This document shows, piece after piece, positions 1 through 64,000 of a stretch of 64,000 nt of DNA. The stretch spans positions 23,454-87,453 of the forward strand of contig CAYTAR010000004.1 in the NCBI GenBank assembly GCA_964436015.1. Reading direction: 5' to 3'. The DNA comes from an uncultured Candidatus Saccharibacteria bacterium (lineage in GTDB: Bacteria > Patescibacteriota > Minisyncoccia > Phycocordibacterales > GCA-2401445). Positions within the stretch are counted from its first letter, which is position 1, and each line of letters opens with the position of its first letter. The notes beneath the pieces were generated by a model that saw nothing but the letters and a program-made list of their open reading frames with translations, had not been told where the DNA came from and made no database searches. A program made the translations under genes and the position numbers.

Positions 1-1017
1 GCCTTCCTTTTCCTTTACCTGACTCAAGGCTTCTTTTACTGTCTCTTTTGTATCAGCATACAACGTATTTTTATACTGACACGAACGAGCTATCATGCAA
101 AAATCAACAAAAAAGCCTGCGGTCTTTTGTCCACCGACTGACTCATGCGAACCATTATTAAATACAATATGAGTTAGGTTCTTTGGTTGTATTTGACCAA
201 TTGTCGCCATTCCCCCGAGATGCATCAAAGCCGCACCATCACCATCAAAACAGTACACTTTCCTTTTGGAATTATTCATCGCGATTCCTAGAGCGATTTG
301 AGATGCGTGCCCCATAGAACCTATAGTAAGAAAATCACGCTTATGCCCCATTTCGCTCGCCTTACGAATTTCAAAAAGCTCACGAGACATTTTACCCGTA
401 GTTGAAACAACCACAGCATCTTCCTCGAGCATATTTATAACCGATGCAATTGCTTCTTCTCGAGTAAGAGAATACACACCGTTCGACGCCTTCTCTGTTT
501 TTTCTGATTTAAACAAACCTTTGCGTACAACAAGAGCATGAGGAGTGCCCCTTGCGCGAACTGAAGCGACCGCGCTAATCAACTCTTGCTTTGCTACCTC
601 CTCGTCAGCAGATAGAACAGTGTAAGGTATACCCATGGCATCAAGTAATGGTGTAGTAACCTCGCCCATTGTAATATGTTGGGGCTCATCACTTACTCCT
701 GGCTCTCCTCTCCATCCAATTAATAATAAAGCTGGAATCTGATAGACTTTTTGATCTAAAAGTGAAATGAGAGGGTTTACCGCATTCCCCAAACCAGAAT
801 TCTGCATATATATAAGAGGAATATTTCCAGTTGTTAAATGATATCCCGTCGCAAGACCGAGTGCCGTTCCTTCATTTACAGAAATAACGTGACTTGTTGG
901 TGGCAACGATACATCTATGTATTCACAAAACTCCTTTAACAATGAATCTGGAACACCAGTAAAAAAAGTGACTTCTTGACTTACCAAATAATCCAAAAAT
1001 TGCTTAGGTGATATCAT
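1..1017 (-). CDS. ppd: phosphonopyruvate decarboxylase (thiamine-diphosphate enzyme), 3-prime end truncated by the window edge
   Basis: Own reverse-complement translation from ATG at 1017: MISPKQFLDYLVSQEVTFFTGVPDSLLKEF...CFDGDGAALMHLGG (TPP-binding GDG motif). Lies 11 nt downstream of the PepM fusion gene. Not on the ORF track because it runs off the window. Confidence 0.75.
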   Translation of the reverse strand, partial: MISPKQFLDYLVSQEVTFFTGVPDSLLKEFCEYIDVSLPPTSHVISVNEGTALGLATGYHLTTGNIPLIYMQNSGLGNAVNPLISLLDQKVYQIPALLLIGWRGEPGVSDEPQHITMGEVTTPLLDAMGIPYTVLSADEEVAKQELISAVASVRARGTPHALVVRKGLFKSEKTEKASNGVYSLTREEAIASVINMLEEDAVVVSTTGKMSRELFEIRKASEMGHKRDFLTIGSMGHASQIALGIAMNNSKRKVYCFDGDGAALMHLGGMATIGQIQPKNLTHIVFNNGSHESVGGQKTAGFFVDFCMIARSCQYKNTLYADTKETVKEALSQVKEKEG

Positions 1018-1028
1018 CGTTTAAATTT

Positions 1029-2372
1029 TTATATTTTTTTGCCTCCGTTGTTTTCTATTAAATTCAAAATTTCTTTAATAGACATACAGTACTTACTAGA
1101 GGCTTCTTTAGATCGCTCCTTTTCAAGTATCAAACGCGCAGTGTTAACCATTGCAGGATACGCACTTCGTAGTAAGTGATTAGCGTAAATTACAATACTA
1201 AAGCCCATTTTATATAAATTTTTCTCTGTAAGGTGGTCATACGTCGTAGGAACTGCTACCAGTGGTATATCTGCACCAAATTCTTTATACCTTTTACAAA
1301 ATTCCTCAATTTTCTCGGTAGTTTTATCCTTGCTATGAATCATTATTGCGTCAGCTCCGGCTTCAATATACGCTTTAGCACGGCGTATGGCATCGTCTAC
1401 ATCCTTTCCCAGAATAAAGCTTTCTATACGTGCAATTATCATAAAATCCTCTGAGACCCTCGCTTTTACTCCAGCCGAAATCTTCTCACAAAAATTTTTA
1501 ACACTATCAGACTCCTGCTTCACAGATGTACCATAAAGAGAATTCCTTTTCACACCCTTTTTATCTTCAATGATTACTGCAGAGACACCTAATCTTTCAA
1601 GGGTTTTTACTGTGTAAGGAAAGTGTTCAACCAGCCCCCCAGTATCACCGTCATAAATAACAGGTTTAGTGGTTACTTCAAGGATATCATGGAGCGTACT
1701 AACTCGCGAAGTAAGATCAACAAGTTCAATATCAGGTTTTCCTTTCATAGTAGAATCAGTAAGACTACTAAGCCACATAAAATCAAACTCCTGGGTACTT
1801 CCTTTCTTATTTACCTGTATATGCTCTGCAATCAAAGCTGAAAGTCCGCTGTGGGCCTCAATCCCCCTTACTGTATTTTTGGAATCCAAAAGACGACGAA
1901 GCCTCTTAATACGTAGGGTTGGGGTTGTACCTATTTCCTTCAAGGCTTGATTTAGTTTCGTGGATGATATTCCTTCTGTGTATTTAGGCTCAATGAGTTT
2001 CCCACCCCATTGTTTTAACAATTCAATTACTTTTGCCCGTACGTTTTTTTGAATTCCATGTTTCCAATCATCACCATGTACGACAAAATCAGGCTTTAAT
2101 TTTTTCAGATTTTGAGAATAATCTAATGTCTCTTGGGGGACAACTTCACTGACACCAACAATGTGAGTTACTATTTCTTTTCGTTGTTCATATGAAAGAA
2201 ATGGTAATCGCTTATAACTAGCAATAGCCTTGTCAGTTAACAAACCAATAACGACTTTTCCGTATTTTCTCCCTTCATTGATAATATTTAAATGACCAGG
2301 ATGAATAAGATCAGCACTCATACCGATATACACCAATTTCTCACCTTTAATTTCTTTAGACATATAAATCAA
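1029..2372 (-). CDS. pepM: bifunctional nucleotidyl(cytidylyl)transferase / phosphoenolpyruvate phosphomutase
   Basis: N-terminal domain has the HxGH cytidylyltransferase motif (IHPGH). C-terminal ICL/PEP-mutase fold carries the PepM-diagnostic EDKxxxxxNS ([15 protein letters not shown]). 447 aa. Confidence 0.8.
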
Positions 2373-2471
2373 ATATTTTCAACCAATAAAATACACAATA
2401 TTCAGAAGTTAAGGATAGCACTTGAGTACCCTTTGTGCAATAAAGAGCCTAACTACTACACTTAGCCACAC

Positions 2472-3254
2472 CTAAAGAGTCATTTTTGACTTAATAAACT
2501 TCACATAGTCAATTGCTTTCGTCATCCTGATTTTAAACTGTGTAAATGAAATTGAACGGTCCACTTGAATACGTTTAATCCTATAGGGGTTGGTGTGTGG
2601 CTTAACCAAGCCCTCAGTAATCACACAACCGCCTGCAAATAATGTTTTCACTACCTGCTCTACATCCCTATTCACCCTACCTGCAGGATACGCAACAAAC
2701 TGCGGTGTGTATCCTGTATGCCTCTGAATGTCATCTTTTGAACGCACGAGCTCATTTGTGAGAGCTTCCACTGATAATTCGGTAAAATTCGTATGGCTCT
2801 CTCCATGCACTTCAAACGTAACCCATCCTTCCTGAGCAACCCGCTCAATACCCTCCCACGCGGGCCGAGGGAGATTCCCAAGTTTTTCCATTGGAAAGAA
2901 GTTAGTGGTGAGAAACACGGTAGCTGGAATACGATACTTCGCAAGTAGTGGAGCAACAACAGAAATAGTATCCTCATACCCATCATCAAATGTCACCGCA
3001 ACGCTTTTATGAGGCAACTCTTTTTCACCCCGAGTATACGCCACCACATCTGCAAAAGATACCGGGTTCATATTCTCCTTAATATATTTCAAGTGTCGCT
3101 CAAACTGTAGAGGTGTTACTCCATACTTCCACTGACTATTTTCAACTGAATGGTACATTAAAACTGAGACTTCTTTACCCCGCACAAAAATACGCACAAG
3201 TGTACGAACACACCATGCAAAGGAATATACTATTGTTTTGAAATACAATCGCAT
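2472..3254 (-). CDS. polysaccharide deacetylase (NodB / CE4 family), N-terminal TM
   Basis: TFDDGYED and LMYHSV motifs; RIPATVFL. Confidence 0.7.
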   Translation of the reverse strand: MRLYFKTIVYSFAWCVRTLVRIFVRGKEVSVLMYHSVENSQWKYGVTPLQFERHLKYIKENMNPVSFADVVAYTRGEKELPHKSVAVTFDDGYEDTISVVAPLLAKYRIPATVFLTTNFFPMEKLGNLPRPAWEGIERVAQEGWVTFEVHGESHTNFTELSVEALTNELVRSKDDIQRHTGYTPQFVAYPAGRVNRDVEQVVKTLFAGGCVITEGLVKPHTNPYRIKRIQVDRSISFTQFKIRMTKAIDYVKFIKSKMTL

Positions 3255-3850
3255 ACATCAACTATTATTCGCTCTTCGTCCTTTGTTCCTCGTATATACA
3301 AAGTCGGAACTACTCTTTCGGTAAGGCACTCTAATATTACCCTATGAACTTCAAACACCACCTCAGTAAAACGGTTCTGATATTCAGTACCCATAAATGC
3401 TCGCATTCCCTTTCCTCGTTTTGCGAGTCTACTCAACACTTCTTCTTTTGGGAGATCAAATATGACTCTTACGCTCGGGAGAGGAGCGTGACTCAATAAC
3501 TTAGATACAATACTAGCAGACGGAGTGCGCTCAAATAAACTCAAACAGTGTTGGAGCATTCCTTCCTCCACCAACACATGCACTCGTGCACGGGACGCCC
3601 CCATCCATTCTCCAATCCTATACATAAACACCCTCAATTTCCACCACACAAGGTAAATGCCTCCCCATTCGCGCAGGATGATTCGTAGTGATAAAAAGAA
3701 AAAGCGAGGAAATTTAAATACAAACAAACATACGTATACACCCCTCACTAAAAACGAAGTTGGGTGCATGTGTGCGAAACCGCACGAACGAAACGTTCGT
3801 GCTAAAGTGCTTTTCCCTGAACCAGGAGGACCATATGTTTCCAGTACCAT
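3230..3850 (-). CDS. P-loop NTPase / small kinase-like protein, possibly disrupted
   Basis: Walker A GPPGSGKST at the N-terminus. The middle ~60 aa is low-complexity and unlike a natural protein, so a frameshift or pseudogene is possible. Confidence 0.35.
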   Translation of the reverse strand: MVLETYGPPGSGKSTLARTFRSCGFAHMHPTSFLVRGVYVCLFVFKFPRFFFLSLRIILREWGGIYLVWWKLRVFMYRIGEWMGASRARVHVLVEEGMLQHCLSLFERTPSASIVSKLLSHAPLPSVRVIFDLPKEEVLSRLAKRGKGMRAFMGTEYQNRFTEVVFEVHRVILECLTERVVPTLYIRGTKDEERIIVDVCDCISKQ

Positions 3851-4632
3851 TAGCCCTTGAAAGTTACTTGATAAGATTCAGAAAAAAAGCGAGTAATAAC
3901 ATTCATATTCATCCATCCGAGTAACACGTAGAGTGCTCTATCAGCAAATGCGGAACGCAGTCCAGGGAATACAAACGTTACCGGACGAACAGAAGTTATT
4001 ACGAACCCTTCCTTATGGAGCAAGCTACATAATTCCTTATCAGATACCTGAAGCGCGTGAAAATCCTTCACTGCTCTTTTTTTATTCCATGGTCTATTAT
4101 ACTGAGGTGTCTTAGTGATAATTGAACCGTGAGATTGAGTTGCTGTTACTTCACGAATCTTTTTCACCAATGCTTCTTTATCAGAAAAATATTCTATCGC
4201 TCGTGAAGAAAAAAACACTGTGGCTTTCTTTTGAGGTATATATTCAAGGAAATCAGATACGGTAAATGTGACATTCTCAGAGCCTGATAAGTTTTCTTTC
4301 GCGAGCACAATCATCTCTTCTGAAATATCAACCAACCCATACTCCATATCAGGAAATTCAGATAAAAACTCTCGAGTCCACGTGCCGGGACCCGGACCCA
4401 ATTCAAGATACACTTTATGAGCGACACTCTTCTTTAACTCAAAGATAAAACGATACACCGCCCGACGGGTCATGTCATACCCCGCTTTTCTCTGCGCAGT
4501 TGAAAACCACCTCTCACGCTCATACTCACCCCTATACGCGCCTGGTATCATGGTGTTGTATATCCCCCGCACATCAGCATTTTTCATTTCCCTATTGTAA
4601 GCGAAAGCGAAAACAGTGGCAATTTTGTACAC
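3850..4632 (-). CDS. class I SAM-dependent methyltransferase
   Basis: Motif I LELGPGPGTWT; 260 aa. Confidence 0.65.
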   Translation of the reverse strand: MYKIATVFAFAYNREMKNADVRGIYNTMIPGAYRGEYERERWFSTAQRKAGYDMTRRAVYRFIFELKKSVAHKVYLELGPGPGTWTREFLSEFPDMEYGLVDISEEMIVLAKENLSGSENVTFTVSDFLEYIPQKKATVFFSSRAIEYFSDKEALVKKIREVTATQSHGSIITKTPQYNRPWNKKRAVKDFHALQVSDKELCSLLHKEGFVITSVRPVTFVFPGLRSAFADRALYVLLGWMNMNVITRFFSESYQVTFKG

Positions 4633-4706
4633 AGTTTATCACCTCTCAATTATAGACAGATTGAGCAGGAAATTTAAACTTTAATTATTATTATTATTTT
4701 CTAAAA

Positions 4707-6473
4707 ATGCCATGGCGTACTACAAACAATTATTCTCTCTCATTTTTTTTCTTTATTTTTTTATTTACACCGACAAACGTATTTGCTCAAAATTCTCACT
4801 CATCAGAGTTTGATGGTGTAAATGACTATTTATTTGTAAATGACAACCCTTCACTATCGATAACAGGTGATTTAACTGCAGAATTATGGGTAAATTTTAA
4901 TTCATTCAACGAGAATGATCAGGGGATTTTAATCTCAAAGTACGGAGGTGGATCAAACGAGAGAGCATACCAATTTGGATACTTTAAAAACACATCTGAT
5001 GGAAAGCAATACTTTGAAAGTAGAATCTCCGATGACGGAACAGGACCCAATACGAGCGTTGTTACTCTTGAATATACCCTGGCGACTAGCACATGGTACC
5101 ACATTGCTTTTGTATATAAAGCGGCAACTGGAACTATTGATGTTTACGTTGCAACCACAAGTGCGCTGAGCCACACTTTTGCCGGCACAATGTCTGGCCA
5201 TAGAAATTCCATAAAAGATAGTTCTTCTCAGTTTAGAGTTGCCTCATCCCACGGAGCAGGAAGTATAGTTTACTTTGATGGTTTCATTGATGAAGTAAGA
5301 ATATGGAGTGATATTAGAACCACCTCTGAAATTTATTCAAACTTCAAAACAGAATTAAATGGGGATGAATCAAATTTAGCTGGATACTGGAAATTAAATA
5401 ATTCATTGAATGATAGCACATCAAATGGGAACAATCTCTCAAACAACGGCGGCGTAACATTCACGGCTTTTAAACCCTTTCCTATCCCACCCTCTATTGC
5501 GATCGACCCATCGCCAAGTATTGCATCAACATCAGTTGCTACATCGACTGAAATAACATGGTCTCCAGGAACTGGGTTAACGCAACAAGCTGTATACTTT
5601 GGAACTTCATCAGATCCAGGATTGAATGAATTCAAAGGTATATACAGTAGCACAACCACTTTCTACGACCCAGGAATACTTCAAGCATCAACAACATATT
5701 ACTGGCGGATTGACACAGCAAATTCGGAAGCGACGACTACTGGAAATTTATGGAATTTTTCAACTATTGCTGAACCAGAAAATTCACATTCTATTGGACT
5801 CAACGGAATAGATGACTACCTTTCTGTAGCAGACAGTTCATCTCTATCCATAACAGGCGACTTGACCATTGAATTCTGGGCAAAATTTGACTCATTCAAC
5901 ATTGATGATCAAGGTATACTTGTTTCTAAATGGGGTGATTATGGAGGAGGAAACAATCAACGTGCATACCAATTTGGTTATTATAAAACATCTGGGGGTA
6001 CAGGATATTTTTATCCTCTTACTTCCGCGGATGGAACAAATGTTACTTCAGCAACAATTCAATATGATTTAGCAACGAGCACTTGGTATCACTTAGCATT
6101 CATCTATACTGCCGCAAGTGGTACAGTTAGTGTATATGTTGCTACTACATCAGATTCAAGCCACGCGTTAGTAGGAACTTCATCGGGATTTACCACCTCA
6201 CTTAAAGATACTGTTTCTGAATTCCAGATTGGCTCTTCTGATGGGTCTGGCAATGCAGTATATCTTGATGGAATAATTGATGAAGTAAGAGTGTGGTCTA
6301 AAACTAAGAGTAAATTAGAATTAGACACCGATTACACCACAGAATTAACAGGCTCTGAAACAAATCTTGAAGCATATTGGAACTTCAACAACACATTGAA
6401 TGATGCAACAATTAACGGGAACAATCTGACAAATAACAATGGTGCAACGTTTGTAACATCCACACCATTCTAA
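4707..6473 (+). CDS. secreted protein with two tandem LamG-like (concanavalin A-like lectin/glucanase) domains separated by an Fn3-like module
   Basis: Signal peptide (…NVFA|QN). Two ~230-aa internal repeats (DGVNDYLFV…TWYHIAFVY…IDEVRIW versus GIDDYLSV…TWYHLAFIY…IDEVRVW). YYWRID Fn3-like segment between them. Confidence 0.6.
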   Translation: MPWRTTNNYSLSFFFFIFLFTPTNVFAQNSHSSEFDGVNDYLFVNDNPSLSITGDLTAELWVNFNSFNENDQGILISKYGGGSNERAYQFGYFKNTSDGKQYFESRISDDGTGPNTSVVTLEYTLATSTWYHIAFVYKAATGTIDVYVATTSALSHTFAGTMSGHRNSIKDSSSQFRVASSHGAGSIVYFDGFIDEVRIWSDIRTTSEIYSNFKTELNGDESNLAGYWKLNNSLNDSTSNGNNLSNNGGVTFTAFKPFPIPPSIAIDPSPSIASTSVATSTEITWSPGTGLTQQAVYFGTSSDPGLNEFKGIYSSTTTFYDPGILQASTTYYWRIDTANSEATTTGNLWNFSTIAEPENSHSIGLNGIDDYLSVADSSSLSITGDLTIEFWAKFDSFNIDDQGILVSKWGDYGGGNNQRAYQFGYYKTSGGTGYFYPLTSADGTNVTSATIQYDLATSTWYHLAFIYTAASGTVSVYVATTSDSSHALVGTSSGFTTSLKDTVSEFQIGSSDGSGNAVYLDGIIDEVRVWSKTKSKLELDTDYTTELTGSETNLEAYWNFNNTLNDATINGNNLTNNNGATFVTSTPF

Positions 6474-6486
6474 TTTACTTAACCAA

Positions 6487-6535
6487 ACATAAAAAACCAT
6501 CCCAGAGAGTAAGGGATGGTTTTTTATGTTTGGTT
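6487..6535. terminator. bidirectional rho-independent terminator between convergent genes
   Basis: aaaaaccatccc-agagagtaa-gggatggtttttt, with an extended outer palindrome. Confidence 0.5.
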
Positions 6536-7193
6536 AGAAAAACTTTGTCGGAACTTCAACTATCCCTTTCTCTTTATCTTCATACGTCGTGAACAATTTT
6601 GGCTCACCAGTTTTTTTAAGTACATAAATAATCTCATACGCGAGCCCAGGAAACTTCAAAGGATGAAAGGCGATTTTTGTTTTCACCAAACGAAATGATA
6701 AACCGACCTCATTCTCTATAGTAAACCCAACCCTATCCGCAAGAGTGCGCACATTGTACCGAGTAAAACTCTGAAAATGTTCCACCCATTTCGCTTTGCA
6801 CACACGGTGCTTAAACTTGTGAAAAAATATATTGAGCACATTTTCCCAATAATAATTAGGATTAGGACTTGAAAATACGAGATACCCATTCGGCTTTAAC
6901 ACTCGGTGAAGCTCACTCATGAGCTGTATTGGGTTCGCTACATGCGCAAGGACACACCCCATCGTAACTGCATCAAAGAAACCATCTTCATACGGAATAT
7001 GTCCCGTATTCAAATCTACTCTTTTTACCTCCTTATAACCGACGGGATGATTGTCTGCAACTATATCAATTCCATATATTTCTCCGTGTAAATAGGTGCT
7101 CGGATTTTGAGCATACCCGACATCAAGCACTTTCTGTGCATCCGGATATACCGCATATAAGGTATCAGCAATAACATTCCCTTTAGTTTTCAT
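6534..7193 (-). CDS. SAM-dependent methyltransferase (type 11-like)
   Basis: VLDVGYAQNP…GIDI, a Rossmann-type methyltransferase fold. Confidence 0.6.
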   Translation of the reverse strand: MKTKGNVIADTLYAVYPDAQKVLDVGYAQNPSTYLHGEIYGIDIVADNHPVGYKEVKRVDLNTGHIPYEDGFFDAVTMGCVLAHVANPIQLMSELHRVLKPNGYLVFSSPNPNYYWENVLNIFFHKFKHRVCKAKWVEHFQSFTRYNVRTLADRVGFTIENEVGLSFRLVKTKIAFHPLKFPGLAYEIIYVLKKTGEPKLFTTYEDKEKGIVEVPTKFF

Positions 7194-7205
7194 AATAGAA
7201 TTCTT

Positions 7206-7820
7206 CTATTTTAACACAACAAAAAAATGGTGGTACTGGTACGCAAAAGGTACAAAATGTTTTTTTACCACTCCAAACTGTGATAGTACGCGTACAAACC
7301 TATTCACTGTATACCCCTTCTTACCAAGTTCCCAGTAGTGCTCACCATTAAACTCATGCTCTTTCGGATGAGGAATTCGCAATGCGAAAGAAAGCTCTCT
7401 CAGAAGTGGTATTTTGAAAAGAAACTTAATTGGGTGACTAAAGTGCGGAACACTTATCACCACTCCCTTTTTAGCAACACGCACGATTTCAGAGAGAGCT
7501 TTTTCAACCTTTTCAAACGGGATATGCTCCAACACTTCGCAAACACATACCACATCAAACGTATTGTCTTCAAATGGAAGGGATGTAACATCCCCCACAA
7601 CATCTGGGTGCAGATCTTCTGCCACATCAAGTGAAGTGTACGTGATATCCGTATTATTTTTTATATACGATCCAAATACTTTATCCCCCACACCTACTTC
7701 AAGAACTGACTCGGGGGCAAACGAAAGAACCTCCTTTAACTGGTGGTAGTAACTTACAAAACGACCAACGTGTCCGTATTTCTTAAAATTGTAGTGCTGT
7801 TTATCTACTTGTTTCTCCAT
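7206..7820 (-). CDS. SAM-dependent methyltransferase (type 11-like)
   Basis: VLEVGVGDKVFG…FDVVCVCEVLEHIP. Start likely MEKQVDKQ at 7820; the longer track ORF overlaps the upstream GT. Confidence 0.6.
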   Translation of the reverse strand: MEKQVDKQHYNFKKYGHVGRFVSYYHQLKEVLSFAPESVLEVGVGDKVFGSYIKNNTDITYTSLDVAEDLHPDVVGDVTSLPFEDNTFDVVCVCEVLEHIPFEKVEKALSEIVRVAKKGVVISVPHFSHPIKFLFKIPLLRELSFALRIPHPKEHEFNGEHYWELGKKGYTVNRFVRVLSQFGVVKKHFVPFAYQYHHFFVVLK

Positions 7821-8856
7821 GAATAGTTTCAAGTATACGCGAAATAAGACGAGAAAGCCCGTGGTTTTCTTCAACCTCCTTCCGAAGTCTCTCCTGTATA
7901 TGTAACACATCTTTTCTCTCCAGCATATTCACAATCGTCTCTACGAGCGATGTCACATCTCGTTCTTTAAACACAAGCGTCTCTCTATCCTCTTTTAGCA
8001 CAGACCCGCACGCAATGCTTGATGTAACAGGTAATACCCCCACCGCCATTGCCTCAAGAATTACCTTATCCAAACTTCCAGTCTCGCTTGCATGGATAAG
8101 AACATCAGATGATGAGAGTAATTCTCGCAACTCATTCTGTCCTACTCCGCCGATAAAATTAACATAGTTCTGCAAATTATTTTCCTTTACAAATGTCTCT
8201 ACTTCCTCTAAGTACAATCTATCACTCGGGGTGATAGGATTTCCCACAATACGTAACTGTGCTGGAACACCACGATGTGTAAGCTCAGACAGTGCGCGCA
8301 CAACCAACAACACATTCTTTACTGGCGATATGCGGCCAACCGTAATTACATTAAGGGTGGAATTACGTGCATGTGGAGAGAAAGCAAACACAGATGTATC
8401 TATTCCATGCCCTGTAACCACAACCTTGTTACTTTGAATATTGAAACTCTCCTTTGATGCAGTACACACCATATGAGTAAGGAATGTTGCAATGCGAAGT
8501 TTTAAATCAACCGACTTGTGTGTGTACCACAACACAATTTTTTTACCGAGTAGTCTCCACAACAATCCTCCGAGGACTACATATTCGGGATTCATGTGCA
8601 CAAAAACTACATCATACTCCTTTCGTTTCTTCCACACGTAGTAATAAAAACGAAATATCCTCCCCAATCTACCAATCCCTTTTTCTTTTCCTAAACTGTA
8701 CACCTGTGTGTGGTCAGAAAGCTCATGTTCGCCAACTGACAAACCAACAACTTCTACTTGCTCTACCTGCGCTGAAAATTCTTCAATCCATCGGTGAAAA
8801 AAACCCAGTACTGGATCATTTTTATTTACCGTTTGTGTCAAAATAAGTATGCGCAT
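7801..8856 (-). CDS. glycosyltransferase family 4 (GT-B)
   Basis: C-terminal E-x7-E type motif region (HASETGSLDKVILEAMAVGVLPV). Confidence 0.7.
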   Translation of the reverse strand: MRILILTQTVNKNDPVLGFFHRWIEEFSAQVEQVEVVGLSVGEHELSDHTQVYSLGKEKGIGRLGRIFRFYYYVWKKRKEYDVVFVHMNPEYVVLGGLLWRLLGKKIVLWYTHKSVDLKLRIATFLTHMVCTASKESFNIQSNKVVVTGHGIDTSVFAFSPHARNSTLNVITVGRISPVKNVLLVVRALSELTHRGVPAQLRIVGNPITPSDRLYLEEVETFVKENNLQNYVNFIGGVGQNELRELLSSSDVLIHASETGSLDKVILEAMAVGVLPVTSSIACGSVLKEDRETLVFKERDVTSLVETIVNMLERKDVLHIQERLRKEVEENHGLSRLISRILETIHGETSR

Positions 8857-9286
8857 GTCTAAATGTATGTATCTTGTTTACAAGAAAATTAACCACCCCC
8901 ACGATAAGCACAGCGAAGACTTGAGAGATAAGAGGGGTGTAGTCTAATCGATCAATAAACACATGCAACAAAAGCAAGTTCATGCCGAGCCCAACAATTG
9001 CTACCGTACTGTACCACATAAACTCCCGCCTTCCTTCCCCCCAGTGACGGTGACGAAATGTCCAATACTTTTGAAGAGCAAAATTTACCACGAGTGCAAT
9101 TACAAATGAAATAACAGCGGCAATCGGATACCACATACCTTCGCGTTCAAGAAACCAGAAAATAAATACATTGAGCGTAGCTCCTGTTAGCCCAGATATC
9201 CCGTATCTAACAAGCAACCAAAAATCCCTAAAATGTGAAATTAAGTTAGATATGACGCCGTTTTTGCCTGATGAAATCTTGACCAT
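8822..9286 (-). CDS. GtrA-family membrane protein (polysaccharide synthesis/translocation accessory)
   Basis: ~150 aa with 4 TM helices and a GtrA-like N-terminus (YGISGLTGATLNVFIFWFL). Confidence 0.55.
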   Translation of the reverse strand: MVKISSGKNGVISNLISHFRDFWLLVRYGISGLTGATLNVFIFWFLEREGMWYPIAAVISFVIALVVNFALQKYWTFRHRHWGEGRREFMWYSTVAIVGLGMNLLLLHVFIDRLDYTPLISQVFAVLIVGVVNFLVNKIHTFRHAHTYFDTNGK

Positions 9287-10115
9287 ATACAGAACTCAGA
9301 ATATCAATATCCTTATTACTTGCAAGTAGGAGCTCAATATTTTTATCACGAAGTGCGGTGAGCAACTCTACTCCCGATGTGTCTCCCACAAGTGATGTGT
9401 ATAACCCCGAAAAAGCACTAAAGTCCTTGAGAAAGCAATTTCCACCGGCTCCTCGGCCACTTTTATGCACTGGTGACATGTGGCTATTTCCAATACGAGG
9501 GTCTGCGGAAAGTGCCTGTGCTACTGCTTCCCATTCAACCCCAAGACTATTTGCCGTATCATACACCATGTTCATAAATATCACTTTCAAAAAAAGGAAA
9601 TTATTTCCCGCGTACTTAATCAATTCTGCACTTCTTGCTGTAGTGACGAGTGTGTACGGGGCATACGGTAATACATCCATAATCGCCTCAGCGCGCTCTC
9701 TAAATTCAGCATTATCAATTGCCATCCCGACAATGTTTCTATCTGGGTGACTTGCATCATAAGACGCATTTGATTCCGTTAGGAATTCCGGAGAATGAAA
9801 CAAAAATAATTCAGGGTGTGCATCCTGCAGTTTTTCGGTTGTCTTGGGAAGTATGGTTGATTTAATAACTACACTTGCTCCACGCCCCGCGAGCGACAAT
9901 ACTCCTTCCACAATACTCGCATCAGAACCGTCAGGTGTGGTGGGGGTAGGTACCGCAACGAACACCAGATCACAATGCTTTATTCTGTCTTTATTATCAC
10001 GATACTCAGCATCAAGAGAATAACGTATTACTTCAAAACCACGATTCTCAAAATCATCGGCATAATTTTTACCGACATACCCTTGACCAATGAATCCGAT
10101 TTTTTTAAATTTCAT
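9246..10115 (-). CDS. UDP-glucose/GDP-mannose dehydrogenase family protein (short form)
   Basis: N-terminal GFIGQGYVG Rossmann motif; catalytic-Cys motif GGNCFLKD. Start likely MKFKKIGF at 10115. Confidence 0.55.
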   Translation of the reverse strand: MKFKKIGFIGQGYVGKNYADDFENRGFEVIRYSLDAEYRDNKDRIKHCDLVFVAVPTPTTPDGSDASIVEGVLSLAGRGASVVIKSTILPKTTEKLQDAHPELFLFHSPEFLTESNASYDASHPDRNIVGMAIDNAEFRERAEAIMDVLPYAPYTLVTTARSAELIKYAGNNFLFLKVIFMNMVYDTANSLGVEWEAVAQALSADPRIGNSHMSPVHKSGRGAGGNCFLKDFSAFSGLYTSLVGDTSGVELLTALRDKNIELLLASNKDIDILSSVYGQDFIRQKRRHI

Positions 10116-10146
10116 ATGAAATACTTGTCTCTCAATAGTACCCGAT

Positions 10147-11298
10147 TTATAGACTCTCTGCACGTGCACTTCTCCACGATTCCTGCATACGCATAATAGT
10201 TTGCTCAATAGTTCCGAGCTTCATGAGTGCTTCTCTTCCATTTTGAATATACATATTTCTTTTTTCTTCATCCTGTAAGACCTGCACCACACCCTCCGCA
10301 AAACTATTCATATCATGAAGTGGCACTACCACACCACTCACCCCACTTTGAACGACCTCTCCTGCACATCCAACATCTGTCATAACCACTGGAAGTCTGC
10401 TTGCGAGCGCCTCAATCACCACCCTACCCCACCCTTCATAATTTGAAGACAACGCATACACATGAGCAGTTTTGTACATACTTGCCACATCGTCTGTCCA
10501 ATCATACATAAATACTTTCTCTCGTATTCTCAGACGCTCAATCTGAGAAGTAATATTCTTTTTTTCTGACCCACTACCAACAAGCACCAAACACGCTTCA
10601 GGGATGGAAACGAGCACTCGCGCAAACGCATCAATCAACAATGCGACATTTTTTTGTGGAACCATGCGTCCAACCCAAAGAACGAAAGGTCCGCTCATTC
10701 CCGTCTTCTCTTGCAGTCCTAACTTGGGGACCGCGTGTACATACTCTTCAACAGGAGTTACTACAGGAAAACATACAATTTTTTCCTTTTTTACTCCCAA
10801 AGAAATAAGTTTCTTTTCAATTCGCTTTGATACAACACGCACCTGTGTTGCGCGGGCTAGTACGAACAGCCCAATATTGTAGCGTATTCGGTTAAGGAGA
10901 GATTCTTTACGCCAATCAGGTGTACTGAAAAAATCACCGTGCTCTTGAACCTGTAGCGGAAGCCTGCATACCCTTGCGAGAATTAACCCCAATAACCCTG
11001 CTTCAAACGGATCTTGTGTACTCACCACCCAATCACGACGTTTGCTCTTCAAAATGAGTGAATATGAAATAAAAAAAGCACGCAGTAGATGAAAGAGCGG
11101 AATTCGGGCATTAGTGGGATATACATGCACGGAGTCGCCAATATGAGTAACATGGTTTTTAAGTCGTGCATGAGAAAAAACTACGATATGTTGCTCAAAC
11201 TCACTTCCTGCATACGCAACCTGCCTTCGTGCAGATCGCGAATATGATATGAACAAATCTTTATCACTCCCTATCGTAAGTATCGGAATTCTACTCAT
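10147..11298 (-). CDS. glycosyltransferase family 4
   Basis: EGWGRVVIEALASRLPVVMTDVGCAGEVV. Confidence 0.7.
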   Translation of the reverse strand: MSRIPILTIGSDKDLFISYSRSARRQVAYAGSEFEQHIVVFSHARLKNHVTHIGDSVHVYPTNARIPLFHLLRAFFISYSLILKSKRRDWVVSTQDPFEAGLLGLILARVCRLPLQVQEHGDFFSTPDWRKESLLNRIRYNIGLFVLARATQVRVVSKRIEKKLISLGVKKEKIVCFPVVTPVEEYVHAVPKLGLQEKTGMSGPFVLWVGRMVPQKNVALLIDAFARVLVSIPEACLVLVGSGSEKKNITSQIERLRIREKVFMYDWTDDVASMYKTAHVYALSSNYEGWGRVVIEALASRLPVVMTDVGCAGEVVQSGVSGVVVPLHDMNSFAEGVVQVLQDEEKRNMYIQNGREALMKLGTIEQTIMRMQESWRSARAESL

Positions 11299-12293
11299 AG
11301 TAATTTACAATATTCGGACACAATATCTTCCCACGTGTGAATCTTTTTAAAATTCTGCGCTTTTGATGCGTACGATTCATAGTATGCAGGATATGAAAGC
11401 GACCTGATTGCTTCAGCAAGCGCACTCACATCAAACGGATCAACACACACACCGACATCTCCTAGCTCCTCACACAAACCACTATCCTTTGTGAGGATAA
11501 ATGGTTTTCCGTAACGAAGTCCTTCAAGGATAATATTCGGCGCAACCTCCGAAAATGAAGGAACTACGATGACCCCTGCTTGTGCAATTTTCTCTTCCAG
11601 CCTATCAGGAGGAAATGTTCCAGTAATAAGCTCAATGCCTCCTTTCGTCTGTTTTACCTCATTAAATGCCTGTTGTAGTAACTCAATGTTTTTTAGCACA
11701 ATCGGTCTCCCCACTGCAAGAAATGTTTTTACTTCACCTTGCGTATGTAGAGTATTCTTTTTCTCACCATAGTAATTCTCAACAATGGCACATTTCTCCT
11801 CGGGAATTCCGTACGCTGTTTGTGTAAAACGCTTTTGCCACTCGGTGGTAAAAGCAACCACATCAGCATGGCGATATACTCTAGTAATTAAAAAACGAAC
11901 GCACTTCTCTTTAAAAGACAATGCTCTTTTTTCTAAGTAGAATTCACTCAAATGTACTTGTTGCTTTGTTCGTTCAACCCACATTTCCCACAAAAAATCA
12001 CCCCCCACACGAACTACGATTTTTTTCCGCATCACTTTTGCAGCACAGAGCGCAGGAAATCCTACACTAAAAGTATCGAGTGCAAGAACACCTTGTGTGC
12101 CAATGAGCTTAAAACAAGTCTTTAAGAAAAAGAATACATGTCGCACTCCTGTTGGAAGACGTTTCTCAAGCGAAAACCGCGCAATACGCACAGAATGCCC
12201 CATCTCATGCGCAGTATGTGTAATCATTGCCGCATACTTAGCGGGACCTCCTATATCTGGCGGAAAAATTCCTGTCGCAATTACAAATTTCAT
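11295..12293 (-). CDS. glycosyltransferase (GT-B, GT4-like)
   Basis: Architecture and operon context; start codon overlaps the neighbouring GT (ATGA). Confidence 0.5.
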   Translation of the reverse strand: MKFVIATGIFPPDIGGPAKYAAMITHTAHEMGHSVRIARFSLEKRLPTGVRHVFFFLKTCFKLIGTQGVLALDTFSVGFPALCAAKVMRKKIVVRVGGDFLWEMWVERTKQQVHLSEFYLEKRALSFKEKCVRFLITRVYRHADVVAFTTEWQKRFTQTAYGIPEEKCAIVENYYGEKKNTLHTQGEVKTFLAVGRPIVLKNIELLQQAFNEVKQTKGGIELITGTFPPDRLEEKIAQAGVIVVPSFSEVAPNIILEGLRYGKPFILTKDSGLCEELGDVGVCVDPFDVSALAEAIRSLSYPAYYESYASKAQNFKKIHTWEDIVSEYCKLL

Positions 12294-13459
12294 ACTTTTT
12301 TATGTAACGATTCACAGAGGGTTAAAAACTGTCCCGAAAGCGTGTCCCATACATACTTCTCCATAACCATTTTTTGTCCATTCTGAGCAATCATTCTCGC
12401 CTGTTCTGGAATATTTGCAAGCTCGCTCACTGCATGAACTAGCGCGCTTGGATTATCCGGTTCAATCAGTATTCCAGTCTTCCTATCTTGGAGAAAATCA
12501 ACAATACCCCCAACTGGAGTACCTATCACGGGCAACCCACATGCAAGTGCCTCAACAAAAGAATTACCGAAACCCTCACTTCGTGAAAGTCTTACAAAAA
12601 TATCGCTTGCGTGCAAATACTGGGGTAATTCATCCTGAGTAACACTTGGCACAAAATGTACACGGTCAATTACGGCAAGCTCTTTTGCGAGGGCATTAAG
12701 CGAACCACCAAGTGGTCCACTTCCGACTATAAGGACATGAACTTTTTTATTCAACAGAGGCAGAGTGCGAATCAGTGTATCAAGTCCGTTTTTATACACC
12801 AGTCGTGACGTGCTTACTAGTACATACGCACTCGTCGGTATGTGTAGTTTTTGTCGCAACGCATTTCGCCCAACCTCTGATGCCCGAGCAGTGAATACTG
12901 ATATATCTACTCCGTTAGGGAGTAGTGTAATAGGTGCCTTTGTTCCACTTTGTTTTGCACGGTGTATAAGATACTTACTTATTGCGGTAATATGGGTTGC
13001 ACGACGAATCGGAAAATAGTGCATTGGCTGTACAATCAAACGATACAAAAGCTCATTTCCAAACACGTATCGCTTTAGGTATCGCTCATCGTCCCCTTCT
13101 TGCAAGGTTACCACAAACTCTTTTTTGTTACGGATAGTATGAAAGAGTGCTCCTGCAATACTTCCGAAACTAGCCATAATACCCCACACACAATCATAGG
13201 TAGTCTTTCGCGAACGGACCAATGCGACAAAAAAACCAGTTACTGGAAATACATACTTATCAATTGGATGCCCGATCCCAACCCGACGAACATTGATACT
13301 CCCCACACGCTCTCGTTTTGGAAGTGTCCGTGAATATCTCGGGGTCAACATATCAAACGCAATCCGCTCAGGCGGAATACGCTTCGTGAGCTCATGCACG
13401 GCTATCTCCGCCCCGCCAATGTGAGGCAAATAGTCTGTACTAAAAATAAGGATTTTCAT
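12290..13459 (-). CDS. glycosyltransferase family 4
   Basis: SRSEGFGNSFVEALACGLPVIGTPVGG. Confidence 0.7.
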   Translation of the reverse strand: MKILIFSTDYLPHIGGAEIAVHELTKRIPPERIAFDMLTPRYSRTLPKRERVGSINVRRVGIGHPIDKYVFPVTGFFVALVRSRKTTYDCVWGIMASFGSIAGALFHTIRNKKEFVVTLQEGDDERYLKRYVFGNELLYRLIVQPMHYFPIRRATHITAISKYLIHRAKQSGTKAPITLLPNGVDISVFTARASEVGRNALRQKLHIPTSAYVLVSTSRLVYKNGLDTLIRTLPLLNKKVHVLIVGSGPLGGSLNALAKELAVIDRVHFVPSVTQDELPQYLHASDIFVRLSRSEGFGNSFVEALACGLPVIGTPVGGIVDFLQDRKTGILIEPDNPSALVHAVSELANIPEQARMIAQNGQKMVMEKYVWDTLSGQFLTLCESLHKKV

Positions 13460-14994
13460 TCTTCCTCTAGTATATCGTACTCGTCTGCTTCGCGTATCCC
13501 CTGCTTACGGTACTGATACAGTGCGTACACCGGCATGAAACCAAGGGGAATAAGCGCGAGTAACCACCAGACTATACCATCCCCATTCTGAGGTGTCATT
13601 CCTGAAGAAACCTGCGCCACTAAGGTGCTTGTATTGATGCTTGTATCAACTATTGGCAGAAAATCCTCTTCCACATCCTCAACTGTATCCTTCTTGTTTT
13701 TATCATTGTCCTCATTCAAAACTGCGACCGTACGTTCATCTTCCGGGAGAGTGATAATTTTCTCACTAACTACACGACTACTCGGTATGTCTTGTGGTGT
13801 TGTTTTTTGATATGACTGAGGATTCACGGTGGACGCTTGTAGTGCAGGCACAGCATAACGCGCAATCTCTGTACCAAGCGTATTACGCAGAAGTACCGTG
13901 TCAGAAGGACTAAACACCAACCCAGTTGCGTGAGTACCGAACGGTGCCGTACTTTTTGGAGCAAGCATAGTCCCGCTCGGAAAAACAAACACACCATTTT
14001 GGGTTGAAATACTCCACGAAGTAATATCAATCGCGAGTGTTGAGTCATTACGCACTGACACGTATCCATCACTTCCTGTTTTGACGTCTATCAATGTAAG
14101 AGTAGGAGTTACTACTGTAACAGTTACATAGTCTGAAGCGGTAAACTCACCGGACGAAACAGATAACACTGCAGTATACACCCCAGCGTGCCTATATCTA
14201 TGGAGTACATTTTTCCCCTCCAAAAAAGTACCGTCACCGAAATTCCAGGTATACCGTGCAATAGAAAGAGGTTCACCCTTAAGTCCAAACCCCTCTCCGC
14301 GAAACTCAATATCAGCACCAACGAACGCGGTTCGGTCAATGCCTGCGTTTGCTTCTATTTTCTTTTGACCATCATGACGCAGTGGTACAGACCCGCTATC
14401 TTGAGTAGTAATATCCGCCTCCTCATCTGTGCTCGAAGATGTATTCTCTTGCGTATACTGAACTATTGAGGCGCCAGAATTACTATTTTCTTTTCCCGGA
14501 GTTGGATTAAAAGCTCCCCACGAACCATTCACCAGCTGGAGCGAAAGCCCGTCATTTTTCGCACCCCACTCTGAGGTATAAGTAACAGAATCAACAATAG
14601 GAGCATCTTTCTTCCCTGATTTCATGGCAATCGTCTCGCTATCAGTCAATGCAAAAACAGACCTAAGTAGCAACCCGTTAAATGAAGTGAAATAATTCTT
14701 AAATGCGGTAGGGTCGCGTGAAATTATTGCGTACCCATTTGGAGGAATTACCCCCTCCCCTTCAACAACCGCGGTAATTCCATGATCAACTTCATTTTCA
14801 TAGAAAATCCACTCAGTGAGATTAATAGTATCCCCACTTATATTTTGCACCTCTATCCATTCGCTTCCAGATGTAGAATCCGTTTTAAACGGATCGTACA
14901 TAATTTCAGTAATTTGAACACTCGCACTCATCATAGCGGGATACAGTATCCCGCTCAAAAGTAATAAAATTAAAAATACATTACTCCTCTCCAT
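13456..14994 (-). CDS. membrane-anchored surface protein: lamin-tail domain – PKD domain – second LTD-like domain – S/T-rich linker – C-terminal TM
   Basis: Signal peptide. LTD motif ITEIMYDP…SEWIEVQNISGDTINLTEWIF. PKD motif YTWNFGDGT…HRYRHAGVYTAVLSV. C-terminal WWLLALIPLGFMPVYALY. Confidence 0.65.
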   Translation of the reverse strand: MERSNVFLILLLLSGILYPAMMSASVQITEIMYDPFKTDSTSGSEWIEVQNISGDTINLTEWIFYENEVDHGITAVVEGEGVIPPNGYAIISRDPTAFKNYFTSFNGLLLRSVFALTDSETIAMKSGKKDAPIVDSVTYTSEWGAKNDGLSLQLVNGSWGAFNPTPGKENSNSGASIVQYTQENTSSSTDEEADITTQDSGSVPLRHDGQKKIEANAGIDRTAFVGADIEFRGEGFGLKGEPLSIARYTWNFGDGTFLEGKNVLHRYRHAGVYTAVLSVSSGEFTASDYVTVTVVTPTLTLIDVKTGSDGYVSVRNDSTLAIDITSWSISTQNGVFVFPSGTMLAPKSTAPFGTHATGLVFSPSDTVLLRNTLGTEIARYAVPALQASTVNPQSYQKTTPQDIPSSRVVSEKIITLPEDERTVAVLNEDNDKNKKDTVEDVEEDFLPIVDTSINTSTLVAQVSSGMTPQNGDGIVWWLLALIPLGFMPVYALYQYRKQGIREADEYDILEEE

Positions 14995-16762
14995 TAATTA
15001 TTTCTTTGAGCCTACGTTCAGGAATTTCCTTTACGGTAGTTTCTTCGTCTCTTTTGACTTTTGGAGTCACTGAGTCCTCAGAGTTCTCCGTCTCGGCAGA
15101 GGCAGTTCCCGGCTGTTTCAAAAGTGAAGCGAGTGCATTTCTTAATTCATTTCTCCGCTCATCACTCGGGCCTTTTGTGTCGCGAGGAGCTGTTTTGTCT
15201 TTCCGAGAGAGAGATGTAAGCGAAATAGGAGTAGCAGATTCCTGAGGAGAAGGTACGTGGTGTTCCTCCGAGGGTTTGATATTCTGCAAGTCCAGTGGTG
15301 TTTCCGGCACACGAGGGGTATGATGCTTTTTAGGAGGGTTTTCTGTACGCACTGGTGATTCACGACGAATTTCTTGCAATGGACGTCGTTGCGCATCGTG
15401 CTGATTTGGGCGCTTGTGTGAATCACTACCATTTCTCTGTTCGGTGTGTTGAACTTTCTTCGGGTCGGGTATCGGAGCGAGTGTTTTTCGTACCGCCTCT
15501 TCAACAAACGCGCGAGGTTGTGCAAAATTCTTCCGAGAAGTCTCAATTATTTTTTCTTTCTGACTTACAGAGGGGAGTGGAATCGGTCCAATAGTAGTCG
15601 CTGAAAAGGGCTGAGATCCAACTCCGTCTATCATGAGTTTCAAATAAATTTGAGTAAATCCAAGATTAACCAAGTCTTCAGCGGTAAACACGGGTGCAAA
15701 TTCTTTTTCAAGTGTTTCCGCATCATACGCCCCGACTCTAAATGTAATCATCGTTCCCACGTTCCCAAACACCGCAGCCCGCACCTCCTCAGACATTTGT
15801 TCAATATACTGATGAGCAATGGTGAGATTCAACTTGTACTTTCTTGCCTCAGACAAAATATCCGCAAACGACTCGTTAGCAAAAGACTGGAATTCGTCCA
15901 CATACAAATAAAAATTTGGAAGATTCTTCTGCAAATGATCCTGATTAACATCAGCACGAGACATTGCAGATAGGTATATTTTAGTAATAAGCATGGAGCC
16001 GATAAGGTTTGCGTTTGCCTCACCAACCCGCCCCTTTGAAAGGTTAATAATAATAATCTTCTTTTCATCCATCATTCGTCGCAAGTCAAAAGAAGACTTT
16101 GGCTGACCAATAATATTTCTAATTAAGGGATTAGAAGTAAACTGTCCAACCTTATTTTGAATTGCAGGAGTTGCCTCTGCGGTAAAACGATCGGTATAGT
16201 TTGCAAACTCATCAACCCAAAACGAACGGACCGATGCATCAGTGATGTGCTCAACTACTTTTTTCCGGTACAGCTTGTCAGAGAGCATGCGGTTGACTGA
16301 AAGCAAAGTTGCATCGGGATACTCAAGAAGTGCAAGTAGTGTATTGGTTAAAATGTACTCCATTCGAGCACTCCACGCATCCGCCCAAATCTTCTTAAAC
16401 GTGGACATGAGCCCAGAGACCACCAAGTGTCGTTTGTCATACCCAACATCTTCCATTACGTTAAATGAAATTGGATGCTCTAAATCAAACGGGGCAAAGT
16501 ACATCACGTCGTTCTTTCTCTCTTCTGGAACGTAGTCCAAAAGCAATTCGGCAGTCTTACCGTGCGGGTCAATAAATGCCATACCCTCCCCGTTTTTCAT
16601 ATCTTGAACCGCCATATTTTCAAGCAGTGTGGACTTACCCATGCCTGTTTTTCCAATCACATATACATGCTTCGTGCGATCCTTCGCTTTAATTCCAAAA
16701 GGTATGCGCTTATTCCGCGCATCGGTCTCCGCAAAATAGGTAATTCGCTCTTCGTTATACAT
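14981..16762 (-). CDS. FtsK/HerA-superfamily ATPase, VirD4/TraD (type IV coupling protein)-like, with a ~170-aa disordered C-terminal tail
   Basis: Walker A HVYVIGKTGMGKST. FIDPHG and YLYVDEFQSF (Walker B-like) motifs. LTIAHQYIEQM. C-terminal P/E/K/R-rich low-complexity region. Overlaps the LTD-PKD gene by 14 nt. Confidence 0.55.
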   Translation of the reverse strand: MYNEERITYFAETDARNKRIPFGIKAKDRTKHVYVIGKTGMGKSTLLENMAVQDMKNGEGMAFIDPHGKTAELLLDYVPEERKNDVMYFAPFDLEHPISFNVMEDVGYDKRHLVVSGLMSTFKKIWADAWSARMEYILTNTLLALLEYPDATLLSVNRMLSDKLYRKKVVEHITDASVRSFWVDEFANYTDRFTAEATPAIQNKVGQFTSNPLIRNIIGQPKSSFDLRRMMDEKKIIIINLSKGRVGEANANLIGSMLITKIYLSAMSRADVNQDHLQKNLPNFYLYVDEFQSFANESFADILSEARKYKLNLTIAHQYIEQMSEEVRAAVFGNVGTMITFRVGAYDAETLEKEFAPVFTAEDLVNLGFTQIYLKLMIDGVGSQPFSATTIGPIPLPSVSQKEKIIETSRKNFAQPRAFVEEAVRKTLAPIPDPKKVQHTEQRNGSDSHKRPNQHDAQRRPLQEIRRESPVRTENPPKKHHTPRVPETPLDLQNIKPSEEHHVPSPQESATPISLTSLSRKDKTAPRDTKGPSDERRNELRNALASLLKQPGTASAETENSEDSVTPKVKRDEETTVKEIPERRLKEIINGEE

Positions 16763-16803
16763 TGTTGTTAGTATATCATTTCGTTCTCAGAGTGAACGTG
16801 CAT

Positions 16804-16835
16804 AAAACCCCCGAGAGTAGAACTCTCGGGGGTTT
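16804..16835. terminator. rho-independent terminator hairpin
   Basis: aaaaccccc-gagagtagaactctc-gggggttt. Confidence 0.5.
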
Positions 16836-16854
16836 GATTAAGACGGGGAACGCG

Positions 16855-17011
16855 TCAGGTTTGCTGAACCGGACGACACACAATGTGCCGACCGATTTTT
16901 TGTTCTTTCCACTGCACCGCGCGATAGGCGGGACCGAGGATAAGTTCCGCGGTCGCCCTACCCGGCGACGCAAGACGACGTTTCGTTTTGACTTTTCCGT
17001 CTCTGGCAGAC
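16855..17011 (-). CDS. small basic ORF (52 aa) in a locally GC-rich segment; could instead be a small RNA
   Basis: Own translation: MSARDGKVKTKRRLASPGRATAELILGPAYRAVQWKEQKIGRHIVCRPVQQT. Followed by the terminator at 16804-16835. Not on the track (<60 aa). Confidence 0.25.
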
Positions 17012-17114
17012 ATAGTATGAACTCCTAATTACTGAGGTTTGAGAAATGAGCAGAACACAACTAGACACACCACACGCATGCCTAAAACCACTCTGATTTA
17101 CAGTATAGCCAACA

Positions 17115-18335
17115 TTACTCTATATAGTCAAGTGCACTCGTTGTATATCTGTTTGATGGTGACCAAATATAGTAGCTCGTAAGTCCAACGTCATGTAAAG
17201 CCTGAATCTGAGCCCTAATTTTAGTCTCATCATAGGTGGCGCCCAAATTAAAATCTTGTATCCACGGACGGAGTTTAAGCGGTGTACTTGATGCTCTTTT
17301 TACCGCCTCTGACATTGAGTAGTGGATAATGGCATACGGGAACTCTGCGGGATTTGCTAATCCAATAAAATTCGGTGGATAATGTGACGGGTAAATCATT
17401 GGCGCAACATAGTCAGCATACGGCAGTACGTCTTCAAGCACTTGTCCAATATTTAGATCGTCCCTGTTTGTTGTGGTCATACCAAACACATCATGTGATA
17501 TGGCGGGACCACTCGTTCCGTACGCTGAACCTATGAAAGCAAAAAATTCTCTCATTACCTCACGTTTTACCCTCCCCTCACTAAACGGGTATGCAATATC
17601 TCTCATGTTTCCATCTGATGGAAATCTCACATAATCAAAATTAAGTTCATCAAAACCGATTTCATACGAATACTTTCCGAGAGTATATACGTACTCCCAC
17701 ATTCCCTTACTTCCCGCATCTATCCAACTGATTCCTTTGTGATCCTTCCATACACCTCCATCACTCGCGCGCTTTACCGCCCACTCGGGGAATTGCGCCA
17801 CTACGTGAGGGTCTTGGAACACGGGGATACGTCCGATAACATATATCCCCTTATCGTGAAGGGTACCAATGAACTCTTTCATATCTGACACGAAACAATC
17901 ATGTTTGGTTGCACTATCATACACGGGGTCACCTGTTGCGAAAGAAATTTTTCCATACTCGTCTTTCACATTGATAATAATTGCATTTAGTGTTGTCTGC
18001 TCAACAAGTGATACGAGCTGATTTCTAAAAGAGGGCGTCGCTGCAACACACGCTGTCATATATATAGCCCGCATTGGCTCCGGTGTCTCCACATGAGTTA
18101 CCACAAAAGCAGGAGGGGGTGGTGGAACAATTTCTTTTTCTACACTTACACTACTAGCAGACACCTCTTCAGGGTGTGTCGAAACATATACTACCGAGCT
18201 TTGATTGGGAATGAAAAAAAAGATGATATATCCAAATACACAAAGAATGAGAACACTTATTAGTGGTAGCGTAAATCGAGAATTGTGAAGCATGAACCTA
18301 TTGTCGTTCTTCTGATAATTCTTCCTGCCGTTCAT
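17115..18335 (-). CDS. putative glycoside-hydrolase-like TIM-barrel protein (GHL10/GHL15 type), membrane-anchored
   Basis: N-terminal TM; AIYMTACVAATP…NAIIINVKDEYG…FDELNFDYVRFPSDG pattern. Confidence 0.45.
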   Translation of the reverse strand: MNGRKNYQKNDNRFMLHNSRFTLPLISVLILCVFGYIIFFFIPNQSSVVYVSTHPEEVSASSVSVEKEIVPPPPPAFVVTHVETPEPMRAIYMTACVAATPSFRNQLVSLVEQTTLNAIIINVKDEYGKISFATGDPVYDSATKHDCFVSDMKEFIGTLHDKGIYVIGRIPVFQDPHVVAQFPEWAVKRASDGGVWKDHKGISWIDAGSKGMWEYVYTLGKYSYEIGFDELNFDYVRFPSDGNMRDIAYPFSEGRVKREVMREFFAFIGSAYGTSGPAISHDVFGMTTTNRDDLNIGQVLEDVLPYADYVAPMIYPSHYPPNFIGLANPAEFPYAIIHYSMSEAVKRASSTPLKLRPWIQDFNLGATYDETKIRAQIQALHDVGLTSYYIWSPSNRYTTSALDYIE

Positions 18336-18666
18336 CTTCCTCTTGTATTACATGGGTAGCTACTGATTCATCTTGGAAAGAATCTTCGGGATCGGTTTGA
18401 CTATAAGTATCTATCTCTCCGTATGCATCTTCAAGTTCGCGCCGTAAAGAAAAAGCACACACCACAATGAGCGATCCCACAATCATCAAAGCAACAGTCT
18501 TCCACTCACTGTAGACACCCAACAGTGGAATAATTAAAGTGATACTGCCAAGCCATATTAGTATAGTTGTCCTTCCCATACGCACTAAGTATATCCGAGA
18601 ACTTGCGTGTATCAAAATTTGACCACCGTGTACATTAGCCGTAGAGTATACGTAGAAAGTAATCAT
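18298..18666 (-). CDS. small membrane protein with acidic C-terminal tail
   Basis: 2 predicted TM helices; overlaps the upstream gene end. Confidence 0.35.
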   Translation of the reverse strand: MITFYVYSTANVHGGQILIHASSRIYLVRMGRTTILIWLGSITLIIPLLGVYSEWKTVALMIVGSLIVVCAFSLRRELEDAYGEIDTYSQTDPEDSFQDESVATHVIQEEDERQEELSEERQ

Positions 18667-18951
18667 ATGTTCACATCCAAACCTCTCTCTATTTCTTCCG
18701 CCGAATTTGACGGAATTATTGGCTGGGGGTTTGAGTTACATCACCCTTCAGCAGGTATATTCAAAGGAATACTAACTTCCTTTAACATTCACACCGATCC
18801 AACTCATGTTGATATTCGCTGGTTGGAACAAAGTGAAATACGGACCGTCACGCTCAGGTTTACCAAGTGGAAAAAAACCACTAACAAAATTGAATTTACC
18901 ACAGACATCCCTCACGAATACGGTTCGTTCCAAAAAAACCCGCCCTCATAG
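18667..18951 (+). CDS. hypothetical protein
   Basis: Plus-strand ORF (likely start MFTSKPLS) ending in the terminator hairpin cccgc-cctcatagt-gcggg at 18933-18966. Confidence 0.35.
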   Translation: MFTSKPLSISSAEFDGIIGWGFELHHPSAGIFKGILTSFNIHTDPTHVDIRWLEQSEIRTVTLRFTKWKKTTNKIEFTTDIPHEYGSFQKNPPS

Positions 18952-19014
18952 TGCGGGTTTTATTTATCTTCAATGTAGAAACTACCCCCCCCAATGTCTC
19001 AAACTCTATCCAAA

Positions 19015-19692
19015 CTACGGAGCTACAATAATTGCGAATTCGCCTCGAAGTTTATCTGGATTTTGTTTAAAGTATTCAATAATTTCTTGTGGCTTACCCT
19101 CCACCACTTCTTCATATATTTTTGTCAGCTCTCGCGCAACCGCAATGGTGCGTTCCGGCACATACTGCTGTAGTGAAGCAAACGTTTTCTCAATTCTATG
19201 TGGAGACTCGTAGAAAACAGTCGTACGTCTCATGCTCGCAATTTCTTTAAAAAGAGTCTCCCTCCCTTTCTTATGTGGTAAAAAACCCAGAAAAGTAAAC
19301 TCATGTGTTGGTAACCCAGAAATAGAAAGTGCAGCGATAACCGCAGAAGCTCCTGGCACTACCACCACATGTACATCAGGAATTTCAGAGCGTACCCGCG
19401 ACACCAGTACACTTCCTGGATCAGAAATTCCAGGCGTTCCCGCATCCGAAACGAGTGCAAGTTTTTTTCCTTCACGTAGAAGGGTAACGATTAAATCTTC
19501 TTTATGCTCGGTGCTATGTGCGTGATATGACTGTGTTCTTGTGGGCACCCCATATGCATCAAGAAGTCGTTTCGTCATGCGGGTGTCTTCACACAATATC
19601 AAGTCAACTTCCTTGAGTACACGAAGTGCACGGAGAGTTATATCCTCAAGGTTACCAATCGGTGTTGCAATCACATACAGTGTTCCTGACAT
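19015..19692 (-). CDS. rsmI: 16S rRNA (cytidine1402-2'-O)-methyltransferase
   Basis: LYVIATPIGNLEDITLRALRVLKEVDLILCEDTR…SDAGTPGISDPG. Confidence 0.85.
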   Translation of the reverse strand: MSGTLYVIATPIGNLEDITLRALRVLKEVDLILCEDTRMTKRLLDAYGVPTRTQSYHAHSTEHKEDLIVTLLREGKKLALVSDAGTPGISDPGSVLVSRVRSEIPDVHVVVVPGASAVIAALSISGLPTHEFTFLGFLPHKKGRETLFKEIASMRRTTVFYESPHRIEKTFASLQQYVPERTIAVARELTKIYEEVVEGKPQEIIEYFKQNPDKLRGEFAIIVAP

Positions 19693-19693
19693 A

Positions 19694-20977
19694 TTACTCC
19701 AAATTAATTACTGACTGAGTAAGCATATAAATATCTCCCGCACCGAGCATTACCACGACATGAGTATCGTCAAAAGTACTAATGAGCGACTGCGCTTCAT
19801 TGAACGATGCATACACACTTGTGTTAATTCCTTTTTCCTTTATTGCGTCTCCAAGCATCATTGAATTAATACTTCCGTCATCTTTCTCGCGAGACGCGTA
19901 AATCGGCAACAAAACCACCCGATCTGCAGACGAGAGCGATTCAACAAATCCTTGAAATAGTTGTTTGGTACGAGAAAAAAGATGGGGCTCAAATACTGCA
20001 ACAATGTTTTTATCAGGGGACAACTCACGCGCACCTTGTAGTGTTGCGCTAATCTCTGTAGGGTGATGTGCGTAATCATCATACAAAACCGCCCCACCTG
20101 ACACACGTCCTTTATATTCAAATCTCCTCCACGTACCATTAAATGTAGTAAGCGCCGCGAGACTCACCTCACGAGGAACCCCAAGAGTTTCCATAAGCGC
20201 AACCACCGCCCCCGCGTTCTTTCTGTTGTGTATTCCTGGAACACGCAATACAACGTCCTGACTTTCATACTTCACCACCGGCGCATCAATGCCACTTAAT
20301 GCCCGTACTACTGTTGGTTGTGTAGTGTCAGCTATCACCCTTCCTTGTGGTGGAACTTTTAATGCAAACTCATGAAATGCTTTTTCAATATCAGAGAGGT
20401 CAGTATAATAATCCAAATGATCTGACTCTATGTTGGTAATAACCACATACGTTGGGTTGAACTGTAAAAAAGAACGGCGGTACTCACATGCCTCAATTAC
20501 TACATAGTTTCCTTTTCCTGAGACATAGTTTGTTCCCGTCTCAGAAAGAAAAGAACCTACAATCACCGTCGGATCTAATCCTACTTCCTTCATCACATGA
20601 GCTATCATTGCGGTTGTTGTTGTCTTTCCGTGAGTACCTGAAACTGCAATAACAGTGCGTCCTTCCGTCATCTGTGCGAGTGCTTCCGGATAAGTAAAAG
20701 TAGGAACTCCCCGTGAAAGAGCTTTTTTGTACTCTGGGTTTGTCTCAGAAACTGCGATTGTTCGAACTACCGCATCTACTCCATCGGGAAGTGAATTTTC
20801 AGACTGCTCATACGATATAGAAATTCCGATATTAAGTAATTTCTCACTCACCACGCTTGCGTGCGTATCACTCCCTGTGACGCGCAAACCATGATCAACA
20901 AACATACGTGCAAGCGCAGACATACCAATCCCACCAATACCAATCATATGAATCTGACGCGCATCCTTTAATTTCAT
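19694..20977 (-). CDS. murC: UDP-N-acetylmuramate--L-alanine ligase
   Basis: IHMIGIGGIGMSALA…GTHGKTTTTAM. Start likely MKLKDARQ at 20977. Confidence 0.9.
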   Translation of the reverse strand: MKLKDARQIHMIGIGGIGMSALARMFVDHGLRVTGSDTHASVVSEKLLNIGISISYEQSENSLPDGVDAVVRTIAVSETNPEYKKALSRGVPTFTYPEALAQMTEGRTVIAVSGTHGKTTTTAMIAHVMKEVGLDPTVIVGSFLSETGTNYVSGKGNYVVIEACEYRRSFLQFNPTYVVITNIESDHLDYYTDLSDIEKAFHEFALKVPPQGRVIADTTQPTVVRALSGIDAPVVKYESQDVVLRVPGIHNRKNAGAVVALMETLGVPREVSLAALTTFNGTWRRFEYKGRVSGGAVLYDDYAHHPTEISATLQGARELSPDKNIVAVFEPHLFSRTKQLFQGFVESLSSADRVVLLPIYASREKDDGSINSMMLGDAIKEKGINTSVYASFNEAQSLISTFDDTHVVVMLGAGDIYMLTQSVINLE

Positions 20978-21031
20978 ACCGACAGCATACCACGCATCCA
21001 AAACCTTGACAAAAAAAGAAATTACTACAGA

Positions 21032-21940
21032 ATGTGTCCAGACACTCTTTGTAAACACTCTCTTATGTACACGAAATCATACCGTTGCAACGATCATCTC
21101 ACTGTCATGCTCTGTGGGACCCCTACCGATTGGCGGGTTCGCCTATCACGAGACAGAACGAAGCCATTGTATACGCAATTCAGTGACAAGATAACTTCGC
21201 ACATTGCGGAGCTCCTGGCGCCCTACTCGGTTACAGAGTTACTGCTTCCGAGTACGTTCACCTGCGGAAACAAAGGTGCTCCCAGTAGTGAATTCATTGA
21301 GAAAACTGAAATTAACGGAATCACCATCCGAACGCACCCAAGTCCGCTTGATGTCTGTGATATTCCCCCTGGATGTGCGGGAGCTATCGCCCCCGCAGAC
21401 TGCCGAACACTTCTCTTGCAGTCCAAAGAAAAGTTGGTAATCGCACACGCATCCTTAAATGGCCTTTTGGAAATGGAAGGGTTCCGTAGAAGTTGTTTGG
21501 TTCACCCCGGCACTCTCTTTGAGCAACCCGTTGAAAGCGTTGTCTCACGAAGTATTGGGATGATAACCGAGACCGGTACGCGTACAGAGGATCTACACGC
21601 GTATTCTTTTTTGGGAATATCTCTCCAAGGGCTGATATACCCTCCTTACCACCCTGAGCACGGAGAGCGGAACAAGCAGGTACTCAAATACCTTAAGAAA
21701 CTTGAGTCCTCAGCAAGACTTGGTGACATGTGTCTTCCTGGAAAAAGTCACCATATTGATCTGTGCGGTATCATTACCGCGCAACTCAAGCGCTCCAATG
21801 TTCCCCTTGAACATATCACCCACTGTTCACATCACACAGACATTGAACTGACTCCAGAGCGCGAACGCTTCCGGTGGCACAGCTACAGGAGAAGCCGTGG
21901 ATCAGAGCGAAACCTTGTGCTTGCAGTACATCATCGGTAA
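21032..21940 (+). CDS. pgeF: YfiH/PgeF-family (DUF152) purine-nucleoside phosphorylase / peptidoglycan editing factor-like
   Basis: IAPADCRTLLL…VIAHASLNGL and C-terminal WHSYRR motifs. Opposite strand to its neighbours, elevated GC, start codon uncertain. Confidence 0.5.
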   Translation: MCPDTLCKHSLMYTKSYRCNDHLTVMLCGTPTDWRVRLSRDRTKPLYTQFSDKITSHIAELLAPYSVTELLLPSTFTCGNKGAPSSEFIEKTEINGITIRTHPSPLDVCDIPPGCAGAIAPADCRTLLLQSKEKLVIAHASLNGLLEMEGFRRSCLVHPGTLFEQPVESVVSRSIGMITETGTRTEDLHAYSFLGISLQGLIYPPYHPEHGERNKQVLKYLKKLESSARLGDMCLPGKSHHIDLCGIITAQLKRSNVPLEHITHCSHHTDIELTPERERFRWHSYRRSRGSERNLVLAVHHR

Positions 21941-21982
21941 ACAAAAGACAACCGCCCGAGTTTCGGGCGGTTTTATTTTTAC

Positions 21983-23305
21983 TCACGCTCGTTGATACTT
22001 CATTATTTCATTTACAAAAGTATCGTTTCGTTCATACTCATTCTTAAATTCATGACTGAATGATGCGAACCCAGGACTGAATAGCATTGTCTTTGTACGT
22101 GGAGTTATCTCTATTCCCTTTTTTACACATTCCGACAGTGACACATACTCAGCGTATGGTACCGAGAGCATCGGTTTCAACCTCTCTGTGCCTGAACCGG
22201 AAAGTAACACAAGTGATACTCCTCCATTATTCAATTCATTCGCGAGAATTGAAAGATCTAATCCTTTATCCGCACCACCAAGAATAACAGTTCCCAATGT
22301 GTCTTTATACGCTCGAATTCCAGCCATCACTGCATCAGGAGTTGTTGAATTATTATCATTTACCACCATTACACTTTCAAATACTCCCAAATTCTCCAAC
22401 CTACCGGGCACACCGGTAAATGTTTGCAGGTGATTAATAATATGTTCCTCTGGTATACCAAGTGCAAGGAGCGCATTAAAAGCACATGCTGCGTTACTCA
22501 CATTATGAGCGCCTGGAATTCGCAACGGCACATGCTTAATCGTATCTCGCATGGAAATCCGGGCTCGTGAAGCATGTGTGTCTGCATATTGTTTCAAAAA
22601 TGGAATCACGCTTTCATCAGCAACAAGCACATCATCGTTTTTTTGATACGCGAAAATTGCTGACTTATCATAAAAGTACGTTTTCATGTCGTTCTTGTAG
22701 TAATTCATGTGATCTGGCATGAAGCTCGTGAATACTGCAACATGCGGGCTTATTTTTTCCTCATGAAAACCTTGTAGTTGCCACGAATCAAGTTCAAGTA
22801 CTGCGTACTCATAGTTTGAAGCGTATGGAAGCTCCGCAAGAGTAGAAACTCCTCGCACATTTCCACCAAGCAATATATTCTTTCCACTTTCACGCAACAC
22901 ATGCGCAATCAAATGGGTTACAGTTGATTTTCCTCTCGTACCAGTAATACCAATAATTGGAATACCAGCAAACCGCGCAAAAAGCGCAGTGCTCATACTC
23001 ACGGGAATACCGTTCTTTTTTGCTTCAGAAATAAAAACTGAATCAAGTGGAACATTGGCACCCTTAATGATTAAATCTCTATCTTGAAAATCAGACATCA
23101 CATGTCCACCTAAATGAAGAGTGATACCAGGTAGCCCACGCACCGCATTTATTGAATCAGAGAGATCACTCTCCCCTTTCATATCGGTAACAATCGTTTC
23201 TGCACCGGCTAAAGAAAGAAATTTCGCATCTCCTATGCCACGCCCCAATACACCAAGTCCCATGAGCGTTACCCGCTTCCCTTTAAAAAATGTTTGCCAG
23301 TCCAT
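21983..23305 (-). CDS. murD: UDP-N-acetylmuramoylalanine--D-glutamate ligase
   Basis: MDWQTFFKGKRVTLMGLGVLGRG…GITGTRGKSTVTHL. Start at 23305. Confidence 0.85.
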   Translation of the reverse strand: MDWQTFFKGKRVTLMGLGVLGRGIGDAKFLSLAGAETIVTDMKGESDLSDSINAVRGLPGITLHLGGHVMSDFQDRDLIIKGANVPLDSVFISEAKKNGIPVSMSTALFARFAGIPIIGITGTRGKSTVTHLIAHVLRESGKNILLGGNVRGVSTLAELPYASNYEYAVLELDSWQLQGFHEEKISPHVAVFTSFMPDHMNYYKNDMKTYFYDKSAIFAYQKNDDVLVADESVIPFLKQYADTHASRARISMRDTIKHVPLRIPGAHNVSNAACAFNALLALGIPEEHIINHLQTFTGVPGRLENLGVFESVMVVNDNNSTTPDAVMAGIRAYKDTLGTVILGGADKGLDLSILANELNNGGVSLVLLSGSGTERLKPMLSVPYAEYVSLSECVKKGIEITPRTKTMLFSPGFASFSHEFKNEYERNDTFVNEIMKYQRA

Positions 23306-23384
23306 ACTCACCATACTACCGTAAACGACCAATAAAAAAAACCCGAAGCGCATGCGCTTCGGGTTTTGTGATTCCTCAAACAGC

Positions 23385-24632
23385 TTACAAACGTTGTTGC
23401 TGTTGAGGAAACAACTGATCCTCAAGAGGTGCTTGCATTAAATGCAGGAGGATAGGTGACTTCGGGATCTCCCGATGCACCCTTTTCTCAATGAGGAAGC
23501 GTTCCCGCCACTTCGTATACCCTTCCCCCGAGAAGGAAGCAACGAGGGTATCCTCAATGGTTTGAATTTTGAGCCTCGTCGGCTTCACCTCAGGGTGAGA
23601 ATGACTCCCGTTAAAGAGCCAGCCGGGAGTATCGTGGAGATACCAACGATCTCCAGTGTTTTCCTTCAACAACTCCTCAAACTGTGCGCGAGTGAATCGC
23701 ACACCGTCGTGGTGTGTGTACTCGGTGACCACGAGCATTGCTCGCAGTCTCCTTAAACTTGCAATGCTCTCGGGAAGCGAACGCCGATCAACCGAGATAC
23801 ACACATGCCCGGTTTCCGGATTCCTCTGAACCAGAAACCCGTTTGTTCCCGTCGCTACCGATCGGTAGGCACGAATGCAGTGCGGATTACTACTTTCAAC
23901 CAGCACAGCGGTGTACAACTCACCCGCTGACCCTTCCCCACTGACTTCCCGATACGGCGCAATCCGGATTAGTTGCACTGCCTCCTCGTAAAGGAGAGAG
24001 TCATCGGCAAACGCCGATTTGAGTGCATTGAAGACACCAAGCATCAAGTGATTACCCCTGCACTCACGGAGTGCGAGCAAGATATTCACCAACTCAAAGT
24101 GAAGCTGGTGTGCACGGCCGTTGGAGGCCTTTAGAAACCTTGTAAATGATTCCCCACACAAGGGCAAACCAAGCTCGGCGTACAACGCACGTCCTTGTTT
24201 TTTTTGCCCCACACCCCTTTGGTATACCGCATCAATCGCTGTGTAAACAAACTCAGCAACCGCCGAGTCTGTCCACCCCACACGGTAAAGCATCTTAATG
24301 ATATTCTCCAGGTGAGAAGGCGTTGCGCCACCGCGGTTATCGATTACACACACCTCTTCCTTCAGACGATGAAGAAAAGAGATTGAGGGAACCTTCAGAA
24401 GATTCAACGTGAGCGCGAACGCACACGTATCCTTTCTGGTCCCATCGCGCCGATGTTCATCACACGGACCAAAACCAGTCCCGATGAGCAGGTCGCCGTC
24501 GACTTGTTGTGGATTGGAGGAAAAGGCAATTTCCCCCCGTACCACACCTCCGAATTTGACGCATGCCCAGTAGGCAGCGAGTTCGTCTAAATGAGCCCGC
24601 GGGTGAGTTACCACTCGCCTTATTTTTTTCAT
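23385..24632 (-). CDS. hypothetical protein, weak MYG1/UPF0160-like N-terminus, GC-rich relative to surroundings
   Basis: N-terminal VVTHPRAHLDELAAYWAC resembles the MYG1 GTHxGxFHxDE signature. 415 aa. Visibly higher GC than flanking genes. Confidence 0.4.
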   Translation of the reverse strand: MKKIRRVVTHPRAHLDELAAYWACVKFGGVVRGEIAFSSNPQQVDGDLLIGTGFGPCDEHRRDGTRKDTCAFALTLNLLKVPSISFLHRLKEEVCVIDNRGGATPSHLENIIKMLYRVGWTDSAVAEFVYTAIDAVYQRGVGQKKQGRALYAELGLPLCGESFTRFLKASNGRAHQLHFELVNILLALRECRGNHLMLGVFNALKSAFADDSLLYEEAVQLIRIAPYREVSGEGSAGELYTAVLVESSNPHCIRAYRSVATGTNGFLVQRNPETGHVCISVDRRSLPESIASLRRLRAMLVVTEYTHHDGVRFTRAQFEELLKENTGDRWYLHDTPGWLFNGSHSHPEVKPTRLKIQTIEDTLVASFSGEGYTKWRERFLIEKRVHREIPKSPILLHLMQAPLEDQLFPQQQQRL

Positions 24633-24942
24633 TACGATATCCCTTCGTTTTTTGTTTACTACTCTAAGGTTTCGTTCTTACACGACAAAGAACACATTTA
24701 GCGAGTATTATATCATACTTTTTATATATAGTCAATACCATGTAATGGTTCAATAGTTTGGCAACACACAACGGGTAACATGAAAATTATATGGAAGAAT
24801 TACTTAATGTACTAAACCATTGTACCATTCACTCTGATATTCTAGAAAGTAATGTAAAAACCGATTGTTTCCTTTAACACATCTCCAACAAAAGATTATT
24901 GTGGCATTCTTATACACCAGTATATACCCTAATAATATATGC

Positions 24943-24968
24943 ATATCATACGATATATCGTATGATAT
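24943..24968. promoter_or_regulatory. 26-bp perfect palindrome (candidate operator) immediately upstream of the TrpR-like gene
   Basis: ATATCATACGATATATCGTATGATAT, ending 6 nt before the ATG at 24974. Confidence 0.5.
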
Positions 24969-24973
24969 AAAGT

Positions 24974-25360
24974 ATGCCCCATGTATCAAAACGACTACTT
25001 GAGAAGCACGAGTATGTGGACATTCACAAACAACTTTTCAAAACAATTGCCTTACTCGCCCGATCCGGAAAGACAGGAGCTGTTCTCAATGAACTTCTTA
25101 CTAAAACTGAGAAACTCATGCTTGCGAAGCGTCTCGCTATTATAATTATGCTTGATAAAAAAGAATCACCATACGCTATTGAAAAAATTTTAAAAATAAG
25201 CCCCTCTACTTCTGCTCGATTATCACTTAGCTATGAACAAGGTGCATACAATGAACTATTGAAAGAAATTCGAGCCGACCAAGGTTTTTGGAAACTAATT
25301 GAAAAGATCTTGCCACCGAGAGTAGGAAGGAATCGCTTCAAAAACTTTTTGCAATTTTAA
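24974..25360 (+). CDS. TrpR-like / YerC-YecD family DNA-binding protein
   Basis: LTKTEKLMLAKRLAIIIML… helix-turn-helix; 128 aa. Confidence 0.6.
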   Translation: MPHVSKRLLEKHEYVDIHKQLFKTIALLARSGKTGAVLNELLTKTEKLMLAKRLAIIIMLDKKESPYAIEKILKISPSTSARLSLSYEQGAYNELLKEIRADQGFWKLIEKILPPRVGRNRFKNFLQF

Positions 25361-25373
25361 AACACTTTTCTTT

Positions 25374-25395
25374 CTCATACGATATATCGTATGAG
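25374..25395. promoter_or_regulatory. second copy of the same palindrome core (22 bp) just downstream of the TrpR-like stop
   Basis: CTCATACGATATATCGTATGAG; the 20-bp core TCATACGATATATCGTATGA is identical to 24946-24965. Confidence 0.5.
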
Positions 25396-25804
25396 AAGAG
25401 ACTATAACATTCAAATACACTGTTGCAAAAAAGTGCATTGTCTAAACAGGTTCAGTACCCCGATTGGATTTTTTCTTCGCCTTTCAGGCTCAAAAAAATA
25501 CTCAATCGGCCTGCCTGCCGGTAGGCAGGGCTTCGATTCTGGCATGGAAGCATCCCCATGCTTCCACTCAGGCACGGGAGGGGGTCAGGGAACGGGAGTT
25601 TCCCGTGGAGTGAGAATGCATGGGTATGCATTCGCAAGGCCGGAGGCAGATGTGCCGAGGCGGGGTCGCGGGCTTTTTCAACAGAAAAAAGACCTGTGAC
25701 AGGTAGCGAGTGAGTCTGCGAGCGAGCGTCGGAAAACCGTGGGCGACCAATTTTCTAACATCTACTAATGTTAGAAAATGGAAGCACCCTTGTGGTGTTT
25801 CCAA

Positions 25805-25823
25805 GGTGCCCTCGGCCAGAATC
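25805..25823 (-). repeat. 19-nt direct repeat of the tRNA-Arg 3-prime end (acceptor/T-loop)
   Basis: gtgccctcggccagaatcg is identical to 25995-26013, same orientation, ~190 bp distal. Confidence 0.5.
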
Positions 25824-25995
25824 GGTCACGAGTTACTAATGTGCTCGGAAGTAAGAACTTCCTGTGCGCATAAGTACTCTCGACCCCGCCTCGTCTGTTT
25901 TGAGAGTACTCAAAACATGACTCCTGCTTTCGATTCGGCACGCGACCAAAGTAGTTTGGTCGCTCTCGGGCGCAGTTTTCACTGTGTTCAAACTG

Positions 25996-26067
25996 TGCCC
26001 TCGGCCAGAATCGAACTGACATCAGACCCTTAGGACGGGCCTGTTCTATCCATTGAACTACGAGGGC
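25996..26067 (-). tRNA. tRNA-Arg (anticodon CCT)
   Basis: Manual fold: acceptor GCCCTCG/CGAGGGC, D-arm GTTC-AATGGATA-GAAC, anticodon stem GGCCC/GGGTC with loop GTCCTAA, T-arm GTCAG-TTCGATT-CTGGC, discriminator A. CCA not encoded. Confidence 0.75.
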
Positions 26068-26139
26068 AATAGCGCTACTATACCATGAATCTACATACGT
26101 AAAAACGCCCGAACTCTCGGGCGTTTTTACTTCTATAGA

Positions 26140-26382
26140 CTATGCAGAAATTCCCAATGCCTTTGTGAGAGCCTCTTTATCAAAACCGACAATTGGATCA
26201 CTTCCTTCAACGACAATAACTGGAACTCCCATCTGACCAGTTTTATCAATCATCTCTTGTCGCTTGTCCATGTCACTCGCAACATCAAAATCCTCAAATG
26301 CAACTCCCTTTTCTCCCAAAAACTCTTTTGTCATTTTACAATATCCGCACGTAGGTGTGCTGTAAATAGTTACTTTCTTCAT
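26140..26382 (-). CDS. glutaredoxin-like protein (NrdH/YruB-like)
   Basis: CGYC redox motif, 80 aa, thioredoxin fold. Confidence 0.75.
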   Translation of the reverse strand: MKKVTIYSTPTCGYCKMTKEFLGEKGVAFEDFDVASDMDKRQEMIDKTGQMGVPVIVVEGSDPIVGFDKEALTKALGISA

Positions 26383-26433
26383 ATCTTAATACAAATTACT
26401 ATTAATTACTCATGTTGTAAAAGTATACCATAT

Positions 26434-26823
26434 CTACTCACCAAACTTAAACCAATCAAATATTCGCGAAAACCATGAACGTGAGACCCCTCCAACACTT
26501 TGGGCTTTGGTTACTTCCGGCCCTGTGGGGAGTATAATCGCCAATTTTTCATCTGGACGAGCAACGCGAAACCTCTCTCGTATCTCCTCCTCTTCCCCCC
26601 TTTCAGTTTCAAGTATTGCTAATTCACTCTCTAGTTCTACCTGCTTTTGAAGTAGAGTATCATACTCAGACTGAAGCCCTTCACGTACAATCCGTGACTC
26701 AGTGTATGTCGCATACACACCACGGACCGCGTTAAGTGCAAACACTGACAAAAGTAACAATAGAAAAAAAACTGAATATAGTAACAGCGGCCTCCGTTTT
26801 CTTTTTAATTGATACGCTCGCAT
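26434..26823 (-). CDS. septum formation initiator (FtsB/DivIC)-like protein
   Basis: N-terminal TM followed by a coiled-coil (QKQVELESELAILETERGE). Confidence 0.4.
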   Translation of the reverse strand: MRAYQLKRKRRPLLLYSVFFLLLLLSVFALNAVRGVYATYTESRIVREGLQSEYDTLLQKQVELESELAILETERGEEEEIRERFRVARPDEKLAIILPTGPEVTKAQSVGGVSRSWFSRIFDWFKFGE

Positions 26824-26969
26824 AAATATAGTATATCAGATATAATCTGCCTTATATGATATTCAATAAAAAAAATCAGAAAATAATAAAAGTGGTCTGG
26901 GCGCTACTCAGCATCATGATTATCATCAGCATGATAGCTATTTCTGCCCCAATTCTCATACAGTAATTA

Positions 26970-26997
26970 TTGACTTTTCAGCTCTATGTGCTATAAT
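26970..26997 (+). promoter_or_regulatory. consensus sigma70-type promoter (TTGACT-16 nt-TATAAT)
   Basis: ttgact at 26970-26975 and tataat at 26992-26997; ATG of a 32-aa ORF 8 nt downstream. Confidence 0.4.
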
Positions 26998-27005
26998 GCA
27001 TGTGG

Positions 27006-27104
27006 ATGAAATCAAACTCTAAAAGATGGTCCCTCTGGGACCTGATTGAATTAGGGCTTGTCATAGCCCTCGCACTGGGCACTCTGTATGCCCTTTCACG
27101 TTAA
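27006..27104 (+). CDS. 32-aa hydrophobic micro-ORF, possibly leaderless
   Basis: Own translation: MKSNSKRWSLWDLIELGLVIALALGTLYALSR. No SD; ATG about 8 nt after the -10; followed by a terminator. Confidence 0.3.
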   Translation: MKSNSKRWSLWDLIELGLVIALALGTLYALSR

Positions 27105-27112
27105 CTCTCAGA

Positions 27113-27145
27113 AAACCCCTCGCGCTCGCCGCGAGGGGTTTTTAT
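27113..27145. terminator. bidirectional rho-independent terminator (also serves lepA)
   Basis: aaaacccctcgcg-ctcgc-cgcgaggggttttta. Confidence 0.55.
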
Positions 27146-28939
27146 TTAAGAATCGGTACGCATCATCTTTAGAAATACGTCGTGTGGAATATGCACCCGT
27201 CCTTGCGACTGCATTTTCTTCTTTCCTTTTTTCTGCTTCTCACGCAACTTCATCTTTCGAGTGATATCCCCTCCGTACATATGCTGGGTAACATCTTTTC
27301 TAAATGCAGAAAGTGTTTTTGAAGACAAGATACGCCCCATTGCACGCGCTTGAATCTTCACTACGATGTTCTGTCGAGGAAGGATGGTGTGCATTTTCTC
27401 AACCGCTCGTTCAGCTTCTTCCTGCACACGGCGTCGTGCTACCACACGTGAAAATGCTGGAACAACCTCCTCAGCAATAAGTAGGTCCAGACGTACCACA
27501 TCCGCCTCTTTGATTTCACCCATTTCATAAGAAATAGAAGCATACCCTGATGTAATACTTTTTAGTTCATCAAAGAAATTTCTCATCAACTCTCGCAGGG
27601 GCATCGCAAGCGAAAGCGATGTTCTATTTTCTCCAAAATTTTCAGTATTTCCGAGTACCGCTTCGTGTTCATAAAGAGACGTCATAAGTGGACCTAAGTA
27701 TTCTGTTGGCACAATAATCGTAGCGTTCACCCACGGCTCATGAATGGCAACCACTATCCCATCATCAGGAAATAGTGATGGTGAGTAAATCGTCTCTTTT
27801 TCACCATTCCGCATCTCAACAAAATAAGTAATAGTAGGAGTAGTTACTACGAGCTCTAAATCAAACTCTCGACGAAGACGCTCAGTGACAATTTCCAAGT
27901 GCAGCATTCCAAGTAACCCACATCGGAATCCCCTCCCTAATGTTCCGGACGCCTCTTCCTCAAAAGTGAGTGATGAATCAGAGAGTTTTAATTTTCCCAA
28001 ACCTTGCTTCAATTCCATAAAATCATCCTGACTCTCCGGATACACACTTGCCCACACCACTGGCTTTGGTTGCATGTATCCAGGGAATGCAGGACTGGTG
28101 TCTTTTGCATGTGACACAGTATCCCCCACAGATGCAATACCTGGTTGTTTAATACCTGTAACGATGTACCCAATTTCACCCGCGGTAAGTTTCTCTTTTG
28201 GTGTCTCACTTGGAGAAAAAATACCGACTTCAAGCGCTTGAAATGTCTCATTCGCGACCTTGAACTTCAGCGGAACACCTTTTGTAATCTGGCCTGAAAG
28301 TACTCGCACGTAGACAATCACCCCACGATGGTTTGAATACTGGAAATCAAACACCAGTGATTGAAAAGGAACATCGGATTCATGTATCACTGGCGGACTA
28401 ATTCGTTTAACTACCTCGTGCAATAATTCACGTACACCCTGCCCAGTCTTTCCTGACACTTCTAGTATTTCATCTACCCCTACATCTAGCAATTTTGCCA
28501 CCTCCTCCTTTACTTCAGCGGTGCGAGCAATGGGAGAATCTATCTTTGACACCGCTGGGATAATTTTCAAACCAAGTTCTCGTGCCATACCAAGCGTAGT
28601 TAATGTCTGTGCCTGCACACCTTGTGTAGCATCAACAAGTAAAATAGAACCCTCAACAGCTTTTAGCGCGCGAGAAACTTCGTACGCAAAATCAATGTGT
28701 CCTGGAGTGTCTATAAGATTCAACACGTATGATTCACCTGAGTCACTCTTAAAATTCATTCTCACCGGTTGCATCTTAATAGTGATTCCACGCTCACGTT
28801 CAAGGTCCATTGAATCAAGCATTTGTTCCTTCATTTTTCGAGACTCAACTGTATTCGTAACCTCAAGCATTCTGTCTGCAAGAGTTGATTTCCCGTGGTC
28901 TATGTGGGCAATAATAGTAAAATTGCGTATGTTATTCAT
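27146..28939 (-). CDS. lepA: elongation factor 4
   Basis: NFTIIAHIDHGKSTLADR…DLERERGITIK; 597 aa. Confidence 0.9.
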   Translation of the reverse strand: MNNIRNFTIIAHIDHGKSTLADRMLEVTNTVESRKMKEQMLDSMDLERERGITIKMQPVRMNFKSDSGESYVLNLIDTPGHIDFAYEVSRALKAVEGSILLVDATQGVQAQTLTTLGMARELGLKIIPAVSKIDSPIARTAEVKEEVAKLLDVGVDEILEVSGKTGQGVRELLHEVVKRISPPVIHESDVPFQSLVFDFQYSNHRGVIVYVRVLSGQITKGVPLKFKVANETFQALEVGIFSPSETPKEKLTAGEIGYIVTGIKQPGIASVGDTVSHAKDTSPAFPGYMQPKPVVWASVYPESQDDFMELKQGLGKLKLSDSSLTFEEEASGTLGRGFRCGLLGMLHLEIVTERLRREFDLELVVTTPTITYFVEMRNGEKETIYSPSLFPDDGIVVAIHEPWVNATIIVPTEYLGPLMTSLYEHEAVLGNTENFGENRTSLSLAMPLRELMRNFFDELKSITSGYASISYEMGEIKEADVVRLDLLIAEEVVPAFSRVVARRRVQEEAERAVEKMHTILPRQNIVVKIQARAMGRILSSKTLSAFRKDVTQHMYGGDITRKMKLREKQKKGKKKMQSQGRVHIPHDVFLKMMRTDS

Positions 28940-28988
28940 GGTGCGTGTATACTATCAGAAAAGACGTTTCAATAAAAGAAGCGACACG

Positions 28989-29327
28989 TCATCGTGTCGC
29001 TTTTGAAAAAAGCGAATAGTGTCGTACTGTCCGCTTAGGCTGAACAGCGTACCAAAACTGAAAGGCGTATTCCTTAACTGAAGTTTCGGTAATCCTAAAT
29101 GACTGATTACAAAGTAAAAGACGAGGATGAATCTTTTTCCCAAACCTCACCAGGTGATTCACATAGTGAACAAACTGTTGTTTCTTATAAGAATCTTTGG
29201 GAGTATATCCATAAACCGTCCACCATCTTCCTTTGTGCGTCACGGTACAATGAAGAATAACTTCGAAGTCGATCTTTTTAGCATATGCAATAAGCATTCG
29301 CTCCACCGAATTTGCTTTGAGGTACAT
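28989..29327 (-). CDS. hypothetical protein (112 aa)
   Basis: Standalone ORF between lepA and murJ; no family recognised. Confidence 0.3.
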   Translation of the reverse strand: MYLKANSVERMLIAYAKKIDFEVILHCTVTHKGRWWTVYGYTPKDSYKKQQFVHYVNHLVRFGKKIHPRLLLCNQSFRITETSVKEYAFQFWYAVQPKRTVRHYSLFSKATR

Positions 29328-29365
29328 TTATCATCACGGTACTGTATGTATACCCTAATGTCAAA

Positions 29366-31039
29366 CTATAGCTCCTCCCTATCAGGACTAATAGCGCCAC
29401 GCGCGAGAAAGCGAGTATGGAATGCCACGAGTGTTTCGCGAAGCTCAAGGCTTCCAAGCGCGTACAACATTGCAATTCCCATAAGTATACCGCCGATACC
29501 TGCACATATTCCTTGAAAGAATATACCAGCAAGCGTTGAAAGGTTAATTAAATCTGCGAATACAATAAGGAGGTGATACGTCGTGAATCCCATGACCACA
29601 GAAGCAGACAGACTTTGAAAAAACACTCGTGACATTCTGCGTATAAATAGAGGAAATTCTTTATGCGCAAGATATATGAATATAATCCCATTAACAAAAA
29701 AACCAAAAGTGTAGCCGAGAGCGAGCATTAATACCGATGTTCCCGGTAGTCCCTCAACCTTAAGCAAGGACTCAAAGAAGTACTGTACTACAGGAATATT
29801 CACAAATAACCAATAGAGTGAAAAAGCAGAAACAATCATCACCCCTGATCCAATCACATTAACCATGAGCGGTTTCCAAGTGCGACCGCTCGCATAGTAC
29901 CCACGTACAAAGAGTAAAGTTAAAGATTGGAAAAGTAGTGATGCAATAAGGAGCGCAAGCGACGCTGCGGTCAGCCTAGTTGCGGTCCAATCAAATGCGC
30001 CTGATCCAAGAAGTGTTCTCACAATCTGCGCACGAAGAACAATAAAAAGGACAATTGCGGGAAGTGACCAAAACAAGATATGCCGTGTTGCAGTCAGTAT
30101 ATGGTGGGCATATTCGTCAAACTTTCCTTGCGCATACAAACGCGCCAGTGTTGGAAACGCAGCGACAGAGTAACTTACACCGATAATAGCAAGTGGGACA
30201 GACTGTAGATTGAAGGAAAAAGTAAATACAGAAATTGAACCCTCATCAAGTAACGTGGCAAAGCCGACAAGCACCATCAACACAAGCTGGTGTATAGAAA
30301 GTGCAAATGTTCGAGGAAGAGAAAGCATGATAACCGACTTCATGTCAACAAGCGACCCCTTAAATGAGAGCCTCGGAAAGTATCCTGATTTCAGTACATA
30401 CGGTATATGAATACTCAAGTGCAACAACGCACCCAGTACAACTCCCACCACCACACCCTGAAGTCCATACATAGGTTGAAGGAAAAAAATTCCTGCAATA
30501 ATTCCAATGTTATAGAGAAGCGGAGAAATCGCATACAGGAAAAATCTTCTGAACACCTGTGTAATACTTCCAAACAGATTTGAAAGGCCGAGCAAGAAAG
30601 GAGAAAGGAGAAGTATTCGGGAAAGTGTAATAGTGTGCTCCAGCGCCTCAGGAGAAAAACCTTGATATAGCAGCCCTGCGATATACGGCATCGCAACGTA
30701 CGCACCAGCACCCGCAACTATCATACTTAAACTAAAAAATGTAAAAATATGACTAATAAATGCTTTCCCTTCTGATCCTCCTTCCATCCGACTTGCCAGA
30801 AATGGAATCAGTACAGAAATTGATACTAAAGATGCAATCGTAACAAAAAGAAAATCAGGAATACGAAAGGCTGCATAATAGATATCAAGCTCACTACCAG
30901 CACCAAATATGTGCGCGAGCATTCTATCTCGTATTAAACCTAGAATCTGCGAAAGTACCGCAAAGAAACCGAGCACATACGCGGCCTGATGTAACCCTGA
31001 TATATCTCTATGTAGTATTCTAAGTATTCCTGCTACCAT
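29366..31039 (-). CDS. murJ: lipid II flippase MurJ
   Basis: IFGAGSELDIYYAAFRIPDFLF N-terminal signature; ~14 TM. Confidence 0.85.
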   Translation of the reverse strand: MVAGILRILHRDISGLHQAAYVLGFFAVLSQILGLIRDRMLAHIFGAGSELDIYYAAFRIPDFLFVTIASLVSISVLIPFLASRMEGGSEGKAFISHIFTFFSLSMIVAGAGAYVAMPYIAGLLYQGFSPEALEHTITLSRILLLSPFLLGLSNLFGSITQVFRRFFLYAISPLLYNIGIIAGIFFLQPMYGLQGVVVGVVLGALLHLSIHIPYVLKSGYFPRLSFKGSLVDMKSVIMLSLPRTFALSIHQLVLMVLVGFATLLDEGSISVFTFSFNLQSVPLAIIGVSYSVAAFPTLARLYAQGKFDEYAHHILTATRHILFWSLPAIVLFIVLRAQIVRTLLGSGAFDWTATRLTAASLALLIASLLFQSLTLLFVRGYYASGRTWKPLMVNVIGSGVMIVSAFSLYWLFVNIPVVQYFFESLLKVEGLPGTSVLMLALGYTFGFFVNGIIFIYLAHKEFPLFIRRMSRVFFQSLSASVVMGFTTYHLLIVFADLINLSTLAGIFFQGICAGIGGILMGIAMLYALGSLELRETLVAFHTRFLARGAISPDREEL

Positions 31040-31045
31040 TTTGAA

Positions 31046-33487
31046 CTATTCTTCAGGAATAGGGAGCGTCTCTCGTTCTTCTGGTGGAAGAAGTGCGGGC
31101 GCTGAGTTTGCGAACGGCGCACGATTTGCACGTAGATTGGTAAGAATAGATACAACCTCCTCATTTTCCGGATTTGTCCTCTGTATGTACTCAAACTGCT
31201 CTATCGCACGTGCGTTGCTGGTAGTGTCAATTTCATAATATGAGAGACCAAGGAAATAACGCGCATTCGCGTACTCTGGATTTATAGCAACTGCTCGAGC
31301 AAGCGCGTCGGAAGCACCCCGGTAATCGCCTTTGTTGTACTTAAGAAGTCCCAATTGGAAAAATATACTTGCATCGTTTGGAACGAGAGTTGCCACCGCT
31401 TGTGTAGATTCAATCGCTCGTTCAATGTTGCCCGACTCAGCTTCTATTTGTGACAAAAGGAATATCGCCTCGGCATAATTCCCCTTTAAGTTGAGCGCCT
31501 GTCCAATATATTCACGCGCAGAATCATAGTTACCAACTGTTCGCTCTAATCGAGCAAGTAACAATGGAATTGCGGGACCTAGTGGATTATACTCAGAGGC
31601 GGTCAAGTATGACTGTTTCGCAGCTTCGTATGCATTAGTAATTCCAAGAGGAGCGACCGCTTCGTACAGTCTTCCTAACGCAATATAGTTTCTATAATTT
31701 TTTCCGCCAACCGTTATTGCTTGCTGTGCGTTCGTAATCGCCTCTGCATACAACACTTGAAATTCCTGTACAGTAGATTCGCTATTTGGATCAGATGTTT
31801 GGAATAGTATATTAATTTCAGCCATAGCAACTTCTGAAAGTATCAATAAGAAACGGGCATTTGTCGGATCCATTCGCACTCCTCGCTCGATCAATGCTTT
31901 ACCTCCTTCAATATTTCCATTCTGCACCATTATTACCCCCTCCGAGACAGAGCTATAAGCGAAGAACTTCTGAAAAGTAACATAGCCAACAGAAAGAGTA
32001 ACGAGTAGGAGAAATATGGTTCCCATGACCGCACCGAAACCTAAACGAGGATTGTCCGCAATAGAAACAACTGTTCGTTTTGCCATTCCCTCAACTGAGA
32101 GTGATGCAACAAATGCTCCAGTGAACAGAAATGCGAGTGCAAAATTCACGAATGAAGGAGTAAATATAATCGCCATTACCCACAAGAATAACCCCGCCAT
32201 GAATGAAGAGAGTATGAGGTAGTACGAGAAGATTTCCTTAGGGGGTGAGAGGATGACTCGGAATCCAATATACAAAAACGAGAAGAAAAAGAGCAACCAG
32301 GCTGCGACACCTACAAAACCTGTTTCAACCATAAGTGAAGGAACGAGTCCTCGCCCCGCTGGAAATTCAACCCCCCAGAAAAATCTATCTTCATTAACCT
32401 CAAGAGGTTTATACTTCATCCATGAATTCACGAATGTATTTGGACCTGCTCCTAATACAGGATTCTCCTTAAGCGCCTCTCGTGCAACTGAGAACGTCGC
32501 GGACCAAGTAGGGTGCACTTCAAAATAGTTAATACCCAAACGCTCGTTGATACTTTCCGTCACCCGTTGTGCGGTTAAAGAAAAGAAAATTGAAATAATT
32601 AGCACTACCAACGTGGCAACAGGAACGAGTGCGGTATGTGAGCCATCTTTCTTTTTTACATCATCGCCCTTTGCGAATGACCGTACAAATACGAGCTGGT
32701 ACACAAAAAACAGGAGTGAGAACCCAGATAGTGCAAACCATACTGGTGTATAGTTTGCGGTAATAAGAAAACAAATTGAAACAATAAGGCCGGCCATTAA
32801 AACCCACCGAAGTGCTCTTGAAAATTTAACTAACTCAAGCGCTATCAAAGAGAGAATTGCACCCACACCAAAAAATACCGAAAGATCATACCATCCTCCA
32901 AGAAGTGTATTGGTTACTTGGGGAAAAACTCCGAACGAAAGGAAACCAACTGGGGCAAAAAGTCTCACAAGCGTATACAGTGCAACTAAAGTGAATGAGC
33001 CTATGAATGCGAGGTAGAAATAAAATATTTTGGGACGTGTGTTAAGGAAAAGTGCAGTAAGGAATGCGAGGGCAGCAAGCACTCCGAGTGTAACCACACT
33101 ACCTTGTGCAAAACCACTTCCCACCAGAGAGCCTTTAATATGTTGCGCAAGCAATGCTGATACAAAACCGACTGCAGGAATGCCTAATAGAGAAAAAAGA
33201 ATCGGACTCTGCACGATTTCAAATTTTCCTGTTTTAAGAATTCCTCCAAGCCACAATACGCACATCAAAACAGTAAGCGACACAATAAAAGTAGATTTCG
33301 CAAATACCTGCTCAATTATTGGAGACGGAACAAAAAAAATAGGAATAAAGAATACTAATGCAATAATTACAAAGAAAAGTACTGAATTACCCTTCTCTCT
33401 TGGTGTGTGAGAACTAGCAGTTCCCGTCACTTGCTCTTTTTTCTTTTCCCCTAACTCAAGTGGTTGAATATGTCCTTCGGCACTCAT
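31046..33487 (-). CDS. O-antigen ligase/polymerase-like (Wzy_C) polytopic membrane protein with C-terminal TPR repeats
   Basis: ~12 TM N-terminal half; C-terminal 300 aa with repeated TPR-like units (ALNLKGNYAEAIFLLSQIEAESGN…). Confidence 0.6.
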   Translation of the reverse strand: MSAEGHIQPLELGEKKKEQVTGTASSHTPREKGNSVLFFVIIALVFFIPIFFVPSPIIEQVFAKSTFIVSLTVLMCVLWLGGILKTGKFEIVQSPILFSLLGIPAVGFVSALLAQHIKGSLVGSGFAQGSVVTLGVLAALAFLTALFLNTRPKIFYFYLAFIGSFTLVALYTLVRLFAPVGFLSFGVFPQVTNTLLGGWYDLSVFFGVGAILSLIALELVKFSRALRWVLMAGLIVSICFLITANYTPVWFALSGFSLLFFVYQLVFVRSFAKGDDVKKKDGSHTALVPVATLVVLIISIFFSLTAQRVTESINERLGINYFEVHPTWSATFSVAREALKENPVLGAGPNTFVNSWMKYKPLEVNEDRFFWGVEFPAGRGLVPSLMVETGFVGVAAWLLFFFSFLYIGFRVILSPPKEIFSYYLILSSFMAGLFLWVMAIIFTPSFVNFALAFLFTGAFVASLSVEGMAKRTVVSIADNPRLGFGAVMGTIFLLLVTLSVGYVTFQKFFAYSSVSEGVIMVQNGNIEGGKALIERGVRMDPTNARFLLILSEVAMAEINILFQTSDPNSESTVQEFQVLYAEAITNAQQAITVGGKNYRNYIALGRLYEAVAPLGITNAYEAAKQSYLTASEYNPLGPAIPLLLARLERTVGNYDSAREYIGQALNLKGNYAEAIFLLSQIEAESGNIERAIESTQAVATLVPNDASIFFQLGLLKYNKGDYRGASDALARAVAINPEYANARYFLGLSYYEIDTTSNARAIEQFEYIQRTNPENEEVVSILTNLRANRAPFANSAPALLPPEERETLPIPEE

Positions 33488-33550
33488 AATGCAATATAGA
33501 TACTATTAATAACTTGTATAGTATATCATACGAATTTGTGATCTTTCAGA

Positions 33551-33580
33551 GAAAAACTCCGCTTGTATGCGGAGTTTTTC
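33551..33580. terminator. terminator hairpin following rnpB
   Basis: gaaaaactccgc-ttgtat-gcggagtttttc. Confidence 0.5.
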
Positions 33581-33892
33581 ATTTGTTGTGTACCATAAGC
33601 CGAATTCTGTATCCGCTAAGCGGATGATAATCATTTATCTGGGATATGTGTTACCACATACCTCAAGCGGCACTCCCCTCGACAAGCTCGGGGCACGGCC
33701 TTGCACCCAGGTAAGGATTTTGCCGTTTCACTTCTTTGTTACCAAAGACATTACCCCATACAGGGTACCTAGCCTTTCGGCATCAGCGTCACTGCTCGCA
33801 CCTCTCGGTTTACCCGGACGGGCGTTACCCGCTACCCTTCTCCAACACAAACGTGTGGGAGTGTTCGGACTTTCCTCTGTTTTACAACAGCG
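33580..33892 (-). ncRNA. rnpB: RNase P RNA (bacterial)
   Basis: Minus strand carries GGAAAGTCCGAACACTCCCACACG (CR-I-like), AGGGTAGCGGGTAACGCCCG (CR-II-like) and ACAGAATTCGGCTTATGG (CR-V-like). P1 pairing TGTTGT/ACAACA at the ends. Track ORFs here (33567..34124, 33736..33999 etc.) are spurious. Confidence 0.65.
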
Positions 33893-33933
33893 ATTATCCA
33901 GTACACAGAAAAACCATACCACAATATTTACAA

Positions 33934-34431
33934 TTATTCAACTTTTCGATAATCATAAAGCGTTGCCGTATCTCCAACCAACAACCCATTTTGTTTTGAA
34001 AGGCCGGCAGGAACCTCGAGTACAAACTGAGCGGGAACAGGCGGAGAAAATGTTTGCGGGAAAGAGTCAGGATGCACCTCATGCTCGATATGCACAATTG
34101 TTTTATGCTCATTCAGCCAGATAATATCAATTGGAAATAACATGTCTTTCATCCAAAATCCTCGTGGTGCTGATTCTGGAAAACTGAACCACACTCCAGA
34201 ATTCGGAGGTAATGTTTTTTGGAGTGAAAGACCTTGAATCATTTGTTCACGCGTATCAGCAATGGTGACCGCAATAGTTGCATCACGTAAGCGTACAATC
34301 CCATCAGTGTAGGTATATTGCTCAACTATCATTTGACTCCTATCAGAGGCATCCCTAGTAAATAACACCGCTCCACACACAACGATAATCAAAACGCTTA
34401 TGAGAATTATTTTTTTCATACAAATATTCAC
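33934..34431 (-). CDS. DUF192-domain protein, membrane-anchored
   Basis: …GFWMKDMLFPIDIIWLNEHKTIVHI… DUF192 signature. Confidence 0.55.
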   Translation of the reverse strand: MNICMKKIILISVLIIVVCGAVLFTRDASDRSQMIVEQYTYTDGIVRLRDATIAVTIADTREQMIQGLSLQKTLPPNSGVWFSFPESAPRGFWMKDMLFPIDIIWLNEHKTIVHIEHEVHPDSFPQTFSPPVPAQFVLEVPAGLSKQNGLLVGDTATLYDYRKVE

Positions 34432-35621
34432 TATTCTGAAGTGAGAGACTTGGTAGTAGAGGTAGACCTCATCCTCCCTAAACTCCCTTCTCCTTCAATA
34501 TTATATTTCTCTGGCAATATTTCCATATATCCTGTTTCCGTAAACTTCCACAGCACAAGCGCATCTCTTGAGTGTGTATCAGTAGTAAAATCAATCTTTC
34601 CTGATGCTCCAAAATATACTTTATCTTGAAGACGTACACGTGTAGATGTCCCAAATACATGAGATTCACGAATTGCTTCTGCAAGCACCCGGTACGCATC
34701 ATATCCAAACGGAGTATACAAACCTACCGGTTCATTGTACGCAATACGATATCTTTCTCCGAATGAATTTGAACCCTTAGTAAAAGTAACCGCAAAAGAA
34801 TTTTCAAACAAAGATACATCTTGAACATTTTCTGGAACATGCATAATCTCATGCACAAAGAATATTTGTGAAATGTCTGAAATTTCTTCTAACCGAGCAA
34901 TATCTACCTGTGGCGCTCCAACAAAAACAAGTGAATCAAAGGTACTGCTTGCAAAAATAGTGTATACGCTCTCCGTACTGCTTGTAGATGCATCCTGTTC
35001 CAAATTAATAAATGAGAGGCTAGTACTACTCTGCTCAAATGAGCGCAGTAATTCATTCTTCTCTGCTTGTGAGAGTATGTAGGAATCTGAAACAATACCG
35101 ACATCTTTTACCTTTTCCTGAATTAAAACCAGACTGAGTAGTGAAAAAAGAGCAGACGTCGGTGGAGCTACACGAAATACCTCCTGAGTGGTTTCTATAA
35201 AACCGTGATGAGGAAATGCGCTAACTATAGGAATCTCATAGGAAGACAATACACTAATCAACTCTTCTTCTGTGTATTCGCAACCGAGTATCACAAACGC
35301 GTATGGAGAGTGTGTTTCAACAAACCGAGCAACTTCTGAAGACTCCACATCCTCACATGAAATATGTAAATATTCAACCACTACATCTTCTTTTACATCC
35401 TCTGTATCAGCAAGCACAAAACCTTTCAAAACTGAAGACATGTTTTCTCCAGTATCAACGACTGTACCAGTAGGTACCACAACCCCTATTACTGAGGCAC
35501 TGCTCTTGCTAATTGCCTCAATGTCTTTACCAGTAACAGCAATAATCCCGGCCACAATGGGAATGACGACGAGAAGCCAGACAGCGGCATTACCTGCGTA
35601 TTGTGTACTATTCATAAACAA
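34431..35621 (-). CDS. periplasmic-binding-protein-like (Leu/Ile/Val-binding / ANF-receptor fold) membrane-anchored protein
   Basis: N-terminal TM; C-terminal GYDAYRVLAEAI segment typical of LivJ-like SBPs. Weak. Confidence 0.4.
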   Translation of the reverse strand: MFMNSTQYAGNAAVWLLVVIPIVAGIIAVTGKDIEAISKSSASVIGVVVPTGTVVDTGENMSSVLKGFVLADTEDVKEDVVVEYLHISCEDVESSEVARFVETHSPYAFVILGCEYTEEELISVLSSYEIPIVSAFPHHGFIETTQEVFRVAPPTSALFSLLSLVLIQEKVKDVGIVSDSYILSQAEKNELLRSFEQSSTSLSFINLEQDASTSSTESVYTIFASSTFDSLVFVGAPQVDIARLEEISDISQIFFVHEIMHVPENVQDVSLFENSFAVTFTKGSNSFGERYRIAYNEPVGLYTPFGYDAYRVLAEAIRESHVFGTSTRVRLQDKVYFGASGKIDFTTDTHSRDALVLWKFTETGYMEILPEKYNIEGEGSLGRMRSTSTTKSLTSE

Positions 35622-35658
35622 TGACTATACATACTAGCACAAAATCACACCTCACGTC

Positions 35659-36783
35659 CTACGCTCCGTAGAAACGTTTGATCAGTGGATTTATTTGTGT
35701 AATGAATTCATAGTGTATGGTATCTGCGAGACCAGCGACAACCTCAACCTTTGTTTCGGGGTATGCGGGTGAAAGTAAAGTGACTTCATCACCTACCGCA
35801 ACAGGTACCCCACTCACATCAAGAGTAATCATATCCATTGAAATTCTTCCAATAACTTTCACTGGTGTATTTCGCACAATCACCGTGCCGAGTCCGGATA
35901 GCGCACGAGGATACCCATGCCAATATCCAATCGGACACACTGCGAGCACTCCTCCTTTTGGAATGCTTCCCACTTGATCGTACCCCACCCTCCCACCATT
36001 AGGTAATTTTTTTACTTCTGAAATTATAGTCTTCCACGTGAATGCAGGAACAAGAGAAAGTCTGTTTCCAAGTGACGCAGAAACTTCTACTGAAGGCGTG
36101 TATCCATACATACCGATTCCAACACGAACCATGTCAAAATGTGCTTCAGGATAGAGGAGTGTTCCTCCAGTAGCGCTTGCATGCGCCACAACATTCAACC
36201 CCGCATCCGAAAAAGCATTTTTCCAAACAATAAATTCAGCTATTTGCTTATCAGTGAGACCTCGTACTGCTGGGTTTTTTGCAGCAGCAAAATGTGTGTA
36301 CAGACCAGTAACGGTGATGTGACGTGGGAGCTTTGCAATACATTCCAATACAGAGGAAACCTCGTGAATTAAAAAGCCCTGACGGTGCATGCCTGTATCC
36401 ACTTTAATATGTACTGAGAGAGACTTACTTGTGTCACTCAATTGCAGAGCGTCAAAACCCTCCATGGTAGATACCGTCAATGTAATATTGTTTTCTTGTG
36501 CATCAGGAATGATGGCAGGGAGCGCATACCCAAGTGTGAGAATTGGTACGGTTATTCCCTCTTTTCTCAAAGCTAAACCCTCTACCACGGAATCTACTGC
36601 AATCATATCAATACCGAGAGACTCCATAGTACGAGCAAAATCTACCAGTCCGTGCCCGTACGCATTTGATTTAACAACAGAAAGCATTCGTACGTGTGGC
36701 TGTATAAATGTACGAAAAAACGCATAGTTATGCGCAAGCGCATTTGTATCAACTTCAATCCACGTCCGTAATTTAGCGTTCAT
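35659..36783 (-). CDS. alr: alanine racemase
   Basis: SVVKSNAYGHG PLP-lysine motif; 374 aa. Confidence 0.85.
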   Translation of the reverse strand: MNAKLRTWIEVDTNALAHNYAFFRTFIQPHVRMLSVVKSNAYGHGLVDFARTMESLGIDMIAVDSVVEGLALRKEGITVPILTLGYALPAIIPDAQENNITLTVSTMEGFDALQLSDTSKSLSVHIKVDTGMHRQGFLIHEVSSVLECIAKLPRHITVTGLYTHFAAAKNPAVRGLTDKQIAEFIVWKNAFSDAGLNVVAHASATGGTLLYPEAHFDMVRVGIGMYGYTPSVEVSASLGNRLSLVPAFTWKTIISEVKKLPNGGRVGYDQVGSIPKGGVLAVCPIGYWHGYPRALSGLGTVIVRNTPVKVIGRISMDMITLDVSGVPVAVGDEVTLLSPAYPETKVEVVAGLADTIHYEFITQINPLIKRFYGA

Positions 36784-36811
36784 ACATACAATTAAAAAAT
36801 ATCATCAACTA

Positions 36812-37354
36812 TTATGAAGAAAAACGACGACCAATTAATCCAACTACTCCAAGTAAACAGAAAAGGACAAGTGACATAAATGGAATTGTCACAAACTCAA
36901 ATACATACACGTATCGTATTAGGCACGAGACTTCGTTTATTCCACAAGGTACCAAACTCACCTGTAGCATTTCTTGTGTGTACTGAAATAAACCAACAAA
37001 TATTCCCAAAACAGTCAAAGGCAACGTGTAGACTAGAATACTTCTCTCATTTCGCATTATTGCAATCGCAAAAAAAAGCACCTGCGGATAAATCAGGATG
37101 CGGTGTATCCAACAAAGCGTACATGGGGGGAAACCAAGAATTTGTGAGTATATCAAACTTCCAAAAACTGCAGAAAGAGAAATAAAGAAAGAAATATGCA
37201 ATGCGTATTTCGAAATAAGTCCAAACAACGGAAACGGTGCGGTTTTGTGTTTCCAAAACCGCACCGTAAGCGCAAAAAGAATAACCGTTATAGGTACAAG
37301 AGTAAGAGTAATATATGCGAGTACCGTGCTGTAGAGCTCACCGAACTCAGTCAT
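36812..37354 (-). CDS. disulfide bond formation protein B-like (DsbB/BdbC-type)
   Basis: 4 TM, CTLC in loop 1 and a C-x8-C pair in loop 2. Confidence 0.55.
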   Translation of the reverse strand: MTEFGELYSTVLAYITLTLVPITVILFALTVRFWKHKTAPFPLFGLISKYALHISFFISLSAVFGSLIYSQILGFPPCTLCWIHRILIYPQVLFFAIAIMRNERSILVYTLPLTVLGIFVGLFQYTQEMLQVSLVPCGINEVSCLIRYVYVFEFVTIPFMSLVLFCLLGVVGLIGRRFSS

Positions 37355-37359
37355 AGTGG

Positions 37360-37797
37360 CTAGTTAATTTGTGGAAGCTCACACCCAGTTTTTTCTGCGA
37401 GAACCGCGAGTGGTTGAACTCCCTCAACCTGTTCGCCATTCGCAAAAAACCATGTAGGGTAAGCTTTTACACCCGCATCAGCACACACCTGAAGTTGCTC
37501 CTGTTTTCCCGGTGCTGAACACTCAGTATATGGAAGTGATGCTTTCCCCGCAGCGCCAAACAGTGCTGATTGTTGCTGACAGTTTGGACACCACCATGCT
37601 CCATAATATTTTGCACCGTTATCGCCCAAACACTGCGCAAAAGAGGCAAGAGCTTGAGTTCGTTCTGAATTTACATTACCCCCATTAAATATCACAAATC
37701 CGACAATACCCACCACGATGACCGCGAACGCAGTCCAAAAAGTTTTTTCTATAGTGCTCATACACCCAATTCTATAGCGTATTGCTCTCTCCTGCAA
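37360..37797 (-). CDS. membrane-anchored thioredoxin-fold thiol:disulfide oxidoreductase (DsbA-like partner)
   Basis: WCPNC active site; N-terminal TM. Confidence 0.6.
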   Translation of the reverse strand: MQERAIRYRIGCMSTIEKTFWTAFAVIVVGIVGFVIFNGGNVNSERTQALASFAQCLGDNGAKYYGAWWCPNCQQQSALFGAAGKASLPYTECSAPGKQEQLQVCADAGVKAYPTWFFANGEQVEGVQPLAVLAEKTGCELPQIN

Positions 37798-38407
37798 CCC
37801 TTCGTACTCGCCTGAGAAACATTAGCAAACACAATACAAATATGACCCCTAATACTATTGGCGCATATGACACCTCTCCTTCAGAGACGACCTGTGCTTT
37901 CATTTGCTCCCACGGAAACACACCAAGCACGACACCACTGTAGACTGCTTCAATAGCCAATTCAAACCCAAGAGCATAATCGCCGTTTTTAAACGCAGGC
38001 GACATACGTTGTTCCATAATCCACAGCGCACGAGCGCTCGTAATGGTATCAAGGAGTTCGTCCGTAACTGCAATATGCATCTCTTTCTCCAATCCCGAAA
38101 GAAGTAGCAACATTCCTTTTCCCTCTGCACCCGCTCCGATATTCCATGTATTCAAAATACGACGACTGAGTGACTCTATTCTCTCTCCATCCAAAGAAAC
38201 CACCGTTACTACTCCAGTCTCTATGCCTCCGTTACGGCGCAAGTCTTGAATAGTTGCTTCCAAGAGCGAAGATTCTTCGCGAGAAAAGAGATCTGCATAG
38301 TCATTAACATAGCTCTCTGGAAATTCAGGTATATCAAACGCAAAAACAGCATTTCCTTGAATACAAAAAACACAAAAAAACAACACTGCAAAAGAAAAAA
38401 ATTTCAT
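37772..38407 (-). CDS. TPM-domain (YgcG-like) protein
   Basis: Signal peptide, TPM phosphatase-like core, C-terminal TM. Confidence 0.5.
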   Translation of the reverse strand: MKFFSFAVLFFCVFCIQGNAVFAFDIPEFPESYVNDYADLFSREESSLLEATIQDLRRNGGIETGVVTVVSLDGERIESLSRRILNTWNIGAGAEGKGMLLLLSGLEKEMHIAVTDELLDTITSARALWIMEQRMSPAFKNGDYALGFELAIEAVYSGVVLGVFPWEQMKAQVVSEGEVSYAPIVLGVIFVLCLLMFLRRVRRVAGESNTL

Positions 38408-38548
38408 GAATTCTACTAGTATACCTGATTATCGTTTATATCTTAAACGACAGATAAATTTACTACTTAAACAAAAGCTATATTTCAAAAAATTTTCAAC
38501 TAGAAAATAATTGGCTACACTACATTATGCCAAAAAATAAAACATATA

Positions 38549-39304
38549 TCATTCCTCTTTTGCACTCAACAAAAGTTGCTCAATGATTTTTTCTCCTTTT
38601 TTTATCAAACGTTCATTGTCCCTAATTCTTCTTTCAAATGATGCAATCGCCGCCTTCCTCTGCTCAAATACATTTATTCCATATGACGTATCATTAGGTC
38701 CTATTTTCATCAGATGCCCTTCTTCAATCCTAACCCTTAATCCCTCATTAATTTCAAGAACTATTTCATTTAATCGTTTAACTGTTTTTTCTAACTCCTG
38801 AGTTGATGCTTCCAAAGCCTTTTTATCTTCACTTGTTAGTGCCGTAAATAATATTTTTATCTTAAAATCATCTATCTTACTAATAAATTGGCTGATCTCA
38901 GCATCATCTCTACTCAATGCAACCCGTACTGATTCCATATTTGCCTTTGCAATAAAATTTGTTATATACGCGGCATCAATCTTTACATTTTCTTCCACAG
39001 TCTGTTCAATTTTCCTTCTTGTGTCTTGTCTGTCTTTTTTCTTAAACAGCTGTGCCTCAGCTTCCTGCCCCGTGCCCATATACCCAGCCATAATTGTTGC
39101 CCCAAGCGCTAACCCTTTTCCTATTTTTCCTCCAACTGCAGGGTCTTTTGATTTTGACGCGACCAAATCAACTTGAGAATCTGCTTCTACTAGTAGATCT
39201 TCCGATTTTAAAACCACCTCCGACTCAGAACCATCTTTTTCAAAATTTTCTTGATTCTCAAAATTCATGCTATTGTAATTAAATCTATACTCATAATAAT
39301 ACAT
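38549..39304 (-). CDS. hypothetical coiled-coil protein with glycine-zipper TM
   Basis: No family recognised. Confidence 0.3.
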   Translation of the reverse strand: MYYYEYRFNYNSMNFENQENFEKDGSESEVVLKSEDLLVEADSQVDLVASKSKDPAVGGKIGKGLALGATIMAGYMGTGQEAEAQLFKKKDRQDTRRKIEQTVEENVKIDAAYITNFIAKANMESVRVALSRDDAEISQFISKIDDFKIKILFTALTSEDKKALEASTQELEKTVKRLNEIVLEINEGLRVRIEEGHLMKIGPNDTSYGINVFEQRKAAIASFERRIRDNERLIKKGEKIIEQLLLSAKEE

Positions 39305-39325
39305 GAGACATACGGTTAAGCAATA

Positions 39326-39721
39326 TTATTCCTCTGCCTTAAAATGCAAGGATAACCCATTGATACAATAACGCTTTCCAGTGGGTTCTGGTCCATCAGT
39401 GAAGACATGCCCGAGGTGTCCTCCACAATGACTACAATGGACTTCGGTTCGCTTTGAGAATAGAGAATTATCTTCCTTCTCCCCTACATGCTCTTTCGCT
39501 ACCGGCTGCGTAAAAGACGGCCAGCCAGTTCCGGAATCAAATTTATCACCTGATAAAAAAAGTGGAGCTCCACACGCCCGACAGATAAAAACACCCTTTC
39601 TTTTTTCCACGTTGAGCGAGCTTGACCCCGCACGCTCCGTTCCACCTTCAAACATGATGTTATATACATCATCGGGCAACTCTCTCTTCCATTCTTCTTT
39701 GACCTTCTTGTTTTTCTCCAT
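39326..39721 (-). CDS. msrB: peptide-methionine (R)-S-oxide reductase
   Basis: CxxC…CxxC zinc site (CRACG, CSHCG) and catalytic RYCINGLS. Confidence 0.9.
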   Translation of the reverse strand: MEKNKKVKEEWKRELPDDVYNIMFEGGTERAGSSSLNVEKRKGVFICRACGAPLFLSGDKFDSGTGWPSFTQPVAKEHVGEKEDNSLFSKRTEVHCSHCGGHLGHVFTDGPEPTGKRYCINGLSLHFKAEE

Positions 39722-39747
39722 CCTCTATTTTTTTATTTTGGTTTTTA

Positions 39748-39783
39748 TTCTAATCTCCAATCTCTGATCTCTAATCTCTATTT
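39748..39783. repeat. tandem heptamer tract (AATCTCY / GATCTCY)x4, upstream of msrB
   Basis: ttct AATCTCC AATCTCT GATCTCT AATCTCT attt. Confidence 0.5.
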
Positions 39784-39797
39784 ACCTATCCCTGTTC

Positions 39798-40025
39798 CTA
39801 CAACTTCTGTATTTCCTTCAAATCTTTATCAGGAATGTACAGCACCGCCAAACCAAGAATAATTCCACCAAGCGCCGTCCACATGTGTCCTCCATCGAAA
39901 AACATAATATCTATACCATCAAGCACGTACCACACCCCTCTCCATATAAGCACAAGTCCAATCACAATTGATAAATTACTCGCGAAATACGAGAGTGTAA
40001 ATGTATTTTTCTTTTTTAATTGCAT
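39798..40025 (-). CDS. small membrane protein (2 TM)
   Basis: Hydrophobic 75-aa ORF. Confidence 0.3.
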   Translation of the reverse strand: MQLKKKNTFTLSYFASNLSIVIGLVLIWRGVWYVLDGIDIMFFDGGHMWTALGGIILGLAVLYIPDKDLKEIQKL

Positions 40026-40103
40026 ACACTCAGTATATCATCGTAGACGAAAATGAGTATAAAAAAGGGAAATTGTCCTAGTTGAGATTAAATAGGCCAA
40101 ACC

Positions 40104-40589
40104 TTACCGTGTGACCGTGTTATCTATTTCCTTCAACTTACCTATTATTGGAAATACAACAAGTGACAGAACTGAGGGCAGCAGAACAAAAATTAACTCT
40201 AACATTCTATATATTATAAGAACCGCATAAGGATTATCCGTCATCGGTGGATTTTCATGTATGTTGGTTAGAAAATCAATCACTGGATACATTAATCCTA
40301 TTATTAGTAATATATTGATTACAACAATACTGGAAATCAAAAATTTATATTTTTCCAAATCACTATTTTTTTGAGTAAATAAAAAGACATGAACAAACTC
40401 TAAAGCTATTGAGAACATTATCAAAGATTTTACTGCTATAAAAATAATGTTTTGATAAAATAACTCACCAAAACCAGAATAGAGAGGACCAGAATAAATA
40501 CTAATTATCCTAATTATTATTAAAATTAATAGTACAAATAAAAATGCAGCTAATTTTATTTTATTTTTCACCTTAAAAGTATATAACAT
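40104..40589 (-). CDS. hypothetical membrane protein (4 TM)
   Basis: Hydrophobic ORF, AT-rich. Confidence 0.3.
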   Translation of the reverse strand: MLYTFKVKNKIKLAAFLFVLLILIIIRIISIYSGPLYSGFGELFYQNIIFIAVKSLIMFSIALEFVHVFLFTQKNSDLEKYKFLISSIVVINILLIIGLMYPVIDFLTNIHENPPMTDNPYAVLIIYRMLELIFVLLPSVLSLVVFPIIGKLKEIDNTVTR

Positions 40590-40761
40590 AAAAGCGAACT
40601 ATGCATTATGAAACCGAAGGTTTTAGTCTAATGCACGAGATGAACAGAGTTAAACATCATCCAAATTTTTCATTAAAGATCGAGCATTTCCTCCACCTTC
40701 CTCCCTTTTGTATTATTCCAATCCCCGATCTCTGCTCCCTTCCTTTTACCTCTTTCCTATT

Positions 40762-40814
40762 TTCTAATCTCTGATCTCCAATCTCTAATCTCTATTTGCT
40801 TATCTCCAATCTCC
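40762..40814. repeat. second heptamer tract (AATCTCY/GATCTCC)x6, same motif as 39748-39783
   Basis: ttct AATCTCT GATCTCC AATCTCT AATCTCT atttgct TATCTCC AATCTCC. Confidence 0.5.
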
Positions 40815-41193
40815 TTTCCTCTTCCCTCCTCCTCACCTCTTCTTCACTCAACCCAAAGTGGTGTGCTACTTCATGCCAAATAGTATCTTCTATCACTTTT
40901 CGCACAGATATATCTTCTTCTCGTGCAACATCAAGGATTGGCAACCGAAAAAGAGTAATCGTGTCAGGAAATACCACCCCTACTCCATACCCATCTCCCC
41001 GTTCAGTATGTGGAATACCAACGTACAAACCTAGCAAAGTTTCTCCTTGAGTGAGACCATTTTCTTTCCTTGTTTTTAAATCAGGTTCATCAGACACTAC
41101 AAGAACCACATTATTCATCTTTGAACGAAATTTCTCCGGAACGGATGTAAAACCAATTTGCTCAACCAGCGCCTCAAAATCTTCTTTGTTCAT
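40792..41193 (-). CDS. zincin-like metallopeptidase-family protein (Zincin_1 / DUF1025-like)
   Basis: WHEVAHHFG HExxH-type motif near the C-terminus; 133 aa. Confidence 0.55.
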   Translation of the reverse strand: MNKEDFEALVEQIGFTSVPEKFRSKMNNVVLVVSDEPDLKTRKENGLTQGETLLGLYVGIPHTERGDGYGVGVVFPDTITLFRLPILDVAREEDISVRKVIEDTIWHEVAHHFGLSEEEVRRREEERRLEISK

Positions 41194-41302
41194 AGTGGAA
41201 GTATAGCAAATACGAATTGAAATAAACTATCCAAACAGAATGAAACCTTAAGTGAATATAAGATAATTGACAAAAGAGAAAATAATGATACTGTTTTGAC
41301 AG

Positions 41303-41740
41303 ATGAAAGAAAGAAAATTCTTGTTTAATTTTTCCTCTCGTACTCCTGTTAAACAAATAAAAAAGGATTTACGAGTTGCACGCGGGAGAAGAAACATATA
41401 CCTCACTGCGAGAGTAATTCAGATACTGAGATCGAGGGGAATAGCATCCTTTCTGTCTCCACGGGAAAAAGACAGGCTCATTAAATGTCTTTCTCAGGCG
41501 CGGTATGGGACCACCACCCCTCTCGCCCAGTGGATACCCCGAGGATATCAAATCGCCCGCTTTCAGATGATTATTAAGGACCTCTACCCAAATCAGTCCT
41601 TATTCCAAAGCACAAAAAGAGATGTTTATCTAATAAAAGAAGCACTCAAGCAAATCAGGCGCGAGAAAGACAAGTGGATATCAGATCAAGAATCAAGCTT
41701 GATTTATACACTTCAACACCTCGGAATATCTCTCAAGTAA
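41303..41740 (+). CDS. hypothetical basic protein
   Basis: 145-aa ORF, no family recognised. Confidence 0.3.
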   Translation: MKERKFLFNFSSRTPVKQIKKDLRVARGRRNIYLTARVIQILRSRGIASFLSPREKDRLIKCLSQARYGTTTPLAQWIPRGYQIARFQMIIKDLYPNQSLFQSTKRDVYLIKEALKQIRREKDKWISDQESSLIYTLQHLGISLK

Positions 41741-41822
41741 CATAGCACCTTTACAGGTGCTTTTTTCTCACTATAAAAATTAGTGCCTGATTGAAACTAT
41801 ACTTATATAGAGAATTAAAAAA

Positions 41823-42242
41823 CTAATCTACTAGAAGAAAATCATTTTTCAAAATCTCACGCACATACACATCTACATCATTCATGTTTTTTATTTCTTC
41901 TATCGTTACCCATTTATATTCAATGTTTTCAGTAGTATCAAGAACCGGCTCTCCCTCTGTACGCCCTGTATAGGTTAAACGTACCACATGCTTTTCTGAA
42001 TTAGGAATGATATCTTGCGCGCATAGCAATATCGGCTCAGAAATGATTTCAAGTTGTGTCTCTTCTTTAACTTCACGTCGTAAATTATCAATCAATAATG
42101 ATCCTGGGTTGATTCGCCCACCCACAATATCCCAACTTCCATTAGTTACTTTATATTTCTCAGGAGAGCGTTTGAGAATAAGGTATTTCCCCTCTGTATT
42201 CTTGAGAAAAATTTTGACCCCAACTTGTAGTTTTATTTCCAT
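41823..42242 (-). CDS. NUDIX hydrolase
   Basis: Nudix box GGRINPGSLLIDNLRREVKEETQLEI. Confidence 0.7.
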   Translation of the reverse strand: MEIKLQVGVKIFLKNTEGKYLILKRSPEKYKVTNGSWDIVGGRINPGSLLIDNLRREVKEETQLEIISEPILLCAQDIIPNSEKHVVRLTYTGRTEGEPVLDTTENIEYKWVTIEEIKNMNDVDVYVREILKNDFLLVD

Positions 42243-42304
42243 GGTTGAGATTATTATATCATTATGTTTCTGAGGAGAATTTTTTCATCTTATCTCCCGC
42301 ATCT

Positions 42305-42387
42305 GTCTTTCGAATCTCCTACCTTCTCGCATTGATAATTCACTTGGATGGTCCCCACCCATCCTCGTGAATCTTTGCGGAAGGTAG
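42305..42387. repeat. 83-bp direct repeat, copy 1 (contains tRNA-Ser 3-prime 11 nt plus 72 nt of flank)
   Basis: ~95% identical to 42684-42766; ends …gaatctttgcggaaggtag. Confidence 0.6.
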
Positions 42388-42683
42388 ATTCGCCCGCAAG
42401 TCTCTTTTTTGCCGTCACAAAAAAGAGCTTTGGGCACCAGCTCGCGCTCAGGCACTGCTGCGCCTGACTTCGTGCGCTCCGCTGTTCGAATCTCCTACCT
42501 TCACGCAAAACAATATCCTCGGCGCTCCGCGCCTACGTCTTTGTTTGCGGAGAGCTTTGATAGAGATTCGGTCACAAGTTACTAAGTATTTTTCCGCAAA
42601 TGCCAGAAAAATCCAAAGTACTTGCGACCCCGACTCGTAGCCCCACTCTTTCACTTCGTTTCAGAGTGGGGACCCGCTACTCC

Positions 42684-42766
42684 GTCTTTCGAATCTTCTA
42701 CTTTCTCGCATTGATAATTCACTTGGATGGTCCCCATCCATCCTCGTGAATCATTGCGGAAGGTAG
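42684..42766. repeat. 83-bp direct repeat, copy 2, abutting/overlapping the 3-prime end of tRNA-Ser
   Basis: gtctttcgaatcttctactttctcgcattgataattcacttggatggtccccatccatcctcgtgaatcattgcggaaggtag. Confidence 0.6.
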
Positions 42767-42841
42767 GAGATTCGAACTCCTGGTGGGTTGCCCCACACGT
42801 CGTTTCCAACGACGCGCACTAGACCACTATGCGAACCTTCC
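42757..42841 (-). tRNA. tRNA-Ser (anticodon GGA), class II with long variable arm
   Basis: Manual fold: acceptor GGAAGGT/ACCTTCC, D-arm GCAT-AGTGGTCTA-GTGC, anticodon stem CGTCG/CGACG with loop TTGGAAA, variable arm GTGGG-GCAA-CCCAC, T-arm AGGAG-TTCGAAT-CTCCT, discriminator G. Confidence 0.75.
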
Positions 42842-42919
42842 ACTACCGATGCATCATATCAGATTTGGTACATAATAATATAGACCTTTAGGATTGAACA
42901 GATTTGGTATACTAGACTC

Positions 42920-43237
42920 ATGCCTTGTAACGGATGCCACGATGAAAACACGAAAAAGATGGAAGAACAAGAAGTTCGTACACGACTTCTAGTACTTCCC
43001 CGCTGGATCACTCAAAACGGTTTTCGTATTGAGCGAACATTTCTTTTTCCAGACTTTAAAGAAGCACTTTTATTTACCAACCGCATTGGTGAACTCGCGG
43101 AATCTGAAGGACACCACCCTGACGTTTTTCTCTCCTGGGGCAAAGTAACGGTCAGTTTAACCACTCACAGCGTCAAAGGTGTAACTGAACATGATTTTTT
43201 ACTTGCTGAAATGATTGACGGTCTGCTACAATCGTAA
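42920..43237 (+). CDS. pterin-4a-carbinolamine dehydratase (PCD/DCoH)
   Basis: EGHHPDVFLSWGKVTVSLTTHS matches the PCD [E]-x-HHP…H signature. Confidence 0.8.
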   Translation: MPCNGCHDENTKKMEEQEVRTRLLVLPRWITQNGFRIERTFLFPDFKEALLFTNRIGELAESEGHHPDVFLSWGKVTVSLTTHSVKGVTEHDFLLAEMIDGLLQS

Positions 43238-43520
43238 TATGGAAACTCAATTTAACCTCGCTCTCATTCTACAAGAACACCCTCTCCTTGTTCTTTTTAT
43301 CGTTTTTCTCACTATCTGGTCACTAACGTGGAAAGCGTTTGCACTCTGGCGTGCAGTGAAAAATGAATCTGTGGTATGGTTCATTGCTCTCCTTATCGTT
43401 AATACCGCAGGAATTCTTGAAATACTATATCTCTTTGTGTTTGGAAAAAAACACACTACTCCGCCACCGAAACATGATGAGACTGATACAACGAGTTACC
43501 AAAATACTAACCAATCGTAA
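43215..43520 (+). CDS. small membrane protein (2 TM)
   Basis: Hydrophobic ORF overlapping the PCD stop. Confidence 0.3.
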   Translation: MTVCYNRNMETQFNLALILQEHPLLVLFIVFLTIWSLTWKAFALWRAVKNESVVWFIALLIVNTAGILEILYLFVFGKKHTTPPPKHDETDTTSYQNTNQS

Positions 43521-43528
43521 TACATACT

Positions 43529-44008
43529 ATGAAATACCTATCAATCATCATACTAATAATTGTTATCACCTGGTTTGGGTTTTTGTTTTTTAAAGAAAAG
43601 GAAGTTGTGATTCCACCAACCGAAACACCTGCGGGTATTCCTGCTGAGGTACTTGCTCAGAATGTCATACAAAAGAAAGAAAAGGAAAATTTAATTCGAC
43701 TTTCATCACCCACTGGAGAGACTGCTATCGAATCCCCTCTCGTTATTACTGGTGAAGCACGTGGATACTGGTTCTTTGAAGCGACCTTCCCTATCGTTCT
43801 CACCAATTGGGACGGACTTATTATTGCCGAAGGGTATGCCACTGCAGATGGTGAGTGGATGACAGAGGACTTTGTTCCTTTCACTGCTGAACTCACATTC
43901 ACTAAACCTGAATACGGAGAACGTGGATCTTTTATTCTTCAAAAATCAAATGCTTCAGGCCTACCTGAGCATGATGATGCGCTTGAAATCACCGTGTGGT
44001 TTAAATAA
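43529..44008 (+). CDS. Gmad2-type immunoglobulin-like domain protein, membrane-anchored
   Basis: LVITGEARGYWFFEATFPIVLTNWDGLIIAEGYATADGEWMTEDFVPF is Gmad2-like. Confidence 0.5.
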   Translation: MKYLSIIILIIVITWFGFLFFKEKEVVIPPTETPAGIPAEVLAQNVIQKKEKENLIRLSSPTGETAIESPLVITGEARGYWFFEATFPIVLTNWDGLIIAEGYATADGEWMTEDFVPFTAELTFTKPEYGERGSFILQKSNASGLPEHDDALEITVWFK

Positions 44009-44034
44009 AAAAACCGCCGAAAGGCGGTTTTTTT
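44007..44034. terminator. bidirectional rho-independent terminator
   Basis: aaaaaaaccgcc-gaaa-ggcggttttttt between convergent genes. Confidence 0.6.
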
Positions 44035-44938
44035 ATATCTCACTTTTTTCTCCAAGAAGTGCTTGTATTCGCTCATGCGCAGGAGGATGAGTCATGAACA
44101 TCTTTGTAAGAAAACTTGTCTTCTCTTTGCCTCCACCAAAAGGATTTGCAATAAAGAGATGTGCAGTTGCGTGATTCGCTCGAGCAAGTGGGCGTGAGTA
44201 TCCAGAAATCTTGCGCAGCGCATTCGCCAGACCCTCTGGATACCGTGTCATCAATGCTCCAGTCGCATCAGCCAGAAACTCCCTCTTTCGAGACACTGCA
44301 AGTTTTATCAAAGTAGCTATTACCGGAGAGAGGAGTATGAACACAATACCAATAATCAAAAGCACTCCGTTTGCTTTATTATCCCTGCTTCGTCCCCCAC
44401 CATAGAAACTCATTCGAAGAAAAAAGTCAGCAATAAGGGTTACCACGCCAACAAGGGTCACCACGACCGTCATCACCAAAATATCTCTATTTCCCACATG
44501 TGCTAGTTCGTGCGCAATCACCCCCTCAAGTTCACTTCTATCAAGGAGTGTGAGCAATCCGCTTGTTACCGCAACCGCAGAATGCTCTTTGTCTCGGCCG
44601 GTAGCAAAAGCGTTTGGTGACGGATCATTAATGACGTAGAGCTTTGGCATAGGGAGACCTGCACTGATACATAAATTTTCAGTCATATTCCAAAGGTCTG
44701 GAAACTGCTCCCTCGTAACTGGTTTTGCCCCCGACATCGCAAGTACAATCTTATCTGAATACCAGTAACTACCAATATTCATGAGTACGCTCACCACAAC
44801 CGCAATCACTAAAATAGCGTAGCTATCGTAGTAGTAAGACAGAAACCACCCTAACGCTACAATCACCATGAAAAAGAGAAACATTAAAAACCATGTTTTT
44901 CTTACATTTGCGTCTTGGTGTGTGTAGAGCGTTGCCAT
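44033..44938 (-). CDS. htpX: zinc metalloprotease HtpX (M48)
   Basis: HELAHVGNRD HExxH; 4 TM; preceded by lemA. Confidence 0.85.
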   Translation of the reverse strand: MATLYTHQDANVRKTWFLMFLFFMVIVALGWFLSYYYDSYAILVIAVVVSVLMNIGSYWYSDKIVLAMSGAKPVTREQFPDLWNMTENLCISAGLPMPKLYVINDPSPNAFATGRDKEHSAVAVTSGLLTLLDRSELEGVIAHELAHVGNRDILVMTVVVTLVGVVTLIADFFLRMSFYGGGRSRDNKANGVLLIIGIVFILLSPVIATLIKLAVSRKREFLADATGALMTRYPEGLANALRKISGYSRPLARANHATAHLFIANPFGGGKEKTSFLTKMFMTHPPAHERIQALLGEKSEI

Positions 44939-44948
44939 TATTATCTAC

Positions 44949-45503
44949 TTAAAACTTAACTTCCACATTCTCACGTTGTCCCGCTTCTTCTATTTCAAAG
45001 AAGTCCATTTCACTAAAACTAAATATTTTTGCAATAATATTTGCAGGAAATGTTTGTACCGCCGTGTTCAAGTCACGCACATTTCCGTTATAGAATCGAC
45101 GAGACGCCTGAATTTTATTTTCAGTGTCTGAGAGCTCTCGTTGCAATTCAAGAAAATTCGTATTCGCCTTTAGATCTGGATACGCCTCCGCAACCGCAAA
45201 AAGCGACTTCAATGCTCCAGTAAGCATATTCTCTGCTTGTCCGTGTTCTGCAATAGTCCCAGCATTCAGTGCCTGAGCTCGAGCTTGTGTTACGCGGTCA
45301 AACGTTGAACTTTCGTGCGCAGCGTAACCCTTCACCGTATTTACCAAGTTTGGAATGAGGTCGTACCGACGTTTCAATTGAACATCAATATCTGACCATG
45401 CTTCCTTTGCACGATTTACAATACGAATAAATTTGTTATACATCGCAATCACCCACACACCGAGGATGACTACTGCTGCAATGAGTATATATAGTAATGT
45501 CAT
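44949..45503 (-). CDS. lemA: LemA-family protein
   Basis: N-terminal TM plus LemA fold ([33 protein letters not shown]). Confidence 0.8.
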
Positions 45504-45588
45504 AAATATATTTAGTTAATAACTCCCTTAGTATACAAAAAACCACCCGTATTTGCGAGTGGTTTCTTGTTGCATGTTTGTTCTTATT

Positions 45589-47238
45589 TTACATCATCCC
45601 CATTCCTCCACCCATTCCCCCTCCTGGTTGTGACTCTGGTTTTGGTTCTGGAATATCAGTAATTGCTACTTCAGTAGTGAGAAGTATCGCGGCAGCGCTT
45701 GATGCGCGTTCCAAACCTGAACGAGTTACTTTTACTGGATCTATAATTCCAGCAGCTATCATGTCAGGAACCATAACATCACAGAGGGCATCATACCCAC
45801 TCATCCCCTTTCCTTTTTTCACTTCAGCAACGATAACCGCTCCATCTTCTCGTCCACAATTTGTAACAATCTGTCGCAATGGTTCTTCAAGTGCACGGAG
45901 TACAATCTCATATCCCAATAGTTCATCAGGAGCAATATCTTTCGGCATCGATCCTCGTACTTTTTCCCCTGCTTTAATAAGCGCACTTCCTCCTCCCGGA
46001 ACAATTCCTTCAGCTATAGCCGCTTTTGTTGCGTTGACCGCATCTTCAATCTTTAATTTCAAATATTTCATTTCTGTTTCAGTCGTTGCCCCAACACGAA
46101 TCACTGCAACTCCACCTGAAAGCTTTGCCAAACGTTCCTCAAGTTTTTCTTTATCAAACTTTGATTCTGTCTGTGCAATCTGCTGACGAATTTGAGAAAT
46201 TCTACTCTGAATCGCCTGCTTCTTTCCCTTTCCTCCAACAATTGTTGTGGTTGTCTTTGTTGCGATGATACGGCTCGCGTGCCCTAAAAATGCAAGTTGA
46301 GCCTGTTCAAGTTTAAGTCCCACATCTTCGGACACAACTGTAGCACCAATAGTAACCGCAATGTCTTCGAGTATCTCTTTCTTTCTATCTCCATATCCTG
46401 GAGCTTTAATCGCAAGCACATTAAATCCTCCACGAAGCTTATTCAAAACAAACGTTGTCAATGCTTCACCATCAACGTCCTCAGCGATAATTACCAGCTC
46501 CTTTGTTCCAGTTTGCGCGAGTTTCTCAAGAAGCGGAAGCACATCCTTCACTACAGAAATCTTCTTATCAGTAAGCAACACAGGCACATCCTTAAATTCT
46601 GCCTCCATGCGCTCTGCGTTCGTTATCATGTAGGGAGAAATGTACCCCTTTTCAAATTGAAGTCCTTCAACCACTTCAGATTCTATACCGAACGATTGTG
46701 ACTCCTCTACCGTTACTACACCATCTTTTCCAACTGTATTAATAGTGTCTGCGATAATCCCTCCGATTTCCTCAGATTCTGCAGAAATGGTTGCAACATT
46801 TTTTATCTCATTCTTACTCTTCTCAGGTATCGGCTTTGCAATTGCCTTAAGTGCCTCCACCACATCGCGTGAAGCACGTTCAATACCTGCGCGAACACGC
46901 ATTGCACTTACCCCCATTCGTGTATGCTTCAATCCTTCTCGCACGAGTGCGTCGGTAAGGATGGTAGCCGTTGATGTCCCATCACCAGCAACATCATTTG
47001 TCTTGGTTGCAACCTCTTTCACAATTTCAGCACCCATATTTTCAAACTTATCAGCCAAAGTGATATCTTTTGCAATAGAAACACCATCGTTGGTGATCAT
47101 GGGCGCACCATACCCTTTATCAAGAACTACATTTCGTCCTCGAGGACCAATAGTGACCCGAACCGCATTTGCAACAACAGAGACTCCTTTTGCAAGAGCA
47201 ACACGCGCATCTTCATTAAATTTTAGTTGTTTACTCAT
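45589..47238 (-). CDS. groL: chaperonin GroEL
   Basis: Full-length GroEL with C-terminal GGM repeats (GGGMGGGMGMM). Confidence 0.95.
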   Translation of the reverse strand: MSKQLKFNEDARVALAKGVSVVANAVRVTIGPRGRNVVLDKGYGAPMITNDGVSIAKDITLADKFENMGAEIVKEVATKTNDVAGDGTSTATILTDALVREGLKHTRMGVSAMRVRAGIERASRDVVEALKAIAKPIPEKSKNEIKNVATISAESEEIGGIIADTINTVGKDGVVTVEESQSFGIESEVVEGLQFEKGYISPYMITNAERMEAEFKDVPVLLTDKKISVVKDVLPLLEKLAQTGTKELVIIAEDVDGEALTTFVLNKLRGGFNVLAIKAPGYGDRKKEILEDIAVTIGATVVSEDVGLKLEQAQLAFLGHASRIIATKTTTTIVGGKGKKQAIQSRISQIRQQIAQTESKFDKEKLEERLAKLSGGVAVIRVGATTETEMKYLKLKIEDAVNATKAAIAEGIVPGGGSALIKAGEKVRGSMPKDIAPDELLGYEIVLRALEEPLRQIVTNCGREDGAVIVAEVKKGKGMSGYDALCDVMVPDMIAAGIIDPVKVTRSGLERASSAAAILLTTEVAITDIPEPKPESQPGGGMGGGMGMM

Positions 47239-47263
47239 AGTATGTATATTTAAAAACTAGTAA

Positions 47264-47581
47264 CTACTCAATGACCGCAAGAATACTACTTTCATTAACA
47301 ACGTGATACTCTACTCCATCTACTTTTAGAGTATCTCCCCAAGAAAACAGCACCGTATCTCCTTTAGCGACAGTTAGAGGAACTCGTTTTCCATCTTCCA
47401 TACGACCCTCTCCAACAGCGACCACGGTACCCCGTTTTGCTCCACCATTCTCCTTAATAGTCTCAGGAATATAAATCCCTGATGCAGTCTTTCTTCCGTT
47501 TTCCTGTGCGTCTTCAATTACCAGCACACGGTCTCCCAATGGACGAATTCGTGGACTTGTGTGTGTTTGTTTCTTTACCAT
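47264..47581 (-). CDS. groS: co-chaperonin GroES
   Basis: IRPLGDRVLV…TASGIYIPE…; 105 aa, directly upstream of groEL. Confidence 0.9.
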   Translation of the reverse strand: MVKKQTHTSPRIRPLGDRVLVIEDAQENGRKTASGIYIPETIKENGGAKRGTVVAVGEGRMEDGKRVPLTVAKGDTVLFSWGDTLKVDGVEYHVVNESSILAVIE

Positions 47582-47760
47582 AGTGTTACAAGCAAATTAC
47601 GCTAATAATAAAAGTTACTCTGGTACTTTCGCACCGAGCTGACATATTATACGGAGCATATTTTCATGTGTCAAAATTCACGCTCATATTAACCATTTAA
47701 TCAACATTTCAACTCAAACTCTTGCATTATTTTTATGAATTGATATACTCGTAAACGTAT

Positions 47761-47991
47761 ATGGAAACTCTTGCAGGCATATTGCCGTACGCGCAAATCG
47801 TACTATCAGTCTTGATGGTATGCGCTATTTTGCTTCAAAACACAGGTTCAGGACTTGGTGGTACTTTTGGCGGAGGCGACGGAGGAGGATTCCATCACAC
47901 ACGACGTGGATTTGAAAGATTTTTGTTTAACGTAACCATTGTACTTGCCGTTCTTTTTGCACTTTCCTCATTTATTGCGTTAAGCATATAA
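47761..47991 (+). CDS. secG: preprotein translocase subunit SecG
   Basis: LLQNTGSGLGGTFGGG…RRGFERFL; 76 aa, 2 TM. Confidence 0.75.
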   Translation: METLAGILPYAQIVLSVLMVCAILLQNTGSGLGGTFGGGDGGGFHHTRRGFERFLFNVTIVLAVLFALSSFIALSI

Positions 47992-48054
47992 ATAAAACCC
48001 GATTCGCGTTTACGCGAACAGATAACAACATCCAAAACATAGCATAACACTTTT

Positions 48055-49794
48055 GTGGAACAACCATCACTTACATCTGCACCGCAGAAAAAGCGGAGTG
48101 CACTGTATTCTTTATACTATCAGCTCGGCACCTTTGACCGCCTTCTTTTTATTTGCGTAAGCATACTACTCACCATAAGCGCTCTCACACTACTCTATCG
48201 TGCAAATCAAAACCTCTTGAGTGAGACGCCTGCTCGAGGAGGAGTCATTACCGAAGGTATAATCGGGTCTCCTCGATTTATTAATCCTCTTCTTGCAATC
48301 ACTGATGCAGACAGAGACTTAACCGCACTCATTTACTCAGGACTGCTCAAAGCAACGAACGACGGAACACTTATGCCTGACCTCGCGGAGTCATACGCCA
48401 TTTCAGCTGATGGACTTGTGTATACATTTACGCTACGAGAAGACGCAACCTTTCATGATGGAACACCAGTAACCGCTACTGACGTCGTATTTACCATACA
48501 AAAGGCACAAGATCCAAGTCTTCGAAGTCCAAGACGAGTTAATTGGGAGGGTGTCGTGGTGCAGAAAATTGATGAGCGCACAGTCACCTTTACTCTTCGT
48601 CAGCAGTACACCCCATTCTTGCAAAACGTAACACTGGGTATACTTCCATCACATATTTGGAACAGTGCAGATATTGAACTGTTCCAATTTAGCCAATACA
48701 ATAACAGACCTATTGGATCAGGACCCTACCAAGTTGTGCGTATTCAAAATGACGAGTCGGGTATCCCAAACATGTATGAATTGCGTGCGTTCAAAAATTA
48801 CACCGGAGGCGAACCATACATCACAAAGATGATTGTTCGTTTTTATCCGCACGAAAATGCACTTTTAAATGCATACTCTCGAAGAGAAATAGAAAGAGTA
48901 AATGGTATACAGCCTGCCCAAGCGCGACTACTAGCTCAAGCGGGAGGTGTAGTTCTTCACACTCCTCTTCCACGAGTATTTGGAGTATTCTTCAATCCAG
49001 TAGAAGCAGTAGTGTTTACAGATGCTACCGTGCGTGAAGCTCTTGAGCTTGCGATTGACCGAAACCGTATTATCGCTGAAGTACTTCAAGGGTACGGAAC
49101 CCCTCTCACGGGCCCCCTCCCTCCTACCATTGATATTATTCTTGCATCAACGACTCAAACTACATCAACAAGCACCCACCAAGAAAATATTCAAAAGGCA
49201 CAGGAGATACTCGATCGAGCTGGTTGGGAAGTAAACGAAGAAGGGATACTTGCCCGGAAAACAGATATACTCTCTTTCACACTCTCAACCTCAAATATCC
49301 CAGAACTACGCTCAGTTGCAGAACTAATAAAAGAGATGCTGGCGGAACTTCGTGTTGAGGTAGTTATTCAAATCTTTGAACCAAATGACCTCACACAGAA
49401 TATTATTCGTCCAAGAAAATACGATGCATTACTCTTCGGTGAAGTTATCGGAAGAGACCGAGACCTCTATGCATTCTGGCATTCATCACAACGCAACGAT
49501 CCTGGTTACAATATCGCACAATACACAAATATCACCGTTGATAAAATACTTGAAAACATTCGTATCTCACAGGACACAGAAAAAGAAAAAGAATTATTTA
49601 CCACACTTACAAACACAATAACGAAAGACAGGCCTGCCATATTCCTCTACGCACCAGACTTTATATATGTAGTGGACACCAAAACAAAAGGCATGTCACT
49701 CTCAGATATCACTATACCAACGGAACGATTTATCAACATTAATGAATGGTACATACATACGGAACGTATTTGGCCATTTTTCACAAACAAGTAA
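48055..49794 (+). CDS. ABC transporter substrate-binding protein, family 5 (oligopeptide/nickel type), membrane-anchored, orphan
   Basis: SBP_bac_5-like (TFTLREDATFHDGTPVTATDVVFT). No permease or ATPase genes adjacent. Confidence 0.7.
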   Translation: MEQPSLTSAPQKKRSALYSLYYQLGTFDRLLFICVSILLTISALTLLYRANQNLLSETPARGGVITEGIIGSPRFINPLLAITDADRDLTALIYSGLLKATNDGTLMPDLAESYAISADGLVYTFTLREDATFHDGTPVTATDVVFTIQKAQDPSLRSPRRVNWEGVVVQKIDERTVTFTLRQQYTPFLQNVTLGILPSHIWNSADIELFQFSQYNNRPIGSGPYQVVRIQNDESGIPNMYELRAFKNYTGGEPYITKMIVRFYPHENALLNAYSRREIERVNGIQPAQARLLAQAGGVVLHTPLPRVFGVFFNPVEAVVFTDATVREALELAIDRNRIIAEVLQGYGTPLTGPLPPTIDIILASTTQTTSTSTHQENIQKAQEILDRAGWEVNEEGILARKTDILSFTLSTSNIPELRSVAELIKEMLAELRVEVVIQIFEPNDLTQNIIRPRKYDALLFGEVIGRDRDLYAFWHSSQRNDPGYNIAQYTNITVDKILENIRISQDTEKEKELFTTLTNTITKDRPAIFLYAPDFIYVVDTKTKGMSLSDITIPTERFININEWYIHTERIWPFFTNK

Positions 49795-49847
49795 TCACAC
49801 ATATCTACAACATTATTATCATTCACTATTAATCACATATAAATTAC

Positions 49848-51809
49848 ATGTCAGAACATATACACAATAAACCACCACAGCAAAATCGCAGACGTCCTGT
49901 TCACGTCTCACTCCCCTCAAAACATACGGGAGGTGCAGTGGTGAAAGAAACACCGCGTACACCAGAGCAACGTCCCGCACCAACTCACGCACACACCGCT
50001 CGACCAAAACATAAACCACACCGAAGAGGATCTCACGGTGGACGAACACGTGCACATGGTCGCCGACCACAGCAGAATAATGGAAAACAAATACACCGAT
50101 CTAATACCGAGTTGCCGGTCCTTCCGCCCCTTGGAGACAACATAAGAATCATGCCCTTAGGTGGAGTGGAAGAAGTCGGACGTAACATGACAGCAATTGA
50201 AGTCGGAAACGATATTATTGTCATCGACGCAGGTTTTCAGTTCAGAGAAGAAGAAACCCCTGGAATTGATTACATCCTCCCAAACACCGCTTATCTTGAA
50301 GCGAATAAAGACCGTGTACGAGGACTCGTTATAACCCACGGACACTTGGACCATATTGGAGGAATTCCCTACATTATGGAGAGAATAGGCAACCCGCCAA
50401 TATACACACGGAAACTCACTGGTATTATGGTGCAAAAACGTCAATCTGAATTTCCTCACCTCCCACCACTTGATATTACTATCGTAGAAAAAAATTCACG
50501 TATCACTCTTGGAAATCTTAAATTGAAATTCTTTGCGGTGTCACATACTATCCCTGATTCCATGGGTATTTTAATTGATACTCCATACGGTGCCATTGTA
50601 ACTCCAGGAGACTACAAACTTTCACACATGGATGGAGTACCAGACCAACACGAAGTTGATGAGTATAAGTTTTTTGAAAAAGAGAAAGTACTTCTCCTTC
50701 TTGCGGATTCAACAAATGTTGAGAACCCTGGATTTTCAACACCTGAAAAAGTAGTACACCAAAACCTAGACGAAATCATAAAAAATACGAAGGGTCGCCT
50801 AATTATCGGAACATTCGCTTCTCAACTTGAGCGTCTTATTAAGCTCATAGAGAGCGCAGAGCGCTACAATAAAAAGATTGTTCTTGAAGGACGAAGTATG
50901 AAAATCAATATAGAAATAGCCGAACTTGCTGGGCTATTTACCCCCAAGAAAGGAACAATCATTCCTGCACAAGAAGCGGAACAGCACCCTCCAGATCGTA
51001 TTATTGTGCTTGCCACCGGAGCACAAGGAGAAGAATTTGCTGCGCTTATGCGTATCGCAACTCGTACACATAAATTTATTCGCCTCTCAAAGAGAGACAC
51101 TGTGCTCTTGTCTTCATCTATCATTCCTGGAAATGAGAAAACTGTACAGAAACTGAAAGATAATATTGCCCGACAAGAAGCGCGTATTATTCACTACCGA
51201 ACAAGCGATGTGTACATCCATGCATCGGGACACGGAAACCGTGAAGAAGTTGCGTGGCTTCATAAACAAATTAAACCAAAATTCTTTATCCCTATACACG
51301 GCAACCACTACATGCTCCGTCAGCATGTTGAGCTTGCACGCCAACTTGGAATGCCTGAGGACCATATGGTAGTACCCGACAATGGAAGCGTGATTGAAAT
51401 TCGCGAACAAGGAGAAAAAATTATTGCGCTAAAAGAAAAGGTGGCTAATGGCCTTGTAATGGTTGACGGATTCTCAATCGGAGGAATTCAGGATGTCGTT
51501 ATTCGTGATCGACAAATGCTTTCAAAAGATGGAATGTTTGTCATTGTAGCAACACTAAATACAAAGACTGGAAAACTACGAAAATCACCTGATCTAATTT
51601 CTCGTGGGTTCGTCTATCTACGAGAATCACAAGAATTGCTTCACCAGACACGTATTATCATCAAGAAAGCCATTGAAGACAATGCGGTAAATATGAATCC
51701 GATAAACTTTGACTACCTCAAAGAGCAAGTAACTGACCAAGTTGCGAAGTATTTGTTCCAAAAGACCAATAAACATCCAATTGTGATACCGGTCATTCTC
51801 GGCCTCTAG
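49848..51809 (+). CDS. rnj: ribonuclease J with ~95-aa basic, proline-rich N-terminal extension
   Basis: Metallo-beta-lactamase HxHxDH (ITHGHLDHIGG), beta-CASP and C-terminal domain; N-terminal low-complexity extension. Confidence 0.85.
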   Translation: MSEHIHNKPPQQNRRRPVHVSLPSKHTGGAVVKETPRTPEQRPAPTHAHTARPKHKPHRRGSHGGRTRAHGRRPQQNNGKQIHRSNTELPVLPPLGDNIRIMPLGGVEEVGRNMTAIEVGNDIIVIDAGFQFREEETPGIDYILPNTAYLEANKDRVRGLVITHGHLDHIGGIPYIMERIGNPPIYTRKLTGIMVQKRQSEFPHLPPLDITIVEKNSRITLGNLKLKFFAVSHTIPDSMGILIDTPYGAIVTPGDYKLSHMDGVPDQHEVDEYKFFEKEKVLLLLADSTNVENPGFSTPEKVVHQNLDEIIKNTKGRLIIGTFASQLERLIKLIESAERYNKKIVLEGRSMKINIEIAELAGLFTPKKGTIIPAQEAEQHPPDRIIVLATGAQGEEFAALMRIATRTHKFIRLSKRDTVLLSSSIIPGNEKTVQKLKDNIARQEARIIHYRTSDVYIHASGHGNREEVAWLHKQIKPKFFIPIHGNHYMLRQHVELARQLGMPEDHMVVPDNGSVIEIREQGEKIIALKEKVANGLVMVDGFSIGGIQDVVIRDRQMLSKDGMFVIVATLNTKTGKLRKSPDLISRGFVYLRESQELLHQTRIIIKKAIEDNAVNMNPINFDYLKEQVTDQVAKYLFQKTNKHPIVIPVILGL

Positions 51810-51833
51810 TAAAAAATCTGTTACAATGCTTGC

Positions 51834-53015
51834 ATGAAAGCAATGCTTGAGCGTGTTAGGTATAATCGTATACTCGTCTCACTCTATGTGTCCGCATTCC
51901 TCTCAGCGCTCTACTTTTTTTCCTCTGCGTACATCAACTCAACCTTTCTTGAAGAAGTATTTTCGCCACGGACAGTAAGCCTCCTTTTTGCTATTGCATC
52001 AGTAGGAAATATTTTTCTCTTTATATTCATACCTAACATTCTACGCAAAACAGGCAACTACGCCCTTACGCTCGGGAGTATTTTTTGTGTATGTGCCTTA
52101 CTTTTCTCATTTCCATTTGCGATGGGTATACCTCTTTTGTTTGCATTAATATTTATACTCTACAGAATCTTATCCCCGACACTGATGTTTACCTTTGATA
52201 TCTTTCTTGAGGAAGCTTCAGAGCAAGAAGACAATACGGGCGCAATTCGAGGTGCATTTTTCACGTTTCTTAACATTGCAACCATTCTTGCACCAGTTCT
52301 TGCGGGTATTGTTCTTACTCACTTTGGATATACGGGACTCTACATGTACTCTGCCCTATTTCTCATACCGATGTTCATCATCATTGCTATAAATTTTAAA
52401 AAATTCAAAGACCCTGTATACCCTAACATTAAAATACTAGACCTCACGAAAGAATTCTGGAACAACCTTGACCTTCGTCTCATTTATATTTCAAGCTTTA
52501 TACTCCAATTCTTCTATGCGTGGATGGTTATCTACATGCCTATCTACTTAAAAAAGTTTATCGGTTTTTCATGGGAAGAAATCGGTCTTATGTTCGCAAT
52601 TGCACTTGTTCCGTTTCTCTTCCTTGAACTCCCATTAGGCAGGCTGGCGGATAAAAAATATGGAGAAAAAGAAATGCTTACTATTGGATTCATCATTATG
52701 GGAATTACAACGGCGTCCCTCTCATTCGTAGAGAGTAAGTCATTCATACTGTGGGCTTCTCTTCTTTTTGCAACGCGAATTGGAGCGAGTTTTGTTGAAA
52801 TTATGACTGAGAGTTATTTCTTTAAACACATGAAAGGATCAAATGCTGATGCAATCAGTTTTTTCCGTATTAATGCCCCACTCGCATATTTAGTAGGACC
52901 ACTGCTTGGAATACTCGCGCTCACATTCATTGAGTACCAATTTCTCTTTTTCATACTGGGATGTATTGTGCTCTCAGGGATTCATTACAGCCTGATGCTT
53001 ACCGATACGAAATAG
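51834..53015 (+). CDS. MFS transporter
   Basis: 12 predicted TM; MFS-like loop (GRLADKKYGEKEM). Confidence 0.65.
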   Translation: MKAMLERVRYNRILVSLYVSAFLSALYFFSSAYINSTFLEEVFSPRTVSLLFAIASVGNIFLFIFIPNILRKTGNYALTLGSIFCVCALLFSFPFAMGIPLLFALIFILYRILSPTLMFTFDIFLEEASEQEDNTGAIRGAFFTFLNIATILAPVLAGIVLTHFGYTGLYMYSALFLIPMFIIIAINFKKFKDPVYPNIKILDLTKEFWNNLDLRLIYISSFILQFFYAWMVIYMPIYLKKFIGFSWEEIGLMFAIALVPFLFLELPLGRLADKKYGEKEMLTIGFIIMGITTASLSFVESKSFILWASLLFATRIGASFVEIMTESYFFKHMKGSNADAISFFRINAPLAYLVGPLLGILALTFIEYQFLFFILGCIVLSGIHYSLMLTDTK

Positions 53016-53077
53016 TTACAGCCTGTTTAAAAGCTATACTACCTGATTGATAGTTAACGTTAGGTTTTTAACAAGCG

Positions 53078-53965
53078 TCAGACTATATAGTACTTCCCCT
53101 TCTTTTGAACCATCCCCTCGGAAACTAAATCAGCGAGCACTTCTTGAGCAGTATATTTTTCATTGCCACACGACCTCACTTGTGAAAGTAATACTTGTTT
53201 ATGCTCTGTAATGCACCTCAGTACTCTACCTCGCACCTCTCGCCTAGAGCCTTTAAAGGGCATTTGCGATACATGGTGCGCACTTCTTCGAGAGGGATTA
53301 GGATGTATTTTTTTTAAATATGAACCATAATCCATAAGAGCGGAATACCATGCACGGGGATTTCGAGTATCAAGCGTAGCTTTTATTATAGGAAGCAGAT
53401 CAGAATCACGAACATGCTTTTTATTCTGAAAAAAATGATGTATGTATACCGTACGAATATTTGTCTCAATAAAAACCTCAGGTGTATTCAAAGCAAATAC
53501 CCGTATTGCCCCTGCGGTATACGGTCCAATCCCAGGAAGTTCCATAAGGTCACCTAGAGTAGTAGGAAACACTCCTTCATACTGAGTGCAAACCACTTGT
53601 GCACACTCCTTTAAAAATCGAGCTCTGCGATTGTACCCTAATCCTTGCCACAGCCCTAGCACATCTCGAAGAGGTGCATGAGCAAGAGATTCAATCGTAC
53701 TAAAGGTATCCATAAATGCATTAAAGTACGGTACGACACGTTCCGCTTGTGTTTGTTGCAACATCATCTCAGAAACAAAAACACGATACGGGGTCGGAGA
53801 AAGACGCCACGGAAAATCGCGTTTGTGTTTCTTGTAAAATTCCTTTACAGCACGTATAAATAAATCAAACTCATCTTTTGTTCTAGATTTTTTTCTTCCC
53901 ATACTTTTTCTCAAGAGGACCACCATCAACCGCTCGCGCAGAACTGAATTTTCGTCCATACTCAA
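53078..53965 (-). CDS. HhH-GPD DNA glycosylase, MutY-like, apparently without the 4-Cys Fe-S loop
   Basis: KRDFPWR…VSEMMLQQTQAERVVPYF…ELPGIGPYTAGAIRVFA. Only two Cys in the C-terminal half. True start probably an internal Met (~53902-53926) because the track ORF overlaps nth. Confidence 0.6.
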   Translation of the reverse strand: MSMDENSVLRERLMVVLLRKSMGRKKSRTKDEFDLFIRAVKEFYKKHKRDFPWRLSPTPYRVFVSEMMLQQTQAERVVPYFNAFMDTFSTIESLAHAPLRDVLGLWQGLGYNRRARFLKECAQVVCTQYEGVFPTTLGDLMELPGIGPYTAGAIRVFALNTPEVFIETNIRTVYIHHFFQNKKHVRDSDLLPIIKATLDTRNPRAWYSALMDYGSYLKKIHPNPSRRSAHHVSQMPFKGSRREVRGRVLRCITEHKQVLLSQVRSCGNEKYTAQEVLADLVSEGMVQKKGKYYIV

Positions 53966-54524
53966 TTAGTAAATACGTAAGCCTAAACCACTGACTCTGA
54001 GGAAAAAGCTCCATAAGATCACGTTCAATTTTTTGAGAATCACGAGATGTTGTTAATCCAAGCCGGAACGCAATACGCGTTACGTGAGTATCGACTGCAA
54101 TACCTTCAACAACTCCGTATGCATTACCCAGCACTACATTAGCAGTTTTTCTCGCGACCCCGGGAAACTTAAGCATGTCTTCCATGGTCCGAGGAAGAAC
54201 TCCTCCGAACGTATCTTTGAGTAGTTGTGCAGATTCTTGAATTCTTTTTGCTTTCTGACGGTAGTATCCGCACGAATGAATATCTTGTTCCAATTCAGCT
54301 CGTGGAACCTGTATGTACTCGTCCAACGTCCTGTACTTCTTAAATAACGAGTCCGTAACACGATTTACCATGACATCTGTACACTGTGCTGAAAGCATAA
54401 CCGCAACAAGTAATTCCCAGTTATTTCCGTACCGCAGAATCATACCAGAATCAGGAACCAATGTTTCCAAATCCCGATATATACTCTGCGCCCGTTTTCT
54501 TCTATCAGACAGAGATAGCGTCAT
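53883..54524 (-). CDS. nth: endonuclease III-like HhH-GPD glycosylase lacking the C-terminal Fe-S cysteine cluster
   Basis: WELLVAVMLSAQCTDVMVNRVT…LKFPGVARKTANVVL; no C-x6-C-x2-C-x5-C at the C-terminus. Confidence 0.75.
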   Translation of the reverse strand: MTLSLSDRRKRAQSIYRDLETLVPDSGMILRYGNNWELLVAVMLSAQCTDVMVNRVTDSLFKKYRTLDEYIQVPRAELEQDIHSCGYYRQKAKRIQESAQLLKDTFGGVLPRTMEDMLKFPGVARKTANVVLGNAYGVVEGIAVDTHVTRIAFRLGLTTSRDSQKIERDLMELFPQSQWFRLTYLLIEYGRKFSSARAVDGGPLEKKYGKKKI

Positions 54525-55185
54525 TCAAGAATGATTTCATAGTATCAATAAGATGAGGAGACTCACCACTTCCACACATATCCGTACCATGTCCTGCACT
54601 TTCATACACTACCAGTTCTATCACTGCGGACTCATTCGCTTCTTCCGCCAACACTTCAGCCATATGTGCACAGTTTCCATACGAACGTTCATCATCTCGA
54701 GATGCTACGAGAAGTAACCTCTGAGAACCCAACTCGAGCATTCGTGGACGAGTTTCAATCCCCCGATAGTTGAAACCAGGAGAAAGGGCAAACCCCGCAG
54801 GAATATCTCTATTTCTTGCAAGTACTTCTATGGTTAAATTTGCTCCTATAGAAGCGCCGCCAACTGCTATATGGTGTGTCTCAATTCCCCGTGATTCAAG
54901 AAACTCAATACCCGCATCAACATCATACACACTTCCTTGATGATCTTTTGGTTCAAATGTTCTGTATCCGTCTGGACCTCCATCGGAATCTCCGTGCCCT
55001 CGCAAATCAATCGCCAACACATCCCACCCCTCCTCTTGCATAACAGAAGCAAACTCCTTCCATGATTCTTTTGTTGCGGGCATCATATGCAGTAAAAGCA
55101 ATCCTCGTTTACAAAATGAGGGGTAGTAATCTCCACTGAGACTCACTCCATCACGTGTGGTAATTTGTACTCTTCCTTTTTCCAT
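54505..55185 (-). CDS. alpha/beta-hydrolase (dienelactone hydrolase/esterase-like)
   Basis: DLRGHGDSDG and nucleophile elbow GGASIG. Confidence 0.6.
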   Translation of the reverse strand: MEKGRVQITTRDGVSLSGDYYPSFCKRGLLLLHMMPATKESWKEFASVMQEEGWDVLAIDLRGHGDSDGGPDGYRTFEPKDHQGSVYDVDAGIEFLESRGIETHHIAVGGASIGANLTIEVLARNRDIPAGFALSPGFNYRGIETRPRMLELGSQRLLLVASRDDERSYGNCAHMAEVLAEEANESAVIELVVYESAGHGTDMCGSGESPHLIDTMKSFLNDAISV

Positions 55186-55427
55186 TACAAAATTCCTTTA
55201 TTCTTAAAATACACTTCGAGCTCATCCGCGCTGTAATCAGGCAATACCTCCCCATCAATCACCAAAGTAGGTGCCTTTCGCTGACCTGAAATAGAAACCA
55301 TTTCTTCCATAAACTGAGGGTTTTCTGTAACATTTTTTTCAGTATAAACCATATTGTGACTAGTTAGAAAATCGAGCGCTCCCTTACACCACGGACACCC
55401 TGTTTTCACGTATATTGTAATTGTCAT
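55185..55427 (-). CDS. glutaredoxin-like protein
   Basis: CPWC motif; start likely MTITIYVKTGCPWC. Confidence 0.7.
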   Translation of the reverse strand: MTITIYVKTGCPWCKGALDFLTSHNMVYTEKNVTENPQFMEEMVSISGQRKAPTLVIDGEVLPDYSADELEVYFKNKGIL

Positions 55428-55692
55428 ATGTATGATACTACCTAGTAATACGCTCAGTATATCAGATATCTTTTTGAAATGCTGAAATACACTTTCACCG
55501 TAGCTACACACTTAATGTATTGACACCCGAGCTACTTTTCCTATTATGCCAAAAGAACAAAACCGCACACCTTCATGTAAATGAAGGCAAATTGTCCCAC
55601 ACGGACATGCCTGTCTAAGGCAAACCACAAACAGCACCCGATTCGCACCACTTAGGTACGTAACGATGGTCGCTGTTTTTTTATACAAAACA

Positions 55693-55716
55693 AAAAAGCG
55701 CTTTCGCGCTTTTTTG
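55693..55716. terminator. rho-independent terminator
   Basis: aaaaaagcgc-tttc-gcgctttttt. Confidence 0.5.
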
Positions 55717-55727
55717 TACATTGTGCT

Positions 55728-55922
55728 TTATTGAGCGTTTCCGTCTTGAGAAGCTTCTTTTTCAGTACCATGTGTACTGTCAGTACAATCACATGCCTGT
55801 AGGTCATGGTTATGTTCAGAACACGAATCAGCTGAACAAGTTCCCGGTGTTTGTGATACTCCATTACACTCTCCTTTGCAAACATAGTGTGTCATAGTAT
55901 GTGGTGTTAAATGATAACACAT
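55728..55922 (-). CDS. small Cys/His-rich protein (64 aa), possible metal-binding
   Basis: 8 Cys and 7 His in 64 aa (YVCKGECNGV…TCSADSCSEHNHDLQACDCTDSTHG); terminator immediately downstream. Confidence 0.3.
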   Translation of the reverse strand: MCYHLTPHTMTHYVCKGECNGVSQTPGTCSADSCSEHNHDLQACDCTDSTHGTEKEASQDGNAQ

Positions 55923-55939
55923 ATAGTATAGCGTGATAT

Positions 55940-56635
55940 TTACTCATTGACTATCACGGTGCCTGTGTATGCACTCCCTTCAAAAAAATTTTTAATATTG
56001 GAGATATCCCTTCCGTCCATAATATATACGGTAATGCCCTCTTTCTCCGCCAACATAGAAGCAACAGGATCAAAAGGGCTACTCAAACCAGGTTTCCACT
56101 CCTGTGGAATGAGTTTTCTATATTCCCTCCATGTAATGCGAGAAAATGGTGTAGCATTTTTATCAATACGTGGATCTCTGGTATACACCTGTGAAGTATT
56201 TGAAAGGTTTATCACCCTCGCGTCTCCACACGCAACCGCATGCTTTACCGCACAAAAATCAGTACTATTTCCCGGATGCATACCTGAAGCGACGACCACT
56301 GGCTCTTTCCACTCATGTTCTGAATGTACCGCGCTGACAACCTGTGGAAATGCAATATCTCCAAAAGCAATTCTAACCAGTTCTGCATTTAATCGTGTAG
56401 TTGCAACTCCAACTGTATCTAACGCTCCATGATCTGTGATGTGTAAATCAACAAGCGCTGTCTGATACATACGAGCGATCCCACCACCTCCGACAACAAT
56501 AATAAAACGCTCTCCCAGGGCAACTCGTGCCTGTATGAGGGTGATAAAGTTACGAAGTACTTGCGCATCGGGGGTGTGCGGGACAATAACAGAGCCCCCC
56601 AGTGATATTACCGTAATACCCTCATGAATATTCAT
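55940..56635 (-). CDS. pyrH: amino-acid-kinase-family protein, UMP kinase (PyrH)-like
   Basis: VISLGGSVI…IIVVGGGGIARMY; 231 aa. Confidence 0.5.
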   Translation of the reverse strand: MNIHEGITVISLGGSVIVPHTPDAQVLRNFITLIQARVALGERFIIVVGGGGIARMYQTALVDLHITDHGALDTVGVATTRLNAELVRIAFGDIAFPQVVSAVHSEHEWKEPVVVASGMHPGNSTDFCAVKHAVACGDARVINLSNTSQVYTRDPRIDKNATPFSRITWREYRKLIPQEWKPGLSSPFDPVASMLAEKEGITVYIMDGRDISNIKNFFEGSAYTGTVIVNE

Positions 56636-56660
56636 AATTCAGAATAGTATACCACATCAC

Positions 56661-57257
56661 TCACTCAAGAAAATCCGTGGAAGTACTCATCTCACGTGGT
56701 GTATTCTGTTCATTGAGAGCCTCTGCCTTCACCTGACCAAACGTAAGCGGTATAGAAAACTCACTAAACAGCGCCCCTGGGGAAGAAATAATTAGCAAAC
56801 CAGGTGTAGTTGAAGGGCTTACGTATGAAATATCACCCCTAAAAAAAACTTCGCCCTCAGAATATACATCACCTAACAACTCAACACTTCCACTTCCTAA
56901 CAGAATCCCATTATCACTCATCAGTGTTACATTAAAAAAACTCTCGGTAACCTGACCGCCTCGCATCGCACCAAGAACTGTTACAGGCGAAGATACTCGT
57001 GAATACGCTACGGGCTCAGATACAAACATAAACTCATTCTGCGTCACTGTGGTTTGTGGTAACTCCTTAAATTCCCTCCCTTTGCTTGTAGTACACGTAC
57101 GGGGAATAGACGTAGTGTATGGATAGCCTGACGCCACGCATTCGGCATATGAGGTTACCTTATGCTCACTAAAATCAGGTCGCACATCAAAAAGAAATGC
57201 GCTGATCACCACACCGCCTATACTTATCAGCAGAATGAGTGTCGTGCGAAGCATCAT
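56661..57257 (-). CDS. hypothetical membrane-anchored/secreted protein
   Basis: N-terminal TM, no family. Confidence 0.3.
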   Translation of the reverse strand: MMLRTTLILLISIGGVVISAFLFDVRPDFSEHKVTSYAECVASGYPYTTSIPRTCTTSKGREFKELPQTTVTQNEFMFVSEPVAYSRVSSPVTVLGAMRGGQVTESFFNVTLMSDNGILLGSGSVELLGDVYSEGEVFFRGDISYVSPSTTPGLLIISSPGALFSEFSIPLTFGQVKAEALNEQNTPREMSTSTDFLE

Positions 57258-57275
57258 ACTGATTCGCCACCACCA

Positions 57276-57662
57276 CTACGCATCCGCCTTTGGCACTTTC
57301 TTTTTCTTTGCCTTTGCGCCTGTTCGGCTTGCAACCCGAGTAGCTCCTTTCGCAACTCTCTTCCATGCAGATTTTAAATCAGAACCAAGCGCCTTTAACT
57401 CGCGCTTATCTACATCAGGTAATTTTTCATATTTTGAAACAACGGACGCAACCACCGCATCATACTTCTCCCGACTCACATCTTTCATTCTTTCAACTTG
57501 ATTGAGTACGTCCCCCTTTGCTTTAAGTGCCCACCCACGAACTGCTACTCGTTTCTTTTTTCCTTCTTCAGTTCCATACAAGAAATATGCACCCAGTGCC
57601 CCAGCGGTCGCTACGAGCAACGAAACCCCAAGACCGTGACCTTTTTTCTTTTTCTTTGGCAT
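57276..57662 (-). CDS. small basic membrane protein (YtxH-like?)
   Basis: Lys-rich termini, one TM (GVSLLVATAGALGAYFLY). Confidence 0.3.
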   Translation of the reverse strand: MPKKKKKGHGLGVSLLVATAGALGAYFLYGTEEGKKKRVAVRGWALKAKGDVLNQVERMKDVSREKYDAVVASVVSKYEKLPDVDKRELKALGSDLKSAWKRVAKGATRVASRTGAKAKKKKVPKADA

Positions 57663-57665
57663 ATA

Positions 57666-57953
57666 TTATTTATTCTTACGTTTAGATGTTTTTGAAAACA
57701 TCATTTTAATAAGCGCAGTTATAAAAGTGACTATCCTCCCGAAAGTTATACCATCAGTTTTTATTTTAGCACGTGCAATACGCACCTCATGAATTAATGC
57801 ATCACCCTCCTCCTTTACGACACCAGCAACATGATCAATCCTTCGGACAATACGAATAATATAGAACACCGCAATGAGCAAACCCCCACCGATTAACAAC
57901 GTCAGGACCGATGTAATAAAGAAAAATATATCAGCTTTCATAAATTCACTCAT
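57666..57953 (-). CDS. small membrane protein
   Basis: 2 TM. Confidence 0.25.
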   Translation of the reverse strand: MSEFMKADIFFFITSVLTLLIGGGLLIAVFYIIRIVRRIDHVAGVVKEEGDALIHEVRIARAKIKTDGITFGRIVTFITALIKMMFSKTSKRKNK

Positions 57954-57966
57954 AGCAATTTTAGTA

Positions 57967-58482
57967 TTACAATTTCAAGTCTGGTAGCGTATCAACCACC
58001 ATGAAGGCGACTGAAACAACTTCACCGGTATCACGAGTCACGGCTACATCAACTGCTGGCTCAAAAGTTCTATTTCCATTATCTCGATGGAGCACCGCAT
58101 AGTACTTACCACCAAGTACGAGAGGTTCAGTTAATTGAATGTCTCCTGGATTTGTTCCATCTCTAAAGTAACGAGAACCAATACTTATCCCCAACGAACC
58201 TGAGTCGTCCTTGTATATCACTACAAACCCCCCTTCAGGCAACGTTGCAGAAGAGATAAAAACAACATCTCCAGGAGGTTGATCCGTAACAATAAGTGAG
58301 TAAGCTGACGTATCTGCAGGCGTTTTGGTATCATTGGGCGCTACGTACAATGTATCATCAGTTTTCCCAACGTTAAGAATCGCATATACCAAACCTCCAA
58401 TTACTACTGCGAGTACAATACCAGTAATTACAATGTTTTTTGAGCTTTCCATGCAATCATTATACCACGTTTTGTGACTCAC
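57967..58482 (-). CDS. membrane-anchored hypothetical protein with beta-rich ectodomain
   Basis: N-terminal TM. Confidence 0.3.
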   Translation of the reverse strand: MSHKTWYNDCMESSKNIVITGIVLAVVIGGLVYAILNVGKTDDTLYVAPNDTKTPADTSAYSLIVTDQPPGDVVFISSATLPEGGFVVIYKDDSGSLGISIGSRYFRDGTNPGDIQLTEPLVLGGKYYAVLHRDNGNRTFEPAVDVAVTRDTGEVVSVAFMVVDTLPDLKL

Positions 58483-59500
58483 TCAAAGACGCATCTTGAG
58501 TTGCATATAACTGCTTGTAAATATGTAACAATGCAAAGAAAAGACTCAGCACAAGTGGTCCATAGAGGAAGCCTATTGGACCAAAGAACAACAATCCTCC
58601 GAGTACAGAAAACAAAATCAGTAACGGATGAACATGTTGTCCACGACCATAAAAATATGGAATCATAATATTATCAATCATACCCACAAGCACCGCACCC
58701 CACCCAAGTAACCCAACTGAATACCAGATTGATGGTTCTTGAAAATAAAGATAAATTACGCTTGGAATCAAAACGAGTCCTGTGCCGATACCTGGAATAA
58801 ATGCCGTAATTGAGGCAACAGTGCCCCACAGTATTGCATTCGGAACTCCAAAGAGATACAGTCCAAAACCAACAAAAACTCCTTGCGCAAGTCCAACCGC
58901 AACTGATCCAACCACAACCGCATGTACTGTTTGGCGAAGTTTTTGGATAATTTCCCTATCTGAAGTATCACTCAGTGGAGAGAGTGAAATGAGAGTCTCT
59001 CTAAACTTTTCTCCATCTCTCACAAAAAAGAAAAGTGCAACTACTCCCAAAATGAACTGGAACAGCGTATTGGCGGTACTTGAGAAAATTGTACCCAAGT
59101 GCTCTCCAATCCATAGCGCCATTTGTTTAATGACCAGCTCAACATCAAGCGTTACCTCTGGGAGTACTTTTGTAAGCAATGCGTTAATCTGATCTGCAAG
59201 TTTCCCAACATATTCAACCCCAGTTACACTTACGGTGATTGACTGCTTAATCAACTCTGATATTAAAAAAGATGCAGGAAGTGCGACAAGTGCAATTACT
59301 CCAACAACCACCAACGCTGATGCGATATTTGCATTAATTTTCTTGTTAATTAGAGTTCTGTACACAGGGCGGACTAGCATAGCAACAATAAGCGAAAGTG
59401 CAATAACATTTACAAACGGCCACATAACAAACCCGAGCAACACTAACACACTGATAAAAATCGCCGAAAAGAAATATAATTGTATTCTGTTCATATACAT
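58460..59500 (-). CDS. AI-2E family transporter (UPF0118/PerM)
   Basis: 8 TM, AI-2E-like topology and motifs. Confidence 0.7.
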   Translation of the reverse strand: MYMNRIQLYFFSAIFISVLVLLGFVMWPFVNVIALSLIVAMLVRPVYRTLINKKINANIASALVVVGVIALVALPASFLISELIKQSITVSVTGVEYVGKLADQINALLTKVLPEVTLDVELVIKQMALWIGEHLGTIFSSTANTLFQFILGVVALFFFVRDGEKFRETLISLSPLSDTSDREIIQKLRQTVHAVVVGSVAVGLAQGVFVGFGLYLFGVPNAILWGTVASITAFIPGIGTGLVLIPSVIYLYFQEPSIWYSVGLLGWGAVLVGMIDNIMIPYFYGRGQHVHPLLILFSVLGGLLFFGPIGFLYGPLVLSLFFALLHIYKQLYATQDASLSESQNVV

Positions 59501-59627
59501 ATACTAGCCATAATATCACATTTACACACGACACATATTACTCCCCACTGTTTTATATCTGGCATAAAACAAAAAATACCCCAGAAGAGAGTATTTTAAT
59601 GTTATAGATATACACAAAACCTGTAGG

Positions 59628-60563
59628 CTATTTATCAGAACTCAGTGTGGTGTTAATGACGTTAAGTACTTTTGCTTTTCCGACATCCGATGTCCCTCCT
59701 TTCACATCTTGTACCAACAGCTCTGACTCCAACTTCTCTTTAAGTGCATTTACTTCAGTATCTTTTCGAGCAAAAATATGCCACCATGGAAAACGAACTT
59801 TTACCTTTGGCTGTGTGTCAACCCCACCGTCTAATTGAATTGAGATTTCCTGTGTGAGATTAATTGGAAATACACCAAGTAACTTAACAGTGCTTTCATA
59901 ATTAATAGCTATCTTGTTGTCAGAGAAATTAATTTTCTCAACCTTCTCATCGTAACGCGCAATAACTTCCGCAAATTGTTCCAAGTCTTCTTTTGTCTCA
60001 ACTTTTTCTGGAACAAATCTCACCACTGAAGGCTCTGGAGGGGTTGTTTTCGCTTTTACTGAAGAAGTTGAGATGTTCTCTTCCTCTGTGTATATATTGC
60101 TTTTTATTTCAAGCACCGGACTAGTTGAACTAGTACTTGTTCCACTTTCAACAGTTACGAATCTGTCAGTGTTTGTCGCCGAAGTAGATTGCATACGGAC
60201 CACTGAACCCACAATAACAATCTCTTTTGATTTCTCTTGCTGAGGAGTGGCTTGAGTCGTTGTGCTTACCTCAGTTGACGACGTACTGACGTCAAGACTT
60301 GATGTTGCATTTGTAGTTGATGAGAACACCCCATCAAGTAGATTAGTGCTACTCGCCGTCGTTGTTCCAGTACTTGTGCCAATGAGAACCGTTGTAACTT
60401 CAGTTGAGGTTGAACCTTCATACAGTACGGGGACAGAAAGCGTCTTTAAAACACTCGCCTCGCTTTGTGCGAACACGAAATTCGGCATACATACCGTTGC
60501 AAAAGCCACATAAAGTGACAAAAATTGTATATACTTCATAGAAAACAAATAAATGTAGTACAT
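59628..60563 (-). CDS. secreted Ser/Thr-rich protein with C-terminal folded domain
   Basis: Signal peptide, long S/T-rich low-complexity region. Confidence 0.35.
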   Translation of the reverse strand: MYYIYLFSMKYIQFLSLYVAFATVCMPNFVFAQSEASVLKTLSVPVLYEGSTSTEVTTVLIGTSTGTTTASSTNLLDGVFSSTTNATSSLDVSTSSTEVSTTTQATPQQEKSKEIVIVGSVVRMQSTSATNTDRFVTVESGTSTSSTSPVLEIKSNIYTEEENISTSSVKAKTTPPEPSVVRFVPEKVETKEDLEQFAEVIARYDEKVEKINFSDNKIAINYESTVKLLGVFPINLTQEISIQLDGGVDTQPKVKVRFPWWHIFARKDTEVNALKEKLESELLVQDVKGGTSDVGKAKVLNVINTTLSSDK

Positions 60564-60695
60564 GTGTGGTATATTCCTCCAACTGTAGCCTATTCATAAT
60601 CAACCATAACCACACATCTATTATACCACATTTTGCATAAAAACTCCATACTTCTTCTTTGCTACAAAAAAACGCCCATATACGGGCGTTTTTTA

Positions 60696-61220
60696 TTACT
60701 GTATACCTACGAGCTCTACATCAAACAATAGTGTTGCTTGTGGAGGAATAGGACCTCCTGGGGTTCCCCGTTCACCATATCCGAGGTGTGGTGGAATAGT
60801 AAGTCGTCTCTTTTCTCCAACTTTCATGCCTAAAATACCCTGATCCCACCCCGCAATAACCTGACCTACACCCAGCGTGAATTGAATCGGTTCTCCTCGA
60901 GGAATACTTGAATCAAACACAGTGCCGTCAGTGAGACTGCCAGTGTAATGTACCCGTGCAATTTTACCTGCTTCTATTTCAGGTCCTGATCCTTCTGCAA
61001 TAACTTCAATACCTAATGTTGTTGGTTCCATTTGATTACTAGTGTTAACCTCTAATAACGACTCTTCTTCGGGTACCGACAACTCGTCATTGGTACTAGA
61101 AAAAGAAGCTGAATCCACATCTTCTATAATTGATTCTGACTGAGTTGTGTCAGTCATATACACCCCTACTCCAATAAGTATGAGTACCACAGCGACTCCT
61201 CCTACGACATGTTTTGACAT
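60696..61220 (-). CDS. FKBP-type peptidyl-prolyl cis-trans isomerase, membrane-anchored
   Basis: [16 protein letters not shown]…[33 protein letters not shown]. Confidence 0.85.
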
Positions 61221-61328
61221 AATACGCGTACTAATTAACGAACAATGCTACTATCCTACCATACTTGCAAAACTTATTCAGTACACACAAACTGATAGTG
61301 GTCTGATATACTTATATGATAACTACCC

Positions 61329-61817
61329 ATGCACAGAGGTTTTTCCCTAGTTGAAATACTGATCACCATCTCAATTATTGGAATACTTTCCAGTATTGTT
61401 TTGACCAATCTTACTGATTCTCGCGAACGTGCAAAAATTGCAAAAGCGCAACTTGAATTACGAGGAATACGAAATGCCGTACTTCTACTTTCAAGCGACA
61501 CACAACTCTGGCCGGGAGGTCTCGCGCTTGACTTAGTCGGCTGTGGGGCAAGTAATAATGAAATTGGAGACCTGTCTACCGACGAAGCCGGCATCGTCGG
61601 AAATGATGGAACTTTTGACCCAAACTGGAACGGACCCTACATGGAAAGTATTCCTGTTGACCCTTGGGGAAGAAACTATTTTTTTGATACCGATTACCAA
61701 ATTGAAGATACTAGCTGGACAGCCGTCCTTGGCTCACTTGGCCCAAATGGAGGAGCGATCAATGACTACGACAGCGATAATATTATTACTATTCTTGCGA
61801 GCTCAACCTGTCCGTAA
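61329..61817 (+). CDS. type IV pilin / pseudopilin-like protein with prepilin N-terminal methylation motif
   Basis: MHRG|FSLVEILITISIIGILSSIV class III signal peptide. Confidence 0.75.
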   Translation: MHRGFSLVEILITISIIGILSSIVLTNLTDSRERAKIAKAQLELRGIRNAVLLLSSDTQLWPGGLALDLVGCGASNNEIGDLSTDEAGIVGNDGTFDPNWNGPYMESIPVDPWGRNYFFDTDYQIEDTSWTAVLGSLGPNGGAINDYDSDNIITILASSTCP

Positions 61818-61878
61818 TAGAAAAAAATAACACATTGGTGTACCATGAAGAGTATTATTAAATAATCAATCTCCTTTC

Positions 61879-62247
61879 ATGTTTGAACATATACCTTTTT
61901 TTCTCGGTAAAATACTTTTTGGTGGTTTCTTTGTTATGTACGGAATCAACCATTTCATTAACCTTAAAAGTCTAAGTGAGTATGCGGGGTTCAAGAAAAT
62001 CCCCAAACCAAAACTTGCAACGCTCGTAACAGGAATTCTACTCGTCAGTGGAGGAGTTGGTGTGCTTTTTGAGTATCATATTTCAACCGCACTTATCCTT
62101 CTTATTATTTTTTTGATTCCAACCTCACTCTTAATGCACAACTTTTGGATCTGCACCTCCCCTTCCGAACGGCAAAGTGAAAAGACACAATTTATGAAAA
62201 ACATGGCACTTGCTGGTGCGTGCCTACTCCTTTTTAGTTCGCTATAA
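61879..62247 (+). CDS. DoxX-family membrane protein
   Basis: 4 TM, DoxX-like. Confidence 0.6.
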   Translation: MFEHIPFFLGKILFGGFFVMYGINHFINLKSLSEYAGFKKIPKPKLATLVTGILLVSGGVGVLFEYHISTALILLIIFLIPTSLLMHNFWICTSPSERQSEKTQFMKNMALAGACLLLFSSL

Positions 62248-62262
62248 CATCCAAAACGCACA

Positions 62263-62291
62263 AACCCCAGCTCATGTGAGCTGGGGTTTTT
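62263..62291. terminator. rho-independent terminator
   Basis: aaaccccagctca-tgt-gagctggggttttt. Confidence 0.6.
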
Positions 62292-62657
62292 ATTAAAACT
62301 TGAAGAATGGTGTTTGTATGACTGATACTAGAGCCACCTCTATCACATTAAAAATAGTCATCACCATAGATTCAAGTTCACCGAACACATCTGAAAAAAG
62401 TAACTTTAGGGAAATTAGCACAAATACAAAGCCCACAGCTCTAAATATTCTCATACCGTGAGGAACGGTTTGATGCTACTGGTGCGCCGACTTCGCACTG
62501 GAACTAATTGTCCCTTCATAACCCTCCTCGCGCATACACAGGACACTTCACTGTATATCCGCGAGGAGGTGTTACCTTCTTTCTGAAAAGAACTCTACTC
62601 GAACAATATCATAACGACCGAGAAATACAAAGGTTTCTGCTATATACCCTTGGAAAT

Positions 62658-63851
62658 CTAGTGTATGTGCGCATGCACATGAGATTCAGTACCACCACCA
62701 TCCTCTTCTTTCACCCCATACCGACTCACCCAGACACACGCGAGCGCAGTTGAAAGTGGAACAGTCATGATTAACCCCACACTTCCTACGAGAGTACGTA
62801 CAATCTCAGTTGCAAAGACCTCTTGATTGATAATGGTAACAAGTGGCGCTGTTGAGGTGCTGAATAGTAAGAGCAATGGAAGTGACACTCCAGTATATGC
62901 GAGTACCAAGGTGTTTACTAAAGCCGATACGTGTTCTCTCCCCACACGAAGCGCTCGGGTGTAGAGCGATATGAACGTTTGGTTCGGCGCTACGCGCGCC
63001 AACTCATACACTACGGCAACTTGAGTAATTGCAATATCATCCAGTACTCCAAGAATACCGATAATAATTCCACCGAGAAGTAGTCCTCTGAAATCCAGTG
63101 CTCCGAATGTATTAAAATTGAGAAATACCGCCTCGTCACTTGCAAAACCAGTTAACTGTGTGACTGATACCGCGAGAGTTGCGAGAAGAGTTGTCAGTAG
63201 AACCGCCGTCACGGTTGAAATAAAAGCTAGTGTTGATTTCATGGTAAAACCATGCGTAAAATATAGTGCAAATGCAAGTACTCCTGCGGATACGAGCGCG
63301 CTCGCCACAATTGGGGATACCCCCCTCGTGATGAGGGGGAGTAGCACGAAGATAATTGCAAGCATACTCAACGTTAAACTTAAGAGAGACCTCACTCCTT
63401 GCTTCTTCCCCATAAGCACAACCGCAAGGATGAAAAATCCAAGTATCCACATAAGTCCTGGTATCCGATCAATATCTCGAACAGTATATATTTCTTGTCC
63501 GTTTATCGGTACTAAATAATTCAAGTAGAATGTCTGCCCAACACTGAGTACGAGATAATCATTAATTACTTCTATAACAGAACCTTCTTTCTCTCCTTCT
63601 AAAAGTTCTGCGCGAATAGTTTGAATGGTTTGTATTTTCTCTGTTCCCGGAAGTAATTCTTCCTCTGAATGAACAATCTCAACCACTCGCGCCTTGAGTA
63701 CTCCCTGCTGATCACGGTGTAATTCCTGGGAAAAAACAGCATGAGGAAATACGGTAAGACTTAAAACAAAAACAAACACACTGAAAGCAATGTGCTTGTT
63801 TTGTATTACACGTAGAAACATACTACTAACGTCGCTCGCGCGCAATTTCAA
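62658..63851 (-). CDS. YibE/F-family membrane protein
   Basis: N-terminal TM plus ectodomain, then ~7 TM with a YibE/F-like GVLDDIAITQ segment. Confidence 0.5.
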   Translation of the reverse strand: MKLRASDVSSMFLRVIQNKHIAFSVFVFVLSLTVFPHAVFSQELHRDQQGVLKARVVEIVHSEEELLPGTEKIQTIQTIRAELLEGEKEGSVIEVINDYLVLSVGQTFYLNYLVPINGQEIYTVRDIDRIPGLMWILGFFILAVVLMGKKQGVRSLLSLTLSMLAIIFVLLPLITRGVSPIVASALVSAGVLAFALYFTHGFTMKSTLAFISTVTAVLLTTLLATLAVSVTQLTGFASDEAVFLNFNTFGALDFRGLLLGGIIIGILGVLDDIAITQVAVVYELARVAPNQTFISLYTRALRVGREHVSALVNTLVLAYTGVSLPLLLLFSTSTAPLVTIINQEVFATEIVRTLVGSVGLIMTVPLSTALACVWVSRYGVKEEDGGGTESHVHAHIH

Positions 63852-64000
63852 TGAGTGCTTCTATCGTTGCTTGTTCTTGCGCTCCGTTAATCGGCCCTTT
63901 GTCTCCATTTGGTGCAATAACGATACTCCACGGGGTACCACGTCCTCCCGTTTTCACTGCTTCATCATAATGAGACTTAATCAATGCATCATGCTTTCCA
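63838..64000 (-). CDS. DsbA-like thioredoxin-domain protein, C-terminal fragment (gene continues beyond window)
   Basis: Own translation of the minus strand: …GGRGTPWSIVIAPNGDKGPINGAQEQATIEALIEIARERR*. Confidence 0.4.

Follow-up and report, generated by a model that had tools for sequence, protein, structure and literature searches.

The left end of the 64,000-nt window, that is, the whole stretch of DNA analysed here, probably carries the committed core of an HEP-branch (2-hydroxyethylphosphonate) phosphonate-tailoring pathway, set among the surface-glycan genes of a CPR bacterium of Paceibacteria type, a reading to which we assign a probability of about 80%. The core consists of a cytidylyltransferase-PEP mutase fusion followed by a phosphonopyruvate decarboxylase (Ppd), both encoded on the minus strand. 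In the proposed scheme, the PEP mutase domain of the fusion would convert PEP to phosphonopyruvate, and Ppd would convert phosphonopyruvate to phosphonoacetaldehyde, pulling the mutase equilibrium forward. Synteny with relatives points to an Fe-dependent alcohol dehydrogenase (Fe-ADH) just past the left edge, which would produce HEP from phosphonoacetaldehyde. Homology and a sequence signature suggest that the cytidylyltransferase domain would then form CMP-HEP from HEP and CTP, as Fom1 does. Judging from the genomic context, CMP-HEP may donate its hydroxyethylphosphonyl group to a methylated and partly deacetylated surface polysaccharide or glycoconjugate, and this acceptor would be the product of the neighbouring glycosyltransferases, methyltransferases, deacetylase and flippase. 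The most likely outcome is a cell surface decorated with 2-hydroxyethylphosphonate.

The fusion CDS (1029..2363, minus strand) was delimited from the ORF list, database identity and matches to PF01467, PF13714 and TIGR02320. An ORF of 447 aa, the size given in the sequence-only reading, does exist in the ORF list (1029-2372, minus strand, with a TTG start at 2372), but a product of 444 aa is likelier because the database protein P0001, which is 444 aa long and 100% identical to the fusion, begins at the ATG at 2363. The PEP mutase domain spans aa 155-438 (1050..1901, minus strand), and the EDKxxxxxNS motif noticed earlier in the C-terminal half is present in its gating loop (aa 266-275 in the 444-aa numbering; nt 1539-1568). 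This half scored 380.4 bits against the equivalog model TIGR02320 PEP_mutase (cut-off 319.55; E 4e-114), whereas the rival models gave 146.6 bits for phosphonopyruvate hydrolase (cut-off 374.4), 109.4 for methylisocitrate lyase (cut-off 354.4) and 65.1 for CPEP mutase (cut-off 420). Mytilus PepM (1m1b) is 36% identical to the domain. The residues that we take to be its catalytic and Mg-binding set (D58, D85, D87, E114, K120, N122, S123, R159 and H190) are all kept in the fusion, as D211, D238, D240, E266, K272, N274, S275, R312 and H343, and so are W44 and S46. The role of D58 is backed by the D58A mutant chain 1s2u, matched in the same structure search, and in the alignment phosphonopyruvate hydrolase 2dua has Thr at the Asn position of the EDKxxxxxNS motif. 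The curated cut-offs and motif residues together rule out methylisocitrate lyase, phosphonopyruvate hydrolase and CPEP mutase for the C-terminal domain; a methylisocitrate lyase or ICL identity was the alternative that the sequence-only reading had itself raised against a genuine PEP mutase, and it failed on cut-offs and residues alike. On this profile and residue evidence, the C-terminal domain is a PEP mutase whose catalytic residues are all in place, and it is predicted to convert PEP to phosphonopyruvate.

A spacer of 11 nt (1018..1028, minus strand; CGTTTAAATTT, read directly from the sequence) separates the fusion stop codon from the ATG of the next gene, a distance consistent with co-transcription. 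That gene (1..1017, minus strand) encodes the N-terminal 339 aa of a TPP-dependent decarboxylase and is open at the window edge; the spacing, the GDG motif and the truncation are all as first described. The TPP motif GDG-x25-NN lies at aa 259-288 (nt 154-243), and both TPP domains, PF02776 and PF02775, were matched. The protein scored 457 bits against TIGR03297 (cut-off 312.5; E 4e-137), and since the match covers profile positions 2-325 of 360, approximately 35-40 C-terminal residues should lie beyond the edge. The sulfopyruvate decarboxylase beta model reached 109.8 bits against a cut-off of 221.5, and the best acetolactate synthase model only ~44 bits against cut-offs of at least 363. Both identities are ruled out by these curated cut-offs; acetolactate synthase had been named beforehand as the one that would speak against Ppd. 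The top PDB matches were the Ppd alpha/beta subunits 9iz3, and the profile assignment is that of a TPP-dependent phosphonopyruvate decarboxylase. Decarboxylation to phosphonoacetaldehyde by Ppd is irreversible and draws the unfavourable PEP mutase equilibrium forward. Every feature that the sequence-only reading had placed in these two genes was confirmed at its position, and the family matches lie far beyond chance.

The N-terminal half of the fusion, read earlier as an HxGH nucleotidyltransferase, carries HPGH at aa 21-24 (nt 2292-2303) and matches PF01467 CTP_transf_like with 57.9 bits (cut-off 21). The domain covers aa 9-144 (1932..2339, minus strand) and also contains AIASYKRLP (nt 2202-2228) and TEGISST (aa 129-135; nt 1959-1979), of which GISST is the nucleotide-binding motif. 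Compared with the solved cytidylyltransferase domain of Fom1 (PDB 5x3d), 82 of 136 residues are identical, GISST included (60%; E 3.3e-55), and we assign the domain as a Fom1-type HxGH cytidylyltransferase. Fom1 of Streptomyces wedmorensis (EC 2.7.7.104 / 5.4.2.9) has the same domain order, with PF01467 N-terminal and PepM C-terminal. Formation of CMP-HEP by the Fom1 domain was demonstrated biochemically (Cho 2017, as cited in PMC6697681), so the earlier suggestion that the fused domain implies a CMP-activated phosphonate stands on 60% identity to a CMP-HEP maker. One point of naming needs correcting: the fused domain is a cytidylyltransferase of the Fom1-type PF01467 family, whereas PntC was introduced as the name of a LicC-like PF12804 domain, and a Pfam scan of the fusion gave no PF12804 match. 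The PntC enzymes Tde1415 and Ari1348 are LicC-like and AEP-specific, in contrast to the PF01467 domain of the window, whose predicted substrate is HEP. The fused domain would thus work like PntC but belongs to another family. It joins the 23.6% of PEP mutases that are fused to PF01467 (Rice et al. 2019, PMC6697681) and shares with the Pnt clusters of that study the principle that a phosphonate destined for the cell surface is first activated by cytidylylation, which is described there as the predominant logic in phosphonate tailoring.

The same architecture is also found in clusters of the 2-aminoethylphosphonate (AEP) type. Fusions of PF01467 and PepM sharing 60-62% identity with the one in the window occur in AEP-type clusters of Bacteroidota, and in Cyclobacteriaceae, Ekhidna and Rhodothermia the genes after them are Ppd and an Aminotran_5 gene. 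In addition, AEP is the commonest branch, accounting for 56% of gene neighbourhoods (PMC8942020), and the left flank of the window is where the deciding gene would sit. An AEP transaminase to the left, with the fused domain making CMP-AEP for a phosphonoglycan or phosphonolipid, is nevertheless unlikely. At all eight of the columns that split Fe-ADH-type from aminotransferase-type fusions, the window has the Fe-ADH/Fom1-type residue, although the aminotransferase set is phylogenetically narrow. Moreover, the neighbourhoods of the CPR relatives examined all contain Fe-ADH and no Aminotran_5 gene, and the protein P0122, almost certainly encoded on the same contig as the window, belongs to a family found beside Fe-ADH in five genomes.

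The case for HEP comes mainly from these relatives. The closest, L001/L002, is a Paceibacterota MAG whose fusion is 81% identical and whose gene order is syntenic on the window side. In L001 the fusion is followed by Ppd, Fe-ADH, a sulfotransferase-fold ORF, GT2, GT4, an FkbM methyltransferase, a flippase and PMT_2. Fe-ADH after Ppd, together with glycan genes, recurs in all seven CPR relatives examined, which comprise L001/L002, L027/28 (Kaiserbacteria), L029 (Nomurabacteria), L030, L111/112 (Pacebacteria) and L113. The relatives of the window thus resemble the Fom1 system in pairing the fusion with Ppd and an HEP-supplying Fe-ADH. The sequence-only reading expected an aminotransferase or dehydrogenase and a transferase just left of the window; Fe-ADH and glycosyltransferases do stand there in the syntenic, 81%-identical relative. 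The Fe-ADH, and hence the HEP product, is assigned from relatives because the gene would lie off the left edge, and the left flank may differ from that of L001 since the two Ppd proteins are 64% identical compared with 81% for the fusions.

HEP could also be only an intermediate that a methylphosphonate synthase beyond the window turns into methylphosphonate; the latter would then be linked as an ester to a surface polymer, as has been suggested for Nitrosopumilus. The methylphosphonate clusters of Nitrosopumilus maritimus and Pelagibacter (PepM, Ppd, Fe-ADH and MpnS) share the same three steps to HEP, and in the Pacebacteria L111/L112 a 394-aa MpnS homologue (L111:11339-12523) directly follows the cytidylyltransferase-PepM gene. 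Assignment as MpnS calls for an H/Q/H triad with Phe and Ile adjacent to its Gln (PMC11978286), and this homologue, which matches 6b9s (E 3e-57), keeps H148, Q152, H190, F162 and I184. We regard this route as very unlikely for the window, however. By tblastn, no MpnS- or HEPD-like sequence was found in the 64-kb window, within 10 kb in L001, or in L113 and L027-L030, and in L001 the Fe-ADH runs straight into the sulfotransferase-fold ORF and glycosyltransferases. MpnS therefore sets the Nitrosopumilus and Pelagibacter clusters apart from the window and its closest relative, in which no MpnS-like gene was seen, while L111 has a homologue. A 443-aa protein without a Pfam match, located after Fe-ADH in L030, was considered as an MpnS or HEPD and rejected, as it had no PDB sequence match.

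Surface-glycan functions surround the HEP core proposed here. Across the window and L001 we found GT4 and GT2 glycosyltransferases, GtrA, a Wzx-type flippase, PMT_2, methyltransferases and a deacetylase. Directly upstream of the fusion is a polysaccharide deacetylase of the CE4 type (2472..3254, minus strand; PF01522, 93.3 bits), which is syntenic in L001/L002 at 62% identity; Polysacc_deac_1 genes in L030, L111 and L113 show that a deacetylase recurs beside the cassette in other CPR genomes. The next gene, overlapping both of its neighbours, encodes a 206-aa P-loop protein (3230..3850, minus strand) with the Walker A motif GPPGSGKST and sub-threshold AAA_18/17/33 matches. Its similarity to the adenylate-kinase N-terminus is weak, its family matches are confined to the Walker A motif, and it is kept, at 44% identity, in L001-L003 only. 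An SAM-dependent methyltransferase (3850..4632, minus strand; Methyltransf_31/25/12/11; 72% identity in L001) opens the same-strand array whose last two members are the fusion and Ppd. A promoter-like site precedes it at 4678-4649 (minus strand), though such sites are no commoner in this region than in shuffles, and in promoter and terminator scans of positions 1-5000 the counts were not above those of shuffled sequence. Further glycan-assembly genes occupy 6534..13459 (minus strand), assigned by Pfam and arranged in the same order in L001: two methyltransferases, four GT4 glycosyltransferases, a GtrA-like membrane protein and a UDP-glucose/GDP-mannose dehydrogenase-like protein.

This setting bears on whether CMP-HEP is a donor or a passing intermediate. 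Among characterised proteins Fom1 is the nearest homologue of the N-terminal domain, and in the fosfomycin pathway the Fom3 methyltransferase acts on CMP-HEP (PMC8158854; PMC6697681); by analogy, the locus could make a diffusible, fosfomycin-like small-molecule phosphonate, with cytidylylation as a transient handle for tailoring enzymes. Such a product is highly improbable here. Among the window ORFs at 2.4-24.6 kb we found no radical-SAM/cobalamin methyltransferase (Fom3), HppE-type epoxidase (Fom4) or FomD-like hydrolase, nor were Fom3, Fom4/HppE or FomD homologues present in the Pfam-annotated neighbourhoods of the relatives, and glycan-assembly genes lie all around. Fom1 itself belongs to an antibiotic cluster with Fom3, Fom4 and FomD, whereas its counterpart here is embedded in surface-glycan assembly in a CPR bacterium with none of the three seen. 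Because of both observations, CMP-HEP is more likely the donor than a transient intermediate. A precedent for HEP on surface glycans exists in Stackebrandtia nassauensis and Glycomyces sp., which, according to the accounts of Yu et al. 2014 given in PMC8942020 and PMC13576164, esterify HEP to exopolysaccharide as phosphonoglycans through a PhpC-type Fe-ADH branch. As those accounts describe them, their clusters resemble that of the window in being rich in glycosyltransferases and methyltransferases; however, these are large-genome actinomycetes whose products were isolated chemically, in contrast to the CPR system, which is known from genes alone.

The transfer of HEP to the glycan would follow the logic of the Lic pathway (LicC and LicD) and of TagF-type CDP-glycerol transferases, in which a CMP-activated alcohol-phosphate or phosphonate is passed to a glycan. 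LicD-like and TagF-type families use CDP-activated alcohols. A LicD-like gene accompanies the cassette in L029 and a TagF-type PF04464 gene in L027, L111 and L113. In contrast to these Nomurabacteria, Kaiserbacteria and Pacebacteria relatives, the window and the closest relative, L001 (within 10 kb), showed neither a LicD- nor a TagF-type transferase. The 184-aa ORF after Fe-ADH in L001 was considered as a LicD-type transferase and rejected for want of any similarity to the LicD-like protein of L029; instead, it belongs in truncated form to a sulfotransferase-fold family of ~305 aa. This family has no Pfam or NCBIfam model, is annotated as 'hypothetical' everywhere, and sits inside the cytidylyltransferase-PepM/Ppd/Fe-ADH cassette of CPR and a small number of other bacteria. 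It stands beside Fe-ADH in five genomes, the gene is present in L111-L113 and L114, and its member P0122 is very probably encoded on the contig of the window, just left of the window. The TPST-like catalytic Arg (RSGT loop) is retained in the family, as is a Glu 21 residues further on, and the Arg that binds the 3'-phosphate of PAPS is systematically lost, as expected if a CMP-linked phosphonate replaced PAPS as donor. The family is hence a concrete candidate for the transferase step in this lineage, although the specific proposal that it moves the hydroxyethylphosphonyl group from CMP-HEP to glycan is tentative and, in our estimate, unlikely. If true, a new class of phosphonyl transferase would let ultra-small CPR bacteria cover themselves with phosphonate esters. 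A MeOPN-like scheme was also considered, in which the P-loop protein (3230-3850) phosphorylates the 3'-OH of CMP-HEP to give a PAPS-like donor for the sulfotransferase-fold protein. It is unsupported because the P-loop protein occurs in L001-L003 only and is absent from L111-L113 and L114 despite their sulfotransferase-fold gene, and because its family matches are restricted to the Walker A motif.

CPR bacteria lead a host-attached life with a very small set of biosynthetic pathways. That such a pathway-poor cell would spend PEP, TPP and CTP on a C-P surface modification suggests that the modification is important to the cell envelope or to contact with the host. Surface polymers become phosphatase-resistant when decorated with phosphonates, and such decoration has been proposed to reduce deaths caused by grazers and phages (PMC8931226). 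The HEP cassette recurs in Paceibacteria-type genomes, and yet no discussion of it was found in the literature searched: searches combining phosphonate biosynthesis or PEP mutase with CPR, Patescibacteria or Parcubacteria returned no paper making the link. The signature-complete methylphosphonate synthase encoded by at least one CPR relative also bears on where methylphosphonate, and through it aerobic methane, comes from in groundwater and freshwater.

The fusion itself adds one member to a well-described enzyme architecture and is not novel in kind. Among GTDB species representatives, it has relatives at 81% identity or less only. An exact 33-mer scan of JGI metagenomes gave no match, and a metagenome scan with Ppd gave no match closer than 57% identity. 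The sequence-only reading overstated the case in calling phosphonate production in a CPR-like organism notable, as more than 8000 homologues of the fusion exist and, of the 17 best matches with an organism name, 8 are from CPR bacteria, 3 from DPANN archaea and 6 from other bacteria. One of these 17 comes from a 2016-era Kaiserbacteria genome, in which the protein was already annotated as PEP mutase.

The left edge of the window encodes, as judged from profile scores and alignments, a PEP mutase (PepM), a phosphonopyruvate decarboxylase (Ppd) and a Fom1-type cytidylyltransferase. The cytidylyltransferase-PepM fusion appears in the ORF list as a 447-aa protein with a TTG start (1029-2372, minus strand). 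The identical database protein P0001 begins three codons later, from an ATG at 2363 (1029-2363, minus strand; 444 aa), and residue numbers of the fusion follow this 444-aa version. An 11-nt spacer (CGTTTAAATTT; 1018-1028, minus strand) separates its stop codon from the ATG at 1017 of the second ORF, the Ppd, which runs for 339 codons to the window edge (1-1017, minus strand). The sequence-only reading had claimed a phosphonate core of PepM fusion and Ppd at 1-2372, and the features it listed were all located where it placed them: HPGH at residues 21-24 of the fusion, the 15-letter PepM motif, with the 10-letter EDKxxxxxNS-type motif at residues 266-275, and, in the second ORF, FDGDG followed 25 residues on by NN. 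The two genes come last in the visible part of an array of genes on one strand, from 4632 down to 1, inside a 13-kb glycan-assembly locus.

With 380.4 bits, the C-terminal half of the fusion passes the 319.55 cut-off of the NCBIfam equivalog TIGR02320, and it falls far under the cut-offs of phosphonopyruvate hydrolase, methylisocitrate lyase and carboxy-PEP mutase. Aligned with Mytilus edulis PepM (1m1b; 36% identity), it keeps W44, S46, D58, D85, D87, E114, K120, N122, S123, R159 and H190; in the same alignment, the motif Asn is Thr in phosphonopyruvate hydrolase 2dua. The TIGR02320 score, the sister-family scores and the catalytic residues rule out an ICL/MICL-type motif. Even without its last 35-40 residues, which lie beyond the edge, the second ORF reaches 457 bits on TIGR03297 against a cut-off of 312.5; among solved structures, the split Ppd subunits 9iz3 are nearest to it. 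An acetolactate synthase-like protein is ruled out, since no corresponding model exceeds about 44 bits. Both calls thus withstood the alternatives raised against them.

The N-terminal 145 residues of the fusion match PF01467, and their best solved relative is the Fom1 cytidylyltransferase domain (5x3d; E = 3.3e-55, 82 of 136 residues identical). An Fe-alcohol dehydrogenase (Fe-ADH) gene comes straight after Ppd in the closest relative and in all the other CPR relatives examined (Kaiserbacteria GCA_001781095.1, Nomurabacteria GCA_020854065.1, GCA_034680565.1, Pacebacteria GCA_018061905.1 and Patescibacteria GCA_040384245.1), and likewise in archaeal, Pelagibacter and Methylococcales relatives. 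Relatives from Bacteroidota and Rhodothermia, similarly close (60-62% identity), have a class-V aminotransferase in place of Fe-ADH. Because some relatives carry the dehydrogenase and others the aminotransferase, the PF01467-PepM architecture is common to the 2-aminoethylphosphonate (AEP) and 2-hydroxyethylphosphonate (HEP) branches, as also reported previously (PMC8942020). Eight alignment columns of the cytidylyltransferase domain split the Fe-ADH-linked fusions, Fom1 included (MSAD...AIASYKRLP), from the aminotransferase-linked ones (MGTD...AV(S/T)K(Y/F)SR(M/T)P), and the window fusion carries the Fom1/Fe-ADH residue at all eight. This signature favours the HEP branch, supportively rather than decisively, because the aminotransferase-linked fusions compared span a narrow phylogenetic range.

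At equilibrium the mutase strongly favours PEP, and the decarboxylation pulls its reaction forward. The proposed route would lead from PEP through phosphonopyruvate, phosphonoacetaldehyde and HEP to cytidylyl-activated HEP (CMP-HEP). PhpC-type Fe-ADHs convert phosphonoacetaldehyde to HEP (PMC8942020), and the Fom1 N-terminal domain forms CMP-HEP from CTP and HEP (Cho 2017, as cited in PMC6697681). The phosphonyl group of CMP-HEP would then pass to a surface glycan, a step suggested by the glycan context of the locus, by the LicD-like or TagF-type (PF04464) genes adjoining the cassette in other CPR genomes, and by a chemical precedent, HEP borne on exopolysaccharides of actinomycetes (Yu 2014, as cited in PMC8942020 and PMC13576164). 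Neither LicD nor TagF genes were seen in the window or within 10 kb in its closest relative, and therefore no transferase is assigned here.

According to Rice et al. (PMC6697681), 59.5% of PEP mutases carry a further, fused domain, with PF12804 (33.0%) and PF01467 (23.6%, exemplified by Fom1) among the partners; by its domain matches, the window fusion is a member of the PF01467 class. It resembles PntC in its way of working, but it is not a PntC because it has no match to PF12804; nor is it part of a fosfomycin cluster, since Fom3, Fom4 and FomD were seen neither among the window's ORFs at 2.4-24.6 kb nor in the relatives' Pfam-annotated neighbourhoods. The database search returned at least 8000 scored homologues, the best 120 of which share 64-81% identity and the same two Pfam domains. 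Seventeen of these 120 are organism-named, comprising 8 CPR (in Paceibacterota, Nomurabacteria and Kaiserbacteria), 3 DPANN archaea and 6 other bacteria. The phosphonate trait is already annotated in many CPR genomes. Our literature search found no paper discussing phosphonate biosynthesis in CPR or Patescibacteria, and one phylogenomic survey of 865 genomes recorded just 30 with both pepM and ppd, attributing none of them to CPR. The trait is thus of a known kind but under-appreciated in this lineage: to a phosphonate specialist its architecture and pathway are textbook matter, and public annotation already shows it in CPR.

The fusion's nearest homologue, P0002 (81% identical), belongs to the MAG Candidatus Paceibacterota bacterium LejiaA_42_15, whose contig is syntenic with window positions 1-13 kb. 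Shared genes encode a deacetylase, a P-loop protein, methyltransferases, a Laminin_G_3 protein, GT4 glycosyltransferases, GtrA and a UDP-sugar dehydrogenase. Given this homologue and the shared gene order, a Paceibacteria-type CPR bacterium is the very probable source of the window. After Ppd, the relative's operon continues with Fe-ADH, a 184-aa ORF, GT2, GT4, an FkbM methyltransferase, a Wzx-type flippase, a methyltransferase, PMT_2 and GT2. The 184-aa ORF is a truncated member of a ~305-aa sulfotransferase-fold family of about 124 clusters, every one annotated "hypothetical" and matching nothing by sequence in Pfam, NCBIfam or PDB. A full-length member, P0122 (73% identical), comes from a contig of 106,036 bp, exactly as long as the one that bears the window's fusion protein; it is absent from the window itself, and its gene therefore very probably sits just to the left. 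The family gene lies between the Fe-ADH and fusion genes in two other CPR genomes and abuts Fe-ADH in one 3.9-Mb non-CPR genome, and at least 14 members are on contigs equal in size to those with fusion matches. An RSGT loop and a Glu 21 residues downstream are invariant, with the same spacing as R78 and E99 of TPST2. The Arg of the 3'-phosphate-binding RDP/RNP motif is replaced by Asn, Ser, Ala or Thr in 42 of 42 aligned members. The family may comprise ordinary sulfotransferases acting on a glycan or on the HEP hydroxyl, or it may be a candidate phosphonyl transferase with CMP-HEP replacing PAPS. No PepM lies within 7 kb of a distant member of the family (36% identical; locus L115:6298-7915); a cytidylate (CMP) kinase gene directly precedes this member, and a weak PhyH-like ORF comes after it.

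In Pacebacteria GCA_018061905.1, a 394-aa methylphosphonate synthase (MpnS) homologue lies directly after the cytidylyltransferase-PepM gene (L111:11339-12523, plus strand; identical in L112). It matches PDB 6b9s (E = 3e-57) and HEPD 6b9r (E = 2e-42), and keeps the His/Gln/His iron triad (H148, Q152, H190) together with F162 and I184, the Phe and Ile next to Gln. The triad and these two residues serve to call MpnS (PMC11978286), and this bacterium is accordingly predicted to be a methylphosphonate producer within CPR. A further MpnS-homologue locus is L094:983-2320. By tblastn, no MpnS-like sequence was found in the 64-kb window or, within 10 kb, in its closest relative, and the literature search found no paper tying MpnS to Patescibacteria. 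Both the candidate transferase and this predicted methylphosphonate synthase lie outside the fusion/Ppd coordinates.

Ppd is only 64% identical to that of the closest relative, versus 81% for the adjacent fusion; recombination in the glycan locus may explain why divergence is so uneven across one operon. The G+C content is 38.5% at 1-2372, 40.7% at 1-13459 and 42.3% in the rest of the window. A CE4 polysaccharide deacetylase (2472-3254, minus strand; counterparts L030:5795-6544, L111:12588-13364 and L113:13234-14022) sits one to three genes away from the phosphonate cassette in four CPR lineages. A de-N-acetylated sugar may thus be part of the modified glycan, and the deacetylase and sulfotransferase-fold protein are reminiscent of an N-deacetylase/N-sulfotransferase pairing. 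The P-loop protein (3230-3850, minus strand; 206 aa, Walker A GPPGSGKST, hydrophobic middle) has no family above threshold and overlaps its two neighbours (1 nt and 25 nt); conservation, at 44% identity, is confined to the closest relative, where one assembly annotates merely a 114-aa fragment. The sole plus-strand gene within the glycan locus encodes the apparently secreted Laminin_G_3 protein (4707-6473; 588 aa, 808 aa in the relative), with two concanavalin-like domains and Ser/Thr/Asn-rich linkers. Directly after the glycosyltransferase block, a surface protein with lamin-tail (LTD) and PKD domains (512 aa) adjoins a TraG/VirD4/TrwB-like type IV coupling ATPase (593 aa; pair at 13456-16762, minus strand). 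The rest of the window is housekeeping, with Mur ligases, MurJ, alanine racemase, LepA, GroEL, RNase J, two tRNAs and a bacterial class A RNase P RNA (33581-33909, minus strand). This RNA scores 107 bits against an Rfam gathering threshold of 100, a narrow margin consistent with a divergent lineage, and it overlaps a spurious ORF (33567-34124, plus strand).

Follow-up and report, generated by a model that had tools for sequence, protein, structure and literature searches.

The left part (positions 1–16762) of the window, i.e. the whole 64,000-nt stretch of DNA that was analysed, is best read as a chromosomal locus for an envelope glycan in an ultra-small Candidatus Paceibacterota (CPR) bacterium, composed of two layers, of which the tail carries a phosphonate-decoration cassette (probability of about two in three). 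The locus is a fresh example of an already known system type rather than a new system: the preliminary description had not recognised the gene combination among described systems, but fused PEP mutase (PepM)-cytidylyltransferases, 2-hydroxyethylphosphonate (HEP) pathways and phosphonoglycans have all been published. The top matches come from Paceibacterota, Kaiserbacteria and Nomurabacteria.

The first layer, the core (7801–16762), comprises a coupling-protein-like ATPase, an LTD-PKD-LTD protein, three GT4 glycosyltransferases, a truncated UDP-glucose-dehydrogenase-like (UGDH-like) protein, GtrA and a further GT4. The second layer, the tail (1–7800), is lineage-variable, has a lower GC content (0.394 vs 0.430 in the core) and carries the cytidylyltransferase-PEP-mutase fusion and phosphonopyruvate decarboxylase (Ppd). 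The left window edge cuts through the cluster, which extends past it. Every gene listed in the preliminary description was recovered in its place by Pfam and NCBIfam profile matches. The features of the locus are:

1–1017, minus strand: Ppd, first 339 aa, C-terminus past the left edge (Pfam TPP_enzyme_N/C, TIGR03297)
1029–2363, minus strand: bifunctional cytidylyltransferase-PEP mutase, Fom1-type fusion (PF01467 + PF13714, TIGR02320)
2472–3254, minus strand: membrane-anchored polysaccharide deacetylase (CE4), Polysacc_deac_1 (PF01522, 93 bits)
3230–3850, minus strand: P-loop, dNK/thymidylate-kinase-like protein, 206 aa, paired with MT1 (Walker A GPPGSGKST)
3850–4632, minus strand: class-I SAM methyltransferase MT1, opening the second minus-strand unit (Methyltransf_31/25/12/11)
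4707–6473, plus strand: secreted protein with two Laminin_G_3 (concanavalin-like) domains, LamG (PF13385, two stretches)
6483–6533, no strand assigned: bidirectional intrinsic terminator, perfect 21-bp stem flanked by an A-run and a T-run (strand folding)
6534–7193, minus strand: class-I SAM methyltransferase MT2 (Methyltransf_11/23)
7206–7910, minus strand: class-I SAM methyltransferase MT3 (Methyltransf_11)
7801–8856, minus strand: GT4 glycosyltransferase GT4a, conserved core (Glycos_transf_1)
8822–9286, minus strand: GtrA-family membrane protein (PF04138, 93 bits)
9246–10208, minus strand: truncated nucleotide-sugar dehydrogenase-like protein (UDPG_MGDP_dh_N + central domain)
10147–11298, minus strand: GT4b (Pfam)
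11295–12293, minus strand: GT4c (Pfam)
12290–13459, minus strand: GT4d (Pfam)
13456–14994, minus strand: LTD-PKD-LTD protein (LTD in two stretches + PKD)
14981–16762, minus strand: soluble T4SS-coupling-protein/HerA-superfamily ATPase with a disordered C-terminal tail (T4SS-DNA_transf, TrwB_AAD_bind, DUF87)

Phosphonate cassette and its probable product

Both cassette enzymes exceed their NCBIfam cut-offs: Ppd scored 457 bits with TIGR03297 (cut-off 312.5) and the PepM fusion 380 bits with TIGR02320 (cut-off 319.6), with the Ppm motif readable directly in its sequence. The N-terminal domain of the fusion shares 60% identity (136 residues, E 3e-55) with the cytidylyltransferase (CyTase) domain of Fom1 (PDB 5X3D), an enzyme of the fosfomycin pathway of Streptomyces wedmorensis that has the same architecture (PF01467 N-terminal, PF13714 C-terminal). 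According to PMC6697681, which cites Cho 2017 for it, Fom1 cytidylylates HEP to CMP-HEP. PF01467-Ppm fusions constitute 23.6% of all Ppm, and overall about 60% of Ppm are fused to a nucleotidyltransferase (PMC6697681).

The window is without an alcohol dehydrogenase (ADH) gene; this gene is known from the contigs of CPR relatives, where an Fe-ADH was found directly after Ppd in four of four contexts (L001, L030, L031 and L113). No aminotransferase follows Ppd in the 10 kb read in these four relatives, the collinear one included. Because Fe-ADH follows Ppd in all four and, in the collinear closest relative, is succeeded by GT2, GT4, Wzx and PMT_2 genes, the phosphonate is probably HEP rather than 2-aminoethylphosphonate (AEP), with CMP-HEP as the likely donor for decorating a glycan.

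An AEP-type phosphonoglycan, with an AEP transaminase just left of the window, CMP-AEP as the donor and some of the methyltransferases acting in N-methylation, is unlikely. AEP is the commonest branch, accounting for 56% of neighbourhoods (PhpC/HEP neighbourhoods account for 8.5%; PMC8942020), and in Bacteroidota and Rhodothermia (L005, L008, L011, L017) Ppd and a class-V aminotransferase (Aminotran_5, AEP branch) come after members of the same fusion family that are 60% identical; therefore the fusion alone does not fix HEP. What speaks against the AEP branch is the Fe-ADH arrangement of the four CPR relatives, as well as the occurrence of MT3 homologues in loci whose 10 kb covered by the analysis showed no PepM (L029, 51% identity, and L089, 49%). 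Since the phosphonate is probably HEP, the N-methylation of AEP suggested in the preliminary description is moot.

In the proposed HEP route, the PepM domain would convert PEP into phosphonopyruvate, Ppd would turn this into phosphonoacetaldehyde, an Fe-ADH presumed to lie just outside the window would reduce the latter to HEP, and the Fom1-like CyTase domain would yield CMP-HEP, from which the phosphonyl group may be moved onto a glycan or glycoconjugate hydroxyl. The acceptor glycan would be assembled by GT4/GT2 enzymes, receive O-methyl groups from the methyltransferases and perhaps a modification from MT1 with the P-loop kinase-like module, be partly de-N-acetylated by the CE4 enzyme and be flipped by Wzx/GtrA for surface display.

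Several known systems resemble this scheme. In contrast to the fosfomycin pathway, a Fom3-type radical-SAM methylase and other fosfomycin genes were not found in the window or the orthologous cluster, and in the present glycan-assembly setting CMP-HEP would serve as a donor instead of being a passing intermediate. The isolation of HEP phosphonoglycans has been reported (Yu 2014, J Bacteriol 196:1768, as cited in PMC8942020 and PMC13576164). For those of Glycomyces sp., a PepM-Ppd-PhpC-type route, like the one proposed here, is reported to end with HEP esterified to an exopolysaccharide; the hosts are Actinobacteria and the products are chemically proven. Phosphonyl-tailoring (Pnt) clusters with PntC cytidylyltransferases and the Bacteroides fragilis polysaccharide B cluster also place Ppm, Ppd and nucleotidyl activation beside cell-wall glycan genes (Rice et al. 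2019, PMC6697681), but these belong to the AEP branch (AEPT), their characterized enzymes are PF12804 LicC-like (PMC6697681), and LicD-like transferases lie nearby, while none was found in the locus here.

Glycan setting and the variable tail

The placement of the phosphonate genes within a glycan-assembly cluster, as proposed in the preliminary description, is borne out by the relatives. The closest of them (JBBDJV010000020) shows a collinear arrangement between the Mur ligase and Ppd, with 44–87% amino acid identity across the block (81% for the PepM fusion). Past Ppd, where a self-contained small-molecule phosphonate cluster would have spoken against the proposal, it continues with Fe-ADH, a 184-aa protein (u184), GT2, GT4, MT21, a Wzx flippase, a methyltransferase, PMT_2 and GT2. 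Ppd and MT2 share 64% and 87% identity, respectively, with their L001 orthologues. Two more CPR lineages (L031 and L113) have the PepM-Ppd-ADH cassette downstream of GT4b/GT4a orthologues, and four CPR contexts in all place it inside glycan clusters; in a Pelagibacter locus (L022) the Fe-ADH is followed by a 443-aa ORF without a Pfam match.

It is decidedly unlikely that the cassette is independent of the glycan genes, making phosphonolipid head groups or else a phosphonate that is free or secreted, and standing here by chance in a variable island. Such independence would agree with the separate transcription unit and lower GC of the tail, with the CDP-alcohol phosphatidyltransferase-like gene after ADH in L030, and with the fact that no phosphonyl-to-glycan transferase (LicD, TagF-like or CDP-alcohol type) was recognised in the window or the orthologous cluster; a TagF-like gene adjoins PepM in three other CPR clusters. 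However, the cassette shares one unit, with overlapping junctions, with MT1, the P-loop gene and the deacetylase, the orthologous cassette continues gapless into GT2, GT4, Wzx and PMT_2, the glycan-cluster setting is repeated in the four CPR contexts, and the Pfam scan of the window and the closest relative's cluster revealed no small-molecule tailoring enzymes. Patchy, strain-level PepM within islands of surface glycosylation genes was also described for Prochlorococcus SB and SAR11 and their proposed phosphonoglycoproteins, for which surface interactions, rather than the storage of phosphorus, were put forward as the role (Acker et al. 2022, PMC8931226); these organisms differ in living free in the marine plankton, and MpnS (methylphosphonate) is often present in them.

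The genes had been taken for one near-contiguous minus-strand block. Most minus-strand junctions are indeed short or overlapping (−41 to +31 nt), but a single transcription unit does not stand, as the 21-bp hairpin (dG of −31.7 and −32.4 kcal/mol on the two strands, with z of −9.4 and −10.3; 0/200 shuffles as stable) sits between the convergent LamG and MT2 genes. MT1 begins the second unit behind a 74-nt divergent spacer.

Two tail genes, encoding the deacetylase (62% identity) and the LamG protein (70%; 808 aa there), have orthologues solely in JBBDJV. The former weakly resembles PgaB/IcaB, under NCBIfam cut-offs, while the latter has an N-terminal signal peptide, as read from its sequence, and no paralogue within the window. 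From comparison with orthologues, the true start of MT3 is probably an internal Met near 7820, giving about 204 aa; the protein weakly matches the MftM oligosaccharide methyltransferase.

MT1, whose orthologues were found in L001 (72%), L112 (39%) and L031 (32%), shares 1 nt with the P-loop gene, and the MT-P-loop gene pair is also present in L031 and L112. The P-loop protein has weak dNK/Tmk matches, and its family (189 representatives) includes the fusions P-loop-GT4, MT-P-loop, P-loop-MT-GT4 and P-loop-GT4-GtrA, which would tie the gene to glycan tailoring. The kinase of WbdD is not known to be a Walker-A dNK-like protein. WbdD, a kinase-methyltransferase chain terminator of E. coli O9a, works with GT4 mannosyltransferases (PMC3482155), and by analogy the locus may be likened to it in coupling a kinase-like module to a SAM methyltransferase (MT-P-loop is also found fused) within a GT4-based glycan cluster.

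The conserved ATPase-LTD-GT4 core

Throughout the phylum the core is retained as an operon, in which methyltransferases accompany the last GT4, and it adjoins variable tails. The array recurs in dozens of Paceibacterota contigs, usually after Mur, RsmI and DUF4015. At least three of the four core GT4 genes occur in the same order in 25 of 40 related loci (those that extend 7 kb or more beyond the ATPase on its downstream side), and a GT4d-like gene immediately follows the ATPase in 30 of 48 loci, with none adjacent in the other 18. GT4b, GT4c and GT4d are consecutive (10147–13459) and joined by 4-nt overlaps; GT4a has orthologues in many Paceibacterota loci (32–49% identity), and GtrA was found across many related loci. 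UGDH-like orthologues (47–56% identical) occupy the same position in several loci, and comparison with them indicates that this ORF probably starts at an internal Met (10115; 289 aa). The protein contains a GGNCFLKD motif, is without the C-terminal domain (Pfam) and scored 137 bits with TIGR03026 (cut-off 190). The shared gene order also takes in unrelated genes, e.g. RsmI, and synteny alone is therefore weak evidence of shared function.

The LTD-PKD-LTD surface protein carries a signal peptide, contains linkers rich in Ser/Thr and is anchored by a transmembrane segment at its C-terminus. Its homologue directly follows the ATPase in 15 of 48 metagenome loci. Of the 20 loci in which an LTD homologue is present (19 being metagenome loci, taken by a looser distance window than in the previous count), 18 have an ATPase-to-LTD junction of at most 45 nt, among them overlaps as long as 20 nt and one that is apparently 122 nt long.

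The ATPase exceeds the Pfam cut-offs for T4SS-DNA_transf and TrwB_AAD_bind, its NCBIfam TraD/CD1115/CedD scores being far under the cut-offs, and its AF2 model (pLDDT 85–93, residues 50–280) matches Cag-beta, DotL and TrwB, then HerA. It thus shares Pfam domains and fold with T4SS coupling proteins (TrwB, VirD4/Cag-beta, DotL) and HerA, but appears from its sequence to be without their N-terminal transmembrane anchor. No T4SS partner genes were present among the scanned ORFs and, unlike mobile-element genes, the ATPase is near-universal in Paceibacterota (60–84% identity).

The ATPase, LTD protein and GT4 block, which the preliminary description placed in one system with the phosphonate genes, are not specific partners of these; they turned out to be a Paceibacterota-wide conserved array with variable tails. 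One integrated new machine, in which the ATPase, LTD-PKD, LamG, glycosyltransferases and phosphonate genes jointly make, export and bind a phosphonoglycan, is very unlikely. The junctions from the ATPase through GT4 overlap in the window, tight ATPase-LTD-GT4 junctions occur in many loci, and the Ser/Thr-rich linkers could be glycosylated; against this, the ATPase-(LTD)-GT4 array carries many different tails, the 18 loci noted above have no adjacent GT4d-like gene, LamG and the deacetylase are confined to two genomes, the strong terminator parts the core from the phosphonate unit, and unrelated RsmI and Mur share the same conserved order. In the two-layered envelope-glycan locus, it is the conserved ATPase-LTD-GT4 operon that constitutes the less explained part.

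Two layers of the locus

ORF listings and domain scans confirmed every gene that the preliminary description had placed in the first 16,762 nucleotides of the window. Gene junctions within this block are short or overlapping, and its content, from the left edge, is as follows.

Genes and signals of the block 1-16762
1-1017, minus strand: phosphonopyruvate decarboxylase (Ppd), the leftmost ORF, continuing past the window edge (TIGR03297, 457 bits; cut-off 312.5)
1029-2363, minus strand: fusion of a CTP_transf_like domain and PEP mutase (TIGR02320, 380 bits, cut-off 319.6; PF13714, 188 bits)
next: CE4 deacetylase
3230-3850, minus strand: 206-aa Walker-A (P-loop) protein
next: SAM methyltransferase MT1
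next, plus strand: secreted protein with a double Laminin_G_3 domain (LamG)
6483-6533: perfect 21-bp hairpin between the convergent LamG and MT2 genes
beyond LamG, in order: methyltransferases MT2 and MT3, glycosyltransferase GT4a, GtrA
9246-10115: nucleotide-sugar-dehydrogenase-like (UGDH-like) protein
next, in order: glycosyltransferases GT4b, GT4c and GT4d, LTD-PKD-LTD protein, T4SS-coupling-protein/HerA-like ATPase

The hairpin is predicted on either strand (dG about -32 kcal/mol, z about -10) and a 74-nt divergent spacer precedes MT1, the first gene of the second minus-strand unit. Besides LamG, these two features point to at least two minus-strand transcription units (16762-6534, and 4632 onwards past position 1). 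A promoter scan gave matches no more frequently than shuffled sequences (41 vs. 42.6); the position of one minus-strand match upstream of MT1 (4678-4649) is recorded without weight. The GC content is 0.394 in the region 1-7800 and 0.430 in 7801-16762.

The block had been proposed to constitute one new system, and this proposal had to be abandoned: the locus is built of two layers, a core (7801-16762) and a variable tail (1-7800 and beyond the left edge), it comprises at least two minus-strand units, and its ATPase array occurs phylum-wide. The top matches of the PepM (PEP mutase) fusion and of the ATPase are in Candidatus Paceibacterota and allied CPR groups. The remainder of the window is ordinary chromosome, encoding Mur ligases, RsmI, LepA, MurJ, RNase P RNA, tRNAs, GroEL and RNase J. 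Within it, the bacterial class A RNase P RNA (33581-33909, minus strand) scores 107 bits, barely over the gathering score of 100, and the region 29366-33487 (minus strand) encodes the lipid II flippase MurJ and, after it, a protein of 813 aa that ends in TPR repeats and whose N-terminal 640 residues have no Pfam match; in the CPR locus L031, a Wzy_C + TPR protein flanks the phosphonate cluster. The lowest GC content of the window (0.35-0.38) is found at 38001-42000, with a strongly negative GC skew at 38-40 kb.

The conserved ATPase-LTD-GT4 array

The ATPase is 60-84% identical over thousands of Paceibacterota proteins. In individual contexts (optional genes in brackets) the gene order is (Mur, RsmI, DUF4015), ATPase, (LTD protein), GT4d, GT4c, GT4b, (UGDH-like), (GtrA) and GT4a, after which the tails differ. 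An ATPase-alignment scan of metagenome contigs gave 80 loci, whose ORFs were labelled by blastp. In the 48 loci whose downstream sequence reaches 3 kb or more, a GT4d-like gene directly follows the ATPase or LTD gene in 30, and an LTD homologue directly follows the ATPase in 15. Where 7 kb or more is present downstream (40 loci), 25 loci keep three or all four of the core GT4 genes. The ATPase-to-LTD junction does not exceed 45 nt in 18 of 20 loci (among these junctions are overlaps as long as 20 nt and, in one case, an apparent overlap of 122 nt), and in loci lacking the LTD gene the ATPase-to-GT4d gap is at most 54 nt in 13 of 24. Since these junctions are tight across many loci, the ATPase-LTD coupling noted in the preliminary description is genuine and conserved; it is, however, a feature of the phylum-wide array rather than of the phosphonate genes. 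Synteny alone is no proof of a common function, because the conserved order also holds unrelated genes (RsmI, Mur ligases). A literature search found no paper on the ATPase-LTD-GT4 array.

Two details of the array may be added. In the window (7801-21058) and in loci L027-L111 on Paceibacterota metagenome contigs a small ORF between RsmI and DUF4015 is optional, and the ATPase/LTD/first-GT4 junctions often overlap. The UGDH-like protein is devoid of the C-terminal UDP-binding domain and retains a GGNCFLKD (catalytic-Cys-like) motif; its orthologues (47-56% identity) occupy the same position in several Paceibacterota loci (L029, L047, L070, L080 and L106).

The predicted fold and the Pfam domains of the ATPase match type IV secretion coupling proteins (VirD4/TraG/TrwB). 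Its AF2 model, confident for residues 50-280, matches the coupling proteins Cag-beta, DotL and TrwB, and then HerA. Unlike T4SS coupling proteins, it has no N-terminal transmembrane anchor, as read from its sequence; NCBIfam coupling-protein models score it far under their cut-offs, and no T4SS partner genes were found among the ORFs scanned. A role in anti-phage defence (of the HerA type or in a GT4 conflict) was considered and rejected: the ATPase gives weak superfamily matches only (mad8, HerA), its neighbours give none, and it is widely conserved, at the same 60-84% identity.

A phosphonate cassette in the variable tail

The window PEP mutase carries the Ppm-specific motif EDKxxxxxNS as [10 protein letters not shown]. 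Ppd, separated from it by an 11-nt gap, clears the TIGR03297 cut-off even though it is incomplete at the window edge. Fused to the mutase is a nucleotidyl-activation domain (PF01467), 60% identical to the Fom1 cytidylyltransferase (CyTase) structure (PDB 5X3D; E 3e-55), and this domain is thus a putative Fom1-type CyTase activating the phosphonate. Such fusions are common, constituting 23.6% of RefSeq Ppm proteins, and the Fom1 CyTase converts 2-hydroxyethylphosphonate (HEP) into CMP-HEP (PMC6697681). Despite the presence of the fusion, a fosfomycin-type small-molecule pathway was rejected: Pfam assignments in the window block and in the orthologous 21-kb locus include neither a radical-SAM homologue (Fom3, a B12 radical-SAM methylase) nor one of another Fom enzyme (FomD, Fom4).

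The window ends inside Ppd, so the branch-point enzyme (AEPT for 2-aminoethylphosphonate, AEP, or a PhpC-type Fe-ADH for HEP) falls beyond the left edge and the continuation was deduced from relatives. The closest of these, contig JBBDJV010000020, has a PepM that is 81% identical and shares the gene order of the window between the Mur ligase and Ppd, both included (38-87% identity per protein). Beyond Ppd it encodes, in order, an Fe-ADH, a 184-aa protein, GT2, GT4, MT21, a Wzx flippase, MT, PMT_2 and GT2. An Fe-ADH immediately follows Ppd in all four CPR relatives, i.e. in this contig and in loci L030, L031 and L113 (Kaiserbacteria), and in the latter three the Ppd-Fe-ADH pair is located within glycan clusters. 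The fusion alone leaves the choice between HEP and AEP undecided, because members of the fusion family that are 60% identical precede a class-V aminotransferase in Bacteroidota and Rhodothermia; the CPR neighbours favour HEP. Judging from gene order in these CPR relatives, the phosphonate of the locus is probably HEP and not AEP, on which the preliminary description had speculated. A methylphosphonate reading was set aside, since the orthologous cluster has no gene of MpnS/HEPD size. PhpC-type HEP neighbourhoods account for 8.5% of ppm neighbourhoods (PMC8942020), and HEP conjugates were purified from actinomycete exopolysaccharide according to Yu 2014, as cited in PMC8942020 and PMC13576164.

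The same fusion was also seen in more distant organisms. In Pelagibacter (L022, 12387-14833) it is accompanied by Ppd and Fe-ADH, after which the opposite strand encodes a 443-aa protein that matches no Pfam family. Outside Paceibacterota, the PepM fusion has its nearest relatives (59-68% identity; loci L004, L012, L020 and L026) in, among others, DPANN and further archaea (Woesearchaeota, Nanoarchaeota, Promethearchaeum), a distribution which suggests that ultra-small bacteria and archaea have exchanged the cassette.

In four contexts, GT4b/GT4a orthologues have the PepM-Ppd-ADH cassette downstream of them: the window (with the ADH deduced from relatives), JBBDJV010000020, L031 and L113. The variable tail of the locus therefore repeatedly, though optionally, carries the phosphonate genes. 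The 80 ATPase-centred loci are unusable for counting PepM absences, as their flanks extend 10 kb and the ATPase-PepM distance in the window is about 12.6 kb. Glycan assembly and export genes are co-located with the cassette, namely four GT4 genes and GtrA in the window, and GT2, GT4, Wzx and PMT_2 in the collinear orthologue. The idea of a phosphonoglycan put forward earlier stands in outline, but with HEP as the probable phosphonate in place of AEP, without a single system and without LamG, the LTD protein and the ATPase as phosphonate-specific parts. These three proteins are not specific to the phosphonate genes. Phosphonate surface-tailoring clusters of this kind are already described (PMC6697681, PMC8942020 and PMC8931226), and a full-text literature search returned no relevant report of PEP mutase, pepM or phosphonate in Patescibacteria/Parcubacteria.

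Proposed glycan tailoring and transfer of the phosphonate

Orthologues of LamG and of the CE4 deacetylase were found in JBBDJV010000020 only, and no close homologue of MT2 was found outside it. MT3 homologues are also present in related loci in whose 10-kb flanks no PepM was seen, and on the simplest reading MT3 would be a sugar methyltransferase. An exhaustive search gave about 189 cluster representatives of the P-loop protein family, and a word-indexed search found only two close homologues. Fusions within this family join the P-loop domain to glycan enzymes (P-loop-GT4, MT-P-loop, P-loop-MT-GT4 and P-loop-GT4-GtrA), and in L031 and L112, too, an MT gene precedes a P-loop gene, adjoining GT4a orthologues; these fusions and this order argue that MT1 and the P-loop protein are one predicted glycan-tailoring module. 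WbdD of E. coli O9a, a kinase-plus-methyltransferase terminator (PMC3482155), resembles this pair by functional analogy only. In a PDB profile search, the match of the P-loop protein was confined to the Walker A segment, and its single-sequence AF2 model (pLDDT 48) was left out of the fold search. Public annotation covers only the C-terminal 131 aa of this ORF (114 aa in the relative; P0241 and P0242). By tblastn, both genomes conserve the full 206-aa frame, including Walker A (44% identity, 97% of the length aligned), and the N-terminus was probably missed by gene callers.

For the transfer of the activated phosphonate to a glycan, no TagF-like or CDP-alcohol transferase was found in the window, in the collinear relative (L001) or in L027 (tblastn, using as queries the L030 and L031 proteins of the TagF-like and CDP-OH types; Pfam), and the Pfam tables of the window and the orthologous cluster contain no LicD domain. 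In three CPR clusters a TagF-like gene (Glyphos_transf; CDP-glycerol glycerophosphotransferase family) lies immediately beside CyT-PepM (L030, 14268-16163; L031, 8677-9831; L113, 8733-9947), and its product is a natural candidate for a CMP-HEP:glycan phosphonotransferase. The sole hint in the orthologous cluster is the 184-aa protein after the ADH, with a Sulfotransfer_1 match below threshold (E 0.074). Candidates for the window's locus would be this 184-aa protein, the MT1 and P-loop module or a GT-B enzyme.

A far-reaching proposal, which we rate as improbable, is that the ATPase-LTD-GT4 operon represents an undescribed envelope machine, in which the soluble, coupling-protein-like ATPase and the GT4 set would glycosylate and deploy the anchored LTD-PKD surface protein and the tail would supply caps that differ from strain to strain. 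In this locus HEP (possibly methylated) would serve as the cap, added by a new kind of transferase (the MT1 and P-loop module, or the sulfotransferase-like 184-aa protein of the orthologue), and the episymbiotic cell would thereby acquire a coat of phosphonoglycoprotein.

These findings leave the accepted view of phosphonate biosynthesis as it is. The parts worth following are the conserved ATPase-LTD-GT4 operon and the enzyme for transfer of CMP-HEP to the glycan, which is missing from this cluster. If the reading of the tail as a HEP-glycan cluster is true, CPR (Patescibacteria) would join the organisms coated with C-P compounds. The scattering of PepM-fusion relatives over CPR bacteria and DPANN archaea is a hint that ultra-small episymbionts share and exchange phosphonate coats as a trait, and such coats may bear on host attachment, on how cells withstand phosphatases or phages, and on HEP pools in the environment.

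What the first reader, a model, noticed from the sequence alone, without database searches (positions are those of the whole stretch)
42296..42851. tRNA-Ser(GGA) with an 83-bp direct repeat containing its 3-prime end, plus inverted tRNA-3-prime-like fragments
The last 11 nt of the tRNA plus 72 nt of downstream flank (gtctttcgaatc…gtgaatcattgcggaaggtag) are repeated ~95% identically 380 bp further downstream (42305-42387 vs 42684-42766). Each copy contains a long imperfect hairpin (attcacttggatgg-tcccca-cccatcctcgtgaat). Between the copies there is a third fragment, gttcgaatctcctaccttc (42488-42506), which is the tRNA T-loop/acceptor sequence in inverted orientation. This looks like repeated insertion and excision at a tRNA attachment site, or a tiny non-autonomous element, in the gap between the Nudix and PCD genes.
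Basis: seen in the sequence. Interest (0 to 1): 0.55.

Follow-up and report, generated by a model that had tools for sequence, protein, structure and literature searches.

The report
tRNA-capped structured RNA modules behind tRNA genes
The repeats behind this tRNA-Ser gene are the joints of a tandem array of small non-coding modules, each a conserved folded core clamped between an antisense and a sense copy of the tRNA's 3' half; the family occurs behind many tRNA genes of candidate-phyla-radiation bacteria and is not in Rfam.

Summary
tRNA-Ser(GGA) lies on the minus strand (42757-42841). An 86-nt direct repeat (94% identical) and three inverted 18-nt copies of the tRNA 3' half are present, far above chance.

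On the tRNA strand the 510-nt gap reads: tRNA, hairpin H1, anti-3', core B, 3' copy, hairpin H2, anti-3', core A, 3' copy, hairpin H1, anti-3', truncated core.

Cores A and B are three-way junctions closed by a helix between an antisense and a sense copy of the tRNA T-loop/T-stem. A pattern scan found 115 metagenome examples (about 4 expected). About 88 lie 40-90 nt downstream of a tRNA gene on the same strand (Ser, Ala, Arg, Val, Thr, His, Asn).

Covariation is strong, and the tRNA strand folds better in 89 of 93 cases. A third copy follows the window's only other tRNA, Arg(CCT). No Rfam family matches, and no integrase or other recurrent protein lies nearby.

Best reading: a new family of tRNA-linked structured RNAs with tRNA-like ends, arrayed by duplication or recombination at the tRNA-end copies. 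Function is unknown, and a DNA-level mobile cassette is not excluded.

The parts
42757..42841 (-). tRNA-Ser(GGA) gene. Its 3' half TTCGAATCTCCTACCTTCCG is 42757-42776.
   Evidence: ARAGORN. Rfam tRNA 53 bits. Identical in relative L001.
42707..42756 (-). Linker hairpin H1, copy a (the tRNA trailer).
   Evidence: Conserved with compensatory changes in L001, L130 and L146.
42688..42706 (-). Antisense copy 1 of the tRNA 3' half (16/18 complementary to the real tRNA). Its last bases start helix P1 of module B.
42564..42696 (-). Module B. P1 is AGATTCG (42690-42696) with CGAATCT (42564-42570), closing a three-way junction: AAA, P2 GAC/GTC, GGAG..CGAG around P3, then GGGGTCG..GTGACC as P4.
   Evidence: Covariance model R1, 68.1 bits, E=1.3e-16 over 42554-42706. 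Fold.
42546..42570 (-). Degenerate sense copy of the tRNA 3' end (CGAATCTCTATCAAAGCTCTCCGCA) that ends module B.
   Evidence: The corresponding copy in L001 is a perfect 19-mer.
42504..42545 (-). Linker hairpin H2. It is homologous to the native tRNA-Ser(GGA) trailer of another Paceibacteria MAG (L023), with compensatory changes (GGCGC/GCGCC versus GACGC/GCGTC).
   Evidence: read directly. Coordinates.
42485..42503 (-). Antisense copy 2 of the tRNA 3' half (18/18).
42386..42493 (-). Module A. P1 is AGATTCG (42487-42493) with CGAATCT (42386-42392). The core has P2 AGC/GCT, GGAG..CGAG, then GGTGCCCA..GCGGGC.
   Evidence: R1, 81.5 bits, E=3.9e-20 over 42376-42503. The same core type occurs in Saccharibacteria L018.
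42376..42392 (-). Sense copy of the tRNA 3' end with a 3-nt deletion (CGAATCT---ACCTTCCGCA).
42328..42375 (-). Linker hairpin H1, copy b.
42294..42327 (-). Antisense copy 3 (18/18, 42309-42327) followed by only the first about 17 nt of another B-type core (AGATTCGAAAGACAGAT..). This is a truncated third module abutting the Nudix upstream region.
   Evidence: No R1 hit here.
25808..25947 (-). Third full module, 48 nt downstream of tRNA-Arg(CCT) (25995-26067, minus strand). Its P1 is GAATCG/CGATTC, matching that tRNA's own T-loop. It ends in an exact 18-nt copy of the tRNA 3' end (25807-25824 = 25996-26013).
   Evidence: R1, 55.7 bits, E=2.5e-13..
25447..25570 (-). Hairpin plus a 3'-truncated module with a different core ('type C', ..CCAATCGGGGTACTG..). 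Its 5' cap CCAGAATCG is antisense to the tRNA-Arg T-loop/T-stem.
   Evidence: Coordinates approximate, read from the sequence.
25636..25700 (+). Partial A/B-type core on the opposite strand, with no tRNA beside it.
   Evidence: R1, 27.7 bits, E=5.9e-06, model positions 18-106.

Best explanation
The finding is the scaffold of a tandem array (two complete modules plus a truncated third) of a previously undescribed family of small non-coding modules. These modules sit directly 3' of tRNA genes in Patescibacteria (CPR). Each module is a conserved three-way-junction core. The core is closed by a helix (P1) formed between an antisense copy and a sense copy of the neighbouring tRNA's 3' half (T-loop, T-stem 3' strand, often the acceptor 3' strand and discriminator). 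The 86-nt 'direct repeat' is the joint between modules: sense copy, linker hairpin, antisense copy.

Shown: the family exists. It is tRNA-linked and co-oriented with the tRNA. Its structure is under selection. The structure reads better on the tRNA strand.

Inferred: the modules are made as RNA from the tRNA strand, by read-through of the tRNA terminator or from a weak promoter of their own. The acceptor-like helix with a single-stranded discriminator/C(A/C)A tail gives each RNA tRNA-like ends. RNase P (its RNA gene is in this window) and the tRNA 3'-end enzymes could trim these ends, as with RtT RNA of the E. coli tyrT operon. Arrays grow and shuffle by recombination or duplication between the repeated tRNA-end copies. 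What the cores do is unknown. Because the antisense segment tracks the real tRNA, a tRNA-specific role (binding or competing with the cognate tRNA 3' half) is my leading guess.
For: Anatomy of the window array.

Family and tRNA linkage:
- The same core occurs in Saccharibacteria L018, flanked by a 21-bp repeat of the tRNA end.
- The pattern AGATTCGAAMRNCGGAG-N70-100-CGAATCT gave 115 metagenome stretches against my estimate of about 4 by chance.
- About 88 of these lie 40-90 nt downstream of a tRNA on the same strand.
- After the element comes a copy of that tRNA's 3' end, up to 22/22 identical. The copy ends within 4 nt of the tRNA end in 31 of 65 loci.
- Model R1 finds a third copy behind the window's only other tRNA, with P1 adapted to that tRNA's T-loop.
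- Extra copies found without the P1 word again follow Arg, Val, His and Ser tRNAs or form second and third tandem copies.

Structure and strand:
- 95.5% of cells are paired, against 78.6% in shuffles.
- The covariation score is 0.416, against 0.108 shuffled (0 of 500 reach it) and at most 0.082 when slid.
- P2 shows 7 different Watson-Crick triplets, 263 of 264 pairs.
- The tRNA strand folds better than its complement in 89 of 93 cases, p=1.5e-16.

Conservation:
- Orthologous module B is at the same site in L001 although the core is only 58% identical. The linker plus antisense segment is 89% identical, against 71-78% for genes.
- The sense copies keep the C(A/C)A context of the tRNA 3' processing site.
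- RNase P RNA is present at 33581-33909.
- A second, unrelated core type carries the same caps, so the cap looks like a general device.
Against: - No expression data exist.
- A terminator-like hairpin plus T-run lies between tRNA and module in 36 of 62 loci, and no clear promoter was found. Transcription is therefore an assumption.
- G.U versus A.C counts in the helices do not separate RNA from single-stranded DNA.
- Where the real tRNA and the downstream copy differ, the antisense segment matches the real tRNA (10 versus 1, and 41 versus 22). In this window the copies that should close P1 beyond 7 bp are degenerate. The acceptor-like end is therefore not always maintained.
- In tRNA-Ala cases G3.U70 becomes A-U, so charging like a tRNA is unlikely.
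- Tandem, nested and mosaic modules and patchy presence among relatives are what a selfish DNA element would also show.
Confidence: 0.5

Rival explanations
1. The modules are miniature non-autonomous mobile DNA cassettes that target tRNA 3' ends. The conserved fold belongs to a single-stranded DNA (or RNA) intermediate. In that intermediate the antisense and sense tRNA pieces pair to present a copy of the tRNA-gene target to a recombinase acting in trans, as integron attC sites and the CTX-phage attP hairpin do. Integration next to the tRNA leaves tRNA, linker, antisense copy, core, sense copy. Repeated events build arrays.
For: - The repeated piece runs from the T-loop to the tRNA end, the classical identity segment of tRNA-targeting recombinases.
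- The order inverted site, about 100-nt structured spacer, direct site is what an integrated CTX-type hairpin site leaves (my knowledge of CTX integration).
- Structure is conserved while sequence varies, as in attC.
- Tandem arrays, a 49-bp repeat that includes trailer, a whole-unit tandem and nested modules all occur.
- The middle module of the window carries the trailer type of another lineage.
- Sites are empty in 10 CPR loci with the identical tRNA end.
- Different cores share the same caps.
Against: - No recombinase, Rep or reverse transcriptase lies within 3 kb in the 89 unique metagenome elements examined or among 30 window proteins.
- There are 0 hits in 2.9 million viral contigs.
- Copies within one genome are old and divergent, not recent transpositions.
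- The orthologous copy has been kept by descent, with compensatory changes, across 22-29% gene divergence.
- The folded helix reproduces only half of the T-arm core site.
- In most members P1 is only 7-11 bp.
Confidence: 0.25
2. The modules are derived tRNA paralogues. In this view a tandem duplicate of the tRNA gene lost its D and anticodon arms (replaced by one hairpin) and gained a large insertion in the T-loop. Acceptor and T stems stay matched to the parent tRNA by gene conversion.
For: In 'architecture 2' the order is acceptor 5' strand (7 nt), one hairpin, T-stem 5' strand, ATTCGAA, core, CGAAT, T-stem 3' strand, acceptor 3' strand, discriminator. This is the order of a tRNA. The 3' copy ends where the tRNA ends. 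The antisense (= 5' strand) part follows the real tRNA.
Against: - Homologous cores sit behind unrelated tRNAs (Ser, Ala, Arg, Val, Thr, His, Asn), so the core was not born separately from each tRNA.
- The loop word is ATTCGAA (the complement), not TTCGAAT.
- G3.U70 of tRNA-Ala appears as A-U, so the 5' strand is a complement of the 3' strand, not a copy of the tRNA 5' end.
- ARAGORN and the Rfam tRNA model do not call the modules.
Confidence: 0.1
3. The repeats are scars of successive integrations and deletions of ordinary integrase-carrying islands or prophages at a tRNA attachment site. What lies between them is decaying remnant DNA.
For: There are direct repeats of the tRNA 3' end downstream of the gene. 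The slot between the Zincin gene and the tRNA holds different genes in the window (ORF145, Nudix) and in L001 (GIY-YIG).
Against: - The interior is a covarying, structure-conserved family found behind many tRNAs.
- Inverted copies are not produced by integrase recombination.
- No integrase was found.
- Module B is orthologous in L001.
Confidence: 0.05
4. The repeats are generic intergenic palindromes (REP/BIME- or MITE-like repeats, or stacked terminators) that happen to lie near a tRNA.
For: Imperfect palindromes and hairpins are present. Terminator-like hairpins are common in the linkers.
Against: - All full-length model hits in 64 kb are just downstream of the two tRNAs; the one partial hit (25636-25700, plus strand) lies in the tRNA-Arg downstream region but has no tRNA upstream on its own strand.
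- The caps are copies of each tRNA's own 3' half.
- There are no terminal-inverted-repeat plus target-duplication signatures.
- No terminator was called in the window gap.
Confidence: 0.03

Closest known systems
RtT RNA and the 178-bp repeats of the E. coli tyrT operon (Rfam RF00391)
   Same: Repeat units lie directly downstream of a tRNA gene on its strand, and each carries a copy of the tRNA's 3' end. The product is reported as a stable RNA released by processing of the tRNA operon transcript (my recollection of the tyrT literature; rttR/RtT is mentioned in bioRxiv 10.1101/2024.07.17.603846).
   Different: There is no sequence or structure match (no Rfam hit). RtT is confined to one enterobacterial operon. 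Here many tRNA identities in CPR are involved. Each unit also has an antisense copy and a conserved three-way-junction core.
attL/attR duplications of tRNA-targeting integrative elements
   Same: There is a direct repeat of the tRNA gene from the T-loop to the 3' end. Occupancy varies among relatives.
   Different: There is no integrase and no cargo. Antisense copies are present. The interior is conserved in structure and inherited vertically.
Folded single-strand recombination sites: integron attC and CTX-phage attP(+)
   Same: These are imperfect palindromes whose structure, not sequence, is conserved. An inverted plus a direct copy of a recombination target is separated by about 100 nt. They occur in arrays.
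   Different: There are no attC R/L boxes, no integron integrase or attI nearby, and no ORF cassettes. The helix covers only half of the T-arm site. Junction nucleotides are conserved (AAM, GGAG/CGAG).
RNAs with tRNA-like modules used for processing or stability (tmRNA, bacterial Y RNA YrlA, mascRNA-type 3' ends, RNase P external-guide substrates)
   Same: The helix is acceptor-like with a single-stranded discriminator tail. The ends of the RNA pair with each other.
   Different: There is no T-loop or elbow (the T-loop bases are paired in P1). There is no Rfam match. The helix copies whichever tRNA is next door.
REP/BIME, ERIC and MITE-type intergenic repeats
   Same: They are short, structured, non-coding, multi-copy and sometimes nested.
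   Different: The association with tRNA 3' ends is strict and orientation is fixed. The caps are tailored to each tRNA. There is no TIR/TSD signature.

Membership tests
tRNA-capped three-way-junction module (model R1 built here) | Significant match to the covariance model built from 92 examples | tested here: met
   Scores are 81.5, 68.1 and 55.7 bits for 42376-42503, 42554-42706 and 25808-25947. The first two were in the seed alignment. The third was not.
tRNA-capped three-way-junction module (model R1 built here) | Position 30-90 nt downstream of a tRNA gene on the same strand, or in tandem behind such a copy | tested here: met
   Module B starts 60 nt after tRNA-Ser. Module A follows in tandem. 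The third module starts 48 nt after tRNA-Arg.
tRNA-capped three-way-junction module (model R1 built here) | P1 formed by antisense and sense copies of the neighbouring tRNA's own T-loop/T-stem | tested here: met
   P1 is AGATTCG/CGAATCT at tRNA-Ser and GAATCG/CGATTC at tRNA-Arg. P1 extension columns covary.
tRNA-capped three-way-junction module (model R1 built here) | Made as a discrete RNA | not testable with these tools
   Only indirect evidence exists: strand bias of folding energy and co-orientation with the tRNA.
RtT RNA (RF00391) | Match to the Rfam model | tested here: not met
   There is no hit at E up to 10 in 41500-43500, nor at gathering score in the window and 8 loci.
RtT RNA (RF00391) | Repeat units behind a tRNA gene, each with a copy of the tRNA 3' end | tested here: met
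Integrase att site at a tRNA gene | Direct repeat covering the tRNA 3' end | tested here: met
Integrase att site at a tRNA gene | Integrase gene and cargo between or beside the repeats | tested here: not met
   There are 379 bp without a credible gene between the repeats. No recombinase domain was found in the neighbours or in 30 window proteins. None was found near the 89 unique metagenome elements examined.
Integron attC site | R''/R' core sites (RYYYAAC / GTTRRRY) and an integron integrase with attI | tested here: not met
   The helix ends read AGATTCG/CGAATCT. No integrase was found. The whole genome was not available.
Integron attC site | Structure conserved, sequence variable, imperfect palindrome | tested here: met
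tRNA or tRNA pseudogene | Cloverleaf recognised by tRNA finders | tested here: not met
   ARAGORN and Rfam tRNA call only the two real tRNAs in the window.
REP/MITE-type repeat | Many copies at loci unrelated to tRNAs; TIR plus target duplication | tested here: not met
   R1 with filters off on 64 kb gives full-length hits only just downstream of the two tRNAs. The single weaker partial hit (25636-25700, plus strand, 27.7 bits) has no tRNA upstream on its own strand. The 5' flank is the complement, not a repeat, of the 3' flank.

The most novel reading that the evidence does not exclude
Patescibacteria carry a previously unrecognised superfamily of tRNA-coupled RNAs. Interchangeable structured cores (at least types A/B and C) are each clamped between an antisense and a sense copy of the 3' half of one particular tRNA. 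The RNA is both cut out by the tRNA-processing machinery and addressed to that tRNA. It can toggle between pairing with itself (P1) and pairing with the tRNA 3' half or its precursor. This would be a per-tRNA regulatory or quality-control device. Alternatively it is a 'genomic-tag'-bearing selfish RNA that copies itself next to tRNA genes.
Probability: 0.3. Interest if true: 0.85.

Novelty: new variant of a known kind. Interest (0 to 1): 0.7.

Why it matters
CPR bacteria have tiny genomes with little non-coding DNA. Yet here about 500 nt behind one tRNA and about 600 nt behind another are filled with structure-conserved modules, and more than 100 further examples turned up in one scan. The family is absent from Rfam 15, and I found no paper on it. 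If the modules are RNAs, they are a new and abundant class whose ends are defined by borrowing the neighbouring tRNA's 3' half. That would be a natural counterpart of engineered tRNA-flanked RNA arrays. If they are mobile, they would be the smallest known elements that target tRNA genes, and would do so without an adjacent recombinase. Either way they explain a recurrent annotation puzzle: partial tRNA 3' ends in both orientations behind CPR tRNA genes. They also give a concrete target for metatranscriptome checks.

Tried and rejected
- **Narrow DNA pattern.** The exact pattern of the inverted fragment plus flank (TTCGAATCTYCTACYTTCNCGCA) gave 0 hits in genome, viral and metagenome collections. 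It was too specific.
- **Same-strain contigs.** Exact-protein look-ups of the window's PCD, Nudix and LemA found no other contig of the same strain. Within-population filled/empty alleles could therefore not be examined.
- **Known ribozymes, riboswitches, SRP, 6S, tmRNA, Y RNA, RtT.** No Rfam match even at E up to 10. By eye, the hammerhead core is not conserved between the window and L018.
- **Retron-like ncRNA** (inverted ends, msr/msd hairpins). Rejected because no reverse transcriptase is nearby in any locus.
- **Primer-binding site for tRNA-primed reverse transcription.** Rejected because the complementarity stops at position 71/72 and never covers the discriminator or CCA.
- **Aminoacylatable minihelix** (Ser and Ala dominate the first scan). 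Weakened for two reasons: the model then found Arg, Val, His and Thr cases, and G3.U70 is lost in the Ala cases.
- **Own sigma-70 promoter.** Only a TATATT-like box inside the T-run was seen, with no -35 at the right spacing.
- **G.U versus A.C counts to separate RNA from DNA.** Inconclusive.
- **Encoded CCA.** It is more frequent after the copies than after the genes (10 versus 6 of 64), which is not significant.
- **Literature.** Six full-text searches found nothing on these elements.
Full report
**1. Checking the observation**

tRNA-Ser(GGA) is on the minus strand at 42756/7-42841. The repeat finder gives an 86-nt direct repeat, 42302-42387 versus 42681-42766, 94% identical. It overlaps the last 10-11 nt of the tRNA. 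The 18-mer TTCGAATCTCCTACCTTC runs from the T-loop to the acceptor 3' strand. It occurs once in the tRNA and three times on the opposite strand (42309, 42485, 42688), against 0.06 expected. The inner hairpin occurs twice and nowhere else in the window.

The middle fragment is at 42484/5-42502. Both copies of the repeat also begin with an inverted tRNA fragment. Each repeat unit is therefore one long imperfect palindrome: tRNA 3' half, trailer, hairpin, trailer', antisense 3' half. The gap 42243-42755 has about 50% G+C in a 35-40% background and folds with z = -10.9.

**2. Anatomy on the tRNA strand**

Read 5' to 3' after the tRNA, the order is:
- linker hairpin H1 (42707-42756);
- antisense copy 1 of the tRNA 3' half (42688-42706, 16/18);
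- a 119-nt stretch;
- a degenerate sense copy of the tRNA end (42546-42570);
- a different linker hairpin, H2 (42504-42545);
- antisense copy 2 (42485-42503, 18/18);
- an 86-nt stretch;
- a sense copy with a 3-nt deletion (42376-42392);
- H1 again (42328-42375);
- antisense copy 3 (42309-42327, 18/18);
- only the first about 17 nt of another such stretch, then the Nudix gene.

The interesting material is what lies between the joints.

**3. Relatives**

The organism is a CPR bacterium. The adjacent pterin dehydratase has a 76%-identical homologue in a Candidatus Paceibacterota MAG. That locus (L001) is syntenic.

L001 has the same tRNA (100% identical), the same H1 plus antisense segment (89%) and a stretch corresponding to the first one. 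In the inner hairpin ATTCAC/GTGAAT becomes ATTCGC/GCGAAT, a compensatory change. The closing stem changes in the same way, from GTAGC/GCTAC to GGCGC/GCGCC. Genes around it are 71-78% identical and the spacer is 70%.

A scan of reference genomes for the 18-mer gave 29 loci. In a Saccharibacteria MAG (L018) the tRNA-Ser gene is followed by a stretch clearly homologous to the window's second one. Shared words are AGATTCGAACAsCGGAG, GGTGCCCA and GCGGGCGAATCT. That stretch is bracketed by a 21-bp direct repeat of the tRNA end.

**4. A large family tied to tRNA genes**

The pattern AGATTCGAAMRNCGGAG-N(70-100)-CGAATCT found 115 metagenome stretches. I estimate about 4 by chance from the pattern's information content. 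It found none in viral contigs.

In about 88 of them a tRNA gene ends 40-90 nt upstream on the same strand:
- Ser-GGA 26 and Ser-TGA 26;
- Ala-TGC 15;
- Ser-CGA 7, Ser-'ACT' 5 and Ser-GCT 3;
- a few Thr, Val and Asn.

Most of the rest are at contig ends.

After the element comes a copy of that tRNA's 3' end from CGAATCT on, up to 22/22 identical. The copy ends within 4 nt of the tRNA end in 31 of 65 loci. It has decayed earlier in 28 and runs into the trailer in 6. In L050 the repeat is 49 bp, and in L110 the whole unit is repeated in tandem.

One locus (L139) is Candidatus Kaiserbacteria. Named hosts are therefore Paceibacterota/Parcubacteria and Saccharibacteria.

**5. Structure**

The alignment of 92 sequences and RNAalifold give the following elements:
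- P1, AGATTCG with CGAATCT. It was imposed by the search, but its outward extension into the T-stem covaries (AU 21, GC 19, UA 11, CG 9).
- The junction AAM.
- A 3-bp P2 whose middle pair is GC 32, CG 31, AU 27.
- The conserved GGAG...CGAG flanking P3.
- A long P4. In type A it is GGTGCCCAGAC...GTCGCGGGC. In type B it is GGGGTCGnnnG...CnnnGTGACC.

On the named structure 95.5% of cells pair, against 78.6% in shuffles. The covariation score is 0.416, against 0.108 shuffled (0 of 500 reach it) and at most 0.082 when partners are slid. My own parse finds seven different Watson-Crick triplets for P2, with 263 of 264 pairs Watson-Crick.

The tRNA strand folds more stably than its complement in 89 of 93 cases (-54.1 versus -47.8 kcal/mol, p=1.5e-16). 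G.U versus A.C counts are not decisive.

Two cap architectures exist. In the first, the acceptor complement is contiguous with the T-stem complement, as in this window. In the second, it lies 27-28 nt upstream, separated by a 9-bp hairpin.

**6. Model searches**

Covariance model R1, run over the whole window with filters off, scores the two stretches at 81.5 and 68.1 bits. It also finds a third copy at 25808-25947 (55.7 bits, E=2.5e-13), 48 nt behind the only other tRNA of the window, Arg(CCT). There P1 is GAATCG/CGATTC, tailored to that tRNA's T-loop. An exact 18-nt copy of the tRNA end follows.

In the loci fetched for other reasons, R1 hits only the L001 species and L018. Ten other CPR loci with the identical tRNA-Ser 3' end, and all non-CPR loci, are empty.

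Extra copies in the metagenome loci, found without the P1 word, again follow tRNAs (Arg-GCG, Arg-TCT, Val-TAC, His, Ser) or are second and third tandem copies. Of 57 further tRNAs in those loci, 12 have a module and 45 do not.

Arrays can be mosaic or nested. A second, unrelated core (type C...GGKGTACTG plus hairpin) carries the same antisense/sense caps. A 3'-truncated type C with tRNA-Arg caps lies at about 25447-25570 in the window.

**7. What it is not**

- No Rfam 15 family matches the elements, at E up to 10 for the Ser locus or at gathering score for the window and eight other loci.
- No protein family recurs within 3 kb of the 89 unique metagenome elements examined, beyond housekeeping synteny.
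- None of the 30 window proteins scanned has a recombinase, transposase or reverse-transcriptase domain.
- Six literature searches found nothing.

**8. Most likely mechanism**

Shown: a structure-constrained, tRNA-linked, strand-specific family, with three full members and three fragments in this window.

Inferred: the modules are RNAs made from the tRNA strand. The cap (an antisense plus a sense copy of the tRNA 3' half) forms an acceptor-like helix that ends exactly at the position of pair 1-72. A single-stranded discriminator and a C(A/C)A context follow. This is the kind of substrate that RNase P and the tRNA 3'-end enzymes trim, from my knowledge of RNase P external-guide substrates. The RNase P RNA gene is at 33581-33909. 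The fact that an unrelated core uses the same cap fits a general 'cut-out and stabilise' device.

Arrays would arise by unequal recombination or insertion at the repeated sense copies. The H2 linker of the middle module matches the native trailer of another lineage (L023), with compensatory changes. That module was therefore probably imported.

**9. What does not fit neatly**

- A terminator-like hairpin plus T-run lies between tRNA and module in 36 of 62 loci (shuffled 0.3). After the sense copy it occurs in only 9 of 62. No convincing promoter was seen.
- Where tRNA and copy differ, the antisense segment pairs with the real tRNA (10 versus 1 in the T-stem zone, 41 versus 22 in the acceptor zone). 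In the window the antisense segments are 16-18/18 complementary to the real tRNA while the local copies are degenerate.
- The long hairpin 'tRNA 3' half, H1, antisense' is itself conserved with covariation in five sequences from four organisms (27 pairs, 11 with double changes, one conserved G.U on the tRNA strand).

Two mutually exclusive registers are therefore both supported. This suggests either a switch that involves the cognate tRNA or DNA-level palindrome correction.

**10. Rivals**

- **Mobile DNA cassette with a folded single-strand site** (attC- or CTX-like), confidence 0.25. It explains the T-loop-to-end repeat, the order inverted site, spacer, direct site, and the arrays, nesting and patchy distribution. 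It lacks any recombinase. It does not fit the old, divergent, vertically kept copies. The helix covers only half of the T-arm site.
- **Derived tRNA paralogue**, 0.1. It fits architecture 2. It does not fit homologous cores behind unrelated tRNAs, nor the complement-type loop word and the A-U at 3:70.
- **Integrase scars**, 0.05, and **generic REP/terminator repeats**, 0.03. Both are contradicted by the covarying interior and the strict tRNA linkage.

**11. Comparison and novelty**

The nearest known thing is the E. coli tyrT operon with its tRNA-end-bearing repeats and RtT RNA (plus my recollection). The logic is similar, but there is no homology, no antisense copy and no three-way junction. 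It resembles att duplications in the extent of the repeat only. It resembles attC/CTX sites in being structure-conserved palindromes only.

I file it as a new variant of a known kind (tRNA-operon-linked repeat RNAs with tRNA-like ends). I note that the per-tRNA antisense/sense capping of interchangeable cores has, as far as I could find, not been described.

**12. Limits**

- There are no expression data and no complete genome of the organism.
- The first scan was biased by its P1 word toward tRNAs with a TTCGAATCT T-arm.
- The MAFFT alignment is poor in P3 and P4.
- E-values of R1 are rough.
- The chance expectation of about 4 for one search is my own estimate.

Noticed in passing
window 33581-33909 (-): Bacterial RNase P RNA, class A, 107 bits (gathering score 100).
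   Followed up: no
window 25300-25995 (-): The gap behind tRNA-Arg(CCT) is also packed with modules. It holds one full B-type module with an exact 18-nt copy of the tRNA end, a bidirectional terminator-like hairpin, a partial core on the opposite strand (25636-25700) and a truncated type-C module (about 25447-25570). The ORFs listed there (25391-25699 +, 25568-25804 -) are probably spurious.
   Followed up: partly
L001 9261-9652 (-); L009 about 1-434; L042 and L146 after the element: A gene of about 77 aa for a GIY-YIG nuclease follows the tRNA-Ser 3' end (or its copy) on the tRNA strand. It is preceded by a shared motif (CC TTCG..CGCAGTAGC..CTTCGGCG.GAC...GTCCGC), which forms three tandem 44-47-nt units in L001. 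This looks like a second kind of cassette that uses tRNA 3' ends. In the window the same slot holds ORF145 (41303-41740, no Pfam hit) and a Nudix gene (41823-42242).
   Followed up: partly
L052, L063, L068, L073, L087, L104: ARAGORN calls tRNA-Ser genes with anticodon ACT (ACU) in several CPR metagenome contigs. This is unusual for bacteria, where GCU is expected.
   Followed up: no
L010 4654-4739 and 6540-6625: Two tRNA-Ser(GGA) genes lie 1.9 kb apart in a Paceibacteria MAG. The second has an altered acceptor stem. This looks like an insertion bracketed by tRNA copies.
   Followed up: no
L018 436-455: A partial copy of the 5' part (D arm) of tRNA-Ser lies about 40 nt upstream of the gene.
   Followed up: no
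L108 1-760; L145 300-530: Mosaic and nested arrays occur. A type-C core is inserted in the P3 loop of an A/B-type module. In another case a type-C module replaces the 5' half of a B-type module.
   Followed up: partly
window 42504-42545 versus L023 300-345: The H2 linker of the middle module is homologous to the native tRNA-Ser(GGA) trailer of a different Paceibacteria lineage. This suggests lateral import of that module.
   Followed up: partly
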